From assembly GCA_031426555.1 (NCBI GenBank), contig JANPLN010000071.1:1-53907 (forward strand): a stretch of 53,907 nucleotides of DNA, in the 5' to 3' direction. Every line of letters starts with the position of its first letter. Position 1 is the first letter of the stretch. The translations under genes and the position numbers were made by a program. This document shows, piece by piece, positions 1 to 53,907 of the stretch. The notes beneath the pieces were generated by a model that worked only from the letters and a program-made list of their open reading frames with translations, ran no database searches and was not told the DNA's origin. Source of the DNA: Bdellovibrionales bacterium (lineage in GTDB: Bacteria > Bdellovibrionota > Bdellovibrionia > Bdellovibrionales > JAGQZY01).

Positions 1-465
1 CACGAAACCACGCAGATCTGCAGTCATTTGATTTTTGAGTATATGAAACAAAATTCCTGCCAAACCGCCTTTGATGTGGGGACTGGTACAGGAATTTTAG
101 GAATTCTTCTATCAAAACTGGGTGTTCCAGAGGTTTTTTGCAGCGATATTGATCCCGAGTGCAAACGTGTGACGCTAGAAAATTTTGAAAAAAACAAAAC
201 CGAAAACGTGACGTGGAGTGAGGATTTTTCGCGCCACGAAGGCCAGTGGGATTTGATCGTGGCAAACATTATTGACGGTGTGTTGTGTGATTTAAAAGTA
301 GATTTTCAAAACCATGCAAAACCAGGCACGCATTTTATTTTTAGCGGCATCTTACTCGAACGCGAAAAAGGCTTTGTTGAAGAAATGACAAAAGATTGGG
401 ACCTTAAGCTGCAAAAACGTTATGCCATGAAAGAATGGGTCGGCTTTTGGTTTTCACAATCTTAA
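1..465 (+). CDS. prmA: Ribosomal protein L11 methyltransferase (5'-truncated by window)
   Basis: Frame is open from base 1 (HETTQIC...), matching the PrmA H-x-T-T motif; SAM motif DVGTGTGIL, DLIVANI, FSGIL; directly upstream of rsmE. Confidence 0.9.
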   Translation, partial: HETTQICSHLIFEYMKQNSCQTAFDVGTGTGILGILLSKLGVPEVFCSDIDPECKRVTLENFEKNKTENVTWSEDFSRHEGQWDLIVANIIDGVLCDLKVDFQNHAKPGTHFIFSGILLEREKGFVEEMTKDWDLKLQKRYAMKEWVGFWFSQS

Positions 466-476
466 GGAGTTAACTT

Positions 477-1220
477 TTGCGCCGTTATCGTTTGGAACAT
501 GCTTCGGAAAAAGATGAAAACGTCCTTATCGAAGGCGATGAGTTTCACCATATTGTGGATGTGTGCCGGCAAGGTAAAGGGGCTAAATTTGAAGTGTTAA
601 CACCTTCGGGTTTTGCTCTGCTCGTCGAAATCGAAGACGTTGGAAAAAAATCTGCGCTGACTCGTGTTTTAGAACGCCGGCAGATTCCACCACTTAAAAA
701 ACCGTGGATTCATTTAGCCATGTCTGTGCCCAAAATCGCAACCCTCGAAGCGGTGATGGAAAAAGCTGTGGAGCTAGGTGTTTACAAAATCCATCCTTTT
801 TTTTCCGATTACAGTTTTGTAAAAACGCAAAAAACAGTTTTGCAAAATAAGCGCGCGCGTTTTGAAAAAATCATTCAATCAGCCACCCAGCAATCGGGAC
901 GGGGAGATTGGATGGGGCTTGAAGATCCCTGTGATTTGCAGCAAATTTTACAGCGCTTTCAGAGCAGCTCGAAAGCCAAAGGGATTTTTGCTTACGAGGG
1001 CGCCGGAGAGCTGAGCCTTCAACAGGCCGTTTCGGGGGAGACAAACCTTGAAAATCTTTGGATTTTTGTGGGAAGTGAGGGTGGATTTTCGACTCAGGAG
1101 GTTGAAATCTTTAAAAAAGTTAACCTTTTTCCCATTTCCTTGGGTCAGCAGGTGTTGCGGGTTGAAACGGCTTGCGTCACACTTCTCGGCATCATAAAGT
1201 ATCAGCTGGATCTATTTTAG
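477..1220 (+). CDS. rsmE: 16S rRNA m3U1498 methyltransferase
   Basis: EKAVELGV, ATQQSGR, IFVGSEGGFS and LGQQVLRVETA SPOUT motifs; AAGGAG RBS before TTG start. Confidence 0.93.
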   Translation: MRRYRLEHASEKDENVLIEGDEFHHIVDVCRQGKGAKFEVLTPSGFALLVEIEDVGKKSALTRVLERRQIPPLKKPWIHLAMSVPKIATLEAVMEKAVELGVYKIHPFFSDYSFVKTQKTVLQNKRARFEKIIQSATQQSGRGDWMGLEDPCDLQQILQRFQSSSKAKGIFAYEGAGELSLQQAVSGETNLENLWIFVGSEGGFSTQEVEIFKKVNLFPISLGQQVLRVETACVTLLGIIKYQLDLF

Positions 1221-1229
1221 GAGCGCTCG

Positions 1230-2147
1230 ATGGAAATGGATGATTTTGATTTTAAGCCAATTACCAAAGGCCTTGGGTTTGATAAAAAAGCGGAAGAAAC
1301 TAAACCGCTACCAAGCCACATTCCACCTTCGCTGAGTTTTAACGAAAAAATCGAAGCTCCAGTAAAGCCAGAAGTTTTTCAAAAATCCATCGACTGGAAT
1401 ATGAATCCTCCTAAAACCAGCCGCATGATTAGCGACATGCTTAACTCGTTACCGCCGGCCATGGAATTTGCCCCAGAGACTACAAAGCCTACGGAATCCA
1501 AAGTGCAAATGCCCATCGGTCGCGCCGATTACATGCCAGCAACGGCACCTACGCTTGGTTACACAAAGCCGCTGGATTTACCGAAAGTAAATCCAGAAGA
1601 CCCTGAGCTGACCAAAGAGGGCCGCATGGATGTGAGCTTGAATAACACTTTGGAAAAAGCGTTTCCAAAAGTGGGCTTCCGCCGTCCGTTCTTTCATCAA
1701 ACGGTGGAAGTTCAGCCTCAATACACTCCAGTGACTTCCAGTTTTACCTCTGCCATTTTAGATTTGCTCGTGATCTCAGGCTTAACCGCCCTGATGCTGG
1801 TGGGAATTATTTTGCTCACCAAAGTTGATTTGATCGCGGTGATCCTGCACACAACTGCGCCGCTGAGTGTATGGCTTGAGATTGGCGCCATCTTCTTTGG
1901 TGTGTATACGCTTTACTACATGTGCACGCGCGGCCTTTGGGGTAACACGCTGGGCGATTGGGCCTTTGATATTCAATTAGGCCTCGAAGAGGAACGATTG
2001 CAGTGGTTTTATCCTGCACAGGTGGTCTACCGTATGACGTTGATTGCACTGACTGGATTTGTGATCTTTCCGTTGATTTCTTTTTTGTTTAAAAAGGATT
2101 TAGGGTACTGGATCTCGGGTCTTCGTTTGTACTCACGCAATTACTAA
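1230..2147 (+). CDS. RDD-family membrane protein with Pro-rich N-terminal extension
   Basis: C-terminal three hydrophobic segments with 'SAILDLL' and 'GNTLGDW' RDD-like motifs; low-complexity N-terminus. Confidence 0.6.
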   Translation: MEMDDFDFKPITKGLGFDKKAEETKPLPSHIPPSLSFNEKIEAPVKPEVFQKSIDWNMNPPKTSRMISDMLNSLPPAMEFAPETTKPTESKVQMPIGRADYMPATAPTLGYTKPLDLPKVNPEDPELTKEGRMDVSLNNTLEKAFPKVGFRRPFFHQTVEVQPQYTPVTSSFTSAILDLLVISGLTALMLVGIILLTKVDLIAVILHTTAPLSVWLEIGAIFFGVYTLYYMCTRGLWGNTLGDWAFDIQLGLEEERLQWFYPAQVVYRMTLIALTGFVIFPLISFLFKKDLGYWISGLRLYSRNY

Positions 2148-2615
2148 GTGAGCGGGTCAATGAAAGACGTCTTCGAAAAAATTAAAGCACTTCAGCAGCA
2201 AAACAAAAAAGTCGTTTTCACCAACGGCTGTTTTGATCTTTTACATGTGGGGCATGTGCGCTATTTGGCAGAAGCTAAAAAGCTGGGTGATTTTTTAATC
2301 GTCGGCATCAACTCGGACGAAAGCGTGAAGCGCCTGAAGGGCCCCACGCGTCCGATTCAGAATCAACAAGACCGTGCGGAAATTCTCAAAGCCCTCGAAG
2401 CGGTGGACGAAACCGTGATCTTCACCGAGGACACTCCAGAAAATTTAATCAAAAGCGTCCGCCCCGACATTCTCGTCAAAGGCGGCGACTGGAAGGTGGA
2501 CGACATCGTAGGCGGCCCCTTTGTGCAATCCTACGGCGGCCAAGTTTGCTCGCTCACATTCATCGACGGCAAGTCGACTACGAAGATTATCGAAAAGGCC
2601 GCGATCAAAAAATAA
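2148..2615 (+). CDS. rfaE2: D-glycero-beta-D-manno-heptose 1-phosphate adenylyltransferase
   Basis: VFTNGCFDLLHVGH, GINSDESV, PDILVKGGD and STTKII motifs. Start may be ATG at 2160. Confidence 0.9.
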   Translation: MSGSMKDVFEKIKALQQQNKKVVFTNGCFDLLHVGHVRYLAEAKKLGDFLIVGINSDESVKRLKGPTRPIQNQQDRAEILKALEAVDETVIFTEDTPENLIKSVRPDILVKGGDWKVDDIVGGPFVQSYGGQVCSLTFIDGKSTTKIIEKAAIKK

Positions 2616-2618
2616 CGG

Positions 2619-3104
2619 TTAGATGTCAACGGGCGCAGCGGTTCCGCCAGCGGCACCATCTTGGCTTTGCGGATTTGTGTTTTTCGGTACACAAAAGAAT
2701 TCGACAAGTACATGTTCATGGCCATAGGGATCTTTCTTCATTCTTTTAGTAGTTACTCCGCGATGACCGCTTCCTTTTTCGCATACAAAAGTCCCTTGGA
2801 TAGCTGATACGGGGGAGCAATTTTTCGATTTCACAGCGCACATCATAAGATTGGTTCCTGGCGCTACGGCACATGTCGTATTGGCTGCGGTGACTCCACA
2901 AAAAGCGGATGGGGTTTGGCCCAATGTTTTGTCTTCCGTTCCATCGTCCTTAAAAAAGCCTAATTTGTCGCGCTCTTTAAATTGTCTTATACAATCAGAC
3001 TCCTTCGTAAGCTCCAAACATTTAAAATTAAAATCTGCTTTTGCGGAAAGACCCGACAAAAACAGGCAAACGAAAATAAATAACCTTGGTTTAAAATTCT
3101 TCAT
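2619..3104 (-). CDS. Secreted Cys-rich hypothetical protein
   Basis: Signal peptide ending AKA; 8 Cys in the mature part; AAGGAG RBS. Confidence 0.7.
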   Translation of the reverse strand: MKNFKPRLFIFVCLFLSGLSAKADFNFKCLELTKESDCIRQFKERDKLGFFKDDGTEDKTLGQTPSAFCGVTAANTTCAVAPGTNLMMCAVKSKNCSPVSAIQGTFVCEKGSGHRGVTTKRMKKDPYGHEHVLVEFFCVPKNTNPQSQDGAAGGTAAPVDI

Positions 3105-3179
3105 GTGAACTCCTTTTTTCTAAGAGTATCTCATTCGTGCGATAAATGAAACTGCCCCCGACGCTCGTCTGTTGGTGGA

Positions 3180-3216
3180 GGTCCTTCGCTGCGCTTACGA
3201 TGGCTACGCCACTCAA
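3180..3216. repeat. Degenerate REP-like palindromic element
   Basis: Intergenic GC-rich segment with two mini-hairpins, on the - strand GC-GCA-GC (3188-3194) and TGGC-GTA-GCCA (3201-3211). Confidence 0.4.
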
Positions 3217-3226
3217 GATAGTGTCA

Positions 3227-5122
3227 TTAGAAGTAGTACTTGAAGTGGAGGCTGGCTTCGGTGAAGTCGTCCCAGGCTTCGAAGTCGGCCATGATGGCCA
3301 TATCGGCGCCTGTGAAATAGTACTGCGCTTGCAGGCGAGCTAAGAGTAGCTCGTGCCAGTTGGAGGTAAATTGGTAGTCGAAGAGATATTTTACATCCAG
3401 GGAAATTTTAAAATTATCGGCGAGTCGTGTGAGGGTGCCGACCACGGGTCCTGTGCGAAGGGCAAAATCGTGATTGAGGGAGGAGAGCTGATTGGCCTCG
3501 GAGTGGAGTAAAAAATAGGTAATGCTTTTTTGCTGCGTGAACGGTGTGTAAACCGAGAGGCCTGGTGCCAGAGCAAAAAATAGACTGCTGCTGCGACGGG
3601 ATTTTTTTTGTGCGAATGGCTGAAGGCCGGTGTTAAAGCGCCATGCCGGTTTCATGTCGATCTGATCCATGGGCGTGAGCACACCGATGCGAACCACATC
3701 CACTTTGTGGACGCGCGCACTCCACTGGTTATTATCTTTTTGAAAAATTCTGGCTTCCATATCTAGAAAGTTAATCTCGGATGAGAAATCAAAACCCTGA
3801 TGAGGATCAATCAAATCATGCATGGCCGGTTTCCAGCGCAAGCCCACAAAAGGATTGTCGTTGGCTTGGACCCCGCCACCAAGGCTCAACATACCCGATG
3901 GGTGAAATTTATGAGGTGGAATTTCGTTTTCGAAGTTCAGTACAGTGGGAGGATCTTTTGCTTGGCTTCGGCGAATCAGAAGAGGTCGTTTGAGATTGTC
4001 GAACTCGGTTTCGTTGCTACCTGCCAGCTTCGCGTTTTTGTAATCAAAATAGTCTAGCGCCGCATCGATTTGTTGGGTGCTGCTCAGAATGTTGAGTTGC
4101 TCTTTATCGATATTTTTACGCGCAAGAAGCTCCACTGAACTCTTAACAGTTTTGATTTCCTCGGAGGACAGCAGACTAAACCGTTTCGAAACCTTTTTTC
4201 TTAGCGATGGACGCAATTGATAATTCTCAACAAAAGCGTCCTGTTTGAACAACGCGCGAACAGTGTCTATGGGAATGGTGTGGGTTCTAGGGAGATGTTT
4301 AGTGAGCTGCAAGCGCGGGCTCGATGCTTCGAGGATCCGCAAGATCCAGTAGGAGCAGTTCTCGTCCAGGTAATAGTAGGGTGCCCATACATTTCCCAAC
4401 TCCCAAATATGATGGAGAAGAAGATTTTTTTCTTCGCTCGTCAAATTGAGCTGGTACGACCACAGATCGCGGGATTCAAAGTCGTTGTACTCGCGAACTT
4501 TGTAATAGTAAGGAACCGCAGTGAATTCGCCGTGGAAAAATCCGGCAAATCCCTTGATGGCGTAGAGAATGGCGTTGGACGTGTCTACGGTGGCGGCGAA
4601 GTTGATTCCATAATTTAAAAGATCGTCGTCGTTGGCTTTGCGGTTGATTTTTAAAAGCGTATGGCCAAAAGCCGACGAGGGATTGTGTAGATAATAGGAG
4701 GAGAACACTACGGACACTGAGTTGATGGCAGTGCGTTCGATAAACTCATTGAGCTTTAAACATGGAGCAAAGTTGGGTGATTGCCCAGGCGCTAGTTGCT
4801 CGTAAAGAAACAGCGTGCGAGCTGGAAAACGACAGAGCACATGATCGTTGTTTATCGGTGTCGCATGCAAAGCTTCGGAAAAAGATTTTAATTCCGCGGT
4901 GGAATCAGCCTTGATATTTTTGCTGACAAAAAAATCCGGTTTGATCACTTTGCTGCGCGAAGGTTTGTCGTAGTGTAGAAGACGGAGCCACTGCGGATGC
5001 TTAGCGAGATCGACAATCTGTTGTGTTGTGATTTCTAATTTGTTGGGATTTGGCTTTTGCGGAGCAGGTGTTTCGAGAGCGAAACTAAAAACGGAATGGA
5101 GAAAAAAAAAGAGGTAAGCCAT
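3227..5122 (-). CDS. DUF4105 (Lnb-like) periplasmic-domain protein with C-terminal beta-barrel-like region
   Basis: Signal peptide; W-x-x-LLHY, CRFPAR, SAFGHT and YYYLDENCS motifs; aromatic C-terminus (KYYF); follows a DUF3015-like gene. Confidence 0.8.
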   Translation of the reverse strand: MAYLFFFLHSVFSFALETPAPQKPNPNKLEITTQQIVDLAKHPQWLRLLHYDKPSRSKVIKPDFFVSKNIKADSTAELKSFSEALHATPINNDHVLCRFPARTLFLYEQLAPGQSPNFAPCLKLNEFIERTAINSVSVVFSSYYLHNPSSAFGHTLLKINRKANDDDLLNYGINFAATVDTSNAILYAIKGFAGFFHGEFTAVPYYYKVREYNDFESRDLWSYQLNLTSEEKNLLLHHIWELGNVWAPYYYLDENCSYWILRILEASSPRLQLTKHLPRTHTIPIDTVRALFKQDAFVENYQLRPSLRKKVSKRFSLLSSEEIKTVKSSVELLARKNIDKEQLNILSSTQQIDAALDYFDYKNAKLAGSNETEFDNLKRPLLIRRSQAKDPPTVLNFENEIPPHKFHPSGMLSLGGGVQANDNPFVGLRWKPAMHDLIDPHQGFDFSSEINFLDMEARIFQKDNNQWSARVHKVDVVRIGVLTPMDQIDMKPAWRFNTGLQPFAQKKSRRSSSLFFALAPGLSVYTPFTQQKSITYFLLHSEANQLSSLNHDFALRTGPVVGTLTRLADNFKISLDVKYLFDYQFTSNWHELLLARLQAQYYFTGADMAIMADFEAWDDFTEASLHFKYYF

Positions 5123-5145
5123 GGCTTACCTCTTTGGTTAACTTA

Positions 5146-5607
5146 TTAGATGTTAGCTTGGCAACTGTTTAGAGCAACAGCTTGCATTTTAAGAGCTAAT
5201 TTATCAGAAGATTCGTTTTCTGTGAAAATTTCTGAATACTGGCTTTGAAGAGCAGAAGCAAACGCAGGAGTTGCTTGGCAGTTATAGATACCAGCAAGAG
5301 CGTTGATTGTTTCGCCTTGGCCACGAGCTACGTCGTTAGAAATTTCTGTTTTGTTGGCTTCGATGAAAACTTTTGCTTTTTCCATTTGTCCAAATAGAGC
5401 GTTAGAATCGCACTCTAGGGAACCAGTTGTGATACCAAAAGTTTGGCTACCAAGAGTTCCGTTAGTAGTAGCAGCTAAAGTTTGAGCCCACCACTCGTTG
5501 TTGTTTTTGAAAACGAGAGCTCCGAATCCACAACCAGCCGCTTTGTAGCCTGCTGATGCGCTTAAAGAAAATAGAGCAAAGAATAAACCAATTACTAGAT
5601 GTTTCAT
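5146..5607 (-). CDS. DUF3015-family secreted protein
   Basis: Signal peptide; AGCGFG, ATTNGT, TFGITTGSLEC and DVARGQGE motifs. Confidence 0.85.
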   Translation of the reverse strand: MKHLVIGLFFALFSLSASAGYKAAGCGFGALVFKNNNEWWAQTLAATTNGTLGSQTFGITTGSLECDSNALFGQMEKAKVFIEANKTEISNDVARGQGETINALAGIYNCQATPAFASALQSQYSEIFTENESSDKLALKMQAVALNSCQANI

Positions 5608-5683
5608 AAATCTCCTTATTGTTGTTTTGGTTGAGAAATTAGTATTATTTGCTTTTAAACGTTTGTCGATAATAAAGATGTGA

Positions 5684-6412
5684 TTAAAAAGCGAAGCTCA
5701 CTTTTGCTGAATAAATAGGCTGAACATAGTGATCCACCGATAGAGTGGCATTCCAAAGGGTCCACTCGTAGGTCATTCCGAGGGCGCTGTGCAGCGCTTG
5801 CACCTCTTCAGTCTCTGCAACCAGCGAATCAGTGGTTCCATTGGTGCCGCCCACAAACTTGCCATAGGCCCCCGTCCAACCCAGCGAGGTAAAGATAGAA
5901 AACGCGTTTCGCTGGTAACCGATCATTAAATCCGCACCCAGGTTTCGACTGACCAGTTGGTTGTTAAAATTTGCACTGTTGGCATGCAACAGCGCCGTGG
6001 CGTAGAAATTTTTTGCTTCTGTCTGATAAAAGTTAAGGCGAAAAAGGCTGCCAAACTCCGAAAGCCCAAAGGTGGCCGTGTAAGGAATGAAATGAAAAAA
6101 CAAATCCATGCGATCGTAGATGCCTTTGCCAATGATGATTTTGGGATAATAAAGAATGCTTTTGGTTTGCTCATCATCGATTAAATTTTTAATGGGATTT
6201 GTGTCGATAAACTCAAAAGCAATTCCCACCTCGATGCCGCTATCTGTTCCCAGAGGGCGTAAGGTGGAGAGATTTTTACTGCTCGAACCGAGGCCAAGGA
6301 CTTTCAGCACTTCCACGCGGTTGTGGGAGTTGAGCCCAGAAGCTAGGTTAAACTCCGCATTGGAAAAATAAATCAGTAAATGAAATAACCACAGCGCCAT
6401 GGGTGCCATCAT
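5684..6412 (-). CDS. Putative outer-membrane beta-barrel protein
   Basis: Signal peptide, alternating hydrophobic strands, terminal Phe (KVSFAF). Confidence 0.6.
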   Translation of the reverse strand: MMAPMALWLFHLLIYFSNAEFNLASGLNSHNRVEVLKVLGLGSSSKNLSTLRPLGTDSGIEVGIAFEFIDTNPIKNLIDDEQTKSILYYPKIIIGKGIYDRMDLFFHFIPYTATFGLSEFGSLFRLNFYQTEAKNFYATALLHANSANFNNQLVSRNLGADLMIGYQRNAFSIFTSLGWTGAYGKFVGGTNGTTDSLVAETEEVQALHSALGMTYEWTLWNATLSVDHYVQPIYSAKVSFAF

Positions 6413-6445
6413 AGGCGGATCGCGGAAAGTTGTCTAGACAGATGA

Positions 6446-7567
6446 TTAGATAGAGATCGTCGAAATAAACTCAGTCAAGGCCGTTAAGGTCTTTTGCGCC
6501 TGAGATTTAATTTTAGCGTCTTTAGATTCTGTAAGCCCCTGTTGGTCGATGACCGTCAACGCCTGTTCAAAGCGGGGTTCAACGGTGGAAGTACTTGATC
6601 TCGCCGGTTGAGCGCCCTCTTCAAGGGTTCCGTTGTCGGAATACTTTTTCGTCGCATCATTTAAAACCACAAGAGCTTCGTAGGTCGCTCGATTGGAGTC
6701 TGTAGAATTTAATTTGAGAGCAGAAACCACATGCGATAGTCGTTGTTCTAAATAGTAGTTGGCCACTTCGCGACTCGCCGCTGAGCGCAGGTCGGCATCG
6801 GGATCCGTGTGCTTCATGACTGAAAGCTCGGAAAAACTTCGTACGCTGGGAGTGGATGATAAAGCCAACAGACCAAACTCGCGAACAACAACACGCTCGT
6901 CTTGACGCATTTCAGTGACAATGTCGTAGAAAACGTCGTTAGAGACTTTGCGCACTTGGAAAGATTCGATCAGTTTAGAGACCATGCCTACATTTTCGTC
7001 AACAAAGATGGGCTTTTCCCAGTAAGTGACAGAATTTATGTTTTCTTTTTCTTCCTCTTCTTTATCGGTGACTGGAACTAGATTTTGCGAAACCTGTTGC
7101 GGCGTCTTATTTAAAGTGGAAGGCTCACCTTCGTAACGATCGTCGTCAAAGCCAAATCGACGCGAGCTTTTTCCAGAATCCTTGCTCGTTTTGGCTAAAC
7201 TCTTCTTGTCCTTCTTTTTCTTCTTTTGATCTTTTTTGCTAATAAATTTTGTCGAAGCGACCAATGGATGTTGGTACTCGGTGCTCGGAGTGTAAGAATT
7301 GACGTAGCCGCCGTTGGGCTGATACGTGTTTTCGGAAATTTTGTTGTTCTTGGGGCGAACGGGTACGCCTTTACGAGCTTTTCCTTCAAGGTACGATACA
7401 GAAACCTGAGGGTTCCCTTCGACATCATTTTCTATGGTGGCGAATGGCGACCACGTTGTACCATCGGCCTTCTTCGAAGTGCCCGGCATCACCCAAAAGA
7501 TCAATAGCAGTACCACTGCGATTGTTGAGCTGATATAGAATAAGGTGCGATTGTCACTATTCCCCAT
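6446..7567 (-). CDS. Membrane-anchored hypothetical protein with Lys-rich linker and HEAT-like helical C-terminus
   Basis: N-terminal TM helix; KKDQKKKKKDKK run; 'DERVVVREFGLLAL' and 'DPDADLRSAA' HEAT-like segments. Confidence 0.65.
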   Translation of the reverse strand: MGNSDNRTLFYISSTIAVVLLLIFWVMPGTSKKADGTTWSPFATIENDVEGNPQVSVSYLEGKARKGVPVRPKNNKISENTYQPNGGYVNSYTPSTEYQHPLVASTKFISKKDQKKKKKDKKSLAKTSKDSGKSSRRFGFDDDRYEGEPSTLNKTPQQVSQNLVPVTDKEEEEKENINSVTYWEKPIFVDENVGMVSKLIESFQVRKVSNDVFYDIVTEMRQDERVVVREFGLLALSSTPSVRSFSELSVMKHTDPDADLRSAASREVANYYLEQRLSHVVSALKLNSTDSNRATYEALVVLNDATKKYSDNGTLEEGAQPARSSTSTVEPRFEQALTVIDQQGLTESKDAKIKSQAQKTLTALTEFISTISI

Positions 7568-7579
7568 ACTTAAAGCTAT

Positions 7580-7595
7580 TGCATTCAGAGTGCCA
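7580..7595 (-). promoter_or_regulatory. sigma-54 -24/-12 promoter
   Basis: TGGCAC-TCTGA-ATGCA (GG-N10-GC) just upstream of the ATG at 7567. Confidence 0.65.
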
Positions 7596-7693
7596 ACATC
7601 AGAGGGGCAAATACCTTATTTTTAAAGAAAATAGAGGGGGATGGGAAAAAGCACTGTATTAATATTAGACAGCGAAGTGCCCAAATTGCGACA

Positions 7694-7708
7694 GTCTCAG
7701 AATGAGAC
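7694..7708. promoter_or_regulatory. Palindromic operator or enhancer GTCTCA-N3-TGAGAC
   Basis: GTCTCAGAATGAGAC about 100 bp upstream of the sigma-54 promoter; degenerate copy at 7656-7670. Confidence 0.5.
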
Positions 7709-7771
7709 GGTAGGTTTGGCAGCTCCGCTGCTGGTTGCTTCCGCAGTAGGTTGCCTGCTCCGCAGGGGCGA

Positions 7772-8914
7772 TTACAGTCCGCCCACAGAATTTATAAGAG
7801 CCCCAATCACCGAGTCAATTAATTCAAACATCACGTTGCCAGCATCGCCAGCGTTCGTTGTGGCGACAAACCCAATGTCCTCGGCAGGAAATAGTAATAC
7901 GTTTGCAAAATTCATTGTATTGCTTCCGGTATGTTGCAGGACCATTTGATTTCGTATCGAGAAACTCAGCCATCCGCCTGGAGTGTACTCCTGTCCTGGA
8001 TAGGGAGTGTGTAGCTTTGCGAAACTCACGGCCCGAAGAATGGGAGTATTTCGTTGTCGAAAACCATTGAGATGTGTTTGCAAAAATTGACTCCAATCGC
8101 TTAGCGAACAGTGAACTGTTCCTGCCGGGCCTAAGCTTTGGGGATTGTCCAATGCACTTGAAGCTGGTACGGGCGCGAAAATTCCGTTTTGCAAAACATG
8201 CGGCCAGGGTTGATCGGGTGAGGCCAGTGCAGGATTTCCGGGGGAACCAAACCCACAGGAAGACATCTTGAGAGGCGCAAAGATTTTTTGTTGCAGCAAT
8301 TCTTCCCAGGAAACGTTGGAATATTTTTCGAGAACCGCTCCGATAATTATATAATTCCAGTTGCTGTAAAGATAATGCGTCCCGGGTTTGTACTGCGCTG
8401 GGAAGGCAAGCAGACGTTGAGCGATTTCGTGTCGTTGATAGATTATGGGAGAGATTGCGGGTGATGGTGTTTGCGTGGAATTGTTTTGCCACATCCAGCT
8501 CCACAGCTGGCCGCTTTCAACAGCTCCCATATCGCTGGTTATTCCCGAACGATGGGCCGCGAGCATCTCGACCGTGACGTTGAGGAATTCGGAGCGAACA
8601 GCAATCTCTGGAAAGATTTCTTGCAGAGTGCTTTCCCAGCGCAGACCTCCGGCTTCGATCAGTTGCGCAAGAAGAGTGGCCGTTAAAGCTTTTGTATTTG
8701 ATCCTAAATGAAATTTATCAGTATTTAAGATTTTAGTATCGGTGCCCATCTTGCGAACGCCTGTGGTCCACACTTCGACGGATTGTGATTTTACAATGGC
8801 AGCGCCCACCCCAGGAGCGCCGATTTTGCGCCTTTGCGCCTCCAAATCGGTGACCGAAAAGGCGTGCGCCAGCACAGCAAAAAGATTTAAAAGCAAAATG
8901 CAGCCTACGCGCAC
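7772..8914 (-). CDS. Secreted serine hydrolase, beta-lactamase/AmpC-like family
   Basis: SxxK (GSNTK), YSN, HTG motifs and LAAHRSG; signal peptide. Confidence 0.88.
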   Translation of the reverse strand: MRVGCILLLNLFAVLAHAFSVTDLEAQRRKIGAPGVGAAIVKSQSVEVWTTGVRKMGTDTKILNTDKFHLGSNTKALTATLLAQLIEAGGLRWESTLQEIFPEIAVRSEFLNVTVEMLAAHRSGITSDMGAVESGQLWSWMWQNNSTQTPSPAISPIIYQRHEIAQRLLAFPAQYKPGTHYLYSNWNYIIIGAVLEKYSNVSWEELLQQKIFAPLKMSSCGFGSPGNPALASPDQPWPHVLQNGIFAPVPASSALDNPQSLGPAGTVHCSLSDWSQFLQTHLNGFRQRNTPILRAVSFAKLHTPYPGQEYTPGGWLSFSIRNQMVLQHTGSNTMNFANVLLFPAEDIGFVATTNAGDAGNVMFELIDSVIGALINSVGGL

Positions 8915-8944
8915 AAAAACGTCCCGGGTTAAGTCCGTAGTCTA

Positions 8945-8960
8945 AGCAGAGCGCGTGCCA
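8945..8960 (-). promoter_or_regulatory. sigma-54 promoter
   Basis: TGGCAC-GCGCT-CTGCT upstream of the serine hydrolase. Confidence 0.6.
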
Positions 8961-8989
8961 GTTGAATTCAAATGGATTAATCGCGAGGC

Positions 8990-10162
8990 TCACTTGTAGG
9001 CGGGGATTCCGGTGATGTGCTCTCCCAAAATCAATCGATGAATGTCTTCAGTGCCCTCGTAAGTGTTGACGCTCTCTAGATTCATCAGGTGTCGTCCGCA
9101 TTGGTATTCTAATGTGATGCCAGAGGCGCCAAGAATATCGCGGGTCATTCGGGCGATCTCTAAAGCCTTCGAAACATTGTTCATCTTTGCCAAGGAAATC
9201 TGCTGTGGAATTGATTGACCCTGCTCTTTCAATCGCCCCAGGTGATAGGACAATAGTTGACCCTTCGTGATTTCGGAAAGCATATGGGTGAGTTTGCTTT
9301 GCACGAGTTGAAATGAAGCAATCGGTTTATCAAATTGAATGCGCGTGAGGGAATACTGTTTGGCTTCGTCGAAGCAAGCCATGGCCGCACCCATGGCTCC
9401 CCACGAAATTCCGTAGCGAGCATGGTTTAAACAGCTGAAGGGTCCTTTTAAGCCCAACACATTTAATTTATTTTTTGCGGGCACCACACAGTGGTCCAAA
9501 ATTATTTCGGAAGTCACAGAAGCGTTAAGGCTGAATTTTTTTTCGATATTGCGCACAGTGAGCCCTGCGGTTTTTATCGGTACAACAAAGCCGCCGATTT
9601 TGTCGCCTTCATCTGCGAGTTTGGCCCAAATAATTGCAATGTCGGCAAGGCCTCCATTGGTGATCCACATTTTATTACCGGTGATCACATAGTCGTTTCC
9701 GTTGCGGACCGCGCGAGTCTGCATACCGCTGGGGTTAGAACCGTGATCGGGCTCGGTCAAACCAAAGCAGCCAATCAAATGGCCTTTGGCCATTTCGGGA
9801 AGATATTGATTTTTAAGTTCTTCGCTGCCATAGGCCCAAATCGGGTACATGCTGAGCGCGCCCTGCACGCTGATGGCGCTGCGGATCCCGCTGTCGGCGC
9901 GCTCGAGTTCTTGCATAATGATTCCATAGGCCACTTCCCCAAGACCAGGGCAACCATAGCCTTTGAGATTGGCGCCGAGGGCACCCAGCGCACCGAGTTC
10001 TTTGAAAATATTTTTGGGAAACGTATGATTAAAATAATGTTCTGCAATGTGCGGCATGATGTTTTGCGAAACATACTGGCGCAGTGTTTGTTGAATGGAT
10101 TTTTCTTCGTCTGTGAGTAGACTTGAAATATTGTAAAAATCGAGAGCTTCGTAAGGTTTCAT
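8990..10162 (-). CDS. gcdH: Acyl-CoA dehydrogenase, glutaryl-CoA dehydrogenase-like
   Basis: GCFGLTEPDHGSNP, GNKMWITNG, RIQFDKPIA, NLESVNTYEGT motifs. Confidence 0.8.
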   Translation of the reverse strand: MKPYEALDFYNISSLLTDEEKSIQQTLRQYVSQNIMPHIAEHYFNHTFPKNIFKELGALGALGANLKGYGCPGLGEVAYGIIMQELERADSGIRSAISVQGALSMYPIWAYGSEELKNQYLPEMAKGHLIGCFGLTEPDHGSNPSGMQTRAVRNGNDYVITGNKMWITNGGLADIAIIWAKLADEGDKIGGFVVPIKTAGLTVRNIEKKFSLNASVTSEIILDHCVVPAKNKLNVLGLKGPFSCLNHARYGISWGAMGAAMACFDEAKQYSLTRIQFDKPIASFQLVQSKLTHMLSEITKGQLLSYHLGRLKEQGQSIPQQISLAKMNNVSKALEIARMTRDILGASGITLEYQCGRHLMNLESVNTYEGTEDIHRLILGEHITGIPAYK

Positions 10163-10226
10163 GGGTTATTTCCTTGTCAAACGGCATTCCCTGGGTAATA
10201 TCGGCCGTTCATATTAAGGAGATTTT

Positions 10227-11480
10227 ATGCGAGTTTTGGTCGTAGGACAAGGTGGACGTGAGCACTCTTTAGTACGGGCGCTTTATTTTTCGCCATCGGT
10301 GACAGAAGTGCATGCTGTGCCGGGCAGTGATGGCATGACCGAGGCGATCTGCCATAGAAATACAGATACGCGAAACATCAACGCCGTTTTAGAACTCTGT
10401 CAAAAATTTCAATTTGATCTTGTAGTTATCGGCCCGGAGCAAGCTTTAGTTGGTGGCTTATCCAATACTTTGCGAGCGGCGGGAATCGCTGTGTTTGGCC
10501 CGAGCCAAGAAGCCGCGCGGCTTGAAGGCAGCAAAATTTTTAACAAACAATTTTTGGTCGATGGCAATATTCCCACAGCTCCCTCAGTGGTAGTGCAGTC
10601 TGTGGACGAAACGCTAGAGGCAGCAGAAACTTTCAGCCCGCCTTATGTTTTAAAGGCCGATGGACTTGCGGGCGGAAAAGGTGTTTACATTTGTCAGACG
10701 TTAGCCGATTTGCGAGAAGCAGCTGCCGAACTTTTTGAACAAAAGATTTTAGGAGCCGCCGGCGAAAAAGCCTTGCTCGAAAAATTTCAAAAGGGTTTTG
10801 AGCTGAGTTATTTTATCTTAACGAACGGTGAATCCTATGTGTCGTTACCCATGGCCCAGGATCATAAAAGAATTGGCGAGGGTGAAACCGGGCCCAACAC
10901 AGGCGGCATGGGAACCATCGCGCCCATTCCTATTTTGCCCGAAGAGCACAATATCATTTTACAAAAAGTCGTGGAGCCCACTGTGCGCCACATGCGAGAA
11001 AAAAAGATGGTTTACCGCGGAGTCTTATTCATCGGTCTGATGATGACGCAAGATGGGCCATCGGTTTTGGAATTTAACGTTCGCTTTGGCGATCCTGAAA
11101 CCCAAGTGTTGATGCCGTTGCTCGACGGCGACTGGGGAAAGGTGTTTCTTTCGGTAGCAAAGGGCGAAATCCCTGCGTTACAGTGGAAAAATATTTATGC
11201 TGCCTGTGTGGTTATGGCCGCCGAAGGATATCCGCAGACGGTGGTGAAAGGGTCGCCCATCACCGGCGACCTCAACACGCAGACCTCTTCTAGCTATTTT
11301 TTACATGCAGGAACGCAAAAAGACGCTAAAGGTTGGGTTGTGAGCGGAGGACGCGTGCTCAATGCTGTCGGCTTGGGTTCGAGCCACCGCGAGGCTTTAA
11401 AGAAAGCCTACGATCTTTGTGAGCAGGCACAGTGGACAGGGATTCAGTATCGTCGCGATATTGGCAAAAAATATTTATAG
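10227..11480 (+). CDS. purD: Phosphoribosylamine-glycine ligase
   Basis: VVGQGGREH, LEGSK, KADGLAGGKGV, GPNTGGMG, EFNVRFGDPE motifs. Confidence 0.96.
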   Translation: MRVLVVGQGGREHSLVRALYFSPSVTEVHAVPGSDGMTEAICHRNTDTRNINAVLELCQKFQFDLVVIGPEQALVGGLSNTLRAAGIAVFGPSQEAARLEGSKIFNKQFLVDGNIPTAPSVVVQSVDETLEAAETFSPPYVLKADGLAGGKGVYICQTLADLREAAAELFEQKILGAAGEKALLEKFQKGFELSYFILTNGESYVSLPMAQDHKRIGEGETGPNTGGMGTIAPIPILPEEHNIILQKVVEPTVRHMREKKMVYRGVLFIGLMMTQDGPSVLEFNVRFGDPETQVLMPLLDGDWGKVFLSVAKGEIPALQWKNIYAACVVMAAEGYPQTVVKGSPITGDLNTQTSSSYFLHAGTQKDAKGWVVSGGRVLNAVGLGSSHREALKKAYDLCEQAQWTGIQYRRDIGKKYL

Positions 11481-12302
11481 CACGTTCCATTGATGATTTT
11501 GGAAATCAAAAAACCAGTCGGCTTGAGAAATCATGTTAAATCCCAAAATAAAATCCACATCAGGTCCTAAAAATTCCTGAACCGGTTCGAAGTCCATGAT
11601 CATAACATACTCTGCGACAAATTTTTTCGAACCTGCCTGTAGCCAATTTAAAATAGCCAACTGACTTCCGATCATTTTTCCGTGAGTGTCTTTGGTTTCT
11701 GCTCCGCCGATGAGAGTGAAAAGAGTTTTATTTTTTTCGTAAAATTTTTGACTTACGGAAGTGACGCTCGCGCCTGTATCGTACATGGCTTTCGAAGGCA
11801 CGCCACCCTTAAATTGCACATCCATAATGATGTGGCCGGAGGTCTCCGTTGTGAATGTTTTATCCGCCTTCATGTTTTCTGGTTTTTGCAACGTGAGACT
11901 TTTTTCTGAAAAAGAAAGAAACATTTTTTTTTGAGAAAAAACATCCAATCCAATAAGCGGCTTAGCTTCAGCGCCTAGTGGACAACGTACCCAACGTAAG
12001 TTCTGCGCGACAAAATTACCGCTGAAGAATAATTCACTGACGTCAATCAAATCACACTCCATGACAGATCCACTGGCAGAAACATGATTCAATTTTCCAA
12101 TACTTTTTAATGAGGAAGTTTTCTCAATGAAAGATATGGTTGTAAAGTTAACGCCAGTGTCCAGCTTGCAAGGTCCCGAGTAGTCGGCAAATTCGCAGGT
12201 AAGTATTGTTTCCCCACCACCCAAATATCCAACGGTGCTGGTCAAAGGAAACGATGTCGCACTTGAAGAAAAAACAAAAGATAACAGGAACCCCAAAAAC
12301 AT
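11475..12302 (-). CDS. Secreted retropepsin-like aspartic protease with two catalytic lobes
   Basis: Two DTG motifs (LDTG, YDTGA), each followed by a hydrophobic-hydrophobic-Gly motif (LIG, ILG); signal peptide. Confidence 0.78.
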   Translation of the reverse strand: MFLGFLLSFVFSSSATSFPLTSTVGYLGGGETILTCEFADYSGPCKLDTGVNFTTISFIEKTSSLKSIGKLNHVSASGSVMECDLIDVSELFFSGNFVAQNLRWVRCPLGAEAKPLIGLDVFSQKKMFLSFSEKSLTLQKPENMKADKTFTTETSGHIIMDVQFKGGVPSKAMYDTGASVTSVSQKFYEKNKTLFTLIGGAETKDTHGKMIGSQLAILNWLQAGSKKFVAEYVMIMDFEPVQEFLGPDVDFILGFNMISQADWFFDFQNHQWNVL

Positions 12303-12406
12303 TGCTCAAACCCCTCGTAACATCGCTCAGTCAGCTCCCCAGCTGATTCGAGTCGATAAGGAATGCAGTATCAGGTTTGAGGGAGTTTATGCAAGAAAAA
12401 GTTTGC

Positions 12407-13009
12407 TTACCAAACGTATTGCAGATTGAGCATCTGAACTCGGTTTTCACCGGCAAGCGAAGATTCAATTCCGATGGTGCTTGTAGGGCTGAGGTCATGT
12501 TGAAAGATAAGAGCTAATTGATTTCCACGGCTCATGTCGTAGCGCAGTTGGGCTTTTGTAAAACCGCTGTACTGAATAAATGCCTGTCCTTGAAACGCAG
12601 CTAATTTAAAATCAAAATTGTGCGTAATGTTTTTTTCATCTTTAAATTCCAAATTTGTTTCCATTTTTTCTTTTACAGAATTTGCAGATTTTCCAAACTT
12701 GGATTTTCTAAAAAATTCCGATTTTAAAAGTCGAGCCGAGGTGCGATCGAGAATTCTCTGTAAAACCACGGTGTCTTTTTCGACCAAGGCGGGATTGTTT
12801 GGCATGTACTCACTCCAGATTTTTTGCATGCGTTCGCGGCGTTCGGCAAACGAAACAAGATCTTGCTGGAGAGACGCTTCTAACAACGGGGCCTGTTCTT
12901 GTTCGGAAAATTTTGGATAGTAAGGGTTGAGATAAAGCTGTGCCGTCTGCGCTGCATTCGCAGTGACAGAAAAAAGCCCTAAAAGAAAAACTATAACCCC
13001 TATACGCAT
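12407..13009 (-). CDS. Secreted hypothetical protein, possible outer-membrane protein
   Basis: Signal peptide; beta-rich C-terminal half ending LQYVW. Confidence 0.6.
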   Translation of the reverse strand: MRIGVIVFLLGLFSVTANAAQTAQLYLNPYYPKFSEQEQAPLLEASLQQDLVSFAERRERMQKIWSEYMPNNPALVEKDTVVLQRILDRTSARLLKSEFFRKSKFGKSANSVKEKMETNLEFKDEKNITHNFDFKLAAFQGQAFIQYSGFTKAQLRYDMSRGNQLALIFQHDLSPTSTIGIESSLAGENRVQMLNLQYVW

Positions 13010-13024
13010 ACCTACCCCTTAAGT

Positions 13025-13040
13025 AGCAAATGCAGCGCCA
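13025..13040 (-). promoter_or_regulatory. sigma-54 promoter
   Basis: TGGCGC-TGCAT-TTGCT upstream of the ATG at 13009. Confidence 0.65.
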
Positions 13041-13203
13041 AGGAGTAAAACTATCGAGATTTTAAGAGGTTAGAGAAAGCCCAGCGAATTGGTTTCCAGG
13101 CAGATTTTAAATGGAGTTGAGGGCCAACTGAATAGTCTGGGAACTTCGGAGTGTCTAGAACTTAAACACCCGAGGTGAGAGCTTCACGGTCTGAAAGTGG
13201 ACC

Positions 13204-14619
13204 TCAGAGGTTAATATCATCGCGTTCGCCATTTGGAGGGCGAAGGCCTTTTTTCTTAATCTTCTCAACCAGCGTGGTGCGATTGAGCTTAAGTAGCAAG
13301 GCGGCTTGGTTTCGATTCCATCCGGTCTTGTTGAGTGCATTCATGATCAGCTGATTTTCAAACGCATCAACGGCACCATTAAAATCAATTCCATCGGCAG
13401 GGATGTCTCCAGTGATGGTTGCATTGACGGGACTTGTTCCGATGAGATGGAAATGCTCAGGAAGATCTTCGGTGTGAATCGTTCCTTCGCGCTTGAGGAT
13501 GCTCGCTCGCTCAATAAAGTTTTCCAGCTCACGAATGTTTCCTGGCCAATTGTAGCCCAACAACAACTCCATGGTGTCTTCGGCCACGCCCGTGATGCGT
13601 GATCCCTTCTTTTCATTAAACACAGTTATGAAATGCTGAATGAGTAGAGGAATGTCGCTGCGGCGCTCGCGAAGTGCCGGAATATAAATTGGAATTACAT
13701 TTAGACGATAGAAAAGATCCTCACGAAAATTTCCTTCTTTCACGGCTTCTTGCAGGTTAACGTTGGTGGCCGCAACGACTCGCACATTAGCGTCCACGGT
13801 TTTGGCACTTCCTACGGCCTCAAACTTCCGCTCTTGTAAAACGCGAAGCAACTTCACTTGCAGATTCGTACTCAGGTCGCCAATTTCATCCAAAAAGATG
13901 GAACCGTGATTGGCTAATTCAAAACGCCCGGCACGATTGTTAATCGCACCAGTAAAAGCACCTTTAATGTGACCAAAAAGCTCGCTCTCTAAAAGTTCCG
14001 ACGGGATGGCACCGCAATTGATCGGCACAAACGGTTTGTTAGAGCGGGGAGAGTTGTAGTGAATGGCCTTTGCGATAAGCTCTTTTCCAGTGCCACTTTC
14101 GCCGGTTATTAAGATTGTAGAATCAGAATCAGCAACTTTTTCCACAAGATTGAGAACTTTCTTGATGCTCTCACTTTGACCGATGATATTGTCGAAGCGG
14201 TATTTACTATAAAGTTGGTTTTTAAGGCGCTCGTTTTCAGTGATGAGGCGAGTGTGCGACAACGATTTGTCAGACAAAAGCGTGAGCTCCTCGATATTGA
14301 ACGGCTTTGTCATAAAGTGATAGGCGCCGAGCTTGGTCGCCTCGACAGCTAAATCCACCGACCCAAAACCTGTAAGTACAATCACCGGTGTTTGGTCGTA
14401 CTTCTTTTTTACCAATCGCAGAATTTCAATTCCGTCGCCGTCGGGTAATTTTATATCCAATAGCACAAGGTCGATGGCCGTTTCACTGGCTATGACCTGT
14501 TCAGCTTCCTTGGCAGAAGCTGTGGTGATGACATGAAACCCTTTTCGACTATAAATTCTAAACAGCGCCGCGCGAAGAGTTTGGTCATCATCAACAACGA
14601 GAACTTTGATTGGGTTCAT
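13204..14619 (-). CDS. sigma-54-dependent response regulator (NtrC/AtoC family)
   Basis: Receiver (VVDDD, LLDIKLP), Walker A GESGTGKE, GAFTGA, FLDEIG, WPGNIREL, Fis-type HTH. Confidence 0.95.
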   Translation of the reverse strand: MNPIKVLVVDDDQTLRAALFRIYSRKGFHVITTASAKEAEQVIASETAIDLVLLDIKLPDGDGIEILRLVKKKYDQTPVIVLTGFGSVDLAVEATKLGAYHFMTKPFNIEELTLLSDKSLSHTRLITENERLKNQLYSKYRFDNIIGQSESIKKVLNLVEKVADSDSTILITGESGTGKELIAKAIHYNSPRSNKPFVPINCGAIPSELLESELFGHIKGAFTGAINNRAGRFELANHGSIFLDEIGDLSTNLQVKLLRVLQERKFEAVGSAKTVDANVRVVAATNVNLQEAVKEGNFREDLFYRLNVIPIYIPALRERRSDIPLLIQHFITVFNEKKGSRITGVAEDTMELLLGYNWPGNIRELENFIERASILKREGTIHTEDLPEHFHLIGTSPVNATITGDIPADGIDFNGAVDAFENQLIMNALNKTGWNRNQAALLLKLNRTTLVEKIKKKGLRPPNGERDDINL

Positions 14620-14738
14620 GGACTGGAGTTCCTTCCTTGGAAAACCGCGGTTGCGGCCCGAACGTTGCTTCCTGCACCGTCTATCTCAGGCTAAGAGAAT
14701 CTTTTGACTGTGTCAATTTCACGACGTCACAAAATGGA

Positions 14739-16634
14739 CTAAGATTCGTGAGAGGAAAGTCGAGGAAAGAGAATTTCGGCGCAGGTTTTTCCGTCTTTTT
14801 GAGATGTTAGCTGTATTTGTGCGGAATGTTCGACGAGAATTTGTCGAGCTAGAGTAAGGCCCAGCCCAGAGTGTTTTTCAGGATCTTTGGTGGTGAACAG
14901 TGGGTCAAAAAAATGGTGCTGGCCTGAATTCGCGAGACCAATTCCGTCGTCGATAATCTGTAAAACGATATTGTTTGCCGTTGCGTTTAACAGAATTTGT
15001 ATATGGCCTAGGAAGCCTGATTGCTGCTTGCGTTTTTCTAAGATGCCCTCATAGGCATTTTGCAAAAGATTACAAAAAACTTGAGCGAGCGTATTAAAAC
15101 GACCGCGCACGATGACGGCCGTTGCATTTGCAGGGGCATCAATGCGAACACCCTGCGACCGTGTCTTGAGCTCGGTGATCATAATGGCCCGATGGATCAC
15201 GTCCTGCAGCACCACTTCGCGAAACTCACTCTCCCCAGACGTGCGCGAGAAACTGAGAAGATTTTTTACGATATCTTTACAGCGATGGGCCGCGACTTCC
15301 ATCTCGTTAATATCTGCGGTGATGGGATCGCCGGCCGGTAAATCCATTTTCAGAAGCTGGATAAAGTTGAGCATGCCACCCAATGGATTGTTGAGCTCGT
15401 GGGCGATGCTGCTGCTGATGGTCCCAAGTTCTGCGAGCTTGGCGGATTCCACAAGTTGTCGTTCGAGGCTCAATTGTTGTGAAATATCTCGGTAAAGATG
15501 AAAGTAGCTCTTTTGGTAATCAACCGTCATAGACTGGCTGAAGACATCGTAAATTTGTGTATTTTTGTTGTGCTCGCGAAGTCGGAACGGTTTTCCACGC
15601 TGGCAATCAGGACAGGGCGAAGATCGTTGAAAGAGGGCTGCGTAACATTTTTTGCCCATGCTGTTGTTGTTCGTCTGTTGGTTGGTGAGCCGGAGGTTGT
15701 AATCCTCGTCGATTAAGCAAACCAGATCGGAAATGGCGTTGAATGTGGACTGCCATTGAGCCTGTAAGTCTTTGTTGCGTTCGATTTGCAACATACGCTC
15801 CACGCTTAAGGCGATGGCCTGACCAATTTGTTCGAGAAAGTCGCGCTCTTCGCGGCGAAAGGAGCCACTTGTGTGACGCGCAAAAATCAATTGGCCAAAC
15901 TCTTGATTGGCGTTGATCAGAGGAATTCGATGATGGTGAAGTTCGTCGTCTTTGAGGGACGAGGAAACATTGAGCTTGGAGGGCCCTAGCGAAATGCGAA
16001 ACCAATCGAGGGAAAACGGATCTTTGAGCAATTGTGTGACGTTTTTTTCGAGATCCGTAAAGTGTGTTGAGTTATGAATCGCAAAAAGGCATTTTTGCAA
16101 AAACAAATTTTTTTCGTTGGTTGTCGACAACTTTGTCCGCGCCTCTTCGAGATGGGCTTGCCGCTTTTCGATTCGCTCCTCGAGTGTTTGCGATATTTTT
16201 TGCAATTCTTTGTTTTGCTCTTTGAAAAGCTCGTAGAGCACCTGTGCTTGCTTGTTTAGCTGCGCCAACTCAAGAGCCTCTTCGATGGCTCTTTGTAAAG
16301 CCACAGAGTCTTTGGTGTTTAACAACCGAAAAGGGCGCTTTTGATTAAAAAAATTCAAGATTTCGGTTTCTGGAACTTCGAGGGAAAAGAAGATGATCTG
16401 GGTTTGTAGCTTTAATGTCTGTATTTCGTTCACGAGCAAACGTAACTGTTGTAAAAAAGGCGCAGCAAGATCAATGACCACCACGAGGGGTTCAGAGGTA
16501 AAAAATGGAAATTGTAGCGAACTTGGCTTGTAATGCGTAGCTCCCCACAGCGGCGGGGGCGTCATGTGCTCGGAAATAAAAAACAGGCTTGTCTTACTGA
16601 GAAGAGAGGGCTGCTTAAACTGTTGCGGCGCCAT
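14739..16634 (-). CDS. Cytoplasmic sensor histidine kinase (coiled coil, GAF-like, PAS-like, HisKA, HATPase)
   Basis: H-box IAHELNNPL, N-box NLLQNA, DDGIG, FTTK, SGLGL; no clear TM segments. Confidence 0.9.
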   Translation of the reverse strand: MAPQQFKQPSLLSKTSLFFISEHMTPPPLWGATHYKPSSLQFPFFTSEPLVVVIDLAAPFLQQLRLLVNEIQTLKLQTQIIFFSLEVPETEILNFFNQKRPFRLLNTKDSVALQRAIEEALELAQLNKQAQVLYELFKEQNKELQKISQTLEERIEKRQAHLEEARTKLSTTNEKNLFLQKCLFAIHNSTHFTDLEKNVTQLLKDPFSLDWFRISLGPSKLNVSSSLKDDELHHHRIPLINANQEFGQLIFARHTSGSFRREERDFLEQIGQAIALSVERMLQIERNKDLQAQWQSTFNAISDLVCLIDEDYNLRLTNQQTNNNSMGKKCYAALFQRSSPCPDCQRGKPFRLREHNKNTQIYDVFSQSMTVDYQKSYFHLYRDISQQLSLERQLVESAKLAELGTISSSIAHELNNPLGGMLNFIQLLKMDLPAGDPITADINEMEVAAHRCKDIVKNLLSFSRTSGESEFREVVLQDVIHRAIMITELKTRSQGVRIDAPANATAVIVRGRFNTLAQVFCNLLQNAYEGILEKRKQQSGFLGHIQILLNATANNIVLQIIDDGIGLANSGQHHFFDPLFTTKDPEKHSGLGLTLARQILVEHSAQIQLTSQKDGKTCAEILFPRLSSHES

Positions 16635-16684
16635 GTTTTAATGATTGCTTTGTTTTTCACGAATAGCAATGCTAATTTGGCTGC

Positions 16685-18055
16685 ATGGAAACAACCGAAT
16701 ACACCGCAATTATTTTAGCCGCTGGCCAAGGCACTCGAATGAAGTCACCACTGCCAAAGGTCTTGCACCCCGTGGCCGGTCAGCCAATGATTCAATATGT
16801 GTTAAATGCCGTCGCAAAAAATAAACTCAAAGAAGTTCGCGTCGTTGTGGGGGTTGGAGAGAATTTAATTCGCCCGCTCATCGAATCCCAGGGGCATACC
16901 TGCCATCGCCAAGTGCAGCAGTTGGGCACAGCGGATGCCGTTCGCCAGGCTCATCCAGAGTCCATCGAAGGGAATGTCATTATCATTAACGGCGACCATC
17001 CGTTGATCAGCGCGGAAAACATTCAGCAGATTTTAAAAGAATTCGAAACTTCGAAAGCGGATGTGGCGGTGATTTCGGCGGTGGTAAAAAACCCGGGTTC
17101 CTACGGTCGAGTAGTTCGGCACTACGACCAGGTGAAAGCCATTGTAGAAGCAAAAGATGCTTCGCAGGATACGTTAAAAATTTGCGAAGTGAACACCGGC
17201 ATGTACGTGGTGAAGGCCGATGTGCTGAATGCTTTTTTGCCAAAAATTCAAAACAACAACAAGCAGAACGAATTTTATTTGACGGATTTGATTGCAGCCT
17301 CGGTCGATAGTAAGAAAAAAGTCATCGCGATTTCGGCGCCGACCAACGTGGCTTTTGGTGTTAACACACAAGCAGAATTGGCGCTGGCCACTAAAAAAGT
17401 GATGCGCGAAAAGATAAAGCAGCTTCTCGCTGACGGCGTGATCGTGATCGATCCTGCAAACACCTACGTAGAACCGTTCGTGCAAGTGGGCCCAGGCTCG
17501 GTTCTCTATCCAGGATGTTTCTTAAAAGGGCACACGATCATCGAAGCGTTTTGCGTGATCGAACCCAATGTTTTTATGGTGGACTCCCGCGTTGGGCAAA
17601 GTGCTCAGGTGCGAGCTGGCTCCTATTTAGAAAAAGCGATCGTTGGCAATAAATCCACAGTTGGGCCCTATGCGCGACTGAGACCCGGCGCCATCCTAGC
17701 AGAGGAAGTGCATATTGGTAATTTTGTAGAACTTAAAAATACCCAGATGGGGGCGCGCTCGAAGGCGGGCCACCTTACTTATTTAGGCGATGCCGAAGTC
17801 GGCGAGGACACGAATATTGGTTGTGGAACTATCACTTGCAATTACGCCGTGGACAAAAAGAAGTACAAAACTAAAATTGGAAAAAATGTTTTTGTGGGAA
17901 GTGATACACAGTTTGTGGCGCCCATCGAAATCGGCGACAACGCAGTGATTGGTTCGGGATCAACCATCACTAAAAGCGTTCCCGAAAACGCTCTCGCGGT
18001 GGCGCGAGGTAAGCAGTTTATTAAAGAAGGCTACACCAAAAAAGGAGATTCTTAA
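16685..18055 (+). CDS. glmU: Bifunctional UDP-GlcNAc pyrophosphorylase / glucosamine-1-P acetyltransferase
   Basis: ILAAGQGTRMKS, hexapeptide repeats, GNFVELK, HLTYLGDA. Confidence 0.96.
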   Translation: METTEYTAIILAAGQGTRMKSPLPKVLHPVAGQPMIQYVLNAVAKNKLKEVRVVVGVGENLIRPLIESQGHTCHRQVQQLGTADAVRQAHPESIEGNVIIINGDHPLISAENIQQILKEFETSKADVAVISAVVKNPGSYGRVVRHYDQVKAIVEAKDASQDTLKICEVNTGMYVVKADVLNAFLPKIQNNNKQNEFYLTDLIAASVDSKKKVIAISAPTNVAFGVNTQAELALATKKVMREKIKQLLADGVIVIDPANTYVEPFVQVGPGSVLYPGCFLKGHTIIEAFCVIEPNVFMVDSRVGQSAQVRAGSYLEKAIVGNKSTVGPYARLRPGAILAEEVHIGNFVELKNTQMGARSKAGHLTYLGDAEVGEDTNIGCGTITCNYAVDKKKYKTKIGKNVFVGSDTQFVAPIEIGDNAVIGSGSTITKSVPENALAVARGKQFIKEGYTKKGDS

Positions 18056-18056
18056 C

Positions 18057-19916
18057 GTGTGCGGAATAGTTGGTTATTTGGGTGAAAAAAGCACAGTTGA
18101 CGTTTTGATTAACGGCCTCAAAAAGCTAGAGTATCGCGGTTATGATAGCTCTGGTATTGCCGTGTTTGAAAAAAATGAATTTAAGGTGATGCGCGCCCAG
18201 GGAAAATTGGTGCAGTTAGAAGAGAAAATAAAAGGCAACAAACCAGTGGGTCCCATTGGGATTGCTCACACGCGTTGGGCCACCCACGGTGTGCCCTCCG
18301 AAAAAAATGCCCATCCGCACAAGGTGGACGGCGTATGCTTAGTGCATAACGGGATTATCGAAAATTATAGTGAATTAAAGCAAGAGCTCCTCGCACTCGG
18401 TGCAGAATTTAGCTCCGACACGGACAGCGAAGTGGTTGCCCACCTGATTGCGCGCGAACTTAAAAAAACACCGAAGCTTCGCCAGGCAGTCTATGAAGTT
18501 TTAAAAAAAATCCAAGGAGCCTACGCTATTTTAGTAGTGTGGGATCAACAGCCACAAACCATGGTGGCCTTTAAAAACGGCCCGCCGCTCATCGTTGGGA
18601 TGGGTCAGGGTGAAATGTTTGTGGGAAGTGACGTGCAGGCCATGCTTCAGTACACAAAATCTGTGGTCTATCTGGAAGACAACGAGGTCGCAGAAATGAC
18701 CGAGAAGGGCGTGCAGTTTTACGGCGCCCTAGGTGAGCTTGTGCAAAAGACCACTTCGCACATTGAATGGAGTTCTGCCCAAGCCGAGAAAATGGGTTTT
18801 AAGCACTACATGCTCAAAGAGATCTTCGAACAACCCAAATCGGTATCCTCTGTTTTAGAGCAGTATGTGGATCTCGCCACACTCTCGGTGAATTTTGATA
18901 AGATGAGCGAAGCTCCGCTAAAAACCGCCATTGAATCCTTACAGCCATCGGACTTAAAAGATTTGGATCGAATTTTCATTATCGCTTGTGGGACGAGTTT
19001 TTATGCTTCGATGTACGCGGAGTATTTGATCGAAAAACTGGCCGGAGTGCCTGTGGAAGTGGATGTGGCGTCGGAGTTTAGATACCGCGAGCCAGTGATT
19101 CCAGCAAATTCGTTAGTCATGGTGATCTCGCAGAGCGGAGAAACAGCAGATACGTTGGCAGTGTTACGAATGGCCAAAGAACGCGGAGCTAAAACCTTAA
19201 GTTTAACAAACACCAAAGGTTCTACGATTGATCGTGAAGCCCGGGGACACTTGTACATGCATGCCGGTGTGGAAATTGGCGTCGCCAGCACCAAGGCGTT
19301 TATTAGCACTCTTGCGGTGGTAAACCTATTGGCGATTTTTTTGGCTCGGTTGCGGGGCTCCATGACTCACGAGCAGGAACAAAGTTATGTGCAAAATCTA
19401 TTAGCTCTCCCAAGTCAAATGGAAGCGGTTTTATCCTACGACAAGTTTTTTGCGAAAGCTTCCAGCGTATTTAAGGCCTACCGTGGATTTTTGTATCTAG
19501 GGCGTGGAATCAATTACCCCATCGCCATGGAAGGAGCTCTAAAGCTGAAAGAGCTCGCTTACATGCATGCCGAAGGCTACGCCGCCGGTGAAATGAAACA
19601 CGGACCACTGGCTTTGATTGATTCTACAATGCTGGTTGTTGTGATTTGTCCCAAGGATGCCCACTACGAAAAAACGCTCAGCAATCTGCAAGAGGCAAAA
19701 GCTCGAGGCGGAGTGATTGTTTCCATTGGCACGGGCGAAGATAAGAATTTGAAAGAGATGAGCCGAGAATACTTATCGCTTCCCAAAAGCGACTGGATGG
19801 CTTCGGGAATCTTATCAGTGATTCCTGTGCAATTGCTGGCTTATCATGTGGCGAACATTATGGGCTATGATGTGGACCAACCACGGAACTTGGCTAAATC
19901 AGTGACGGTGGAATAA
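18057..19916 (+). CDS. glmS: Glutamine-fructose-6-phosphate aminotransferase
   Basis: Start reassigned to GTG at 18057 (MCGIVG, catalytic Cys1) after an AAGGAG RBS; LEYRGYDS, HTRWATHG, PRNLAKSVTVE. Confidence 0.97.
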   Translation: MCGIVGYLGEKSTVDVLINGLKKLEYRGYDSSGIAVFEKNEFKVMRAQGKLVQLEEKIKGNKPVGPIGIAHTRWATHGVPSEKNAHPHKVDGVCLVHNGIIENYSELKQELLALGAEFSSDTDSEVVAHLIARELKKTPKLRQAVYEVLKKIQGAYAILVVWDQQPQTMVAFKNGPPLIVGMGQGEMFVGSDVQAMLQYTKSVVYLEDNEVAEMTEKGVQFYGALGELVQKTTSHIEWSSAQAEKMGFKHYMLKEIFEQPKSVSSVLEQYVDLATLSVNFDKMSEAPLKTAIESLQPSDLKDLDRIFIIACGTSFYASMYAEYLIEKLAGVPVEVDVASEFRYREPVIPANSLVMVISQSGETADTLAVLRMAKERGAKTLSLTNTKGSTIDREARGHLYMHAGVEIGVASTKAFISTLAVVNLLAIFLARLRGSMTHEQEQSYVQNLLALPSQMEAVLSYDKFFAKASSVFKAYRGFLYLGRGINYPIAMEGALKLKELAYMHAEGYAAGEMKHGPLALIDSTMLVVVICPKDAHYEKTLSNLQEAKARGGVIVSIGTGEDKNLKEMSREYLSLPKSDWMASGILSVIPVQLLAYHVANIMGYDVDQPRNLAKSVTVE

Positions 19917-20107
19917 CTTTTTATTGTTCTGGTTGGTTTTTTTAGATTTCTTCAAATTTGTAAATACTCTCTTTTTAATACGCGGACTCCATGTCCTCGC
20001 TCGTTTCGGCTGCGCCGATCGCGTCACGCTAACGAGAGGTATTAAAAAGAGAGTATTTACAAATTTGAAGAAATCTAAAAAAACCACCCAGAACAATAAA
20101 AAGTTAT
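19913..20107. repeat. 195-bp palindromic element: 69-bp inverted arms around a 57-bp GC-rich branched core
   Basis: 19913-19981 is the reverse complement of 20039-20107 with one mismatch; lies between convergent genes. Confidence 0.95.
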
Positions 20108-20124
20108 CAACACAGTTAGTGTAT

Positions 20125-21138
20125 CTACTTTTTAAGTTTCTTTTTTGTTGGTTGGGTTTTGGGTGAAGATTTTGCAAAGGGTTTGGCCGTTTTTACTTCA
20201 ACCTTTTGGGTTGATTTGAGTTCGGTCTTTGATGCTGTTTTTAGCTCGAGTTTTGTTACCGCTTTTACTGGGTCTTTTGGGGTGCTTAGGAGTTTTTCTG
20301 TGGCGGTGCGGGCGGCTTTTTTGCGGGCTTCGATTTTTTTGATGGTTTTTACCTTTTCTGTTTCTTCTTTTGAAGCTATTACGGGGCGTTCGTAGATGTG
20401 GAAATGTTCTGTAAAGAGGTTGTTGGCGCGATTTACCGAATTGGAAATCCAGTGTTTAGTGGCCTGCGAAGACTGATAAGCCATGCCAGAGAATTCGTTG
20501 CCGCCAAAGAATGTCTGAATCATTTTTATTGCTTGTTTGTTGCTGCTTTTTATAAAACTCAAGGTAGTGCGTTTTGTTGACTGAGCTGTATTTTTCAAAA
20601 GTTTATGAAGATCTTTGAGTTCGAAAAATTCGGCAACAAGACCCGTCATCAATTTAAAAGCGAGTATTACAACAATGGATCCATAAATTCCGGCCACAGA
20701 GTAGAGGCCTTTGGCGATGAATGATCCGATCATTCCGCCGGCACCGTAAGGTAAACTTTCAGACACTGGAATTTCGAGAGCAAACTGAATAATAGATAAG
20801 AGATTTGCAAATAGCGTTAGTAAAATAAGATGGGCCAGGGCCGAGTAAGCTAAGATAGGGTATTCTCGTTTTAAATCGTTAAAGTTAAAGATGTGAAAGT
20901 TTGCGATGGAACCTAAGTGAAGTGCTGCGAAGGCGAGGTAAAAGAAACCGTAGCCGAAGGCGGAAAAGAATCCGCGATCGATAGAAGCACCAAAGGAACC
21001 AATCACCAACTCGAGACCTGAACTCCCAAGTGCGAGGTACGAAATGCCGCTGATGAACACCGAAAAGGCTAAGAGAAGACTCGAAAAAAATACGATCTCT
21101 TGAATTTGTCCTTCGATTTGATTTTTAAGTTTGTACAT
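20125..21138 (-). CDS. Stand-alone FtsK-4TM-like membrane protein with Lys-rich tail and no motor domain
   Basis: Several TM helices with IGSFGA and GAGGMIG motifs resembling the FtsK N-terminal domain; basic low-complexity C-terminus; no Walker A. Confidence 0.6.
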   Translation of the reverse strand: MYKLKNQIEGQIQEIVFFSSLLLAFSVFISGISYLALGSSGLELVIGSFGASIDRGFFSAFGYGFFYLAFAALHLGSIANFHIFNFNDLKREYPILAYSALAHLILLTLFANLLSIIQFALEIPVSESLPYGAGGMIGSFIAKGLYSVAGIYGSIVVILAFKLMTGLVAEFFELKDLHKLLKNTAQSTKRTTLSFIKSSNKQAIKMIQTFFGGNEFSGMAYQSSQATKHWISNSVNRANNLFTEHFHIYERPVIASKEETEKVKTIKKIEARKKAARTATEKLLSTPKDPVKAVTKLELKTASKTELKSTQKVEVKTAKPFAKSSPKTQPTKKKLKK

Positions 21139-21176
21139 GTTTAATCCTCGTTAAAAATTTCGTCCACTGCTTATTT

Positions 21177-21192
21177 TGCAATTCTAGGGCCT
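21177..21192 (-). promoter_or_regulatory. sigma-54 promoter
   Basis: AGGCCC-TAGAA-TTGCA; palindrome GTGACAAAATTTGTCGC at 21260-21276 could be its enhancer. Confidence 0.5.
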
Positions 21193-21301
21193 GATTCAAC
21201 TTCAATTTACACAAGGAAAGCTTTAAAAAACGCGTAAATGCGCACTTCGCAGAGCTCAAGTGACAAAATTTGTCGCGAGAGCCAGTGAAAGCGCTGTGAG
21301 T

Positions 21302-21733
21302 TTATTGTCCAATGAACAGTGTGCGAGTTTCTTTATCTACGGTAAATGGAACGTAAAATTCGATGGTTTCGGCACTGCCGAAAGCGCGGTGAATGCTGTT
21401 CACTTTTCCGATGACCTGTTGATTCAATACGATGTTTCCTGTTTGATAAACGATCGTTACATTTCGTAATTCCGGAGCGGTGACGTCGTCGTCCATAAAC
21501 CAAGGGACTAAGAGGTCGTAAGCGTTGCGTTTTCCCTGGTAGAACTCGGTAAAACTACAAGTCACAGAACCGCGCCGACAAAGCACTCGGGCATGAACAT
21601 TTGAGGACTTGCCTTCGGCATCCACCATCACGCCTTCAGAAAAAAGATTAAAATTTGAAGACAAAGCAATCGCGAAGGCAAATTGTTGCGTAAAAAGAAT
21701 ACTGAAGAATAGAATTAAAGTTTTAATAGCCAT
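21302..21733 (-). CDS. Secreted hypothetical protein
   Basis: Signal peptide ending AFA; AAGGA RBS. Confidence 0.65.
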   Translation of the reverse strand: MAIKTLILFFSILFTQQFAFAIALSSNFNLFSEGVMVDAEGKSSNVHARVLCRRGSVTCSFTEFYQGKRNAYDLLVPWFMDDDVTAPELRNVTIVYQTGNIVLNQQVIGKVNSIHRAFGSAETIEFYVPFTVDKETRTLFIGQ

Positions 21734-21783
21734 GATTTTTCCTTTTCAAGTTGAATTGGTTTGTGCAACTCTCAAAGAACATA

Positions 21784-21799
21784 AGCAAAACCCAAGCCA
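21784..21799 (-). promoter_or_regulatory. sigma-54 promoter
   Basis: TGGCTT-GGGTT-TTGCT upstream of the ATG at 21733. Confidence 0.55.
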
Positions 21800-21811
21800 G
21801 CTTAAAAGGCT

Positions 21812-22933
21812 TTAAAAGCTCTCATTTTCATGCGCGCGCACATGATCTGCCGCTTTTAAGCGAAGGTCTTCGAGTTCGGCATCGCTGAGCTCGGGCAGTG
21901 GGCGAAACCTTAACGGCCGTGCCGCTTTATCAAAGTCCCCGGCTTGATAGGACGCAATCGAAGCCTTGTTAGTCTCTAAAAATTCCACGAGATCTTTGTA
22001 AACTACGCAGCGCACTTCGGGCTTTGAACAAACACTCTTCGCAAAACTCATCATCGCTTTCCAATAGGCACCGCCATTCCATTGCGAGAAGTGATGGCCG
22101 ATGTGAAGGGGCGCTCGGTTGCCAAAATAGTTGTTGTTAAAGTAGCCCATATAAGTGTCGTACATTTGCTGCTCGTAGAGTGTATGCTTAGAGGCGGGAG
22201 CTGCTTCTCCACCAGATTGGCCAACGTAAAAATTGTAGTCCATGCTGAGAGTTTTTTTCTTAGTGCCTGCGATGGTGAGACCAACGAGAGGAAAGTTCCA
22301 AAGATTGTTGAGTTGTTGTGGCCAGTAATTCATGCGATCCACGCGACTGGCGTCGTAAACATAACTGTTGTTTTGCAAAGAGGACCAAAGACCATTGCCT
22401 TTGCCCAAAAGTGGCGCGCGAAATCCCCAAACATGATTTTTAAAATAGTCGTCCCAGCCATTGGGTTTTTGCGTGGCAATGCCGCTGTGGCTCCACGCAT
22501 TCGTCATCAGTGCTGTAAACTGTGCAAACTCACTGTCCCACATGGACTCAGTGTAATCACTTCCATCGTAGTGGGCATTGCCGTGGGAACCTAATTCGTT
22601 ACCTTCGCCCATGGCGAGGACCATTTGCTGCAATCGCAGTTGAATATTTTCTTTTTTTCCACCAAAACCAATAGCACTCTTACCAGCTCCATAGCGAGGT
22701 TCTTTGTAAGTGCTTTTACTGGAATCCGCTAAAAAATAGACGCCGCTGGCAAAGTACGTAAAGTTGATATTATTTTTAGCGGCGAAATCCCGTGAGTCTT
22801 TCCAAAAGGAAACAGTCTTTGAGCCATCAAACGACAGCATTACAAACTGCGGAGGCCGTTGCACCTTTGCGTGAGCAGTGGGCAGCCAAAATACAAAACT
22901 AAAAACTGTGCAACAGAAAATAAAAATCTTCAT
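21812..22933 (-). CDS. Secreted polysaccharide/peptidoglycan deacetylase (NodB/CE4-like)
   Basis: Signal peptide; RPPQFVMLSFDG, ELGSHGNAH, GFRAPLL, YDAS, NRAPLHIGHH motifs. Confidence 0.82.
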   Translation of the reverse strand: MKIFIFCCTVFSFVFWLPTAHAKVQRPPQFVMLSFDGSKTVSFWKDSRDFAAKNNINFTYFASGVYFLADSSKSTYKEPRYGAGKSAIGFGGKKENIQLRLQQMVLAMGEGNELGSHGNAHYDGSDYTESMWDSEFAQFTALMTNAWSHSGIATQKPNGWDDYFKNHVWGFRAPLLGKGNGLWSSLQNNSYVYDASRVDRMNYWPQQLNNLWNFPLVGLTIAGTKKKTLSMDYNFYVGQSGGEAAPASKHTLYEQQMYDTYMGYFNNNYFGNRAPLHIGHHFSQWNGGAYWKAMMSFAKSVCSKPEVRCVVYKDLVEFLETNKASIASYQAGDFDKAARPLRFRPLPELSDAELEDLRLKAADHVRAHENESF

Positions 22934-23049
22934 GGATTCTCCCCGTTAAGTACCCCGACGATTGGATACTACAAAGGGCTTCCTTAAGCAAGAAGCTGGA
23001 CTTCAGTGCCAGGCAAAAAGTGCCGACACTCAGGCATGTGGAGGCATCT

Positions 23050-23754
23050 ATGAAAATCATCATGTTTTTAATTATTTTTATCAGCGGCACCAACGTTTTT
23101 GCCGAAAACCCTGATCGTGAAAGCTGGGCTAAGATAGAAGCCGCGCGACAAAAAATTGCTCAAGAATTTGCCGATGTGGTGGAACCCACTCAACTTTTCG
23201 AAAAACAAGCTGAGCGCGCCCTTTCGGGTTACAACCACCTGGACCCGTATCACCGGGTTCCTTCAAATCTGCTCGCTAGCGCAGTTTTGTATTTTGACAA
23301 AAACAAAACAAAGTTTAAAAACCAAAATTACATCACCGTGGTGGACTTTTCTCCGCGCTCCAACAACTATCGATTATTTATCATCAATTTAAAAACAGGT
23401 TCTGTTCAACGCTATCGCACAACTCACGGGGAGGGCAGCGATGCCAACCGCGATGGCTACGCCGAGTCCTTTGGTAATGTGCCGGGCTCTCGCAAGAGTT
23501 CACTGGGTTACGCGCGAACCGCCGAAGTTTATTACGGCAAGTTTGGACGCTCTCTTCGTTTGGATGGATTATCCTCGACGAATTCTAAGATGCGCGAACG
23601 GGCCGTGGTCTTTCATGGTTGGGCACCAGTGGTCGAAGCCAATCAACTTCAACCGCTCTCCTATGGCTGCGTGACGATTGCTACTGATTTTAGGGACGCA
23701 GTGATTGATCAAATCAAAAATGGCAGTTTAATGCTCGTTCATCTGTCTCAGTAA
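23050..23754 (+). CDS. Murein L,D-transpeptidase catalytic-domain protein (YkuD-like)
   Basis: Signal peptide from ATG 23050 (GGAGG RBS); VVDFS, HGEGS, SSLG, LRLDGL and HG...SYGC catalytic motifs. Confidence 0.85.
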   Translation: MKIIMFLIIFISGTNVFAENPDRESWAKIEAARQKIAQEFADVVEPTQLFEKQAERALSGYNHLDPYHRVPSNLLASAVLYFDKNKTKFKNQNYITVVDFSPRSNNYRLFIINLKTGSVQRYRTTHGEGSDANRDGYAESFGNVPGSRKSSLGYARTAEVYYGKFGRSLRLDGLSSTNSKMRERAVVFHGWAPVVEANQLQPLSYGCVTIATDFRDAVIDQIKNGSLMLVHLSQ

Positions 23755-23787
23755 CAAAATATCGCTCAAGCGGATTTTGCAATGAAC

Positions 23788-24108
23788 CTACTTGTGAATC
23801 AGTTGAATGCGCTGAACCCAGTTGGTGCCTTGGTGCTGATTTACTTTTGTTCTAATTTCATCGAGAAAAAAGCGAATTTCGTTGAGCCACACACTATTAG
23901 TCACTTCTACAATCAGCGTTCCGTTGTCAAAATTGACGGGACGTGAGTGCTTAGCCAAAGTGTCGCCAACCACAGTCTGCCATTGGCTTTCCAGCTTCCA
24001 GCGCTGAAACCCATCGGCCAGCGGAGACTTGCTATTTTCGAAAAGTCTTTGTAGGACATCTACAACGGCGGCAGGTTTTTGTGAGGGTCGCTTTTTGGAT
24101 TTTTCCAT
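23788..24108 (-). CDS. dciA: DUF721 / DciA-family protein
   Basis: 'WQTVVGDTLAKHSRP...GTLIVEVTNSVWLNE' pattern typical of DUF721; start taken at ATG 24108. Confidence 0.75.
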   Translation of the reverse strand: MEKSKKRPSQKPAAVVDVLQRLFENSKSPLADGFQRWKLESQWQTVVGDTLAKHSRPVNFDNGTLIVEVTNSVWLNEIRFFLDEIRTKVNQHQGTNWVQRIQLIHK

Positions 24109-24127
24109 GACCCATAAGGTATAATAC

Positions 24128-25501
24128 ATGTTAAAAAAAAATAAAACTATTCATGTGGTTGGAGCGGGCCTTGCCGGCTCAGAATGTGCTTATCAGCTAG
24201 CAGAGCGCGGATATGACGTGGTTATTTACGAAATGCGCCCCGGCACGATGACGCCCGCCCACAAAACTCACAAAGCTGCAGAATTAGTTTGTTCCAACTC
24301 CTTTGGCAGTTACGCCTTGGCGTCCGCACCCGGCCAACTCAAATGGGAGGCGGAACGCTTAGGTTCGCTGATTTTAAAAAGTGGTTGGCAATCGCAAGTT
24401 CCCGCAGGACAAGCCTTGGGAATGGATCGCGAAAAGTTTTCGCAACTGGTGACCGATGCTCTCGAAAGTCATCCTCGCATTCAACGAAAAGCCGAGGCTG
24501 TCACAGCCATCGATCTAGTTCCGCGTCCTTGCGTTTTAGCCACTGGGCCCTTGACCCACGAACCCCTAGCGCAGTCTTTGCTCTCTCACTTTGGCGATCA
24601 GTTTTTATATTTTTACGATGCCATCGCGCCCATCGTTTCCACAGACTCCATCGATATGACCAAAGCGTGGAAGGCCAGTCGTTGGGACAAGGGCACAAGC
24701 GATTACATCAATTGCCCCATGAACAAAGAGCAGTACGATCTTTTTATAAGCGAAATTATTAAGGCCGAAAAGGTGGAACCCAAAGAGTTCGAAAAAGACA
24801 CGCCATTTTTTGAGGGTTGTATGCCCATCGAAGAGATGGTGCGACGGGGACCCGAAACTTTGCGCTTTGGTCCCATGAAGCCCATTGGTTTAACCAACCC
24901 CCACACGGGTCAGCGGGCCCACGCCGTGGTGCAACTTCGCCAAGACAACACTGAGGGCACAGCCTACAACTTGGTGGGTTTTCAAACCAAAATGAAATAC
25001 CCCGAGCAAAAGCGTATTTTCAAAATGATTCCAGGTTTAGAAAATGTCGAATTTTTAAAATTGGGAAGCATTCATCGCAATATGTATGTGAACTCGCCCA
25101 AGCGCCTCAACACCGATCTTTCCAGTCGCAATGACAGCGAACTTTACTTGGCCGGGCAAATCACCGGCGTGGAAGGCTATTTTGAATCGGCGTGCATCGG
25201 TTTATTGGTGGCACATTTTATCGATCAGAAACTGCAGGATCGTCCGTTCAACCCACCACCGCGGGAATCGGCGTTGGGCTCCATTCTTCACGCCATCACC
25301 CTGGAAGAAAAAGAAAACTTTCAGCCGACGAATATCAACTTTGGACTTTTCCCGGCAGCGCCTGAGAAAATGAAAAAAGATCTAAAAAAAGAGTTTATTC
25401 TCAACCGCGCCAAAGACGCCTTCCAACAGTGGTTGCTGCAAGAGCCGGCTTTCACCTCGGTGACGGAATCCGTCCTCGAAGGCAAATCTCAACAGCTTTA
25501 A
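24128..25501 (+). CDS. trmFO: Folate/FAD-dependent tRNA m5U54 methyltransferase
   Basis: VVGAGLAGSE, ELVCSNS, YFYDAIAP, FEGCMPIE, AGQITGVEGY motifs. Confidence 0.95.
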   Translation: MLKKNKTIHVVGAGLAGSECAYQLAERGYDVVIYEMRPGTMTPAHKTHKAAELVCSNSFGSYALASAPGQLKWEAERLGSLILKSGWQSQVPAGQALGMDREKFSQLVTDALESHPRIQRKAEAVTAIDLVPRPCVLATGPLTHEPLAQSLLSHFGDQFLYFYDAIAPIVSTDSIDMTKAWKASRWDKGTSDYINCPMNKEQYDLFISEIIKAEKVEPKEFEKDTPFFEGCMPIEEMVRRGPETLRFGPMKPIGLTNPHTGQRAHAVVQLRQDNTEGTAYNLVGFQTKMKYPEQKRIFKMIPGLENVEFLKLGSIHRNMYVNSPKRLNTDLSSRNDSELYLAGQITGVEGYFESACIGLLVAHFIDQKLQDRPFNPPPRESALGSILHAITLEEKENFQPTNINFGLFPAAPEKMKKDLKKEFILNRAKDAFQQWLLQEPAFTSVTESVLEGKSQQL

Positions 25502-25515
25502 GCCTTAAGTCGAGT

Positions 25516-25580
25516 GTCTCATACTGAGACGAAAGAATGAGATTTAAGCCCAGCCCGCATTTTATTTATCATGCTGAGAC
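25516..25580. promoter_or_regulatory. Tandem GTCTCA-N3-TGAGAC-type sites
   Basis: GTCTCATACTGAGAC at 25516-25530 and partial TTATCATGCTGAGAC at 25566-25580, 50 bp apart. Confidence 0.5.
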
Positions 25581-25653
25581 ACTTTTTGTTACACTGTGAG
25601 TGTTCGGGAGGACTTCCATGATGGGCGCTTCTAAGAACTAGACCCAATTTGTC

Positions 25654-25681
25654 TATATTTCTTAAGATGATCGGTCGATAG
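25654..25681 (+). promoter_or_regulatory. Possible sigma-28 (FliA) promoter
   Basis: TATA-N16-GTCGATAG versus consensus TAAA-N15-GCCGATAA. Confidence 0.4.
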
Positions 25682-25709
25682 TAGGGATAAGGGCTAAAGG
25701 AGACTTGCT

Positions 25710-27662
25710 ATGTTTAATCCTGTTAAAATGTTTCAATTGCTTTTAATTTCAATGCTTTTTGTGCAGCTTCCAAATTTCGCCGAAGCGAAGAGCGCAAGTA
25801 AATCGAAAGTGTCAGATACCAACGTTAAGTTGAAGTTTGATTCGAAAGTTTACTACCGACTTTCACACAAGAATCGTTTGAAGTACTTGCAGATTTTTTC
25901 GGATCTAGCAGTGCAAATGGAAAAAGCTGATAAGAAAAATCGAAAAACAGCGGACTCCGACTTCTACTACGATTTGCAAAACCTGTTATTCCCTCGCGCT
26001 GACGCACAAGCCACAACAGTTTGTTTAAATGGTGGAATATTTTTTGATAAGCCAGCGTCTGCAGCAAGTTGTTCTGCGGCTACCACGGTTCCTGAATCGA
26101 GCACACCATCAGAGCTCGCCACGTTTTTTACCTGTGGAGCAGCCAATCGTTGCGCAGCTTATTTTGGTGTAGATTCTGCGGGTCAGGGTTTTTGTTTTGA
26201 AAACTTTTCAAGTGCTACGTCTCAGTGCCAAAGCAAGAGCACTGCTGCCAACGGTCAAACTAACTTGAGAGATAAATTAAACAACTGTTCTGCCAACCAG
26301 CCAATGTGTGGAGTTTTCCAGCGCGCCATGGCCATGGATTCTGCAAAAATAGATCAGTATTGTAATACAAACAGAAATACGGCGAGTTACTGCCAGACGG
26401 CGCGCACCGCTGCAACGACGATGAATGTGGCAGCAGCCACTTTTGCATCAGCTCCCGGCGCGACTCCGTTGGATGCAACTTCGGGTTGCAGTGAAATGCA
26501 CACGCGAATGGGCAGCAGCACTATTGCTGGAGATTCTCTCAGTCAGCAAATGGGATTTCAACGTCCTCCAGATGCGTATTGGATGTACTTAGTGACTGTG
26601 GCATCAAATGCATGCCCCATTCGCAAAGATACCAGCGAAATTTTAAAAGCCGTTGGAATGTGTGAATCACCGGCGGCTGTTTCGTCGCCGTGCGCGAGTC
26701 AACGAACAGGTTTAGGAAAATGTATTAGCGGGATTTTCGAAACTGGCACTGCAGCTGACTTTGCCTCTCGCTATGCTGGAATGGCGACCTGCCGTCCGGG
26801 CCCCAATGGCTGCCAAGCGCGCACAGGCTTACAATTAAAAAATGATCTGATCATCGGGGTCAGTCTAGATTCAAACCTTGAGCCCATCGCAAAAAAACTT
26901 TGCCCCGTACAAACTGAAAGCTTTATGACGTGTAATGCGGCAAATCCAAGAGCTTCGGTGAACGTCGATAATCCGAGCAATGTGGAATTGGCTTTAACGG
27001 ACGGTAGCCGTAACGGAAACAAATACTTCGGAGCTTCAGAGGCTGTGAATGGTCTGATCAATGGAAGACAGCCTAGCACGGCACAAGCGGAGGATTTTTC
27101 GCGAGCTTTCGGAATGTCAGTTCGAGATTTTAACAGTCTTTTCTGTGCCGCTGATGCAACTGAATTTGCAAAAGCGCGCCAAAATATCGTATGGACTCCG
27201 CAAACAGATATGCAACGCCGTATGCGCAATTGTATTCAAACCACAGTTCCGGCAACCGTGGCCTCTACGGGCGAAGCCGTACAATCAAATTACGGGCGCC
27301 AAAACTGTACATCTCGTCAAGTGACACGAACCAGCGCCAACGGAATGCGCGATCTGCAAGATTATCTTTATTACGAAACCTCTTCCGGTTACTGCCGTCG
27401 CTTTGGAACAACTAAATCGACAACAAATCCGTCAAGCCTTGGCGGGAAAATTGTTGTACCTTGCGCGGCAACCAGCCACTCTGGCTTGCCTAAAGAGTAC
27501 GTGCGTTTAGAACACGCCGTGAACGGTTCGACGACTCCTGCGGTTTATGCGTGTATCGATAATTTAGCAGCCTCAGAGGCATTCCAGATTTATACCATGT
27601 CTTGTTCATCATCCACGGGGAACGGTGGAGATGCCGGTCAAGACGGTGGAACTGATAGATAA
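25710..27662 (+). CDS. Large secreted Cys-rich hypothetical protein
   Basis: Signal peptide (AEA), AAGGAG RBS, about 26 Cys, Ser/Thr/Ala-rich. Confidence 0.8.
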   Translation: MFNPVKMFQLLLISMLFVQLPNFAEAKSASKSKVSDTNVKLKFDSKVYYRLSHKNRLKYLQIFSDLAVQMEKADKKNRKTADSDFYYDLQNLLFPRADAQATTVCLNGGIFFDKPASAASCSAATTVPESSTPSELATFFTCGAANRCAAYFGVDSAGQGFCFENFSSATSQCQSKSTAANGQTNLRDKLNNCSANQPMCGVFQRAMAMDSAKIDQYCNTNRNTASYCQTARTAATTMNVAAATFASAPGATPLDATSGCSEMHTRMGSSTIAGDSLSQQMGFQRPPDAYWMYLVTVASNACPIRKDTSEILKAVGMCESPAAVSSPCASQRTGLGKCISGIFETGTAADFASRYAGMATCRPGPNGCQARTGLQLKNDLIIGVSLDSNLEPIAKKLCPVQTESFMTCNAANPRASVNVDNPSNVELALTDGSRNGNKYFGASEAVNGLINGRQPSTAQAEDFSRAFGMSVRDFNSLFCAADATEFAKARQNIVWTPQTDMQRRMRNCIQTTVPATVASTGEAVQSNYGRQNCTSRQVTRTSANGMRDLQDYLYYETSSGYCRRFGTTKSTTNPSSLGGKIVVPCAATSHSGLPKEYVRLEHAVNGSTTPAVYACIDNLAASEAFQIYTMSCSSSTGNGGDAGQDGGTDR

Positions 27663-27676
27663 TCAAGATTGGAACA

Positions 27677-28876
27677 GTGATGAATATTTTTAAAAAATTA
27701 TACATCATTGTTCTTCTTACTTTGCCTGCTAGCTTTTCATTTGGACAATTTTCAACGACCACTCAATGGGGACGTTGCCAATCTGCACTCAAAAAAATTC
27801 CCGCCTCTGGTGCTGTTGCTCCAGAATTACTAACTGCGTGCACAACAGCCTGTGATGTTTCGCGGCTGGTTGACGGTGTGCATATTCATTATAAAGATTT
27901 AAAAGCCGGGTTTGATTACTGTTCAAATCCAAATCTTTCGGGTCGCACGGGCGCTGCTACGGGTGCCGCCGCCCGCTGTGATGCCGCCGCGGGATTACTG
28001 ACGAGCACGGCTGCGCAGGATCCCTCCGTGTGGGAGGCGTGTGTTGCGGATTGCGACGCTGCCGTTGCCGAAGCAACTCAGGACACCCTTCGACAGAGAT
28101 ATTCTGGAACGGCTGCAGGTTGTGGCGAAAAAATTCAAACAGTTGTAGAGCCACCACTTCCGGACGACGGTGGAACCGTCGCCGAGGACACTGGTGGCAG
28201 CACAACGGGCGACCTTCCGGTGGCCGACACGGGCAGTCCCAACACACCCGCTTTGAACAGCGCGCTTTCCGGTTTGAGTGCAAACTCAAGCAGCCTTAGT
28301 CCCATTGATCCGGGCAGAGAAGTGAACTTTCGCGGTTCTGGGAATTCTTCAGGGAGTTATGGTGATGTTGCGAATGGCGTTGGAGCTCTCGGTGCACAGG
28401 GGGGCGATGTTCTTCCTCCCCAGCGCTTTGATGATGTTGTAAGTGCTTCTGCCGAAGGCCCGAAAGCCGACGCAGCCAATTTTGGTGGCGGTGGTGGCGG
28501 CGGTGGCGGCGGCGCGGGCGGAGGGCCCAGCGGTGGCGGAGCTCGCCCCGGAGCTGGCGGTGGAGCGCGAACTTCGGCGGCAGGCGCACAGCTTGCAAAG
28601 CAAGGCACAAATCAGTTTTGGCCTGGAGGCTCAGGCGGAACTCCTGCGGGTGGCAAAGCAGCGGCGCGCACAACCGCCACAGCGTTAAAAGTCCCATTGG
28701 TGGAAAAACCAAAATTTGGTCCTGAGTATCTCAACAAGGGAACCGGCAGTGATGGCCTGTTAAGACTTTGGGGAGCTGGCATGAACAGACTTCCAGTGGA
28801 CAGAGGTTCACAGAGTTGTCGCGATCAAACGATCTTTTGCAACCTCGAAAACTTTGATTTCGAATTTAAACCCTAG
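27677..28876 (+). CDS. Secreted Cys-rich and Gly-rich hypothetical protein
   Basis: Signal peptide; two RC...ACxxxCD...C units; poly-Gly linker; C-terminal Cys pair. Confidence 0.8.
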   Translation: MMNIFKKLYIIVLLTLPASFSFGQFSTTTQWGRCQSALKKIPASGAVAPELLTACTTACDVSRLVDGVHIHYKDLKAGFDYCSNPNLSGRTGAATGAAARCDAAAGLLTSTAAQDPSVWEACVADCDAAVAEATQDTLRQRYSGTAAGCGEKIQTVVEPPLPDDGGTVAEDTGGSTTGDLPVADTGSPNTPALNSALSGLSANSSSLSPIDPGREVNFRGSGNSSGSYGDVANGVGALGAQGGDVLPPQRFDDVVSASAEGPKADAANFGGGGGGGGGGAGGGPSGGGARPGAGGGARTSAAGAQLAKQGTNQFWPGGSGGTPAGGKAAARTTATALKVPLVEKPKFGPEYLNKGTGSDGLLRLWGAGMNRLPVDRGSQSCRDQTIFCNLENFDFEFKP

Positions 28877-28893
28877 GGTGTGTTACACACCCT
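28875..28893. terminator. Hairpin between convergent genes
   Basis: AGGGTGTG-TTA-CACACCCT; no U-tract. Confidence 0.4.
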
Positions 28894-28905
28894 CAGAGGC
28901 AAATA

Positions 28906-29415
28906 CTACGGGCAGCTAGCAGTGTTGTTTTCGATGTGCGACGGAGTATCAACAACGATGGCCTCGCAAGTCATAGCGTAATGAAATCCATCATAAATAA
29001 CATCTTTACCAACAAGCGTGTCGACTCTTTTTCCGTTAATCATCTTGCTACTTTGAATTTCTAACTCGAGACCGTCGCTCCATGTGCTGAAAGGCAAACT
29101 CACAGTGTTTCCATTTTTGCTCAATGGACCGCTAAACCATTCACCGAGATTGAACTCGTGGTTAAAGACAGTTTTTTTCTGGCTCTCTTGTCCAAAATCT
29201 GGAAATGTTCCAGTTGAATCAGCTAAACTACAATCCGCGGCCTTTACAGATTTAAAAGATGTTACTGTGAGCGTGGCATATTCATACGAGGAGTGATAAC
29301 TAGGAGGTTGTGCATTCCATTGACCTTTGCAAATCAGTGGTTCCACAAAGTAGCTCTCAGCTTTCGCAAAAGAAACACAGATCAAAGCAGACAGAAATAT
29401 AATTTTTTTAAGCAT
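28906..29415 (-). CDS. Secreted hypothetical protein
   Basis: Start at ATG 29415 (MLKKIIFL, AAGGA RBS); signal peptide ending AKA. Confidence 0.7.
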   Translation of the reverse strand: MLKKIIFLSALICVSFAKAESYFVEPLICKGQWNAQPPSYHSSYEYATLTVTSFKSVKAADCSLADSTGTFPDFGQESQKKTVFNHEFNLGEWFSGPLSKNGNTVSLPFSTWSDGLELEIQSSKMINGKRVDTLVGKDVIYDGFHYAMTCEAIVVDTPSHIENNTASCP

Positions 29416-29547
29416 GGTAAGTCCTTTTTTAGATAATTGAAAACCCAAGCTTACCCGACGGACAGAGTCTTTAGCAGATCGCATCGATATTTTTAGTTAA
29501 ATATGTAAAGGTTACTTTGTAAAAATTGAGATTTTCGAGATGACCGA

Positions 29548-30060
29548 CTATTTTTTTCGTTCAAACAAACAAAATGAATATTTGAGTTTTTCGCCCTTGC
29601 TGTCGACGGCTTTGTCATCCGTGCGATCGACCTTTTCTTTAAGCTCAAACTCATCAGCCCACTCGGGATAAAAAGCGTCGCCTTCCACTTCCATATCGAT
29701 GAGTGTGAGGTAGAGGCGCTGTGCTAAAAACAAAGTTTGCGTGTAAATTTCAGCGCCGCCCACAATCATGATCTCATCGCCAAAGTTTTCGTGCTTTTTT
29801 TGACAGTCGCGGATGGCCTCGAGAACATTGTGAAATACCACCACACCCGGTCGCGCCCAGTCCTTGTCGCGAGTGACCACGATATTTCTGCGTTCAGGGA
29901 GCGGCTTTCCCAGGGAATCAAACGTTTTCCGTCCCATGATGATGGATTTGTTCAGCGTGCGGGCTTTAAAATATTTTAAGTCTTCAGAAATCTTCCAAGG
30001 CAAATCGCCATTGTGACCGATGACGCGATTTTTGCTAACCGCAGCGATATGGCTGATCAA
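29548..30060 (-). CDS. folA: Dihydrofolate reductase
   Basis: IG-x-x-G-x-[32 protein letters not shown]; overlaps the thyA stop. Confidence 0.95.
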
Positions 30061-30866
30061 ACTGAAACCTCAGCGGCGATGCGTGGGTGCGGATTGTAGT
30101 CGATGAGGGTGAAATCTTCGTAAGCAAAATCAAAAATGTTTTTAATTTTCGGGTTCATAATTAATTTTGGAGCGCGCTTTGGTTCTCGCGAGAGCTGAAG
30201 TTTAGCCTGCTCGAGATGGTTGGAATAAAGGTGAGCATCGCCAAGCGTATGAATAAACTCGTTCGGGCGCAAACCACAAACCTGCGCCACCATCATCGTG
30301 AGCAAAGCATAGCTGGCAATGTTAAAAGGAACACCCAAGAACACATCGGCACTGCGCTGATAAAGCTGACAGGACAAACCTTTTTCCGAAACATAAAACT
30401 GAAAAAACGCATGGCAGGGAGGCAGAGCCACAGATTCCACATCACCAGGATTGTAAGCGACAACCAAGTGTCGTCGCGAATAGGGATTGGTTTTGATCTG
30501 TTCGATAACGTTGGCGATTTGATCGATGGTTCGTCCGTCTGGTGTTTTCCACGAGCGCCACTGCTGGCCATAAACCGGACCGAGTTCCCCTTCTTCGTCG
30601 GCCCACTCATCCCAAATTGTGATGCCATGTTCTTGCAAATACTTAACGTTGGTGTCGCCGCGAAGAAACCAAAGCAATTCGTAAACCACCGACTTGAGAT
30701 GAACTTTTTTAGTGGTGAGAAGCGGAAAGCCATCCTGCAGATTGAACCGCATTTGATGGCCAAAAAGACTGAGAGTGCCCGTGCCTGTGCGGTCTTCTTT
30801 TTTTTCACCCTTGGTCAGGATTTGGTTCATGAGATCAAGGTATGTTTGTTCAAGAATGGCTGCCAT
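30057..30866 (-). CDS. thyA: Thymidylate synthase
   Basis: [33 protein letters not shown] motifs. Confidence 0.97.
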
Positions 30867-30893
30867 AGTGGTGGTCTCCCTGGTTCTCGACTG

Positions 30894-30943
30894 ATTTTAT
30901 GCACTGGTTTCAGCTTGTCAAAGAACGCAACGCATCTTATAGC
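30894..30943. promoter_or_regulatory. Overlapping divergent sigma-70-type promoters for thyA and the HD gene
   Basis: - strand TTGACA-N16-TAAAAT (30921 to 30894); + strand TTGTCA-N17-TATAGC (30915-30943). Confidence 0.5.
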
Positions 30944-30951
30944 TTTATTCC

Positions 30952-32241
30952 ATGGAAATTAAAGATCCTGTTCACGGAACCATCACTTTAGCGCGCGACG
31001 AGGTGTCAGTTGTTGACAGCGCAGAGTTTCAACGTTTACGGCTGATCAAGCAGTTAGGCTTCTCGGAGTTCAGTTTCCCAGGCGCCACCCACAGCCGCTA
31101 CCTGCATTCCTTGGGCGTTTGCCACATGGCGGGAATTGCTTTTGACTACATTTTTAAAAATTACGAATTTTCCACGCCAGAAAAGCGCAAGCGTTTTCGC
31201 CAGGTTGTGCGCCTGGCAGCCCTTTTACATGACATCGGGCACGGTCCGCTAAGCCATGCCACCGAAGAGGTCATGCCGCCGCGCTCAGCTTTGAATATTC
31301 AAATATACGCCCATCGTAAAAGCCCGGTCACCCCCGAGGGCAAAGCGTCGCACGAAGATTACACGGTCAAGTACATTACCGACTCTCCGCTGACAGATAT
31401 TTTAAAAAAGTCATTTCCCGACATCACGCCTTACCACATCGTGTGCTTGATCGATAAAACTTTGGAATTGAAAGATGATTTTTTTACCGATAACGGCCTT
31501 AACTTTCGCACGATTTTAAGTCAGATGGTGAGCTCCGAAATTGATGTGGACCGCATGGATTATTTGGGTCGCGATGCTTACTTCTGCGGGACCAATTATG
31601 GGCACGTCGAAACCAACTGGTTGCTCTCGAATTTCACCTTTCATGTAGTGGAACAAGAGGTTTACCTTGCGCTGAACAAGCGCGCACTTTACACCTTTGA
31701 CGATTTTTTGATTTCTCGCCATCACATGTACTTGATGATTTATTTCCATCACAAAAGTATCATCTACGAGGAAATGCTCTATCGCTATTTGACCTCGAGC
31801 GATTGTAAATACCAACTTCCAGCGGATATTAACCAGTACACGCGTTGCACGGACTATTCTCTTTATGAGCACTTGGCCAACTCTTCAAACTACTGGGCAC
31901 AAAAGATTACTCAACGTCAGCCATTTAAAGTTTTGTTCGAAAACCACGTCACCCACGAAGATCCAAAGATGAATCTGCTCGCCGATCAACTTCGCTCCTC
32001 GGGGATTGATTTTATCACAGCCAGTTCCCAGGCTCGTTTATCTAAATACCATGGTGGATCCCAGGAAGATAAATCCTTTCAAATTTTTGTCATCGATGAA
32101 TACTCGCCGCGCGAGACGCCCATCACCATCGACAAGTGCACACAGATCTTTGAGATGTACGAAAAAACCCGTCGCATCGAACGCATCTATGTTCCGAACG
32201 AGGTTTTAGATCGCGCGAAAAAGATTCGCGAGTCTCTATAG
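30952..32241 (+). CDS. HD-domain phosphohydrolase, SAMHD1-like dNTP triphosphohydrolase family
   Basis: DPVHG, FQRLRLIKQLG, FPGATHSRYLHSLG, LLHDIGHGPLSH, DVDRMDYL and IYFH motifs. Confidence 0.88.
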   Translation: MEIKDPVHGTITLARDEVSVVDSAEFQRLRLIKQLGFSEFSFPGATHSRYLHSLGVCHMAGIAFDYIFKNYEFSTPEKRKRFRQVVRLAALLHDIGHGPLSHATEEVMPPRSALNIQIYAHRKSPVTPEGKASHEDYTVKYITDSPLTDILKKSFPDITPYHIVCLIDKTLELKDDFFTDNGLNFRTILSQMVSSEIDVDRMDYLGRDAYFCGTNYGHVETNWLLSNFTFHVVEQEVYLALNKRALYTFDDFLISRHHMYLMIYFHHKSIIYEEMLYRYLTSSDCKYQLPADINQYTRCTDYSLYEHLANSSNYWAQKITQRQPFKVLFENHVTHEDPKMNLLADQLRSSGIDFITASSQARLSKYHGGSQEDKSFQIFVIDEYSPRETPITIDKCTQIFEMYEKTRRIERIYVPNEVLDRAKKIRESL

Positions 32242-32373
32242 TAATAGAATCTCCGCTAAAGAACTTTTTTGAAACGTATCTCTGAAACGTATATAAGTTA
32301 AACATTTTGCCGTTGTTTTCCTGCAACACCCTTATATTTCTCATTATTTTTTTGTCTCTCATTGCGACAGGAC

Positions 32374-32400
32374 TAAAGTTTTGTCTCGACCCGCCGATAG
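32374..32400 (+). promoter_or_regulatory. sigma-28 (FliA) promoter of the first flagellin
   Basis: TAAA-N15-GCCGATAG, near-perfect consensus. Confidence 0.85.
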
Positions 32401-32415
32401 TCTAGGTAGCAGTCG

Positions 32416-32431
32416 GTTACAAGGAAGTGAC
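32416..32431 (+). promoter_or_regulatory. CsrA-type GGA hairpin in flagellin leader
   Basis: GTTAC-AAGGAA-GTGAC stem-loop; further GGA motifs up to the RBS. Confidence 0.55.
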
Positions 32432-32479
32432 ACCAGAACGTGTGTTGTCTAGAGGACGGAGACTGCAGGAGGAACGTAT

Positions 32480-33307
32480 ATGAGTCTAAGGATTAATACA
32501 AACATGGCATCCATCAATGCGCAAAGAAACCTGGATGTCCAACAAACAAGAAACACGAAGGCGATGAAAGCACTGTCTTCGGGAAGTCGAATCAATTCGG
32601 CGGCGGATGATGCTGCAGGGTTGGCGATCTCGGAAAAACTGCGAGCGGATATTCGCGGCATGGGAATGGCGCGACAGAACGCAGAAAATGCAGTCTCCTT
32701 TATCCAAGTGGGTGAGGGCGGATTGAACGAAGTAAACAATATATTAGTGCGCTTGCGCGAACTCGGTATTCAGAGCGCCAGTGACACCATTGGTGATGAA
32801 GAGCGCGGTTTTCTCGATATGGAAGCCCAGCACTTAATGGAAGAAGTAGACCGTATTGCCGAAACCACAAAATTTGGTCAACAAAATCTTCTCAATGGGT
32901 CCCAGGACGAATTGGAATTTCAAGTGGGTATTGGAAGCGACGAAAACAGCACGATCCGTTTTAAAATGGATGCGGATGCAACCACGTCAAGCCTCGGCGT
33001 CAGTGGCTTAGATTTCGGTGACAAATCGGGAGCGCGAGATGCTCTGGATTCCATCGATGAAGCCCTTGTGAAAGTGGGCGGCATGCGCGCTAACTTCGGC
33101 GCCATTCAAAACCGAATGGATTCTGCAGTTCGCAATATCGATGTTCAGAAGGAAAGTTTATCCACGGCGAACTCACGAATTCGCGATGCCGACATTGCTC
33201 ATGAAACTGCCGAGCTGACGTCTTCGCAAATTTTGCAGCAGGCCTCCATTGGGATGTTAGCGCAGGCTAATAGTGCTCCATCAGCCGCGTTACGCTTGAT
33301 TGGGTAA
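32480..33307 (+). CDS. fliC: Flagellin
   Basis: MSLRINTN, LSSGSRINSAADDAAGL, RANFGAIQNR, SRIRDAD motifs; short 275-aa type. Confidence 0.97.
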   Translation: MSLRINTNMASINAQRNLDVQQTRNTKAMKALSSGSRINSAADDAAGLAISEKLRADIRGMGMARQNAENAVSFIQVGEGGLNEVNNILVRLRELGIQSASDTIGDEERGFLDMEAQHLMEEVDRIAETTKFGQQNLLNGSQDELEFQVGIGSDENSTIRFKMDADATTSSLGVSGLDFGDKSGARDALDSIDEALVKVGGMRANFGAIQNRMDSAVRNIDVQKESLSTANSRIRDADIAHETAELTSSQILQQASIGMLAQANSAPSAALRLIG

Positions 33308-33345
33308 CTGGTTGTTTTGAGTCCAAGACCTAAGTAGAACCGATC

Positions 33346-33373
33346 AAAAGCCCGGAGAGATTCGGGCTTTTTT
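33346..33373 (+). terminator. Rho-independent terminator
   Basis: AAAAGCCCGGA-GAGA-TTCGGGCTTTTTT. Confidence 0.85.
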
Positions 33374-33550
33374 GTTGATATTTTAGACTCTTCCGATCTT
33401 CGTCGAGTCTTGAATTCTTTGTAAAAAACAAATCAACGTCTTGATTTTGTTCCCACTTTTAAAAATTTAATACCTTAGGCTGGAAAAAATTCTCCGCTCT
33501 ACCATCGTCTAGTTTGCTGCAGACGTTGGTCTAGATCAACTAGACGCGAC

Positions 33551-33577
33551 TTCAGACAAGTCCAGATCCGCCGAAAG
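33551..33577 (+). promoter_or_regulatory. Probable sigma-28 promoter of the second flagellin
   Basis: TTCAG...GCCGAAAG with sigma-28-like spacing. Confidence 0.55.
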
Positions 33578-33624
33578 TACTGTTGTGAGCGATGACTCAC
33601 ACAAACTTAACTCGGAGGAAGAAT

Positions 33625-34458
33625 ATGAGTTTAAGAATCGCGACGAATGTGCCGTCGATAACTGCACAGCGGAGTTTGGAAGGAAATCAAAAGATCATGG
33701 ATAAAGCCATGGGTCAGTTGGCTTCTGGAAGTAGAATAACAAAAGCAGCCGATGATGCTGCGGGCCTCTCCATTTCCGAAGGAATGAAGGGTCAAATTCG
33801 AAGCTTCAAGCAAGCTTTGCGTAACACGAACGATGGGGTTTCCCTGTTGCAAGTTGCGGAAGGTGGTCTTGGAGAGATCAGTAACATATTCACCAGACTT
33901 AGAGAGCTTGGAATCCAGGCAGCCTCAGACACAATTGGTGATAACGAACGCGGATTCATCAATCAGGAATTGACCCAGCTTATGCAAGAAGTAGATCGCA
34001 TTGCTGTTTCCACAAAGTTTGGAAGTAAAAATCTTCTCGATGGAAATGGTGACACCTTTGATTTTCAAGTTGGCATTAACGGCAGCGGCGAAAGCGATGT
34101 CATATCGTTCTACTCTTCAGAGTCCAACGCAACGTCTTCAAATCTCGGTGTTTCGGGAATTGATTTTACCTCCAAAGATGGAGCAAAAGACGCGCTTGCA
34201 CTCCTTGATGAAGCACAAAATAAAGTAAATGGTTTTAGAGCCAACATTGGAGCTTTGCAAAACAGATTGAGTTCGACATCTGAGAATCTAGGTACTCAGA
34301 TCGAAAATCTATCTGTCGCCAATTCACGCATCAGAGACACGGATGTTGCAGAATCGACTGCGGAGATGACAAAAAGTAATATTTTGTTAAACGCATCGAC
34401 GGCTGTATTAGCACAGGCGAACGAGGCACCACAGCAAGCTTTAAGACTTTTAGGCTAA
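33625..34458 (+). CDS. fliC: Flagellin (second paralogue)
   Basis: Start ATG 33625 after GGAGG; MSLRIATN, LASGSRITKAADDAAGL, RANIGALQNR, SRIRDTD. Confidence 0.97.
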   Translation: MSLRIATNVPSITAQRSLEGNQKIMDKAMGQLASGSRITKAADDAAGLSISEGMKGQIRSFKQALRNTNDGVSLLQVAEGGLGEISNIFTRLRELGIQAASDTIGDNERGFINQELTQLMQEVDRIAVSTKFGSKNLLDGNGDTFDFQVGINGSGESDVISFYSSESNATSSNLGVSGIDFTSKDGAKDALALLDEAQNKVNGFRANIGALQNRLSSTSENLGTQIENLSVANSRIRDTDVAESTAEMTKSNILLNASTAVLAQANEAPQQALRLLG

Positions 34459-34480
34459 GCGAACGACGATTCTTCCTCTT

Positions 34481-34510
34481 ATGGGCCCGCATGGGGCGGG
34501 CCCATTTTTT
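34481..34510 (+). terminator. Rho-independent terminator
   Basis: ATGGGCCCGC-ATGGG-GCGGGCCCAT followed by a T run. Confidence 0.85.
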
Positions 34511-34523
34511 GGAGATGTCACAT

Positions 34524-34551
34524 TCAAGAAAAAGGGCAACAAATCCGATAA
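34524..34551 (+). promoter_or_regulatory. sigma-28 promoter of flaG
   Basis: TCAAG-N15-TCCGATAA. Confidence 0.65.
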
Positions 34552-34560
34552 AGATTGTGG

Positions 34561-34929
34561 ATGAATATAAGATCTTTATCGCAGCTTCCAACGGTGATCT
34601 CGCCGACGAAGGTTTCTGAAGCCTCGACCGCGATCAAACCACATGACACAGCAGAAAGAGATGCTGATGGCCGTCAACCTTTTGGCGAGGAAAAAAAACG
34701 TCCCGTTACAGAGGAAGAACTCGAAAAAATCATAGAAAATTTAAAAAAGCATCCTGGCGTTATAGCTAGCCAGCTAAGTATTGAGCTTATCCAAGAAGAA
34801 TCTCGCCAGTTTTTGTTAATCAAGAGCAGTGACGGTCAAATCATTCGTCGTGTTCAAGAGATAGATTTCTACCAACTCCTCGAAAATCTAGACCAATCCA
34901 ACGGTCGCATTTTTAGTAAAGCCGCTTAA
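34561..34929 (+). CDS. flaG: FlaG-like flagellar protein
   Basis: Lies between fliC and fliD; 'IKSSDGQIIRRV...GRIFSKAA' FlaG-like C-terminus. Confidence 0.6.
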   Translation: MNIRSLSQLPTVISPTKVSEASTAIKPHDTAERDADGRQPFGEEKKRPVTEEELEKIIENLKKHPGVIASQLSIELIQEESRQFLLIKSSDGQIIRRVQEIDFYQLLENLDQSNGRIFSKAA

Positions 34930-35022
34930 TTTTCCTCGACCCTCTCCGTTCGACGAGAGCCATATTAATGACTCACATTGTTTGCTTTTTCTCATTGATA
35001 ATGAAGAAAGAAATGGAGAACT

Positions 35023-36381
35023 ATGCCCGCAATCAAAGTACCCGGAATGGGATCAGGTTTAATGTCTGTTGTCGATCAGATCATGTTGGCTGAGCGAGAA
35101 CCCTTAAAACAAATGGATGTTAAAAAACAAAAGATTGAAGGCAAGGTGGGCCTCGTTTCGGACCTTGAGGCCCGTTTGGGAAAAGTGAAAACCGAACTCA
35201 AAAGCATCGTCGGCGGAAAAAAGTTTCAAGATTACTCTCTCAATGTTTCCGATGCCGACGTTATCGCTGGAACCGTGGAATCCGAAAAGGTGATGCCTGG
35301 TCAGTGGAAGATCGAGGTTGTGAAACTGGCCGAAAATTCGGGTGCGCTGTCGAATGTGATATTAGATAAAGAGAAAACTAAAATGGGCGTTGGCTACTTA
35401 AAATTCAACACACCCGATGGCGAAAAGAAAGTCTTCATCAACGACTCCAACAACACCCTCGATGGAATCGCACGAAGCATTAACACTTCCGAGCTCGGTA
35501 TCACTGCCACAGTTGTTCAGGATGGTTCTGAGGGCGAGGATGGCTATCGTTTGATTATGTCGTCGGAACACTATGGGAATAACCATGATGTGAATTTTCC
35601 CATGATCTATTTGTTAGATGGCGAAGAAGATCTCTATTTCGACCAAGAGCGCGATTCCAAAAACGGTTTGATTCGCGTGAACGGCTTTGACGTGCAGGTG
35701 ATCAACAATAAACTGGATGAAGTGATACCAGGGGTTTCTCTCGACCTCAAAAGTGCTAAGCCGGGCAAAGAAGTTAGTATTTCGCTCGCCGAAAACTACG
35801 AGGCCATCGAAACCAAGCTGCGCACCTTTGTCGAATCTATGAACGGTGTTTTGGGCTTTATTCAGCAGCAAAATATGATGGATGAGAAAACCGACACAAG
35901 TAAAACTTTAGGCGGTGATTCTTCGTTACGCACGGTGGAGCAACGCGTGAAGCAACTCATCTTAAACCCGGTTTATGGCAACCAGGGATCCATCAACCGC
36001 TTAGGTCAGCTCGGTGTAGAGTTTAATCGCAGTGGAACCTTGGACTTCAAAGAAGACAAATTTAAAAAATTAATTAAAACCAATTCCAAAGATGTTCTCG
36101 AATTTTTGCGGGGAGACGGTTCTTTGCAGAGCGGGTTTATTGGTAAAACACGAGGCTCCATAGACGCTTTGTTGGGTGCGGGTACAGGGATCATTAGTAA
36201 CAAGAAAAAAGGTCTACAAACGCAAATTTCCCAGATCGACAGAAATATTGAAACAAAAGAAAAAAATTTGGCAACAAAGGAAGAACAACTCAGAAAGAAG
36301 TTTTCGAAACTCGAGGAACAGATGTCAAAATTACAGGCGCAGGGAGCACAAGTGGGAGCGATGGTTGGGGGTGGTAGTTGA
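35023..36381 (+). CDS. fliD: Flagellar filament cap protein
   Basis: GMGSGL...IMLAER, IEVVKLAE, IPGVSLDL, LGGDSSLR, LRKKFSKLE motifs. Confidence 0.93.
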   Translation: MPAIKVPGMGSGLMSVVDQIMLAEREPLKQMDVKKQKIEGKVGLVSDLEARLGKVKTELKSIVGGKKFQDYSLNVSDADVIAGTVESEKVMPGQWKIEVVKLAENSGALSNVILDKEKTKMGVGYLKFNTPDGEKKVFINDSNNTLDGIARSINTSELGITATVVQDGSEGEDGYRLIMSSEHYGNNHDVNFPMIYLLDGEEDLYFDQERDSKNGLIRVNGFDVQVINNKLDEVIPGVSLDLKSAKPGKEVSISLAENYEAIETKLRTFVESMNGVLGFIQQQNMMDEKTDTSKTLGGDSSLRTVEQRVKQLILNPVYGNQGSINRLGQLGVEFNRSGTLDFKEDKFKKLIKTNSKDVLEFLRGDGSLQSGFIGKTRGSIDALLGAGTGIISNKKKGLQTQISQIDRNIETKEKNLATKEEQLRKKFSKLEEQMSKLQAQGAQVGAMVGGGS

Positions 36382-36770
36382 GTAACGGATACAGTAAGTA
36401 CAAAAAGACGTCTATTCAGAGTGCGAGTAAAGAAAAAATTCTTCTCATGCTTTATGAAGGGGCGATTCGCTTTATCAAACAAGCGAAAGAGGCCAATGAG
36501 CGGAAAGACGTGAAAGCGCGAGGCGAGCTGATAGGGCGTGCATACGACGTGATTATGGAGCTAGCGAGTTCCCTTGATTTTAAAATCAATGGACCGGTGT
36601 CTTCGAACCTTGAGCAGCTCTATATCTACATTATGGAAGAGCTCACGCGGGCAAATATCACTGGACAAGAAAAACATTTAGACAATTCACTAAAGATTTT
36701 AAACATTCTTTACGATGGATGGGTGAAGGCAGTTGAATCAATCAAAAAGAAGGAGTCTGAAAGTGCTTAA
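36378..36770 (+). CDS. fliS: Flagellin export chaperone
   Basis: YKKTSIQSASKEKILLMLYEGA, LEQLYIY motifs; follows fliD. Confidence 0.93.
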   Translation: MSNGYSKYKKTSIQSASKEKILLMLYEGAIRFIKQAKEANERKDVKARGELIGRAYDVIMELASSLDFKINGPVSSNLEQLYIYIMEELTRANITGQEKHLDNSLKILNILYDGWVKAVESIKKKESESA

Positions 36771-37191
36771 TCATCAAAGTAACATGGAGCTGATCATTTC
36801 GTTGATCGAAGAGAAGAATCATCATCTAAAGATGTTTTTGGATGTTTCGATCAATGAGCGTAAAAGCTTCAAGGCTCGAAATTTTGATAATCTCGAAGAT
36901 CTGTATTCGATGCGCGAGAGTATTCTCGAAGGCATTCGCAGCCTGGACCGCCGCATTCATCAGCACAGCGCCGAAATCGAAGCGCAGCATATCTCCGAGG
37001 AGATGAAACTAAAACTTAAGTCGCAGATGTCGGCTAAGCAGAATTTGGTAAACCAAATTATGTCGCAAGACTTAGTGATGCTGAGTTGTGTAGAAAACGA
37101 AAAGTCGAGTATCATTAAAAAAATGACGTCGATGCGCGATGGTCGTCGGTTGCTAAAAGCCTATCGCTTTATGCCTGACATCATCGATTAA
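36763..37191 (+). CDS. Helical flagellar chaperone-like protein (FliT/FlgN-like)
   Basis: GTG start with AGGAG RBS overlapping the fliS end; coiled-coil character; C-terminal 'LKAY'. Confidence 0.55.
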   Translation: MLNHQSNMELIISLIEEKNHHLKMFLDVSINERKSFKARNFDNLEDLYSMRESILEGIRSLDRRIHQHSAEIEAQHISEEMKLKLKSQMSAKQNLVNQIMSQDLVMLSCVENEKSSIIKKMTSMRDGRRLLKAYRFMPDIID

Positions 37192-37230
37192 TTTCAAGAC
37201 GCGCCTTTGATCCTGATTTCATCAAAAAAA

Positions 37231-37254
37231 TGACGGTTTGACAGCAAACCGTCA
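37231..37254. promoter_or_regulatory. Inverted repeat (terminator or activator site)
   Basis: TGACGGTTTG-ACAG-CAAACCGTCA, between the fliS operon and a sigma-54 promoter. Confidence 0.45.
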
Positions 37255-37304
37255 AAGCCCTCCGCAGAAACTTTCTTAACTCTTGAATTTCTTAAATTTT
37301 ATCT

Positions 37305-37320
37305 TGGCACTTGTCTTGCT
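37305..37320 (+). promoter_or_regulatory. sigma-54 promoter
   Basis: TGGCAC-TTGTC-TTGCT, full consensus. Confidence 0.8.
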
Positions 37321-37346
37321 TTATAGAGTTCCTATGAGGGGGACTC

Positions 37347-38267
37347 GTGGTACAGCAGAAATTTTTTGACTCGCACCTTTTACAACAATCTCTAGAGCTA
37401 GCAGAAGGTTTGGATCGTTTTCATTTTTTTATGAAAGAAAACCATTTGGATCAGGCCCAGCAAGAAATTACTAAAATTGCGGAACAGCATCAACGACCAT
37501 TCGTTTATAAAAATATGTATTGGCTAGAAACTAAAAAAGCATCGGCCGAGGGCAAGGTGTACGCAGCAAGAAAGCTTGTGGATATTGAGCCAACCATCGA
37601 AAACCAGTTTTTATTGGCCAATGCACTCACTAACGCCGATCAAGAGCGCGTGGCGCTCGAAATTTTGCATCAAATAGTAGATCAATGTGCGGAGCCTTCG
37701 TGGTTGCTGTATACAGTGTTTAAAAATATCGGCAGTTTATATTTGCGCTGCAAGGATTTTGAAGCTGCCGAAGAGTACTACAATCGCGCTTATGCGATGA
37801 GCAAGGATGATCTTAACTTAGAGCTTTGTTATGGGTACTTGTTTCTGCACTCTTCAAAACTCAACGACGCAAAAACAAAATTTGCCGATATTCTTGCACG
37901 CGACTCCGACTTTACAGAAGCCTCGATTGGTCTAGCGCTGGTGCATGCGTCGGTGGGTGAATATGATTTGGCGTGTGCAAACCTTTCCAATGTACTCGAC
38001 AAAAATCCCTCCCATAAATTAGCTTTGTACCTCCATTTCAATTGGTCGCAACAGACTCAGTCGACGCAATCCTCCATTGATCTTATCAACGGATTTTTAA
38101 AAGAGAATCCGCAAGACGAAGAGGCTCTGACGTTACGTGTGAGTTGGTATGTCAAACAACAAAATTTTAAAAAAGCCTACGAGGCTTTGCCAATTCTTAA
38201 AAAGAACTATCGGGGAGATGTGAAACACATCTCGCAACTCGAACAGTATTTGCGAGACGCATTATGA
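37347..38267 (+). CDS. Tetratricopeptide-repeat protein
   Basis: Repeated TPR patterns (KNIGSLY...AEEYYNRA; IGLALVHASVGEYDLA). Confidence 0.8.
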   Translation: MVQQKFFDSHLLQQSLELAEGLDRFHFFMKENHLDQAQQEITKIAEQHQRPFVYKNMYWLETKKASAEGKVYAARKLVDIEPTIENQFLLANALTNADQERVALEILHQIVDQCAEPSWLLYTVFKNIGSLYLRCKDFEAAEEYYNRAYAMSKDDLNLELCYGYLFLHSSKLNDAKTKFADILARDSDFTEASIGLALVHASVGEYDLACANLSNVLDKNPSHKLALYLHFNWSQQTQSTQSSIDLINGFLKENPQDEEALTLRVSWYVKQQNFKKAYEALPILKKNYRGDVKHISQLEQYLRDAL

Positions 38268-39319
38268 GCCGCAAGCAAGTTGTTTTTATGGATCTTGGGC
38301 CCATTGGCCCGGCGTGCTCCTCGTTGCAAGTGGCCGAACTTTACGCCATGGCTACGGATCAGCTGGTCTACTTTGTAACGTCGATGGTCAACTTTAAAAG
38401 ACTGCCTGCGCGTGATCTCTTAAAATACGTCGCGATCGAAAACGTGGAAACACAGATTGATTATTTTACCGATTCTTTGGTTATCGATTTTACTCGTCCA
38501 GGACAGGGTGTTCATCAAACGGCACTGTTGTTTCAGGAGAGCTACAATTTCTATCTCCAGCAGGATCTGTCCTACTCGCACAATTCTTTTAGCGAAAAGG
38601 TAGAATACGTTGAATCGGTTTCGTTTGAGCTAGGACTCCTCAAACATTTAAAAATCACCACACAAACGCCTGTATTGACTTACTCGGCGGAGTACGCCGC
38701 CTTGCTCAACTTGCAAGGTATTCCCACCATCGAGCTCTGTTATCGTTTCAAACATCCGGGTTCATTTCTCCCTACAAGTGTGGTTGTTTTTGGCGACACT
38801 TTTAGCTTATTGCGAAAAGACGAAATCCAGCTCATTTTTGAATTTTATCAAAACGGAAAAATGGAAGATCTTTTCATGGGGAAAAATGTTCTCGAGGTGG
38901 ATTGGGACGTCCTTTACTTTAAGATGGATAAATCCCGGGGCTCCATTGTTCCACTAAAGCATCCTGTGAGCACAACCGAGGCTTTCCTGGATCATTTTTT
39001 AAAATCATTTTTAACGCAACCGTCGATGCGGATATTTTCCATCGATTCCGCGCTTGAGAGTGCGATGAAACTGGATGTTATAGACCTTGAAATGACGTTA
39101 GAATTCTTACGCAAGGTCTTAAGCCGCTGCATGGTGGACTTGGATAAAAAGCAGTATCCGCTCACCCAATCGCACTGGAATTGGGTTCGGCCCTATGCGG
39201 ACTGTTACTCCAAAAATAAAGTTTCGGAATTGAGGCAATCTCTCAACCAGGCGTTGCTAGGTCTAGATTTGTTCCTCAGCGTTCAGGAGCGACAGAAAAA
39301 AGTCATCGGCATGCATTGA
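38264..39319 (+). CDS. Hypothetical protein, possibly a divergent glycosyltransferase-like protein
   Basis: Coupled to the TPR gene (ATGA overlap); N-terminal 'VFMDLGPIGPACSS' loosely resembles a GT9 N-terminus. Confidence 0.5.
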   Translation: MSRKQVVFMDLGPIGPACSSLQVAELYAMATDQLVYFVTSMVNFKRLPARDLLKYVAIENVETQIDYFTDSLVIDFTRPGQGVHQTALLFQESYNFYLQQDLSYSHNSFSEKVEYVESVSFELGLLKHLKITTQTPVLTYSAEYAALLNLQGIPTIELCYRFKHPGSFLPTSVVVFGDTFSLLRKDEIQLIFEFYQNGKMEDLFMGKNVLEVDWDVLYFKMDKSRGSIVPLKHPVSTTEAFLDHFLKSFLTQPSMRIFSIDSALESAMKLDVIDLEMTLEFLRKVLSRCMVDLDKKQYPLTQSHWNWVRPYADCYSKNKVSELRQSLNQALLGLDLFLSVQERQKKVIGMH

Positions 39320-39360
39320 GGTTTTGCGCTGGGTCGCGGGCTCTGTCATAATAAGGGGGC

Positions 39361-41331
39361 ATGCAGTCCGACTCCTTGCAACTCATCGAAGTCTATTCAA
39401 CATTTACAGGCCCACAGAATAAGCTGGGCTCGGTGGTTAAAGCTCATTCCATTTCGCGGTTGGACGAGGTGCTGCGCTCGCCGTTTACCGAATCCTATTC
39501 CCTTTTGGTGGTGGGAGGCGAAGTTTCACCACTAAATCTCCTGCAATGGCTGCAAAAAAATCGCGATCACTTTCGCAATCGCCTCAAAGTGATCTACGGC
39601 TACGAATTTCTATCTAAAAGCGAGATCGTTTTGCTCAGCGAAACCGACTTGGTCTTTAAGGTGCTCAGTCTGGAACAGCCGGTGGAAACGTGGAAAGACG
39701 CGTGGTTTGAGGCTGTGCAAAGCTTTTCCGATCACTCGTCGACCGAAAATATCATGGGCAAAGTTCGATCACAAAACAAGGTGCTCAACGAGCTCAATGA
39801 AAACCTCGAAAAAATCATCGAGCAAAGAACTCATCATTTAGAGGTTTCGAAAAAAGAGATCGAAATCAAAAACAAAGAAACTCGCGATCTCATTAAATTT
39901 ATCAAATCGCTTTCCAATGTGGATGCTTTCGAAGATCTTTTGTTGATCCTGCGGCACGAACTTTTGCGCTATCATAAAGTCGAGTCACCGCTCTTGATTT
40001 ACTCGCTGTATCCACACTCGTATCGTTGTATTTCGTTTCAGGGTCCACAGATTATCGATCGCCAAGTGGATGCTGAAATGATTGTTCCTGCGCTGGATAA
40101 GCCCTCACAACTTCGTGAAACTTTGGCAGATATTCTGGCTCGCCCCATTGCACCTTTGTTGTGCGTTTCGATCAAACGACAAGAGCACAGTGGATACTTT
40201 ATTTTTGAACACAATATGGATCCAGCCGAACAGCAGCACTTTTTAGGTGTTCTCGACCGAAAAATTGAGTCTCTCACGGTGGCCTTTGATCGCCTGGCAC
40301 TCAAATGGAAAGCCCATCAGATCTCCCGGCAGTGGTCTCTCACTTTCGATAGTCTTTTGGATCCCATTGTCATTATCGATCCGCAGTTCAAAGTGATTCG
40401 TTCCAACAAAAGTTTTTCGAATACGACGAGAAAATTTTGTTACCAAAGTTTTGCGGGGCGAGAGCAAATGTGCGTGGGCTGTCCTGTTCCGCAGGCGCTG
40501 ATGCAAAAAGAAGGCTATACCGGAAAGGTAACCCGAGGCGCGCAGATGTTTGAAGTGCATGCCTATCCCATCCGTCTAAATCCCGATGAAGAGAGTCAGC
40601 ACATGATTGTGCATTATACCGATGTTACTCAGGCCACCAAACTCCAGGGGCAGATTATTCAAAGCGAAAAAATGGCGGCTCTTGGGCTTTTGGCAGGAAA
40701 CATCGCCCACGAATTAAATAACCCTCTCACAGGGATAAAGTCGTTAGCGCAAATCCTTATTTCGGAAGTTGGAGACAAACATGTTTCCTTCAGCGACCTG
40801 GGTGAAATTGAGCAGGCCGCCTTTCGCTCCGAGCAAGTGATTCGCAATTTGTTGGATTTTTCGTCGCTGCACGAACCTAAAAAAGAAGTGATATCACTTC
40901 GCGAAGTGGTGCAAAAAACGTTGCCGTTTTTAAAAACCACCATGCGCTATCACAGCACGGCCATCGAGCTTGAAGAGAGCGATGATTACATCGATGTTGA
41001 GCCGCAGCTTTTGCAGCAGGTGATTTTTAACTTGGTCAATAATGCTTGCCAAGCCATGGGCGAAACCGGAAAGCTCACTCTGTCGTCAACCATCAATAGG
41101 GATATCATCGAATTTCGTGTCACTGATACCGGGCCAGGCGTACCTGTTGAAATTCGCGAGGCTATTTTTAGCGCTTTTTTTACCACAAAGGAAGAAGGTC
41201 AGGGTACCGGTTTAGGGCTGAGTATGAGTCGTTCGATTGTGGAAAAATTTGGCGGGCGCCTTTTTCTAGACGAGACGGTCACTCAGGGAAGTGAGTTTGT
41301 GATTCGCCTTCCGTTGGTGAGGAAACCATGA
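39361..41331 (+). CDS. Cytoplasmic sensor histidine kinase (PAS-like, HisKA, HATPase)
   Basis: IAHELNNPL, NLVNNA, DTGPG, FFTTKEEGQGTGLGL motifs. Confidence 0.92.
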   Translation: MQSDSLQLIEVYSTFTGPQNKLGSVVKAHSISRLDEVLRSPFTESYSLLVVGGEVSPLNLLQWLQKNRDHFRNRLKVIYGYEFLSKSEIVLLSETDLVFKVLSLEQPVETWKDAWFEAVQSFSDHSSTENIMGKVRSQNKVLNELNENLEKIIEQRTHHLEVSKKEIEIKNKETRDLIKFIKSLSNVDAFEDLLLILRHELLRYHKVESPLLIYSLYPHSYRCISFQGPQIIDRQVDAEMIVPALDKPSQLRETLADILARPIAPLLCVSIKRQEHSGYFIFEHNMDPAEQQHFLGVLDRKIESLTVAFDRLALKWKAHQISRQWSLTFDSLLDPIVIIDPQFKVIRSNKSFSNTTRKFCYQSFAGREQMCVGCPVPQALMQKEGYTGKVTRGAQMFEVHAYPIRLNPDEESQHMIVHYTDVTQATKLQGQIIQSEKMAALGLLAGNIAHELNNPLTGIKSLAQILISEVGDKHVSFSDLGEIEQAAFRSEQVIRNLLDFSSLHEPKKEVISLREVVQKTLPFLKTTMRYHSTAIELEESDDYIDVEPQLLQQVIFNLVNNACQAMGETGKLTLSSTINRDIIEFRVTDTGPGVPVEIREAIFSAFFTTKEEGQGTGLGLSMSRSIVEKFGGRLFLDETVTQGSEFVIRLPLVRKP

Positions 41332-41687
41332 AAATTTTAATTGTCGATGACGAAGCTTTGATTCGTATGTCTTTAGCGAGGGTGTTTAAAAGCCTAGGCG
41401 ACGAGGTGATCATTGCCGAAGATGGCATTGACGGTGAAAAAAAATGGCTCCAGATGCAGCCAGACATTGTGGTGCTGGATGTACTAATGCCGGGCCTTTC
41501 GGGGCCTCAATTGATTGAGCGGGTGCAATCACAAACAAAAGCAAAAATTGTATTGATCTCGGCCTATGCTGCCGATTATGACGTAGCCTCCATCAAACAA
41601 TTGGGTGCTGACCTATTTATTGCTAAACCGTTTGATAATATTTTTTCGGTGGCGGCACAAATTAAGCAGCTGGTTACGGAGAAGTAA
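41328..41687 (+). CDS. Single-domain response regulator (CheY-like)
   Basis: IVDDE, VLDVLMPGLSG, ISAY, AKPF motifs. Confidence 0.92.
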   Translation: MKILIVDDEALIRMSLARVFKSLGDEVIIAEDGIDGEKKWLQMQPDIVVLDVLMPGLSGPQLIERVQSQTKAKIVLISAYAADYDVASIKQLGADLFIAKPFDNIFSVAAQIKQLVTEK

Positions 41688-42241
41688 TGCGAGTGATTTC
41701 TGGAAAATACGGGAGCCGTCGATTGGTGTCGTTTCAGGCCAATCATGTGCGCCCCACCACAGATCGAATTAAAGAAGTGATCTTTAATAAACTTCAAGGC
41801 GAAATTGAAAACGCTCGCGTTCTCGATTTATTTGCAGGTACAGGAAATTTAGGTATCGAGGCCCTTTCTCGCGGAGCCCGCGAAGTGGTCGCCGTGGAAC
41901 AACATCCCTTGTCGTTGCAGATTATTCAAAAAAATTGCGACCTTTTGAAGATTACGAGGGATGAGCACAAAGTGATCAAAAAAGATGTGCTGCGTTTTTT
42001 AAAAGGCCCCTTCGCAGAGGGCTTTGATATTGTACTGATCGATCCCCCCTTCACCGAAGCAATGGCGGATGAGGTCCTAAAGGCCTATGGGGAGTCGGAA
42101 CTGGCTCGATTCAGTGCAAAAATATTTATTGAGGCGGGAGCCAAGGAAGTTTTACAGGATCAATACGGCTCTGTTTTGCTCGAAGAACGCAAAAACTATG
42201 GTGATAAATTCCTCAGCATGTACTATGTTGACCCCAAATAA
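41687..42241 (+). CDS. rsmD: 16S rRNA m2G966 methyltransferase
   Basis: MRVISG, RPTTDRIKE, LDLFAGTG, IDPPF motifs. Confidence 0.92.
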   Translation: MRVISGKYGSRRLVSFQANHVRPTTDRIKEVIFNKLQGEIENARVLDLFAGTGNLGIEALSRGAREVVAVEQHPLSLQIIQKNCDLLKITRDEHKVIKKDVLRFLKGPFAEGFDIVLIDPPFTEAMADEVLKAYGESELARFSAKIFIEAGAKEVLQDQYGSVLLEERKNYGDKFLSMYYVDPK

Positions 42242-42273
42242 GTACTCGTTCATTTGATCAATTAGGAGTCGCT

Positions 42274-43473
42274 ATGACAACACCGTCCACTTCTTTGCTA
42301 TCGCAAAAAGCTAAAAACTTTCAACCCTCTCCCACGTTGATGTTGGCTGCCAAAGCCAAGGAAATGAAAGACCGCGGCGAAGATGTGCTTTCCCTCACTG
42401 TGGGCGAACCCGATTGGCAAACCTATCCCAAAGCCTCCGAAGCTGGCATCCAAGCCATTCGCGATGGAAAAACAAAGTACACAGCCTCTCAAGGGATTCC
42501 AGCATTGCGCAAAGCCATCGCTCAGCAAATGAAAAACCTCACGGGTCAGGAATACAATCCCGCAAACGAAGTGGCCGTTACCTCCGGCGCGAAGTTCGTG
42601 GTGTTCTCCGCTTTCATCGCCTTATTAGACCCGCAGGAAGAAGTGATCATCCCCGCGCCCTTCTGGGCAAGTTATAGCGAAATGGTGGAGCTGGCTGGCG
42701 GAGTTCCCAATATTGTTAAGACAAAATTCGAAAATGGTCTTAAGATCATACCAGCCGAGCTCGAAAAAGCCATCAACGCAAAAACAAAAATCTTTCTTTT
42801 AACCTCACCAAGCAATCCAACCGGCGTTGAATACACAGCTGACGATTTGAAAGCGTTGGCAGACGTGCTTCGCAAATATCCAAAAGTGGCCATTGTGTCT
42901 GACGACATCTACAACCAACTTTCATTTTCGGACAGCGGAACAAGCCCGCATCTTTTGCATGTGGCTCCAGATCTTCGCGATCGCGTGGTGTGTGTTAACG
43001 GTGCTTCAAAAGCGTACTCCATGACCGGCTGGCGCATGGGTTGGGCCGCTGGCGAAAAATCCATCATTCACGCGATGATCAGCTACCAAAGCCAAACCAT
43101 GGGTGCCCCAAACTCCATGGCCCAAGAGGCGGCGCTCGCGGGAATCCTTCACTGCGATGCAGACCTTGTAGAAACCCGCAAAGTTCTGAAAGAGCGCTGC
43201 GCCCACGCCTACGAAGCGTTTTCCAGCATTCCCGGCATGAAGATCGCAAAACCCGACGGTGCTTTTTACCTGTGGATCGACGTCTCTGTGATTCTCAAAA
43301 AACTCGGCCTCAAAACCGGCAAAGAGTTTTCGCAAATGTTGCTAGAAAAACAAAAAGTAGTTTTAGTCCCCGGCGACGACTTCGGCGACGACCAATGCAT
43401 CCGCATCAGCTTCGTAACAGACCGCAAAACAATCGACGGCGCCGTGGCACGCATCAAAACTGCAATTTCTTAA
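42274..43473 (+). CDS. aspC: Class I PLP-dependent aminotransferase (aspartate aminotransferase-like)
   Basis: VGEPD, SPSNPTG, SDDIY, SKAYSMTGWRMG motifs. Confidence 0.85.
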   Translation: MTTPSTSLLSQKAKNFQPSPTLMLAAKAKEMKDRGEDVLSLTVGEPDWQTYPKASEAGIQAIRDGKTKYTASQGIPALRKAIAQQMKNLTGQEYNPANEVAVTSGAKFVVFSAFIALLDPQEEVIIPAPFWASYSEMVELAGGVPNIVKTKFENGLKIIPAELEKAINAKTKIFLLTSPSNPTGVEYTADDLKALADVLRKYPKVAIVSDDIYNQLSFSDSGTSPHLLHVAPDLRDRVVCVNGASKAYSMTGWRMGWAAGEKSIIHAMISYQSQTMGAPNSMAQEAALAGILHCDADLVETRKVLKERCAHAYEAFSSIPGMKIAKPDGAFYLWIDVSVILKKLGLKTGKEFSQMLLEKQKVVLVPGDDFGDDQCIRISFVTDRKTIDGAVARIKTAIS

Positions 43474-43474
43474 C

Positions 43475-43591
43475 GCGCTTCGAAGATCGCCTAACTCTTC
43501 GTTGCTCGGTCGCCTCGTTCGATCGCTGTACAGGAAGTACAGCTCCTCACTCCGCTCGGTCGCGCCTCGATTTAAGCAATCTTCGAAGCGC
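43475..43591. repeat. 117-bp palindromic MITE/REP-like element
   Basis: 20-bp inverted arms (18/20 match; 43475-43494 and 43572-43591), central hairpin GCTGTAC-AGGAA-GTACAGC (43525-43543), internal direct repeat GCTCGGTCGC (43504, 43554). Confidence 0.8.
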
Positions 43592-43760
43592 TCTTGGGGT
43601 TCTCGGCCCTCATTTAAAACTTAAGTGACTTTAACGTAAGAAATATACTTCTCTGATTCCGCGTTAGTCAGCTCAAAGTGATGAATATTTAACGCGGGTT
43701 TACTACCGTAGCGGAAGTGATCAAACTTTTCAGTTCTTTGTTTCGAATGAATCAGGCCCG

Positions 43761-44243
43761 CTAAAAATATTCAGGGGTTTCTGAAGGGACTTTGAAGTCT
43801 TCGATAGTTTTTCCGCGCACCATGCAGGTTGTGAGTGGTGCGCGCTGAGCGGATTTTGGAATTTGTTGAAATCCGAAGCGCTCGTAGAATGTCGGATCGA
43901 TGTCAGAATACAGAAAGATGACTGCGTCGGGTGATTCTTGTTCAATGTGATCGAGAATCTCAGAAACAAGCTTTGAAGCGTAACCTTGTCTTCGTAGCGG
44001 CAGTGGAGTTGCGATGGAGCCGATTCCGTAGTGGCCGTAAGTCAACTCGTAGACGATAAGAGAGCTAGCCAAGTCGCCATCGTCGGCCTCGAGCACATAC
44101 CAAACTCCACGCGCATACTTTGCGGATGTACGACAGGTCTCGAGATACTTTTCCAGAGAACCTTCTCCCCAAACGTCGAAGCCCATTTGAAATATCGAAT
44201 TAAAATCGTTTGGCCCGGCTGTTCTAAGGCTTACGTTTTTCAT
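43761..44243 (-). CDS. GNAT-family N-acetyltransferase
   Basis: IGSIAT...RRQGYASKL acetyl-CoA motif; FYERFGF. Confidence 0.88.
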   Translation of the reverse strand: MKNVSLRTAGPNDFNSIFQMGFDVWGEGSLEKYLETCRTSAKYARGVWYVLEADDGDLASSLIVYELTYGHYGIGSIATPLPLRRQGYASKLVSEILDHIEQESPDAVIFLYSDIDPTFYERFGFQQIPKSAQRAPLTTCMVRGKTIEDFKVPSETPEYF

Positions 44244-44318
44244 TTTTAGTATATAACACCCTCCCAGGCCAAAGCCTAGTCCTGTTGTGAGTCTAGCGAA
44301 TCGCGCATAACATAATAA

Positions 44319-45065
44319 GTGATGACCATATTAGGTATAGTGCAGGTCGCATTTAATATTCTTTTCTTCGCGGGAATCGCTCTTTGCTTCATTAAGTTGA
44401 AGGGGCGTCGTGAGGAAGATCCTCGCCTCAGTTACGGTCTTAAGCTCTTGCAAAACAAAATCGCGGTGCTTGAAGATCTTTCTGATAAGACGGAGCTTCA
44501 GGTAAAGCAGTTGGTGATCTTGCTGGAGTCTAAAATGCGCGATCTTCAGCACAAAGTGACTGCCGCTGATACGCAAATGGCGCGCATCGATCACTCGATG
44601 AACAAAACCATGGAAGTGGCGCACATCTTTCAGGACCAAGTTCCCCACGAACAAATCATGGAACGTAAAACCACCAATAAGTATATCAATGCGGCCCGCA
44701 TGGCCCATCAGGGGTTGTCGTTTCAGGATATTCAGCAGCAAGTGGATCTTCCGCATGCCGAGCTGGATTTGATCGTAAAGCTGAACCGTGAGCAGCTGAT
44801 GTTTTCGGAAGATCATTTACCGGCTTGGGTCGATAAAAATACAGCCGGCAAGAACACAACCGACAAGAACACAGCCGGCAAGCATCCGGTGGAGACCAAT
44901 CAGAACATTTTTGTTCCTCCGCAGGTAGACATCGCTTCCTTGGAAAAGCTCGGGCAGGAATTTAAACAGGCTTGCAAGGACTTTGAACAAAAAATCAAAC
45001 CTGCAGCAAAAGCCGAACCCGAAGTTGTTCCCTATCAGTTTAAGAAGATGAACGAGCACTACTAG
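44319..45065 (+). CDS. Membrane-anchored coiled-coil protein, DUF2802-like
   Basis: N-terminal TM helix, coiled coil, 'YINAARMAHQG...LPHAELDLI' HTH-like motif. Confidence 0.7.
   Translation: MMTILGIVQVAFNILFFAGIALCFIKLKGRREEDPRLSYGLKLLQNKIAVLEDLSDKTELQVKQLVILLESKMRDLQHKVTAADTQMARIDHSMNKTMEVAHIFQDQVPHEQIMERKTTNKYINAARMAHQGLSFQDIQQQVDLPHAELDLIVKLNREQLMFSEDHLPAWVDKNTAGKNTTDKNTAGKHPVETNQNIFVPPQVDIASLEKLGQEFKQACKDFEQKIKPAAKAEPEVVPYQFKKMNEHY
44832..44882 (+). repeat. In-frame 15-bp tandem repeat (about 3.4 copies)
   Basis: GATAAAAATACAGCC GGCAAGAACACAACC GACAAGAACACAGCC GGCAAG, encoding DKNTA-GKNTT-DKNTA-GK. Confidence 0.8.
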
Positions 45066-45076
45066 AGATCACAGGC

Positions 45077-45301
45077 ATGCGAATGCACTCCAGCCAAAAA
45101 CTAAAAATGCATTACAAGATCGGCGACCACCTGCAGGTGAAGGTCATCGAACGTGTGGATAAAGATGCGTGGATTGTGAGTTTGCAAGGTTTGTTGATTC
45201 AAGTGCGCAATTCAACCGCACAGCCCCTCAAAGAGGGCGACGTCATTCTGATGCGATTGGTGTCGTTAGATCCACCCAAAATGAGCTGGATCGAAAAGTA
45301 A
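45077..45301 (+). CDS. Small beta-rich hypothetical protein
   Basis: Follows the DUF2802-like gene; OB-fold-like pattern (KIGD..VKVI; LKEGDVI). Confidence 0.55.
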   Translation: MRMHSSQKLKMHYKIGDHLQVKVIERVDKDAWIVSLQGLLIQVRNSTAQPLKEGDVILMRLVSLDPPKMSWIEK

Positions 45302-45305
45302 CTGC

Positions 45306-45806
45306 TTACTTCGCGCTTTCTTTGATAAAACGAGACATGTAGTAGCGAACCAAGAAGTCGATTTTTAACGACTGGTCGTTGTAAGTCCACACAAGGTCCC
45401 CAAAGGGTCCCCACTTGGCCACCAATTGATCTTCGGACGGATCCACTTCTTTGTCGTTCGCTGGAGCGCCAGGTACAAATGTGGCTCCCACATACAAAAA
45501 GCGAATGGAAATTTGACCAGGGCGTTTCAACGCAAAAATTAATTTAAAGCCATTACGAAACAACATAAAGTCGGCTTCGGTGTTGGAAATTCCGTAAACT
45601 TTGATGCGCCCGAGGGGTGAGCTCTTCAGCTGATTGAATGTGGTCACAGTATCTACAAAGCAGACTTTGAGATCATTTAAAAATTGTAGCGACTCTTCGG
45701 CCAGTAGTTTTTGTGGATCAAACCCAGCATTGAAGTCGATCATGCCAGACTCTTCCATGTCTTGCTCTGCACGAACTAAATCTTTTATCCAAGTAATTTT
45801 ATCCAT
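45306..45806 (-). CDS. Hypothetical protein
   Basis: Start reassigned to ATG 45806 (MDKITW, GGGGAG RBS); TTGACA-N16-TACTAT promoter at 45874-45847. Confidence 0.75.
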   Translation of the reverse strand: MDKITWIKDLVRAEQDMEESGMIDFNAGFDPQKLLAEESLQFLNDLKVCFVDTVTTFNQLKSSPLGRIKVYGISNTEADFMLFRNGFKLIFALKRPGQISIRFLYVGATFVPGAPANDKEVDPSEDQLVAKWGPFGDLVWTYNDQSLKIDFLVRYYMSRFIKESAK

Positions 45807-45880
45807 CGGAACTCCCCAAGCTCTGTTGGCACAGAGCACTATTTCTATAGTATCCAAGGGATAATTCTTGTCAAGAGAGC

Positions 45881-45904
45881 TGAAAGGGGAGGCGCCCCCT
45901 TTCA
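45881..45904 (-). terminator. Hairpin after ssb
   Basis: TGAAAGGGG-AGGCGC-CCCCTTTCA. Confidence 0.6.
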
Positions 45905-45911
45905 ACGGTTT

Positions 45912-46328
45912 TTAGTTAAAAACGGCCGTGTTTTCTTGGTCCCAGGAGGTCTCCTCGTTTTCGGTCTCTTTGTCGGCATCCTTTTCTGTGTCCTCGGGAT
46001 CCGCATTTATGGCGACTTCCGCCGTTCGAACTCCCAAGAAATGCACATCCATGGCCACAACCAGGGTTTTGTCGTCTTTGCCGTTTTCCAAAAAACCTTC
46101 CACAGCGAGCGGCGTTCCTTTATCTAAAAACCGTTCGCACAGTTCGGCTTTTCGACCCCACACGAGAATTGAGTGCCAATCTGTTTTTTTATCCCAGTTG
46201 CCTTCGTTGTACGAGTACCGGTTTGTGGCAATTTTTAAAAACGAAAACACCTTTCCGTTTTTGTTAGTGTGCAATTTGGGTTTTCGCACCAAATTACCGG
46301 CTAAAAATATCTTGTTTATCCCATTCAT
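45912..46328 (-). CDS. ssb: Single-stranded DNA-binding protein
   Basis: Start ATG 46328 after AAGGAG; INKIFLAGNL, IATN, TDWHSILVWG, KGTPLAVEG OB-fold motifs; acidic tail. Confidence 0.88.
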   Translation of the reverse strand: MNGINKIFLAGNLVRKPKLHTNKNGKVFSFLKIATNRYSYNEGNWDKKTDWHSILVWGRKAELCERFLDKGTPLAVEGFLENGKDDKTLVVAMDVHFLGVRTAEVAINADPEDTEKDADKETENEETSWDQENTAVFN

Positions 46329-46501
46329 CTTATCTCCTTTTGCGCGCTTGTTAAGGGCGCACTCAGGGGATCTTGCAATGTGAGGCCGATCACCTCGCCG
46401 ACCAATGAGCAGTTGAAGGGCCTTTGTTTGATTTTCGAATTCGGCGATCCTGAAATTCCTATGTTTTGTAGGACGAGCTAAGATGTCGAAAAGTATTTGC
46501 A

Positions 46502-49387
46502 CTAAAGCTTAAACACAAAAAAGTAGCTGAGGTCGTCGGTGGCGAGATCGCGGTTATTCCCGCGATAGACGCCAAAACTCAAAGTCACTGGAACATAATA
46601 TCCCAGCGTGCATTCCACGTTGAGTTCGGCGCCGTAACCCAGATACCAATCATCGCCAAAGCGATCCACAAGGTATCCGTTTAAACGGTTGGAGTACCGA
46701 AGTCCGTCTAAGCTGACCACATCCGAAACCACTGCGCCGTGCAGACGTTTTACAAAAAATGGGATTGTATCGGAACCGCGATACACCCGGGTGATGGGAA
46801 AGCGATACTCCAAATTTGCAGCCAACATATTATAACCAAGAATCGTTCCCGAGTTGTAACCACGAACTAAAAACGGCGGGATTAACAAATTGTTAAAAAA
46901 GTTACCGTTAAGAGTACTGGTATAAAAATCGATGGGGCGAATTGTACCAACTCTTTCGAGCTCCGGTGCGTAGGTTCCATTGAGTTGAAAAAATAAAACG
47001 TTGCGCTCAGGAAGCCACTTGGAAAGATAAGTTTTAAAACTAAAATTGCTTTTGTCATAGCCGATGTTCCCTAAGCTTTCGATGTACGATTGATGGCTTA
47101 CCGAAGTACTCACGCCCGTTTCCGGAGAGATTTCGTAGCCCCGTTGAATGGCGTTGTTAAAACCCAAAGTCACCAGGGGACCATTTCGACGAAAGATTCC
47201 ATAGCTCAACTCAGTTTCGCTGCTTCGCCAGCTAACCCCCAAATTCCAGGTGCGAAACATAAATGGAATATTGTACGAACCGCTCACCATGCCCGAAGTG
47301 TCACGAAGAGCAGATTCTGTGGTGTAGTTGTAGCGATACACTTGGCTGGCACTTAACCCAAAGGTGATGGGTGTTGAATTGTTAATGTAGCCCGCAGTGA
47401 CACCCGTCTTTTTGGTCAGAGTGTCCCACTCGGCCATCAGGCTGTAGGCATTTTTACCAAGCGGATCGGCAGAGCCAGTGCTGGCGGTAAAACTCATACC
47501 GCCATCGAGCACGTTGGCAAAGGGCATCCAGTAGCGCGGCCAAAGATAGGGCCATGGCGAAAAGTCTTCTTCCTTTTCTCCAAAGGTCAGAGGTTCGTTT
47601 GTTGTGGCAAGTGAGTTGGCTTTGAGATCTGGAATTCTTACTAACGGCGCAACCTTAGGGGCTTGTTTGATCTGTTGCCAGTCCTCTAATTTTTGCGAAA
47701 AAACAAAGTGGCCGTCTGATTTTTGCTCCGAAAAGTAAAGCGCTCCATCTTTGGGGTCGATATCACCATCCAAAATCCGCGTGAGCGAGTTTGTGATGGG
47801 CCGAGAGAGTTGAACTTTTTCCGGCGAATTCAAAGAATCCACCAAGTACAAGTTGTCCACTCCCGACTGAGAGGAGGTCACCAAATAACCACGGGCTGAT
47901 TTATGCAAAGACGAAATCAGAATATTTTCTTGAACGGTGGTGGCGGTTTTTGATTGAGGATTTAAGGATTTCAAAGATCTTTTTTCTGCATACTGTTCGA
48001 CAAAAAATAACTGCTCGCCTTCGAAAACTAAGCTGTAAAGATTAGTGCCGATTCTTTCGGGAGTGTAAACCGTCGAGATGGTTTTTTGCGCTAAGTTTAA
48101 ACGCGCCAAGCGTTTTGAGCCTGGTGTATTCTGCACAAAATAAATCATATCGCCAGCGGGGGAAAAAGTCAGATTTCCAACGCGCGCTCCGGCGGTGAGT
48201 TTGGTGGTTTTTTTGCTTTGTAAATCATAAACGCGAATGTCGCTGTATTCGTAAAACCGCTTAAAATTTTCCACGCCGTTGTAGGCGATTTTTTTGGAAT
48301 CGGGCGACCACGCCAAATCGCTGATGTCGACGCCGAAAGCGATTTGCGCAGGCTCACTTTGCAGAAATGAGTTTTGCGAATTTCGCGCGCGCAATTGGAT
48401 GGCCGTGGGAACATTGTGATCGCGCGCAATCATGGCCAGGTGCGATCCGTCGGGAGAAAAAGCCGGGCGTGAGTTAAAAAAACCCTGCTCGTTGAGCAAT
48501 GCGCCCTTGCTCACGGTGGCGGTGGACAAAATTTGAACTAGTTCATCCGTGCGGCTTTGCAGCTTTTTGTAGGTTGCTGCTAAAAGACCTGCGTAATCTT
48601 TTTGCGTTTTATCGTCGACGGGGGCGTTAATAAAGTAGGGAACGCGGCGAGAGTAGGTTTGGTTGAGCTCGTCGATGGTTTGAGTGCCGTAAGACGTTGC
48701 CAATTCATGCAAAAGCGCGCCGCCGAGCAAGTAGGCTCTTCGGCCGCCAAGCCAGTCAGGTTCAAAATCATTCAGGGTGTCGATGGGGTATTTGTTCCAC
48801 TGCTTATCAATGCTGATGGCGCGCACCATTCCCTCAAAGTTCTGTGAGCGCAGCCGCCCTCCGCGCGGTGTGAAATAGGACTCCGTAAACACAGCAAGGC
48901 CCTCAGTATACCAGCGAGGCAAGTACCCATTTGGTCGAACAATGGAGCCAAACACCCAGCTGAGGGCCCGCATGCCGCCGTGCACAGGATGTAAATTTAA
49001 AATATGTGTGTATTCGTGTGCCAGGATTTCGTAGAGGGAATCGTCGGTTTCACCGATGGGCGAATTGGGCAAGGGAATGACGGGATAGATGGTGATAAGC
49101 GGGTAGGGAAACACCGTCGCAGATCCGTTGGGACGATCGGTGAAATCAGAAATAACGAATGTTGTTTTCTCGGGCAGCTCGTGAAACACGCTCTGGATCT
49201 CGGGAAGAAGGCGACGAAAGTTTTTAGCGTACTGTTCCACGAGGGCGCGGTGGCGCGAATCGTAAATCCAAATCGCTCGGTCGTCCTCTTGGACTTTCCA
49301 GTCAATGGCGGGATCGACTTGTGCAAATGAGGTTGATAAAATGAGCACAGAAAAAATTTGCTGCAGTAAAAAAGATGATAAATTCAT
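46502..49387 (-). CDS. Outer-membrane protein: zinc metallopeptidase-like domain, TolB-like propeller and Omp85-like barrel
   Basis: Signal peptide; AHEYTH (HExxH) plus WYTEGLA; FSPDG/WSPDS/FSPAG repeats; VRGY, EYRFPI, GYGAEL barrel motifs. Confidence 0.78.
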   Translation of the reverse strand: MNLSSFLLQQIFSVLILSTSFAQVDPAIDWKVQEDDRAIWIYDSRHRALVEQYAKNFRRLLPEIQSVFHELPEKTTFVISDFTDRPNGSATVFPYPLITIYPVIPLPNSPIGETDDSLYEILAHEYTHILNLHPVHGGMRALSWVFGSIVRPNGYLPRWYTEGLAVFTESYFTPRGGRLRSQNFEGMVRAISIDKQWNKYPIDTLNDFEPDWLGGRRAYLLGGALLHELATSYGTQTIDELNQTYSRRVPYFINAPVDDKTQKDYAGLLAATYKKLQSRTDELVQILSTATVSKGALLNEQGFFNSRPAFSPDGSHLAMIARDHNVPTAIQLRARNSQNSFLQSEPAQIAFGVDISDLAWSPDSKKIAYNGVENFKRFYEYSDIRVYDLQSKKTTKLTAGARVGNLTFSPAGDMIYFVQNTPGSKRLARLNLAQKTISTVYTPERIGTNLYSLVFEGEQLFFVEQYAEKRSLKSLNPQSKTATTVQENILISSLHKSARGYLVTSSQSGVDNLYLVDSLNSPEKVQLSRPITNSLTRILDGDIDPKDGALYFSEQKSDGHFVFSQKLEDWQQIKQAPKVAPLVRIPDLKANSLATTNEPLTFGEKEEDFSPWPYLWPRYWMPFANVLDGGMSFTASTGSADPLGKNAYSLMAEWDTLTKKTGVTAGYINNSTPITFGLSASQVYRYNYTTESALRDTSGMVSGSYNIPFMFRTWNLGVSWRSSETELSYGIFRRNGPLVTLGFNNAIQRGYEISPETGVSTSVSHQSYIESLGNIGYDKSNFSFKTYLSKWLPERNVLFFQLNGTYAPELERVGTIRPIDFYTSTLNGNFFNNLLIPPFLVRGYNSGTILGYNMLAANLEYRFPITRVYRGSDTIPFFVKRLHGAVVSDVVSLDGLRYSNRLNGYLVDRFGDDWYLGYGAELNVECTLGYYVPVTLSFGVYRGNNRDLATDDLSYFFVFKL

Positions 49388-49428
49388 AATTTAATTAGAC
49401 GCATTTTTACGAGCGAAATCAAACTCTC

Positions 49429-49458
49429 TTGACAAGAAAGAGAAAAATTCAGGACAAT
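49429..49458 (+). promoter_or_regulatory. sigma-70-type promoter of the pal operon
   Basis: TTGACA-N18-GACAAT. Confidence 0.5.
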
Positions 49459-49491
49459 ACAAATGGAATTATCTAATACGAGGAGGAAATC

Positions 49492-50007
49492 ATGATTCGT
49501 AATACTCTAATGTTCGCATGCGCACTTTTACTTGTGATCGGTTGTTCGAGCAAAAAGAAGGCCGAAGAAACCACAGACTTAACAGGTGCAGCCACTGATG
49601 GCGCGACACTGAACGAGGCTGATATTCAAAATCGTGAGATGTCTCTCGACCCTTGTGGAAGCGATTGCGGAGCCATCCCCGGTTTAAAAACTGTGAATTT
49701 TGCCTACGACAGCTCAACTTTAACAGAGGAAGCCAAGGCGGTTCTTGCTGGAAATGCAGAGTGGCTTAAAACTAACAGCACAGGTATTCAAATCGAAGGC
49801 CATTGCGATGCAAAAGGCTCCGACGAATACAACCGTTCTCTAGGGGCTCGTCGCGCCGAAGTTGTAAAGTCGTATCTAAAAGGTTTAGGCGTCGATACTG
49901 CGCGTTTGAATACCATCAGCTGGGGCGAAGAAAAGCTATTGGCTCTTGGTGATGGCGATGGTGACAATGCAAAAAATCGTCGCGCTAACTTCGCACCAAC
50001 GAAATAA
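49492..50007 (+). CDS. pal: Peptidoglycan-associated lipoprotein (OmpA-like domain)
   Basis: Lipobox VIGC; VNFAYDS, IEGHCD, YNRSLGARRA, SWGEE, NRRA motifs. Confidence 0.92.
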   Translation: MIRNTLMFACALLLVIGCSSKKKAEETTDLTGAATDGATLNEADIQNREMSLDPCGSDCGAIPGLKTVNFAYDSSTLTEEAKAVLAGNAEWLKTNSTGIQIEGHCDAKGSDEYNRSLGARRAEVVKSYLKGLGVDTARLNTISWGEEKLLALGDGDGDNAKNRRANFAPTK

Positions 50008-50336
50008 TGGGCCCCAAGAGCGTGCTGAAAGCTCGTTGGCTTGGTTTCCCTTTCGTCATTCTTATTTTGTCCTCTTGCGTAACGGTTTCTATACCTGTGC
50101 AAGAGTACTCTTTGGCCAAGGCGGCTTACGAAGCCGCTGTCACCGCAGAATCAGCAAAATATGCTCCGCAGCTATTCTATAAGGCCGAAAAAGCGTATAA
50201 AAGAGGCGAACAGTTGTATAAGGAAAGAGACTTTGAAGGAGCTCGGGTTCAGTTTGTGAGTTCACAAAAATTATCCGAGAAAGCCGAGGATGAGTCTCGC
50301 GTAAAACAATTTAATTCGGGAGAAGAAGGTGGCTAG
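50007..50336 (+). CDS. Helical lipoprotein, DUF4398-like
   Basis: Lipobox LSSC; 'A..A..AA....A.KYAP' pattern. Confidence 0.65.
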   Translation: MGPKSVLKARWLGFPFVILILSSCVTVSIPVQEYSLAKAAYEAAVTAESAKYAPQLFYKAEKAYKRGEQLYKERDFEGARVQFVSSQKLSEKAEDESRVKQFNSGEEGG

Positions 50337-50988
50337 CCTTAAAGTTTTGTTCTTTGTAGTGATGCTTTTTACAGCAGGTTGTTTACAAACACGCTCCAAT
50401 CTGCGCGGTCAAACACCATCCACGCCCGGCGTGAAACCCACTGTAACTCCCCAGCAACAAAAAGCCGCGGAAGAAGCTGTGCAAAAAGAAGACGCCAATA
50501 AAGAATTTCGCGAGCTTTACGGACGCATTGAAAATGTCGAAAAACAACTCGGCGATACAAAAAGCAATGAGCCCGTGAAGGCACTCGAAATGAAAATTGC
50601 GCAAATGGAAACGGAACTCACGCTGTTGCGAACCACGGTTTCTGAGCTCAATGCCAAAGCGAAAAAAGACGCTTTGTTGATTTCGAGTGACGAGCGGGCT
50701 GGCAACCACCCTCAAAATCATCCCAAAGCGCATTTCAAAAGCCCTTTGTCCGACGCCACTCAGCACTTTGACAACAAAAAATGGGAAGACGCCATTTTGG
50801 CCTTCGAAGAGTATCGCAAGCACAATCCAAAAGGCGCGGAATATCCAGAAGCCACTCTAAAAATCGGCATGTGTTTTCAAAATATGAGCCTTAAGGACGA
50901 TGCAAAAGTTTTTTACAAAGAAGTTGTGGAAAAATTTCCGAAATCCAAGGAAGCCTCGGTCGCCAAGTCCAAACTTAAAAAGCTGTAG
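50329..50988 (+). CDS. cpoB: TPR lipoprotein, CpoB/YbgF-like
   Basis: Lipobox TAGC, coiled coil, C-terminal TPRs ending 'KFPKSKEA'; in the pal operon. Confidence 0.7.
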   Translation: MASLKVLFFVVMLFTAGCLQTRSNLRGQTPSTPGVKPTVTPQQQKAAEEAVQKEDANKEFRELYGRIENVEKQLGDTKSNEPVKALEMKIAQMETELTLLRTTVSELNAKAKKDALLISSDERAGNHPQNHPKAHFKSPLSDATQHFDNKKWEDAILAFEEYRKHNPKGAEYPEATLKIGMCFQNMSLKDDAKVFYKEVVEKFPKSKEASVAKSKLKKL

Positions 50989-51000
50989 TGTAAGGTCTGC

Positions 51001-52032
51001 ATGGACACACACACTTCTTTTACTCTCGCCATCGAAACGAGCTGCGACGACACATCCGTGGCTCTGGTTAATGATAATGGTTTTGTTCTATCGCAAATGA
51101 CAGCCAATCAAGATCTCGTCCACAAAGACTTCGGTGGCGTGGTTCCAGAAATCGCTGGACGGCAACACTACGAATCGCTTGTGCCGCTGATCGATCAACT
51201 TTTAATTAAAAACCACATCCCTTGGAGTGCTGTCAGTGGAATTGCCGTGACCAGTCGACCCGGTTTGGTGGGGTCGTTGATCGTTGGTTTAGTGACGGCA
51301 AAAACCTTGGCGCTGGTTCACAAAAAACCATTTATGGGTGTGCATCACATCGAAGGGCATATTCTGTCTGCTTTTCTCAACGAACAATCCCCCGAGACCA
51401 ATCAAATATGGCAAGACGCCTTTGTCGCTTTGGTTGTGAGCGGTGGGCACACGCAGCTTTATCATGTTTCGCAAATCGGGAAGTATGAAACCCTCGGCCA
51501 AACTCAAGACGATGCCGCTGGCGAGGCCTTCGATAAATTTGCAAAAATGTTAGGTCTTGGTTACCCAGGTGGCGTTCTGGTGGATCGCTATGCACAAAAA
51601 GGAAATCCAAAGGCTTATGAATTTCCGCGCAGTCTGATGAAAGAGGATCACTACAACTTTAGTTTTTCGGGCCTCAAGTCCCACGCTCAACGAAAGTTGG
51701 CTGAGATCGGCGAAGTGGCGCCGGTGCTTGAGGATCTTTCAGCCTCCTACCAAGAGGCCATCGTGGATGTGCTGATGTACAAACTCGAAAAAGCCCTGCG
51801 CAGTTTAAAACTTAAAAAATTTGTCATCACCGGTGGCGTAAGCGCCAACAGTCGCTTGCGCGAACAGGCACAGGAGTTAGCGAGCAAAAATAAATGGGAA
51901 GTAATGATACCACCATTAAAGTTTTGCACCGACAACGCCGCGATGATTGGCCTTGCTGGCGCTTTGCGATTAAAAAACGGGGAGTCTTCTCCTCAAACCC
52001 TGGGGCCCGCGCCGAGAGAAGAGTTGCGATGA
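51001..52032 (+). CDS. tsaD: tRNA t6A threonylcarbamoyltransferase
   Basis: IETSCDDT, GGVVPE, HHIEGH, VSGGHT, DDAAGEAFDK, TDNAAMI motifs. Confidence 0.96.
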   Translation: MDTHTSFTLAIETSCDDTSVALVNDNGFVLSQMTANQDLVHKDFGGVVPEIAGRQHYESLVPLIDQLLIKNHIPWSAVSGIAVTSRPGLVGSLIVGLVTAKTLALVHKKPFMGVHHIEGHILSAFLNEQSPETNQIWQDAFVALVVSGGHTQLYHVSQIGKYETLGQTQDDAAGEAFDKFAKMLGLGYPGGVLVDRYAQKGNPKAYEFPRSLMKEDHYNFSFSGLKSHAQRKLAEIGEVAPVLEDLSASYQEAIVDVLMYKLEKALRSLKLKKFVITGGVSANSRLREQAQELASKNKWEVMIPPLKFCTDNAAMIGLAGALRLKNGESSPQTLGPAPREELR

Positions 52033-52847
52033 CATCGTTGTATGGGGGCGAAATCAAACGCGTGAAAGATTTGTTAGAACTCATGGGCCGAGGGGCAAAA
52101 AAATCCCTCGGGCAAAATTTTTTAGTCAATTCGCAGAAAATCGATTTAATTATCAAAGAGCTGCAGTTTAATAAAATGCACAAGCTTCTCGAAGTGGGCC
52201 CGGGTTTAGGGGCGCTGACTTTACGTTTGAAGGATATTGATCCCGAGGTGTTGCTTGTAGAGATGGATCACCAATTTGCCGAGTATTGGAAAAGCCAAGG
52301 TTTCAATGTGGTGATCGAGGATGCTCTTAAGCTTGATTGGACGCAGCTAAAATTGAACAACACAACCCTGATTAGCAACCTGCCTTACCAGATCGCCGCC
52401 CGCTTGGTGATCGACCGCAGTGTGGACCCAGCGGGTTTATCCAACATGATTTTGATGTTTCAAAAAGAAGTGGCGCAACGACTCACCGGGAAACCCCGCA
52501 CCGAGCACTATAGCTTATTGTCGGTGGTGGCGCAGAGCTTTTGGAAAATGGAAAATTTAACGGATCTCGGTCCCAATGATTATTTTCCACCGCCCAAGGT
52601 GGCAAGTCGCGTGGTGATCTTCCGCAGGTTGGAAGCGACGTTCACGCAAAAACCGCAGGCTTACTTAAACTTTGTAAAGTTAAGTTTTTCGCAAAAGCGC
52701 AAGTTCCTTAAAAAGGCCCTTTCCACCAAATACGGTGAGGAAGCGGTTCTTAAGAACTTCGAACTGCTAAAGATATCGCCCAAAGCGCGTCCCGAAGAGC
52801 TCGACGTTTTGACATTTCAGCGCTTGTATCAGATGTTAGAGCCATGA
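52029..52847 (+). CDS. rsmA: 16S rRNA adenine dimethyltransferase KsgA
   Basis: Start ATG 52029 overlapping the tsaD stop; KSLGQNFL, EVGPGLG, SNLPYQI, MFQKEVA motifs. Confidence 0.95.
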   Translation: MTSLYGGEIKRVKDLLELMGRGAKKSLGQNFLVNSQKIDLIIKELQFNKMHKLLEVGPGLGALTLRLKDIDPEVLLVEMDHQFAEYWKSQGFNVVIEDALKLDWTQLKLNNTTLISNLPYQIAARLVIDRSVDPAGLSNMILMFQKEVAQRLTGKPRTEHYSLLSVVAQSFWKMENLTDLGPNDYFPPPKVASRVVIFRRLEATFTQKPQAYLNFVKLSFSQKRKFLKKALSTKYGEEAVLKNFELLKISPKARPEELDVLTFQRLYQMLEP

Positions 52848-53290
52848 AATTAGTGGCCGACAATAAAAAAGCCAGGTTCGACTTCGAGATCCTCGAGACC
52901 TACGAGGCCGGCGTGGTTTTGCGCGGGAGCGAAGTCAAATCCATTCGCAACGGTAGCGTCAACTTAAAGGACTCCTATGTTTCTTTTATCGGCGACGAAG
53001 CGTTTTTGCAAAATGCCCATATCAGCGTTTACCAGGCCAGCAGTTACAATAATCACGAGCCCGAGCGTTTACGCAAACTTTTACTCAACCGAAACGAGCT
53101 CAATAAAATTATCGCAAAAACCCGCGAACGGGGTTTGAGCTGTATTCCGTTAAAAATTTATTTTAAAGACGGTCGGATTAAACTTGAGATCGCCCTCTGC
53201 AAAGGCAAAAAGAGCCACGACAAACGCGATGCCATCAAAAAGCGCGATGTGGACCGCGAAACGCAAAACGCCATGAAGAAGGGACGATAG
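52844..53290 (+). CDS. smpB: SsrA-binding protein
   Basis: NKKARFDF, EAGVVLRGSEVKS, RKLLL, GKKSHDKR motifs. Confidence 0.97.
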   Translation: MKLVADNKKARFDFEILETYEAGVVLRGSEVKSIRNGSVNLKDSYVSFIGDEAFLQNAHISVYQASSYNNHEPERLRKLLLNRNELNKIIAKTRERGLSCIPLKIYFKDGRIKLEIALCKGKKSHDKRDAIKKRDVDRETQNAMKKGR

Positions 53291-53291
53291 C

Positions 53292-53864
53292 ATGTGGATG
53301 CTGTTATTAATCCTTACCGTTTTCGCCCAGGAGTCCGCCTCGACTCAAACTGCTGCACAAGCTCCGTCTTACGAGCAGGAGATTGCGCAGAAAAACAAAG
53401 TCACTGCCGAAACGAAAGCCCAGGATCAAAAATCCTTTTTCGATGAGATCAACGCAAAAACGCAAGAGGTGCTCCGTTACGCGCGCACCACAAAAACCGA
53501 ACTTGTTAAAAAACAAGAAGCGGTTCGCAAAGATTTCGAAGCCAGGCTCAAAGCCGAGGTGGAGCACGCGAAAAAACAAGATCCCAAAGCCAGCGTAGAG
53601 CCGCTTCGCAAAGCGGCCAACGAAAAACGCCGAGCCCTTTTCGAACAACTTAACAGCGAAAAAAAATCCCTAGAAAAAAACTTGGAAGATTTCAGAAGCC
53701 GCTTCAACGGCTTCGTAAAAACCCAAAGACAATCCTTCGGTGAACAATTAAAAACCCTTTCCGTAAGAGCCAACAACGTTAAAAAAGCCATCACCGAAAG
53801 CCCCATCCAGCAAGAGTTCCGCGACATCCCCCCCGGCCCCGCCACCCCCCTAAAACCCCAATAA
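53292..53864 (+). CDS. Secreted coiled-coil hypothetical protein
   Basis: Short signal peptide followed by a charged helical region. Confidence 0.65.
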   Translation: MWMLLLILTVFAQESASTQTAAQAPSYEQEIAQKNKVTAETKAQDQKSFFDEINAKTQEVLRYARTTKTELVKKQEAVRKDFEARLKAEVEHAKKQDPKASVEPLRKAANEKRRALFEQLNSEKKSLEKNLEDFRSRFNGFVKTQRQSFGEQLKTLSVRANNVKKAITESPIQQEFRDIPPGPATPLKPQ

Positions 53865-53907
53865 AAAAAACAGCAATAAAAAAGGTACGCCGTTCCGCTT
53901 GCGGTAC

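Follow-up and report, generated by a model that had tools for sequence, protein, structure and literature searches.

Dispersed repeat elements in the genome of a Bdellovibrionales bacterium lie at the centre of a strand-specific switch in base composition that is independent of the direction of the neighbouring genes. The + strand at 115 element loci is rich in C/A on the left and in G/T on the right; the z value of +23, like the others given here, assumes independent codons and overstates the significance, and the locus-level count is 100 positive strand-switch scores among 113 scorable loci. The resulting halos extend about 150-300 bases either side of the repeats, with a decay length of 149 ± 17 bp. 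The halo is confirmed as real, and no description of such a structure was found in the literature searched.

Results

The starting point was a window, the whole stretch of 53,907 nucleotides of contig JANPLN010000071.1, in which a sequence-only reading had counted codons by hand next to palindromic elements. These counts were reproduced exactly. Locus z values express the C/A shift of the + strand relative to genome-wide codon-box expectations, and values from the locus scoring are marked as such. At the 3′ end of aspC (+ strand; halo at 43000..43473), 30 of the 34 terminal codons end in C or A, against a fraction of 0.60 in the rest of the gene (z +5.0; +5.1 and +2.5 by locus scoring). One nucleotide past the aspC stop codon begins a hairpin element (43475..43591) with 20-bp arms and a 77-nt core, which is kept in the close relatives G001-G003; a related element occupies the same site in G005. 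G001 and G003 have a strong aspC halo, G002 a weak one. The right-hand halo (43761..44520) comprises the 3′ end of a − strand gene (43761-43960, z −2.9) and the 5′ end of the gene at 44319, where the proposed G/T enrichment has the expected direction but is weak (44322-44520, z −2.3). In the final ORF (+ strand; halo at 53560..53864, z +6.1) the count is 25 of 27 terminal codons, against 0.66 in the rest of the ORF. The family-A repeat that follows (53878..53907) is truncated by the contig end and continues in contig C65 through a 71-base overlap.

On the − strand, 18 of the 20 terminal codons of a DUF4105 gene (3227-5122, 631 amino acids) end in C or A, compared with 0.53 in the rest of the gene; the halo covers 3227..3600 (+ strand z −4.1 at 3227-3330, and −2.9). 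All nine of its terminal Phe, Tyr and Asp codons are TTC, TAC or GAC, as had been noted, while 36 of 92 are C-ending elsewhere in the gene. The adjoining repeat (3160..3215, edges approximate; motif match at 3180-3195) is related to family E/I and has 17-nt exact matches at three other loci. It had been called palindromic; the repeat is present, but it is only weakly so, with a fold of about −10 kcal/mol. A C/A-rich patch in the 3′ half of rfaE2 (2380..2615, + strand, z +3.7) is real as well, but it is not contiguous with this element: the ORF between them has no shift (z −1.5 and +0.6), and no element adjoins the patch. The long-arm hairpin element at 19913..20107 consists of 69-bp inverted arms (19913-19981 and 20039-20107), whose sequence varies among this genome, G003 and G002, and a 57-nt core common to five other loci. 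The reported shift in the tail of the 337-amino acid − strand gene beside it was found again (z −4.5 at 20125-20325; halo at 20125..20600, z +4.1 and +3.2 by locus scoring), and the glmS end on the other side has no halo, as stated before (z −1.1 and −1.0). This one-sided halo may be centred on a possible decayed family-C end at 20108..20124, which resembles that family by eye.

An assembly artefact is unlikely, as the halo recurs in G001-G003 and the contigs of sequencing run X1, possibly the source of the window, match it without differences. Other sequencing runs contain a relative with about 89% identity rather than strains of the same species.

Several controls place the signal at the elements. 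In the last 20 codons of 150 gene 3′ ends that adjoin elements the shift is +0.163 (z +18.3), while 2663 gene 3′ ends without an element average −0.001. There is no halo at 91 terminator-like hairpins (z +0.3), and the element-free 3′ ends and these hairpins together rule out a general 3′-end or terminator bias. No switch was seen at 1121 element-free gaps (mean z −0.06), of which the four strongest turned out to contain uncatalogued elements. Thus, neither of the outcomes that would have spoken against the sequence-only reading, equal enrichment at all 3′ ends or no averaged switch, was found. Its claim that the switch ignores gene direction also held, since 57 gene 5′ ends adjoining elements shift in the opposite direction (z −3.1 and −5.8 in the first two bins) and halos are similar in size whether the gene is read toward the element or away from it (+0.62 and +0.53 at 50-100 bp; +0.45 and +0.38 at 100-150 bp). 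Replication direction has as little influence (+0.62 and +0.61 with the inward strand leading or lagging). This similarity in either direction of transcription or replication counts against Rho or selection at the mRNA level. High expression was rejected as a cause because the effect is confined to gene ends and its sign flips at 5′ ends.

The enrichment had been described as one of C and A. The shift is present, but it is mainly in C: the log-odds are +0.83 for C vs T and +0.22 for A vs G, and the spectrum is transition-dominated, with T vs G near zero (−0.08). By preceding base, the preference for C is +1.00 after T, +0.75 after C and +0.78-0.79 after purines, with no clear pyrimidine preference; an apparent effect of the next base was largely gone under a context-matched baseline. 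Substitution fits drew on 0.30 Mb of G001, 0.62 Mb of G003 and 0.56 Mb of G002. On the inward strand of halos, compared with control 3′ ends, T>C is ×1.81 (1.48-2.17), C>T ×0.66 (0.56-0.78), G>A ×1.54 (1.21-1.88) and A>G ×0.95 (0.76-1.21). That is, C is gained, and is lost more slowly than elsewhere, on the strand that enters the repeat in the 5′ to 3′ direction. Parsimony counts point the same way as the likelihood fits, though composition biases them. Of the one-parameter models, a two-way bias came out ahead in 70 of 100 gene bootstraps. Element arms changed on both sides together in 40 and 30 columns and on one side in 30 and 39; the paired changes are as expected if DNA is re-copied at the elements.

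A search for a trans-acting factor, as had been suggested, returned 12 Y1_Tnp matches elsewhere in the genome, two of them flanked by the repeat families. Four families each bracket their own Y1 gene: family A that of contig C44, in this genome and in G001-G003; family B in G001 and G002; family C in G001; and a fourth family in G002. Several of the families are in this way the terminal inverted repeats of HUH/Y1 transposase genes, of the TIRtron type. In this genome, 41 family-A and 29 family-B motif matches are intergenic, and dispersed matches number 90 in G002, 38 in G003 and 61 in G001. Besides the short repeats there are long arm-plus-core elements. The C44 protein has the HuH motif as HFH and the class 2 signature Y---NP as YVYRNP, and it aligns weakly with E. 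coli TnpA-REP 4ER8 (E 0.019). The family B transposase of this genome lacks its N-terminus, halos being present nonetheless, and no cognate transposase gene was found for families D, E/I and H, which also have halos. Nine multi-copy Y1 loci of a second clade (six scorable) have none (z +0.8). A reverse transcriptase or deaminase as the agent was not borne out: no RVT_1 match was found in a genome rated 100% complete, which counts against a diversity-generating retroelement or retron, and the four deaminase matches all resemble housekeeping enzymes.

The halo is found in other genera as well. In 10 of their genomes, 17 genes running into Y1-flanking repeats contain 275 C where 187 are expected (z +7.4), and 14 of the 17 exceed expectation; for five genes next to Y1 genes that lack such repeats, the count is 59 C against 58 expected. 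The signal in outward genes is absent in G002 (z ≤ 1.3) and in three genes of distant genera (z +0.4). No halo was detected at 52 E. coli REP loci.

Discussion

The closest known systems are TIRtrons/TIRYT (Di Nocera et al. 2013, PMC3733652), in which a Y1 gene is likewise bracketed by inverted repeats unrelated to GTAG REPs and the repeats are also dispersed as singles, dimers and groups. Some of those TIRs contain GGGGWSAS, a motif not seen on direct inspection of the repeat ends here, which read AAGGT[AG]C; the long arm-plus-core elements are a further difference, and the accessible part of that report mentions no flanking compositional effect. REP, BIME and REPIN sequences with TnpA-REP (RAYT) are similar in that they are intergenic palindromes close to stop codons, in many cases with convergent genes on either side, and are served by family-specific HUH/Y1 enzymes with HuH and Y---NP motifs (PMC3333891, PMC8266576, PMC6006769). 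Here, however, direct inspection found no GT[AG]G tetranucleotide at the hairpin foot, with GGTAC inside the stem instead, and the proteins (51.4 and 73.5 bits) fall below the NCBIfam REP_Tyr_transpos cut-off of 80 bits; E. coli REPs have no halo. The likeness to a replication origin drawn by the sequence-only reading holds for the sign of the GC skew, with the strand leaving the centre G-rich, but not for the spectrum (C vs T +0.83 in halos and +0.12 for replication in this genome; T vs G −0.08 and +0.18). Moreover, the halo spans about 150 bp rather than a replichore, and in C/A log-odds it is about six times as large as the lagging-minus-leading contrast. Resected double-strand breaks, such as those at meiotic hotspots, also produce a mirror-symmetric mutation strand bias that decays from the cut site. 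However, 5′ to 3′ resection exposes the inward strand and would deplete its C, so the sign would be opposite to the C gain observed.

We tentatively favour a reading in which a nick in the repeat is followed by turnover of the free 3′ end, with mismatches resolved to match the other strand. The HUH/Y1 transposase would likely nick the repeat in vivo. The free 3′ end, and only this end, which belongs to the inward strand, would then be degraded and re-made on the opposite strand over about 150-300 bases each side. Refilling would erase C>T damage on the inward strand, and A>G and C>T changes that the outward strand undergoes while exposed would become fixed. After HUH cleavage, one side of the cut has a 3′-OH and the other a 5′ end linked to the protein, and E. 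coli TnpA-REP has cut sites on both flanks of its repeat, scattered across more than 400 nt (PMC8266576, PMC3333891). Several observations speak against this reading. A lowered C>T rate requires frequent turnover, so the halos at families B, D, E/I and H, for which no intact or cognate transposase gene was found in this genome, count against it; and E. coli TnpA-REP cuts in vitro, yet the 52 E. coli loci have no halo. The missing outward-gene signal in G002 and in the three genes of distant genera, and the shift left at orthologous sites that lack an element, weigh against it too.

The halo could instead be a scar of rare past events of insertion, excision or nicking, during which the outward strand became single-stranded and deamination left patches of fixed A>G and C>T changes; it would now be decaying at ordinary rates. 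We consider this unlikely, although it fits nearly as well as the bias model at two-fold Y sites (lnL −750.3 and −748.9), equally or slightly better on the G/A axis, and was the best model in 25 of 100 bootstraps. It is 4.1 and 3.4 lnL worse on four-fold C/T and G/C. Free-root fits place the ancestor above equilibrium (0.73 and 0.60 C), but a three-taxon test does not reject stationarity (2dL 1.2 at Y sites, 4.1 at four-fold sites); the clear decay suggested by a first fit hinged on using G002 as a star branch and on choosing elements in the studied genome, and the three-taxon and rooted refits left stationarity unrejected. A scar also agrees with the strong halo of the G004 aspC gene, which persists beside an apparently decayed repeat. 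Against it, loci have no excess dispersion (1.31-1.37 and 1.22-1.36), and the halos of elements found in G002 alone are smaller (+0.055) than those of shared elements (+0.086).

Stalling without a nick appears improbable. Here the hairpin, or a protein bound to it, would halt polymerases whichever side they come from, and the nascent strand at the stall, which is the inward one, would be degraded and then filled in again. Such a mechanism predicts the same two-sided geometry for either replication direction, accounts for halos at families lacking an intact transposase and recalls the BIME-dependent polymerase stalls in vitro mentioned in PMC3333891. Nevertheless, neither terminator-like hairpins nor E. 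coli REP/BIME clusters have a halo, and the strongest halos belong to families A and B although their hairpins are short.

Selection for C-rich, G-poor sequence upstream of a hairpin, for instance for Rho loading or unstructured RNA, is rather improbable too. The fitted bias model is mathematically identical to weak selection, and the rate pattern is the one that weak selection would give. Rho is encoded in the genome, 102 of the 150 element-adjoining 3′ ends are convergent, 39 of 71 family A, B and C motifs begin at most 12 nt past a stop codon, and an E. coli REP is described as a partly Rho-dependent terminator (10.64898/2026.03.23.713779). However, a Rho-dependent terminator requires the C-rich, G-poor tract on the transcribed strand only, and here the halo is of similar size where the C-rich strand is antisense; this is not clean in all genomes, the outward-gene signal being absent in G002. 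Other 3′ ends have no C excess, including 156 convergent ends with gaps of at least 80 nt, and neither the lack of a clear preference for C after pyrimidines nor the E. coli REPs support selection.

That the repeats insert next to already skewed sequence is very unlikely. Orthologous sites without the element do have a small residual shift (+0.025, z +2.2, 19 genome-sites; +0.066 in mixed cases), but shared elements reach +0.13, element-free gaps have no switch, and a centred, mirror-symmetric exponential decay would be hard to pre-select; a first presence/absence table was too noisy, since several "empty" sites contained other or decayed families. Steady local hypermutation by single-strand deamination, as originally proposed, is almost certainly not the cause: the direction of the shift agrees and a gain-only model is best at two-fold purine sites (55 of 100 bootstraps), but the total substitution rate in halos is only ×0.88-1.23 that of controls in the comparison with the three close relatives, synonymous divergence does not exceed that of control gene ends (0.190 and 0.220 to G001; 0.253 and 0.262 to G003), no reverse transcriptase or unusual deaminase was found, and the gain-only model is worse than two-way bias on the three C axes, by 6.8 and 14.5 lnL for C/T and by 11.4 for the third. 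On the C/T axis it is largely refuted, although strong site-to-site rate heterogeneity could still hide it.

Returning to nicking and re-synthesis, a wider and more doubtful extension would be a widespread class of transposase-target repeats in which each copy is a fixed point of strand discrimination where the inward strand is routinely removed and re-made. Hundreds of genes per genome would then carry element-centred domains where it is a resident HUH enzyme, and not replication or transcription, that sets the direction of substitution. The cutting and spread of REP-type repeats in vivo is a long-standing open question, activity having been shown mainly in vitro. The E. coli null together with the order-wide positive result provides a clear comparative test. 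If the halo records nicking and repair, it would give a sequence-only readout, in any genome, of which repeat families have been processed, on which strand and over what distance. In this organism it would also mean that a nearby repeat shapes codon usage over the final 50-100 codons in roughly 150 out of 2800 genes, a confounder for studies of codon selection and of Rho sites.

Results

Halos beside Palindromic Elements

The source genome (3.14 Mb in 72 contigs, the window being contig C71) was represented by 3009 genes predicted with a purpose-built dicodon model. Repeats were catalogued by an inverted-repeat scan, over-represented intergenic words and motif matching. Families A, B and D were found by the inverted-repeat, word and motif scans, and high-scoring genes led in part to families C, E/I and F, which tilts the result toward positive. 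The sequence-only reading had counted codons ending in C or A by hand before the elements at 43475 (30/34) and 3180 (18/20) and the motif at 53883 (25/27), and these counts were reproduced exactly. In 55 of 2761 genes the C/A excess at the 3′ end had a z above 3, versus 6 for mid-gene windows. The shift at the 150 gene 3′ ends adjoining an element was +0.163, +0.112, +0.072 and +0.043 in successive bins, reaching 90 codons, and it ran in the reverse direction at 57 element-adjoining 5′ ends. When all element copies were averaged as that reading had proposed, the left-right switch over 115 merged loci was +0.112 (z +23.4; z values for switch and shift assume independent codons); it was positive at 100 of 113 scorable loci and decayed over a characteristic length of 149 ± 17 bp. 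Families A and B on their own gave z +11.5 and +10.3 at gene ends. An equal C/A enrichment at every 3′ end, the alternative named in the same reading, was not seen, the shift at 2663 ends without an element being −0.001. Terminator-like hairpins (n = 91) showed no switch (z +0.3), and element-free gaps (n = 1121) were null, their strongest four containing uncatalogued elements. These results confirmed the halo.

Family G, a short repeated motif (window 43702-43718) with 18 intergenic matches, showed no clear halo of its own. Genome-wide, 29 of 71 A/B/C motifs have their start no more than 3 nt from a stop codon on the same strand and often overlap its letters, and this position suggests a stop-codon-like insertion target.

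Geometry and Base Spectrum

A switch regardless of gene direction had been suggested, and it held: genes transcribed toward and away from the element showed similar shifts at equal distances from 50 to 300 bp (+0.62/+0.53, +0.45/+0.38, +0.25/+0.29 and +0.19/+0.27). Below 50 bp the values were +0.74/+0.44, with few outward sites. The shift was also similar whether the inward strand, the one running 5′ to 3′ into the element, was leading or lagging (replication direction was judged by contig GC skew), and single-orientation copies of families A and B were flanked by a halo on either side, the one 5′ of the motif being roughly twice the strength of the other. Because the shift is similar for either direction of transcription or replication and two-sided for single-orientation copies, the rule concerns DNA strands: the C-rich strand is the one running into the element.

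Against a context-matched baseline, the halo shifts were C vs T +0.83, C vs G +0.65, C vs A +0.49, A vs G +0.22, A vs T +0.28 and T vs G −0.08; neighboring bases mattered little for C vs T. Arithmetically, the six shifts are explained by two transition biases on the outward (complementary) strand: a strong one for A>G and a weaker one for C>T. The replication skew of the same genome has a different spectrum (C vs T +0.12, C vs G +0.28, T vs G +0.18, A vs T −0.04). Inward-strand G at halo sites genome-wide was depleted before C or G (A vs G +0.33 and +0.40) and barely depleted before A or T (+0.08 and +0.01).

Substitutions among Relatives

Sequence from three congeners, drawn mainly from around elements, was aligned: G001 (0.30 Mb, 89% identical), G003 (0.62 Mb, 87%) and G002 (0.56 Mb, 78%). 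The sequence-only reading had proposed localized mutagenesis. The strand-polarized shift was found, but a raised rate was not: synonymous divergence at shared elements was 0.190 in halos versus 0.220 in controls (G001) and 0.253 versus 0.262 (G003), and the total rate at two-fold pyrimidine sites was 0.88 to 1.23 times that of the control. At these sites (603 in 63 genes) T>C was 1.81 times and C>T 0.66 times the control; at 547 purine sites, G>A was 1.54 times and A>G 0.95 times. The halo is a shift in the direction of substitution, not in its rate. Three taxa gave no grounds to reject stationarity, and halos showed no extra dispersion between loci.

Among one-parameter models for pyrimidines, two-way substitution bias was best in 70 of 100 bootstraps over genes, ahead of a decaying scar of past episodes (25) and pure gain (5); for purine sites, pure gain was best in 55 and the scar in 31. 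The bias fit cannot be told apart from weak selection, and the scar model is close behind. Halo size was +0.13 at shared elements, +0.055 at G002-only elements and +0.025 at matching empty sites, although the numbers are small and the absence calls uncertain.

Loci in the Window

The arms of the 19913-20107 element differ between the source genome, G003 and G002. Across 9-11 aligned elements, many columns were altered on both arms at once. The glmS side of the 19913-20107 element has no halo, and this element may act from its right end only. Across this and 44 similar elements the left arm is T-rich (41% T over 42 arms), the arms pair with 3% mismatches, and both sides change together between species. 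The 3′ half of rfaE2 (2380-2615) holds a C/A-rich patch (z +3.7) with no adjoining element, possibly the remnant halo of a lost or displaced one; the neighboring ORF (2619-3104) had a poor gene score and no NCBIfam match. No repeat lies at 39319-39340, where two sequencing runs (X6 and X8) and G001 have one directly after the 39319 stop codon. The C fraction at this site was 0.45 in G001 versus 0.38 in the window.

Transposases and Repeat Identity

A genome search for HUH/RAYT, reverse transcriptase and deaminase genes, proposed in the sequence-only reading, gave 12 Y1_Tnp matches; no reverse transcriptase was found, and four deaminase matches resemble, by sequence, the housekeeping enzymes TadA, dCMP deaminase, cytidine deaminase and RibD. 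The genome also encodes Rho and the MutS and uracil glycosylase families. An intact Y1 gene (contig C44) has family A on both flanks, and a truncated one (C37:14835-15400) is bracketed by families B and F. The latter lacks about 60 N-terminal codons; its counterparts in G001 and G002 are complete. The same pairings recur in three congeners, where further Y1 genes are bracketed by family C and a fourth family. The bracketed proteins carry HuH and Y---NP motifs, score under the NCBIfam RAYT cut-off and align weakly with E. coli TnpA-REP. These genes with their repeats fit the TIRtron definition in PMC3733652; the elements themselves are of a known kind. No cognate gene was found for E/I or for either long-arm family (D and H); three of the four window elements belong to these families.

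A short Y1-family gene (~165 aa) occurs in nine copies on contigs C25, C20, C66, C72, C7, C9 and C69 (L001, L004-L010), each preceded by a conserved ~250-nt element and lacking flanking inverted repeats and a halo. Two copies are broken, and a divergent tenth lies on C18.

Other Genomes

The inward halo was positive in G001, G002 and G003, and the outward-gene signal was seen in G001 and G003 and was absent in G002. A readable Y1 frame was present in 27 of 29 Y1 loci from relatives. In 10 genomes from other genera, the 17 genes that run into repeats flanking a Y1 gene had 275 C versus 187 expected (kin are non-independent), and five genes beside repeat-less "other"-class Y1 genes had 59 versus 58. 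Across a 500-kb stretch of E. coli K-12, the 52 REP loci had no such halo (C/A −0.12). REPs of this strain (L290-L299) showed a weak reversed shift within 100 bp (A vs G −0.37, z −5.2), possibly a gene-class effect.

Discussion

On established chemistry, double-strand resection, transcription bubbles and transcription-coupled repair would be expected to give the opposite sign. PMC8266576 describes HUH cleavage products with a 3′-OH and a 5′-phosphotyrosine link. PMC3333891 describes cleavage on both flanks of a BIME, across more than 400 nt, and puts forward priming from the 3′-OH or its degradation. A nick inside the palindrome would, on either side of it, free a 3′ end of the inward strand, which could be chewed back and then refilled; refilling would erase inward-strand damage and fix outward-strand damage, and such a cycle would produce the signs seen here while leaving the net rate unraised. 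Two results speak against this nick-and-refill model: the absence of a halo at E. coli REPs, and the halo-bearing families that have no intact enzyme. Overall, the interpretation in the sequence-only reading was partly supported.

No description of such a halo was found in the literature covered (listings and abstract openings, subscription journals excepted), and the word "skew" is absent from the main text of PMC8266576 and PMC6006769. The strand-polarized substitution domain around these elements appears to be previously undescribed, and it holds across an order.
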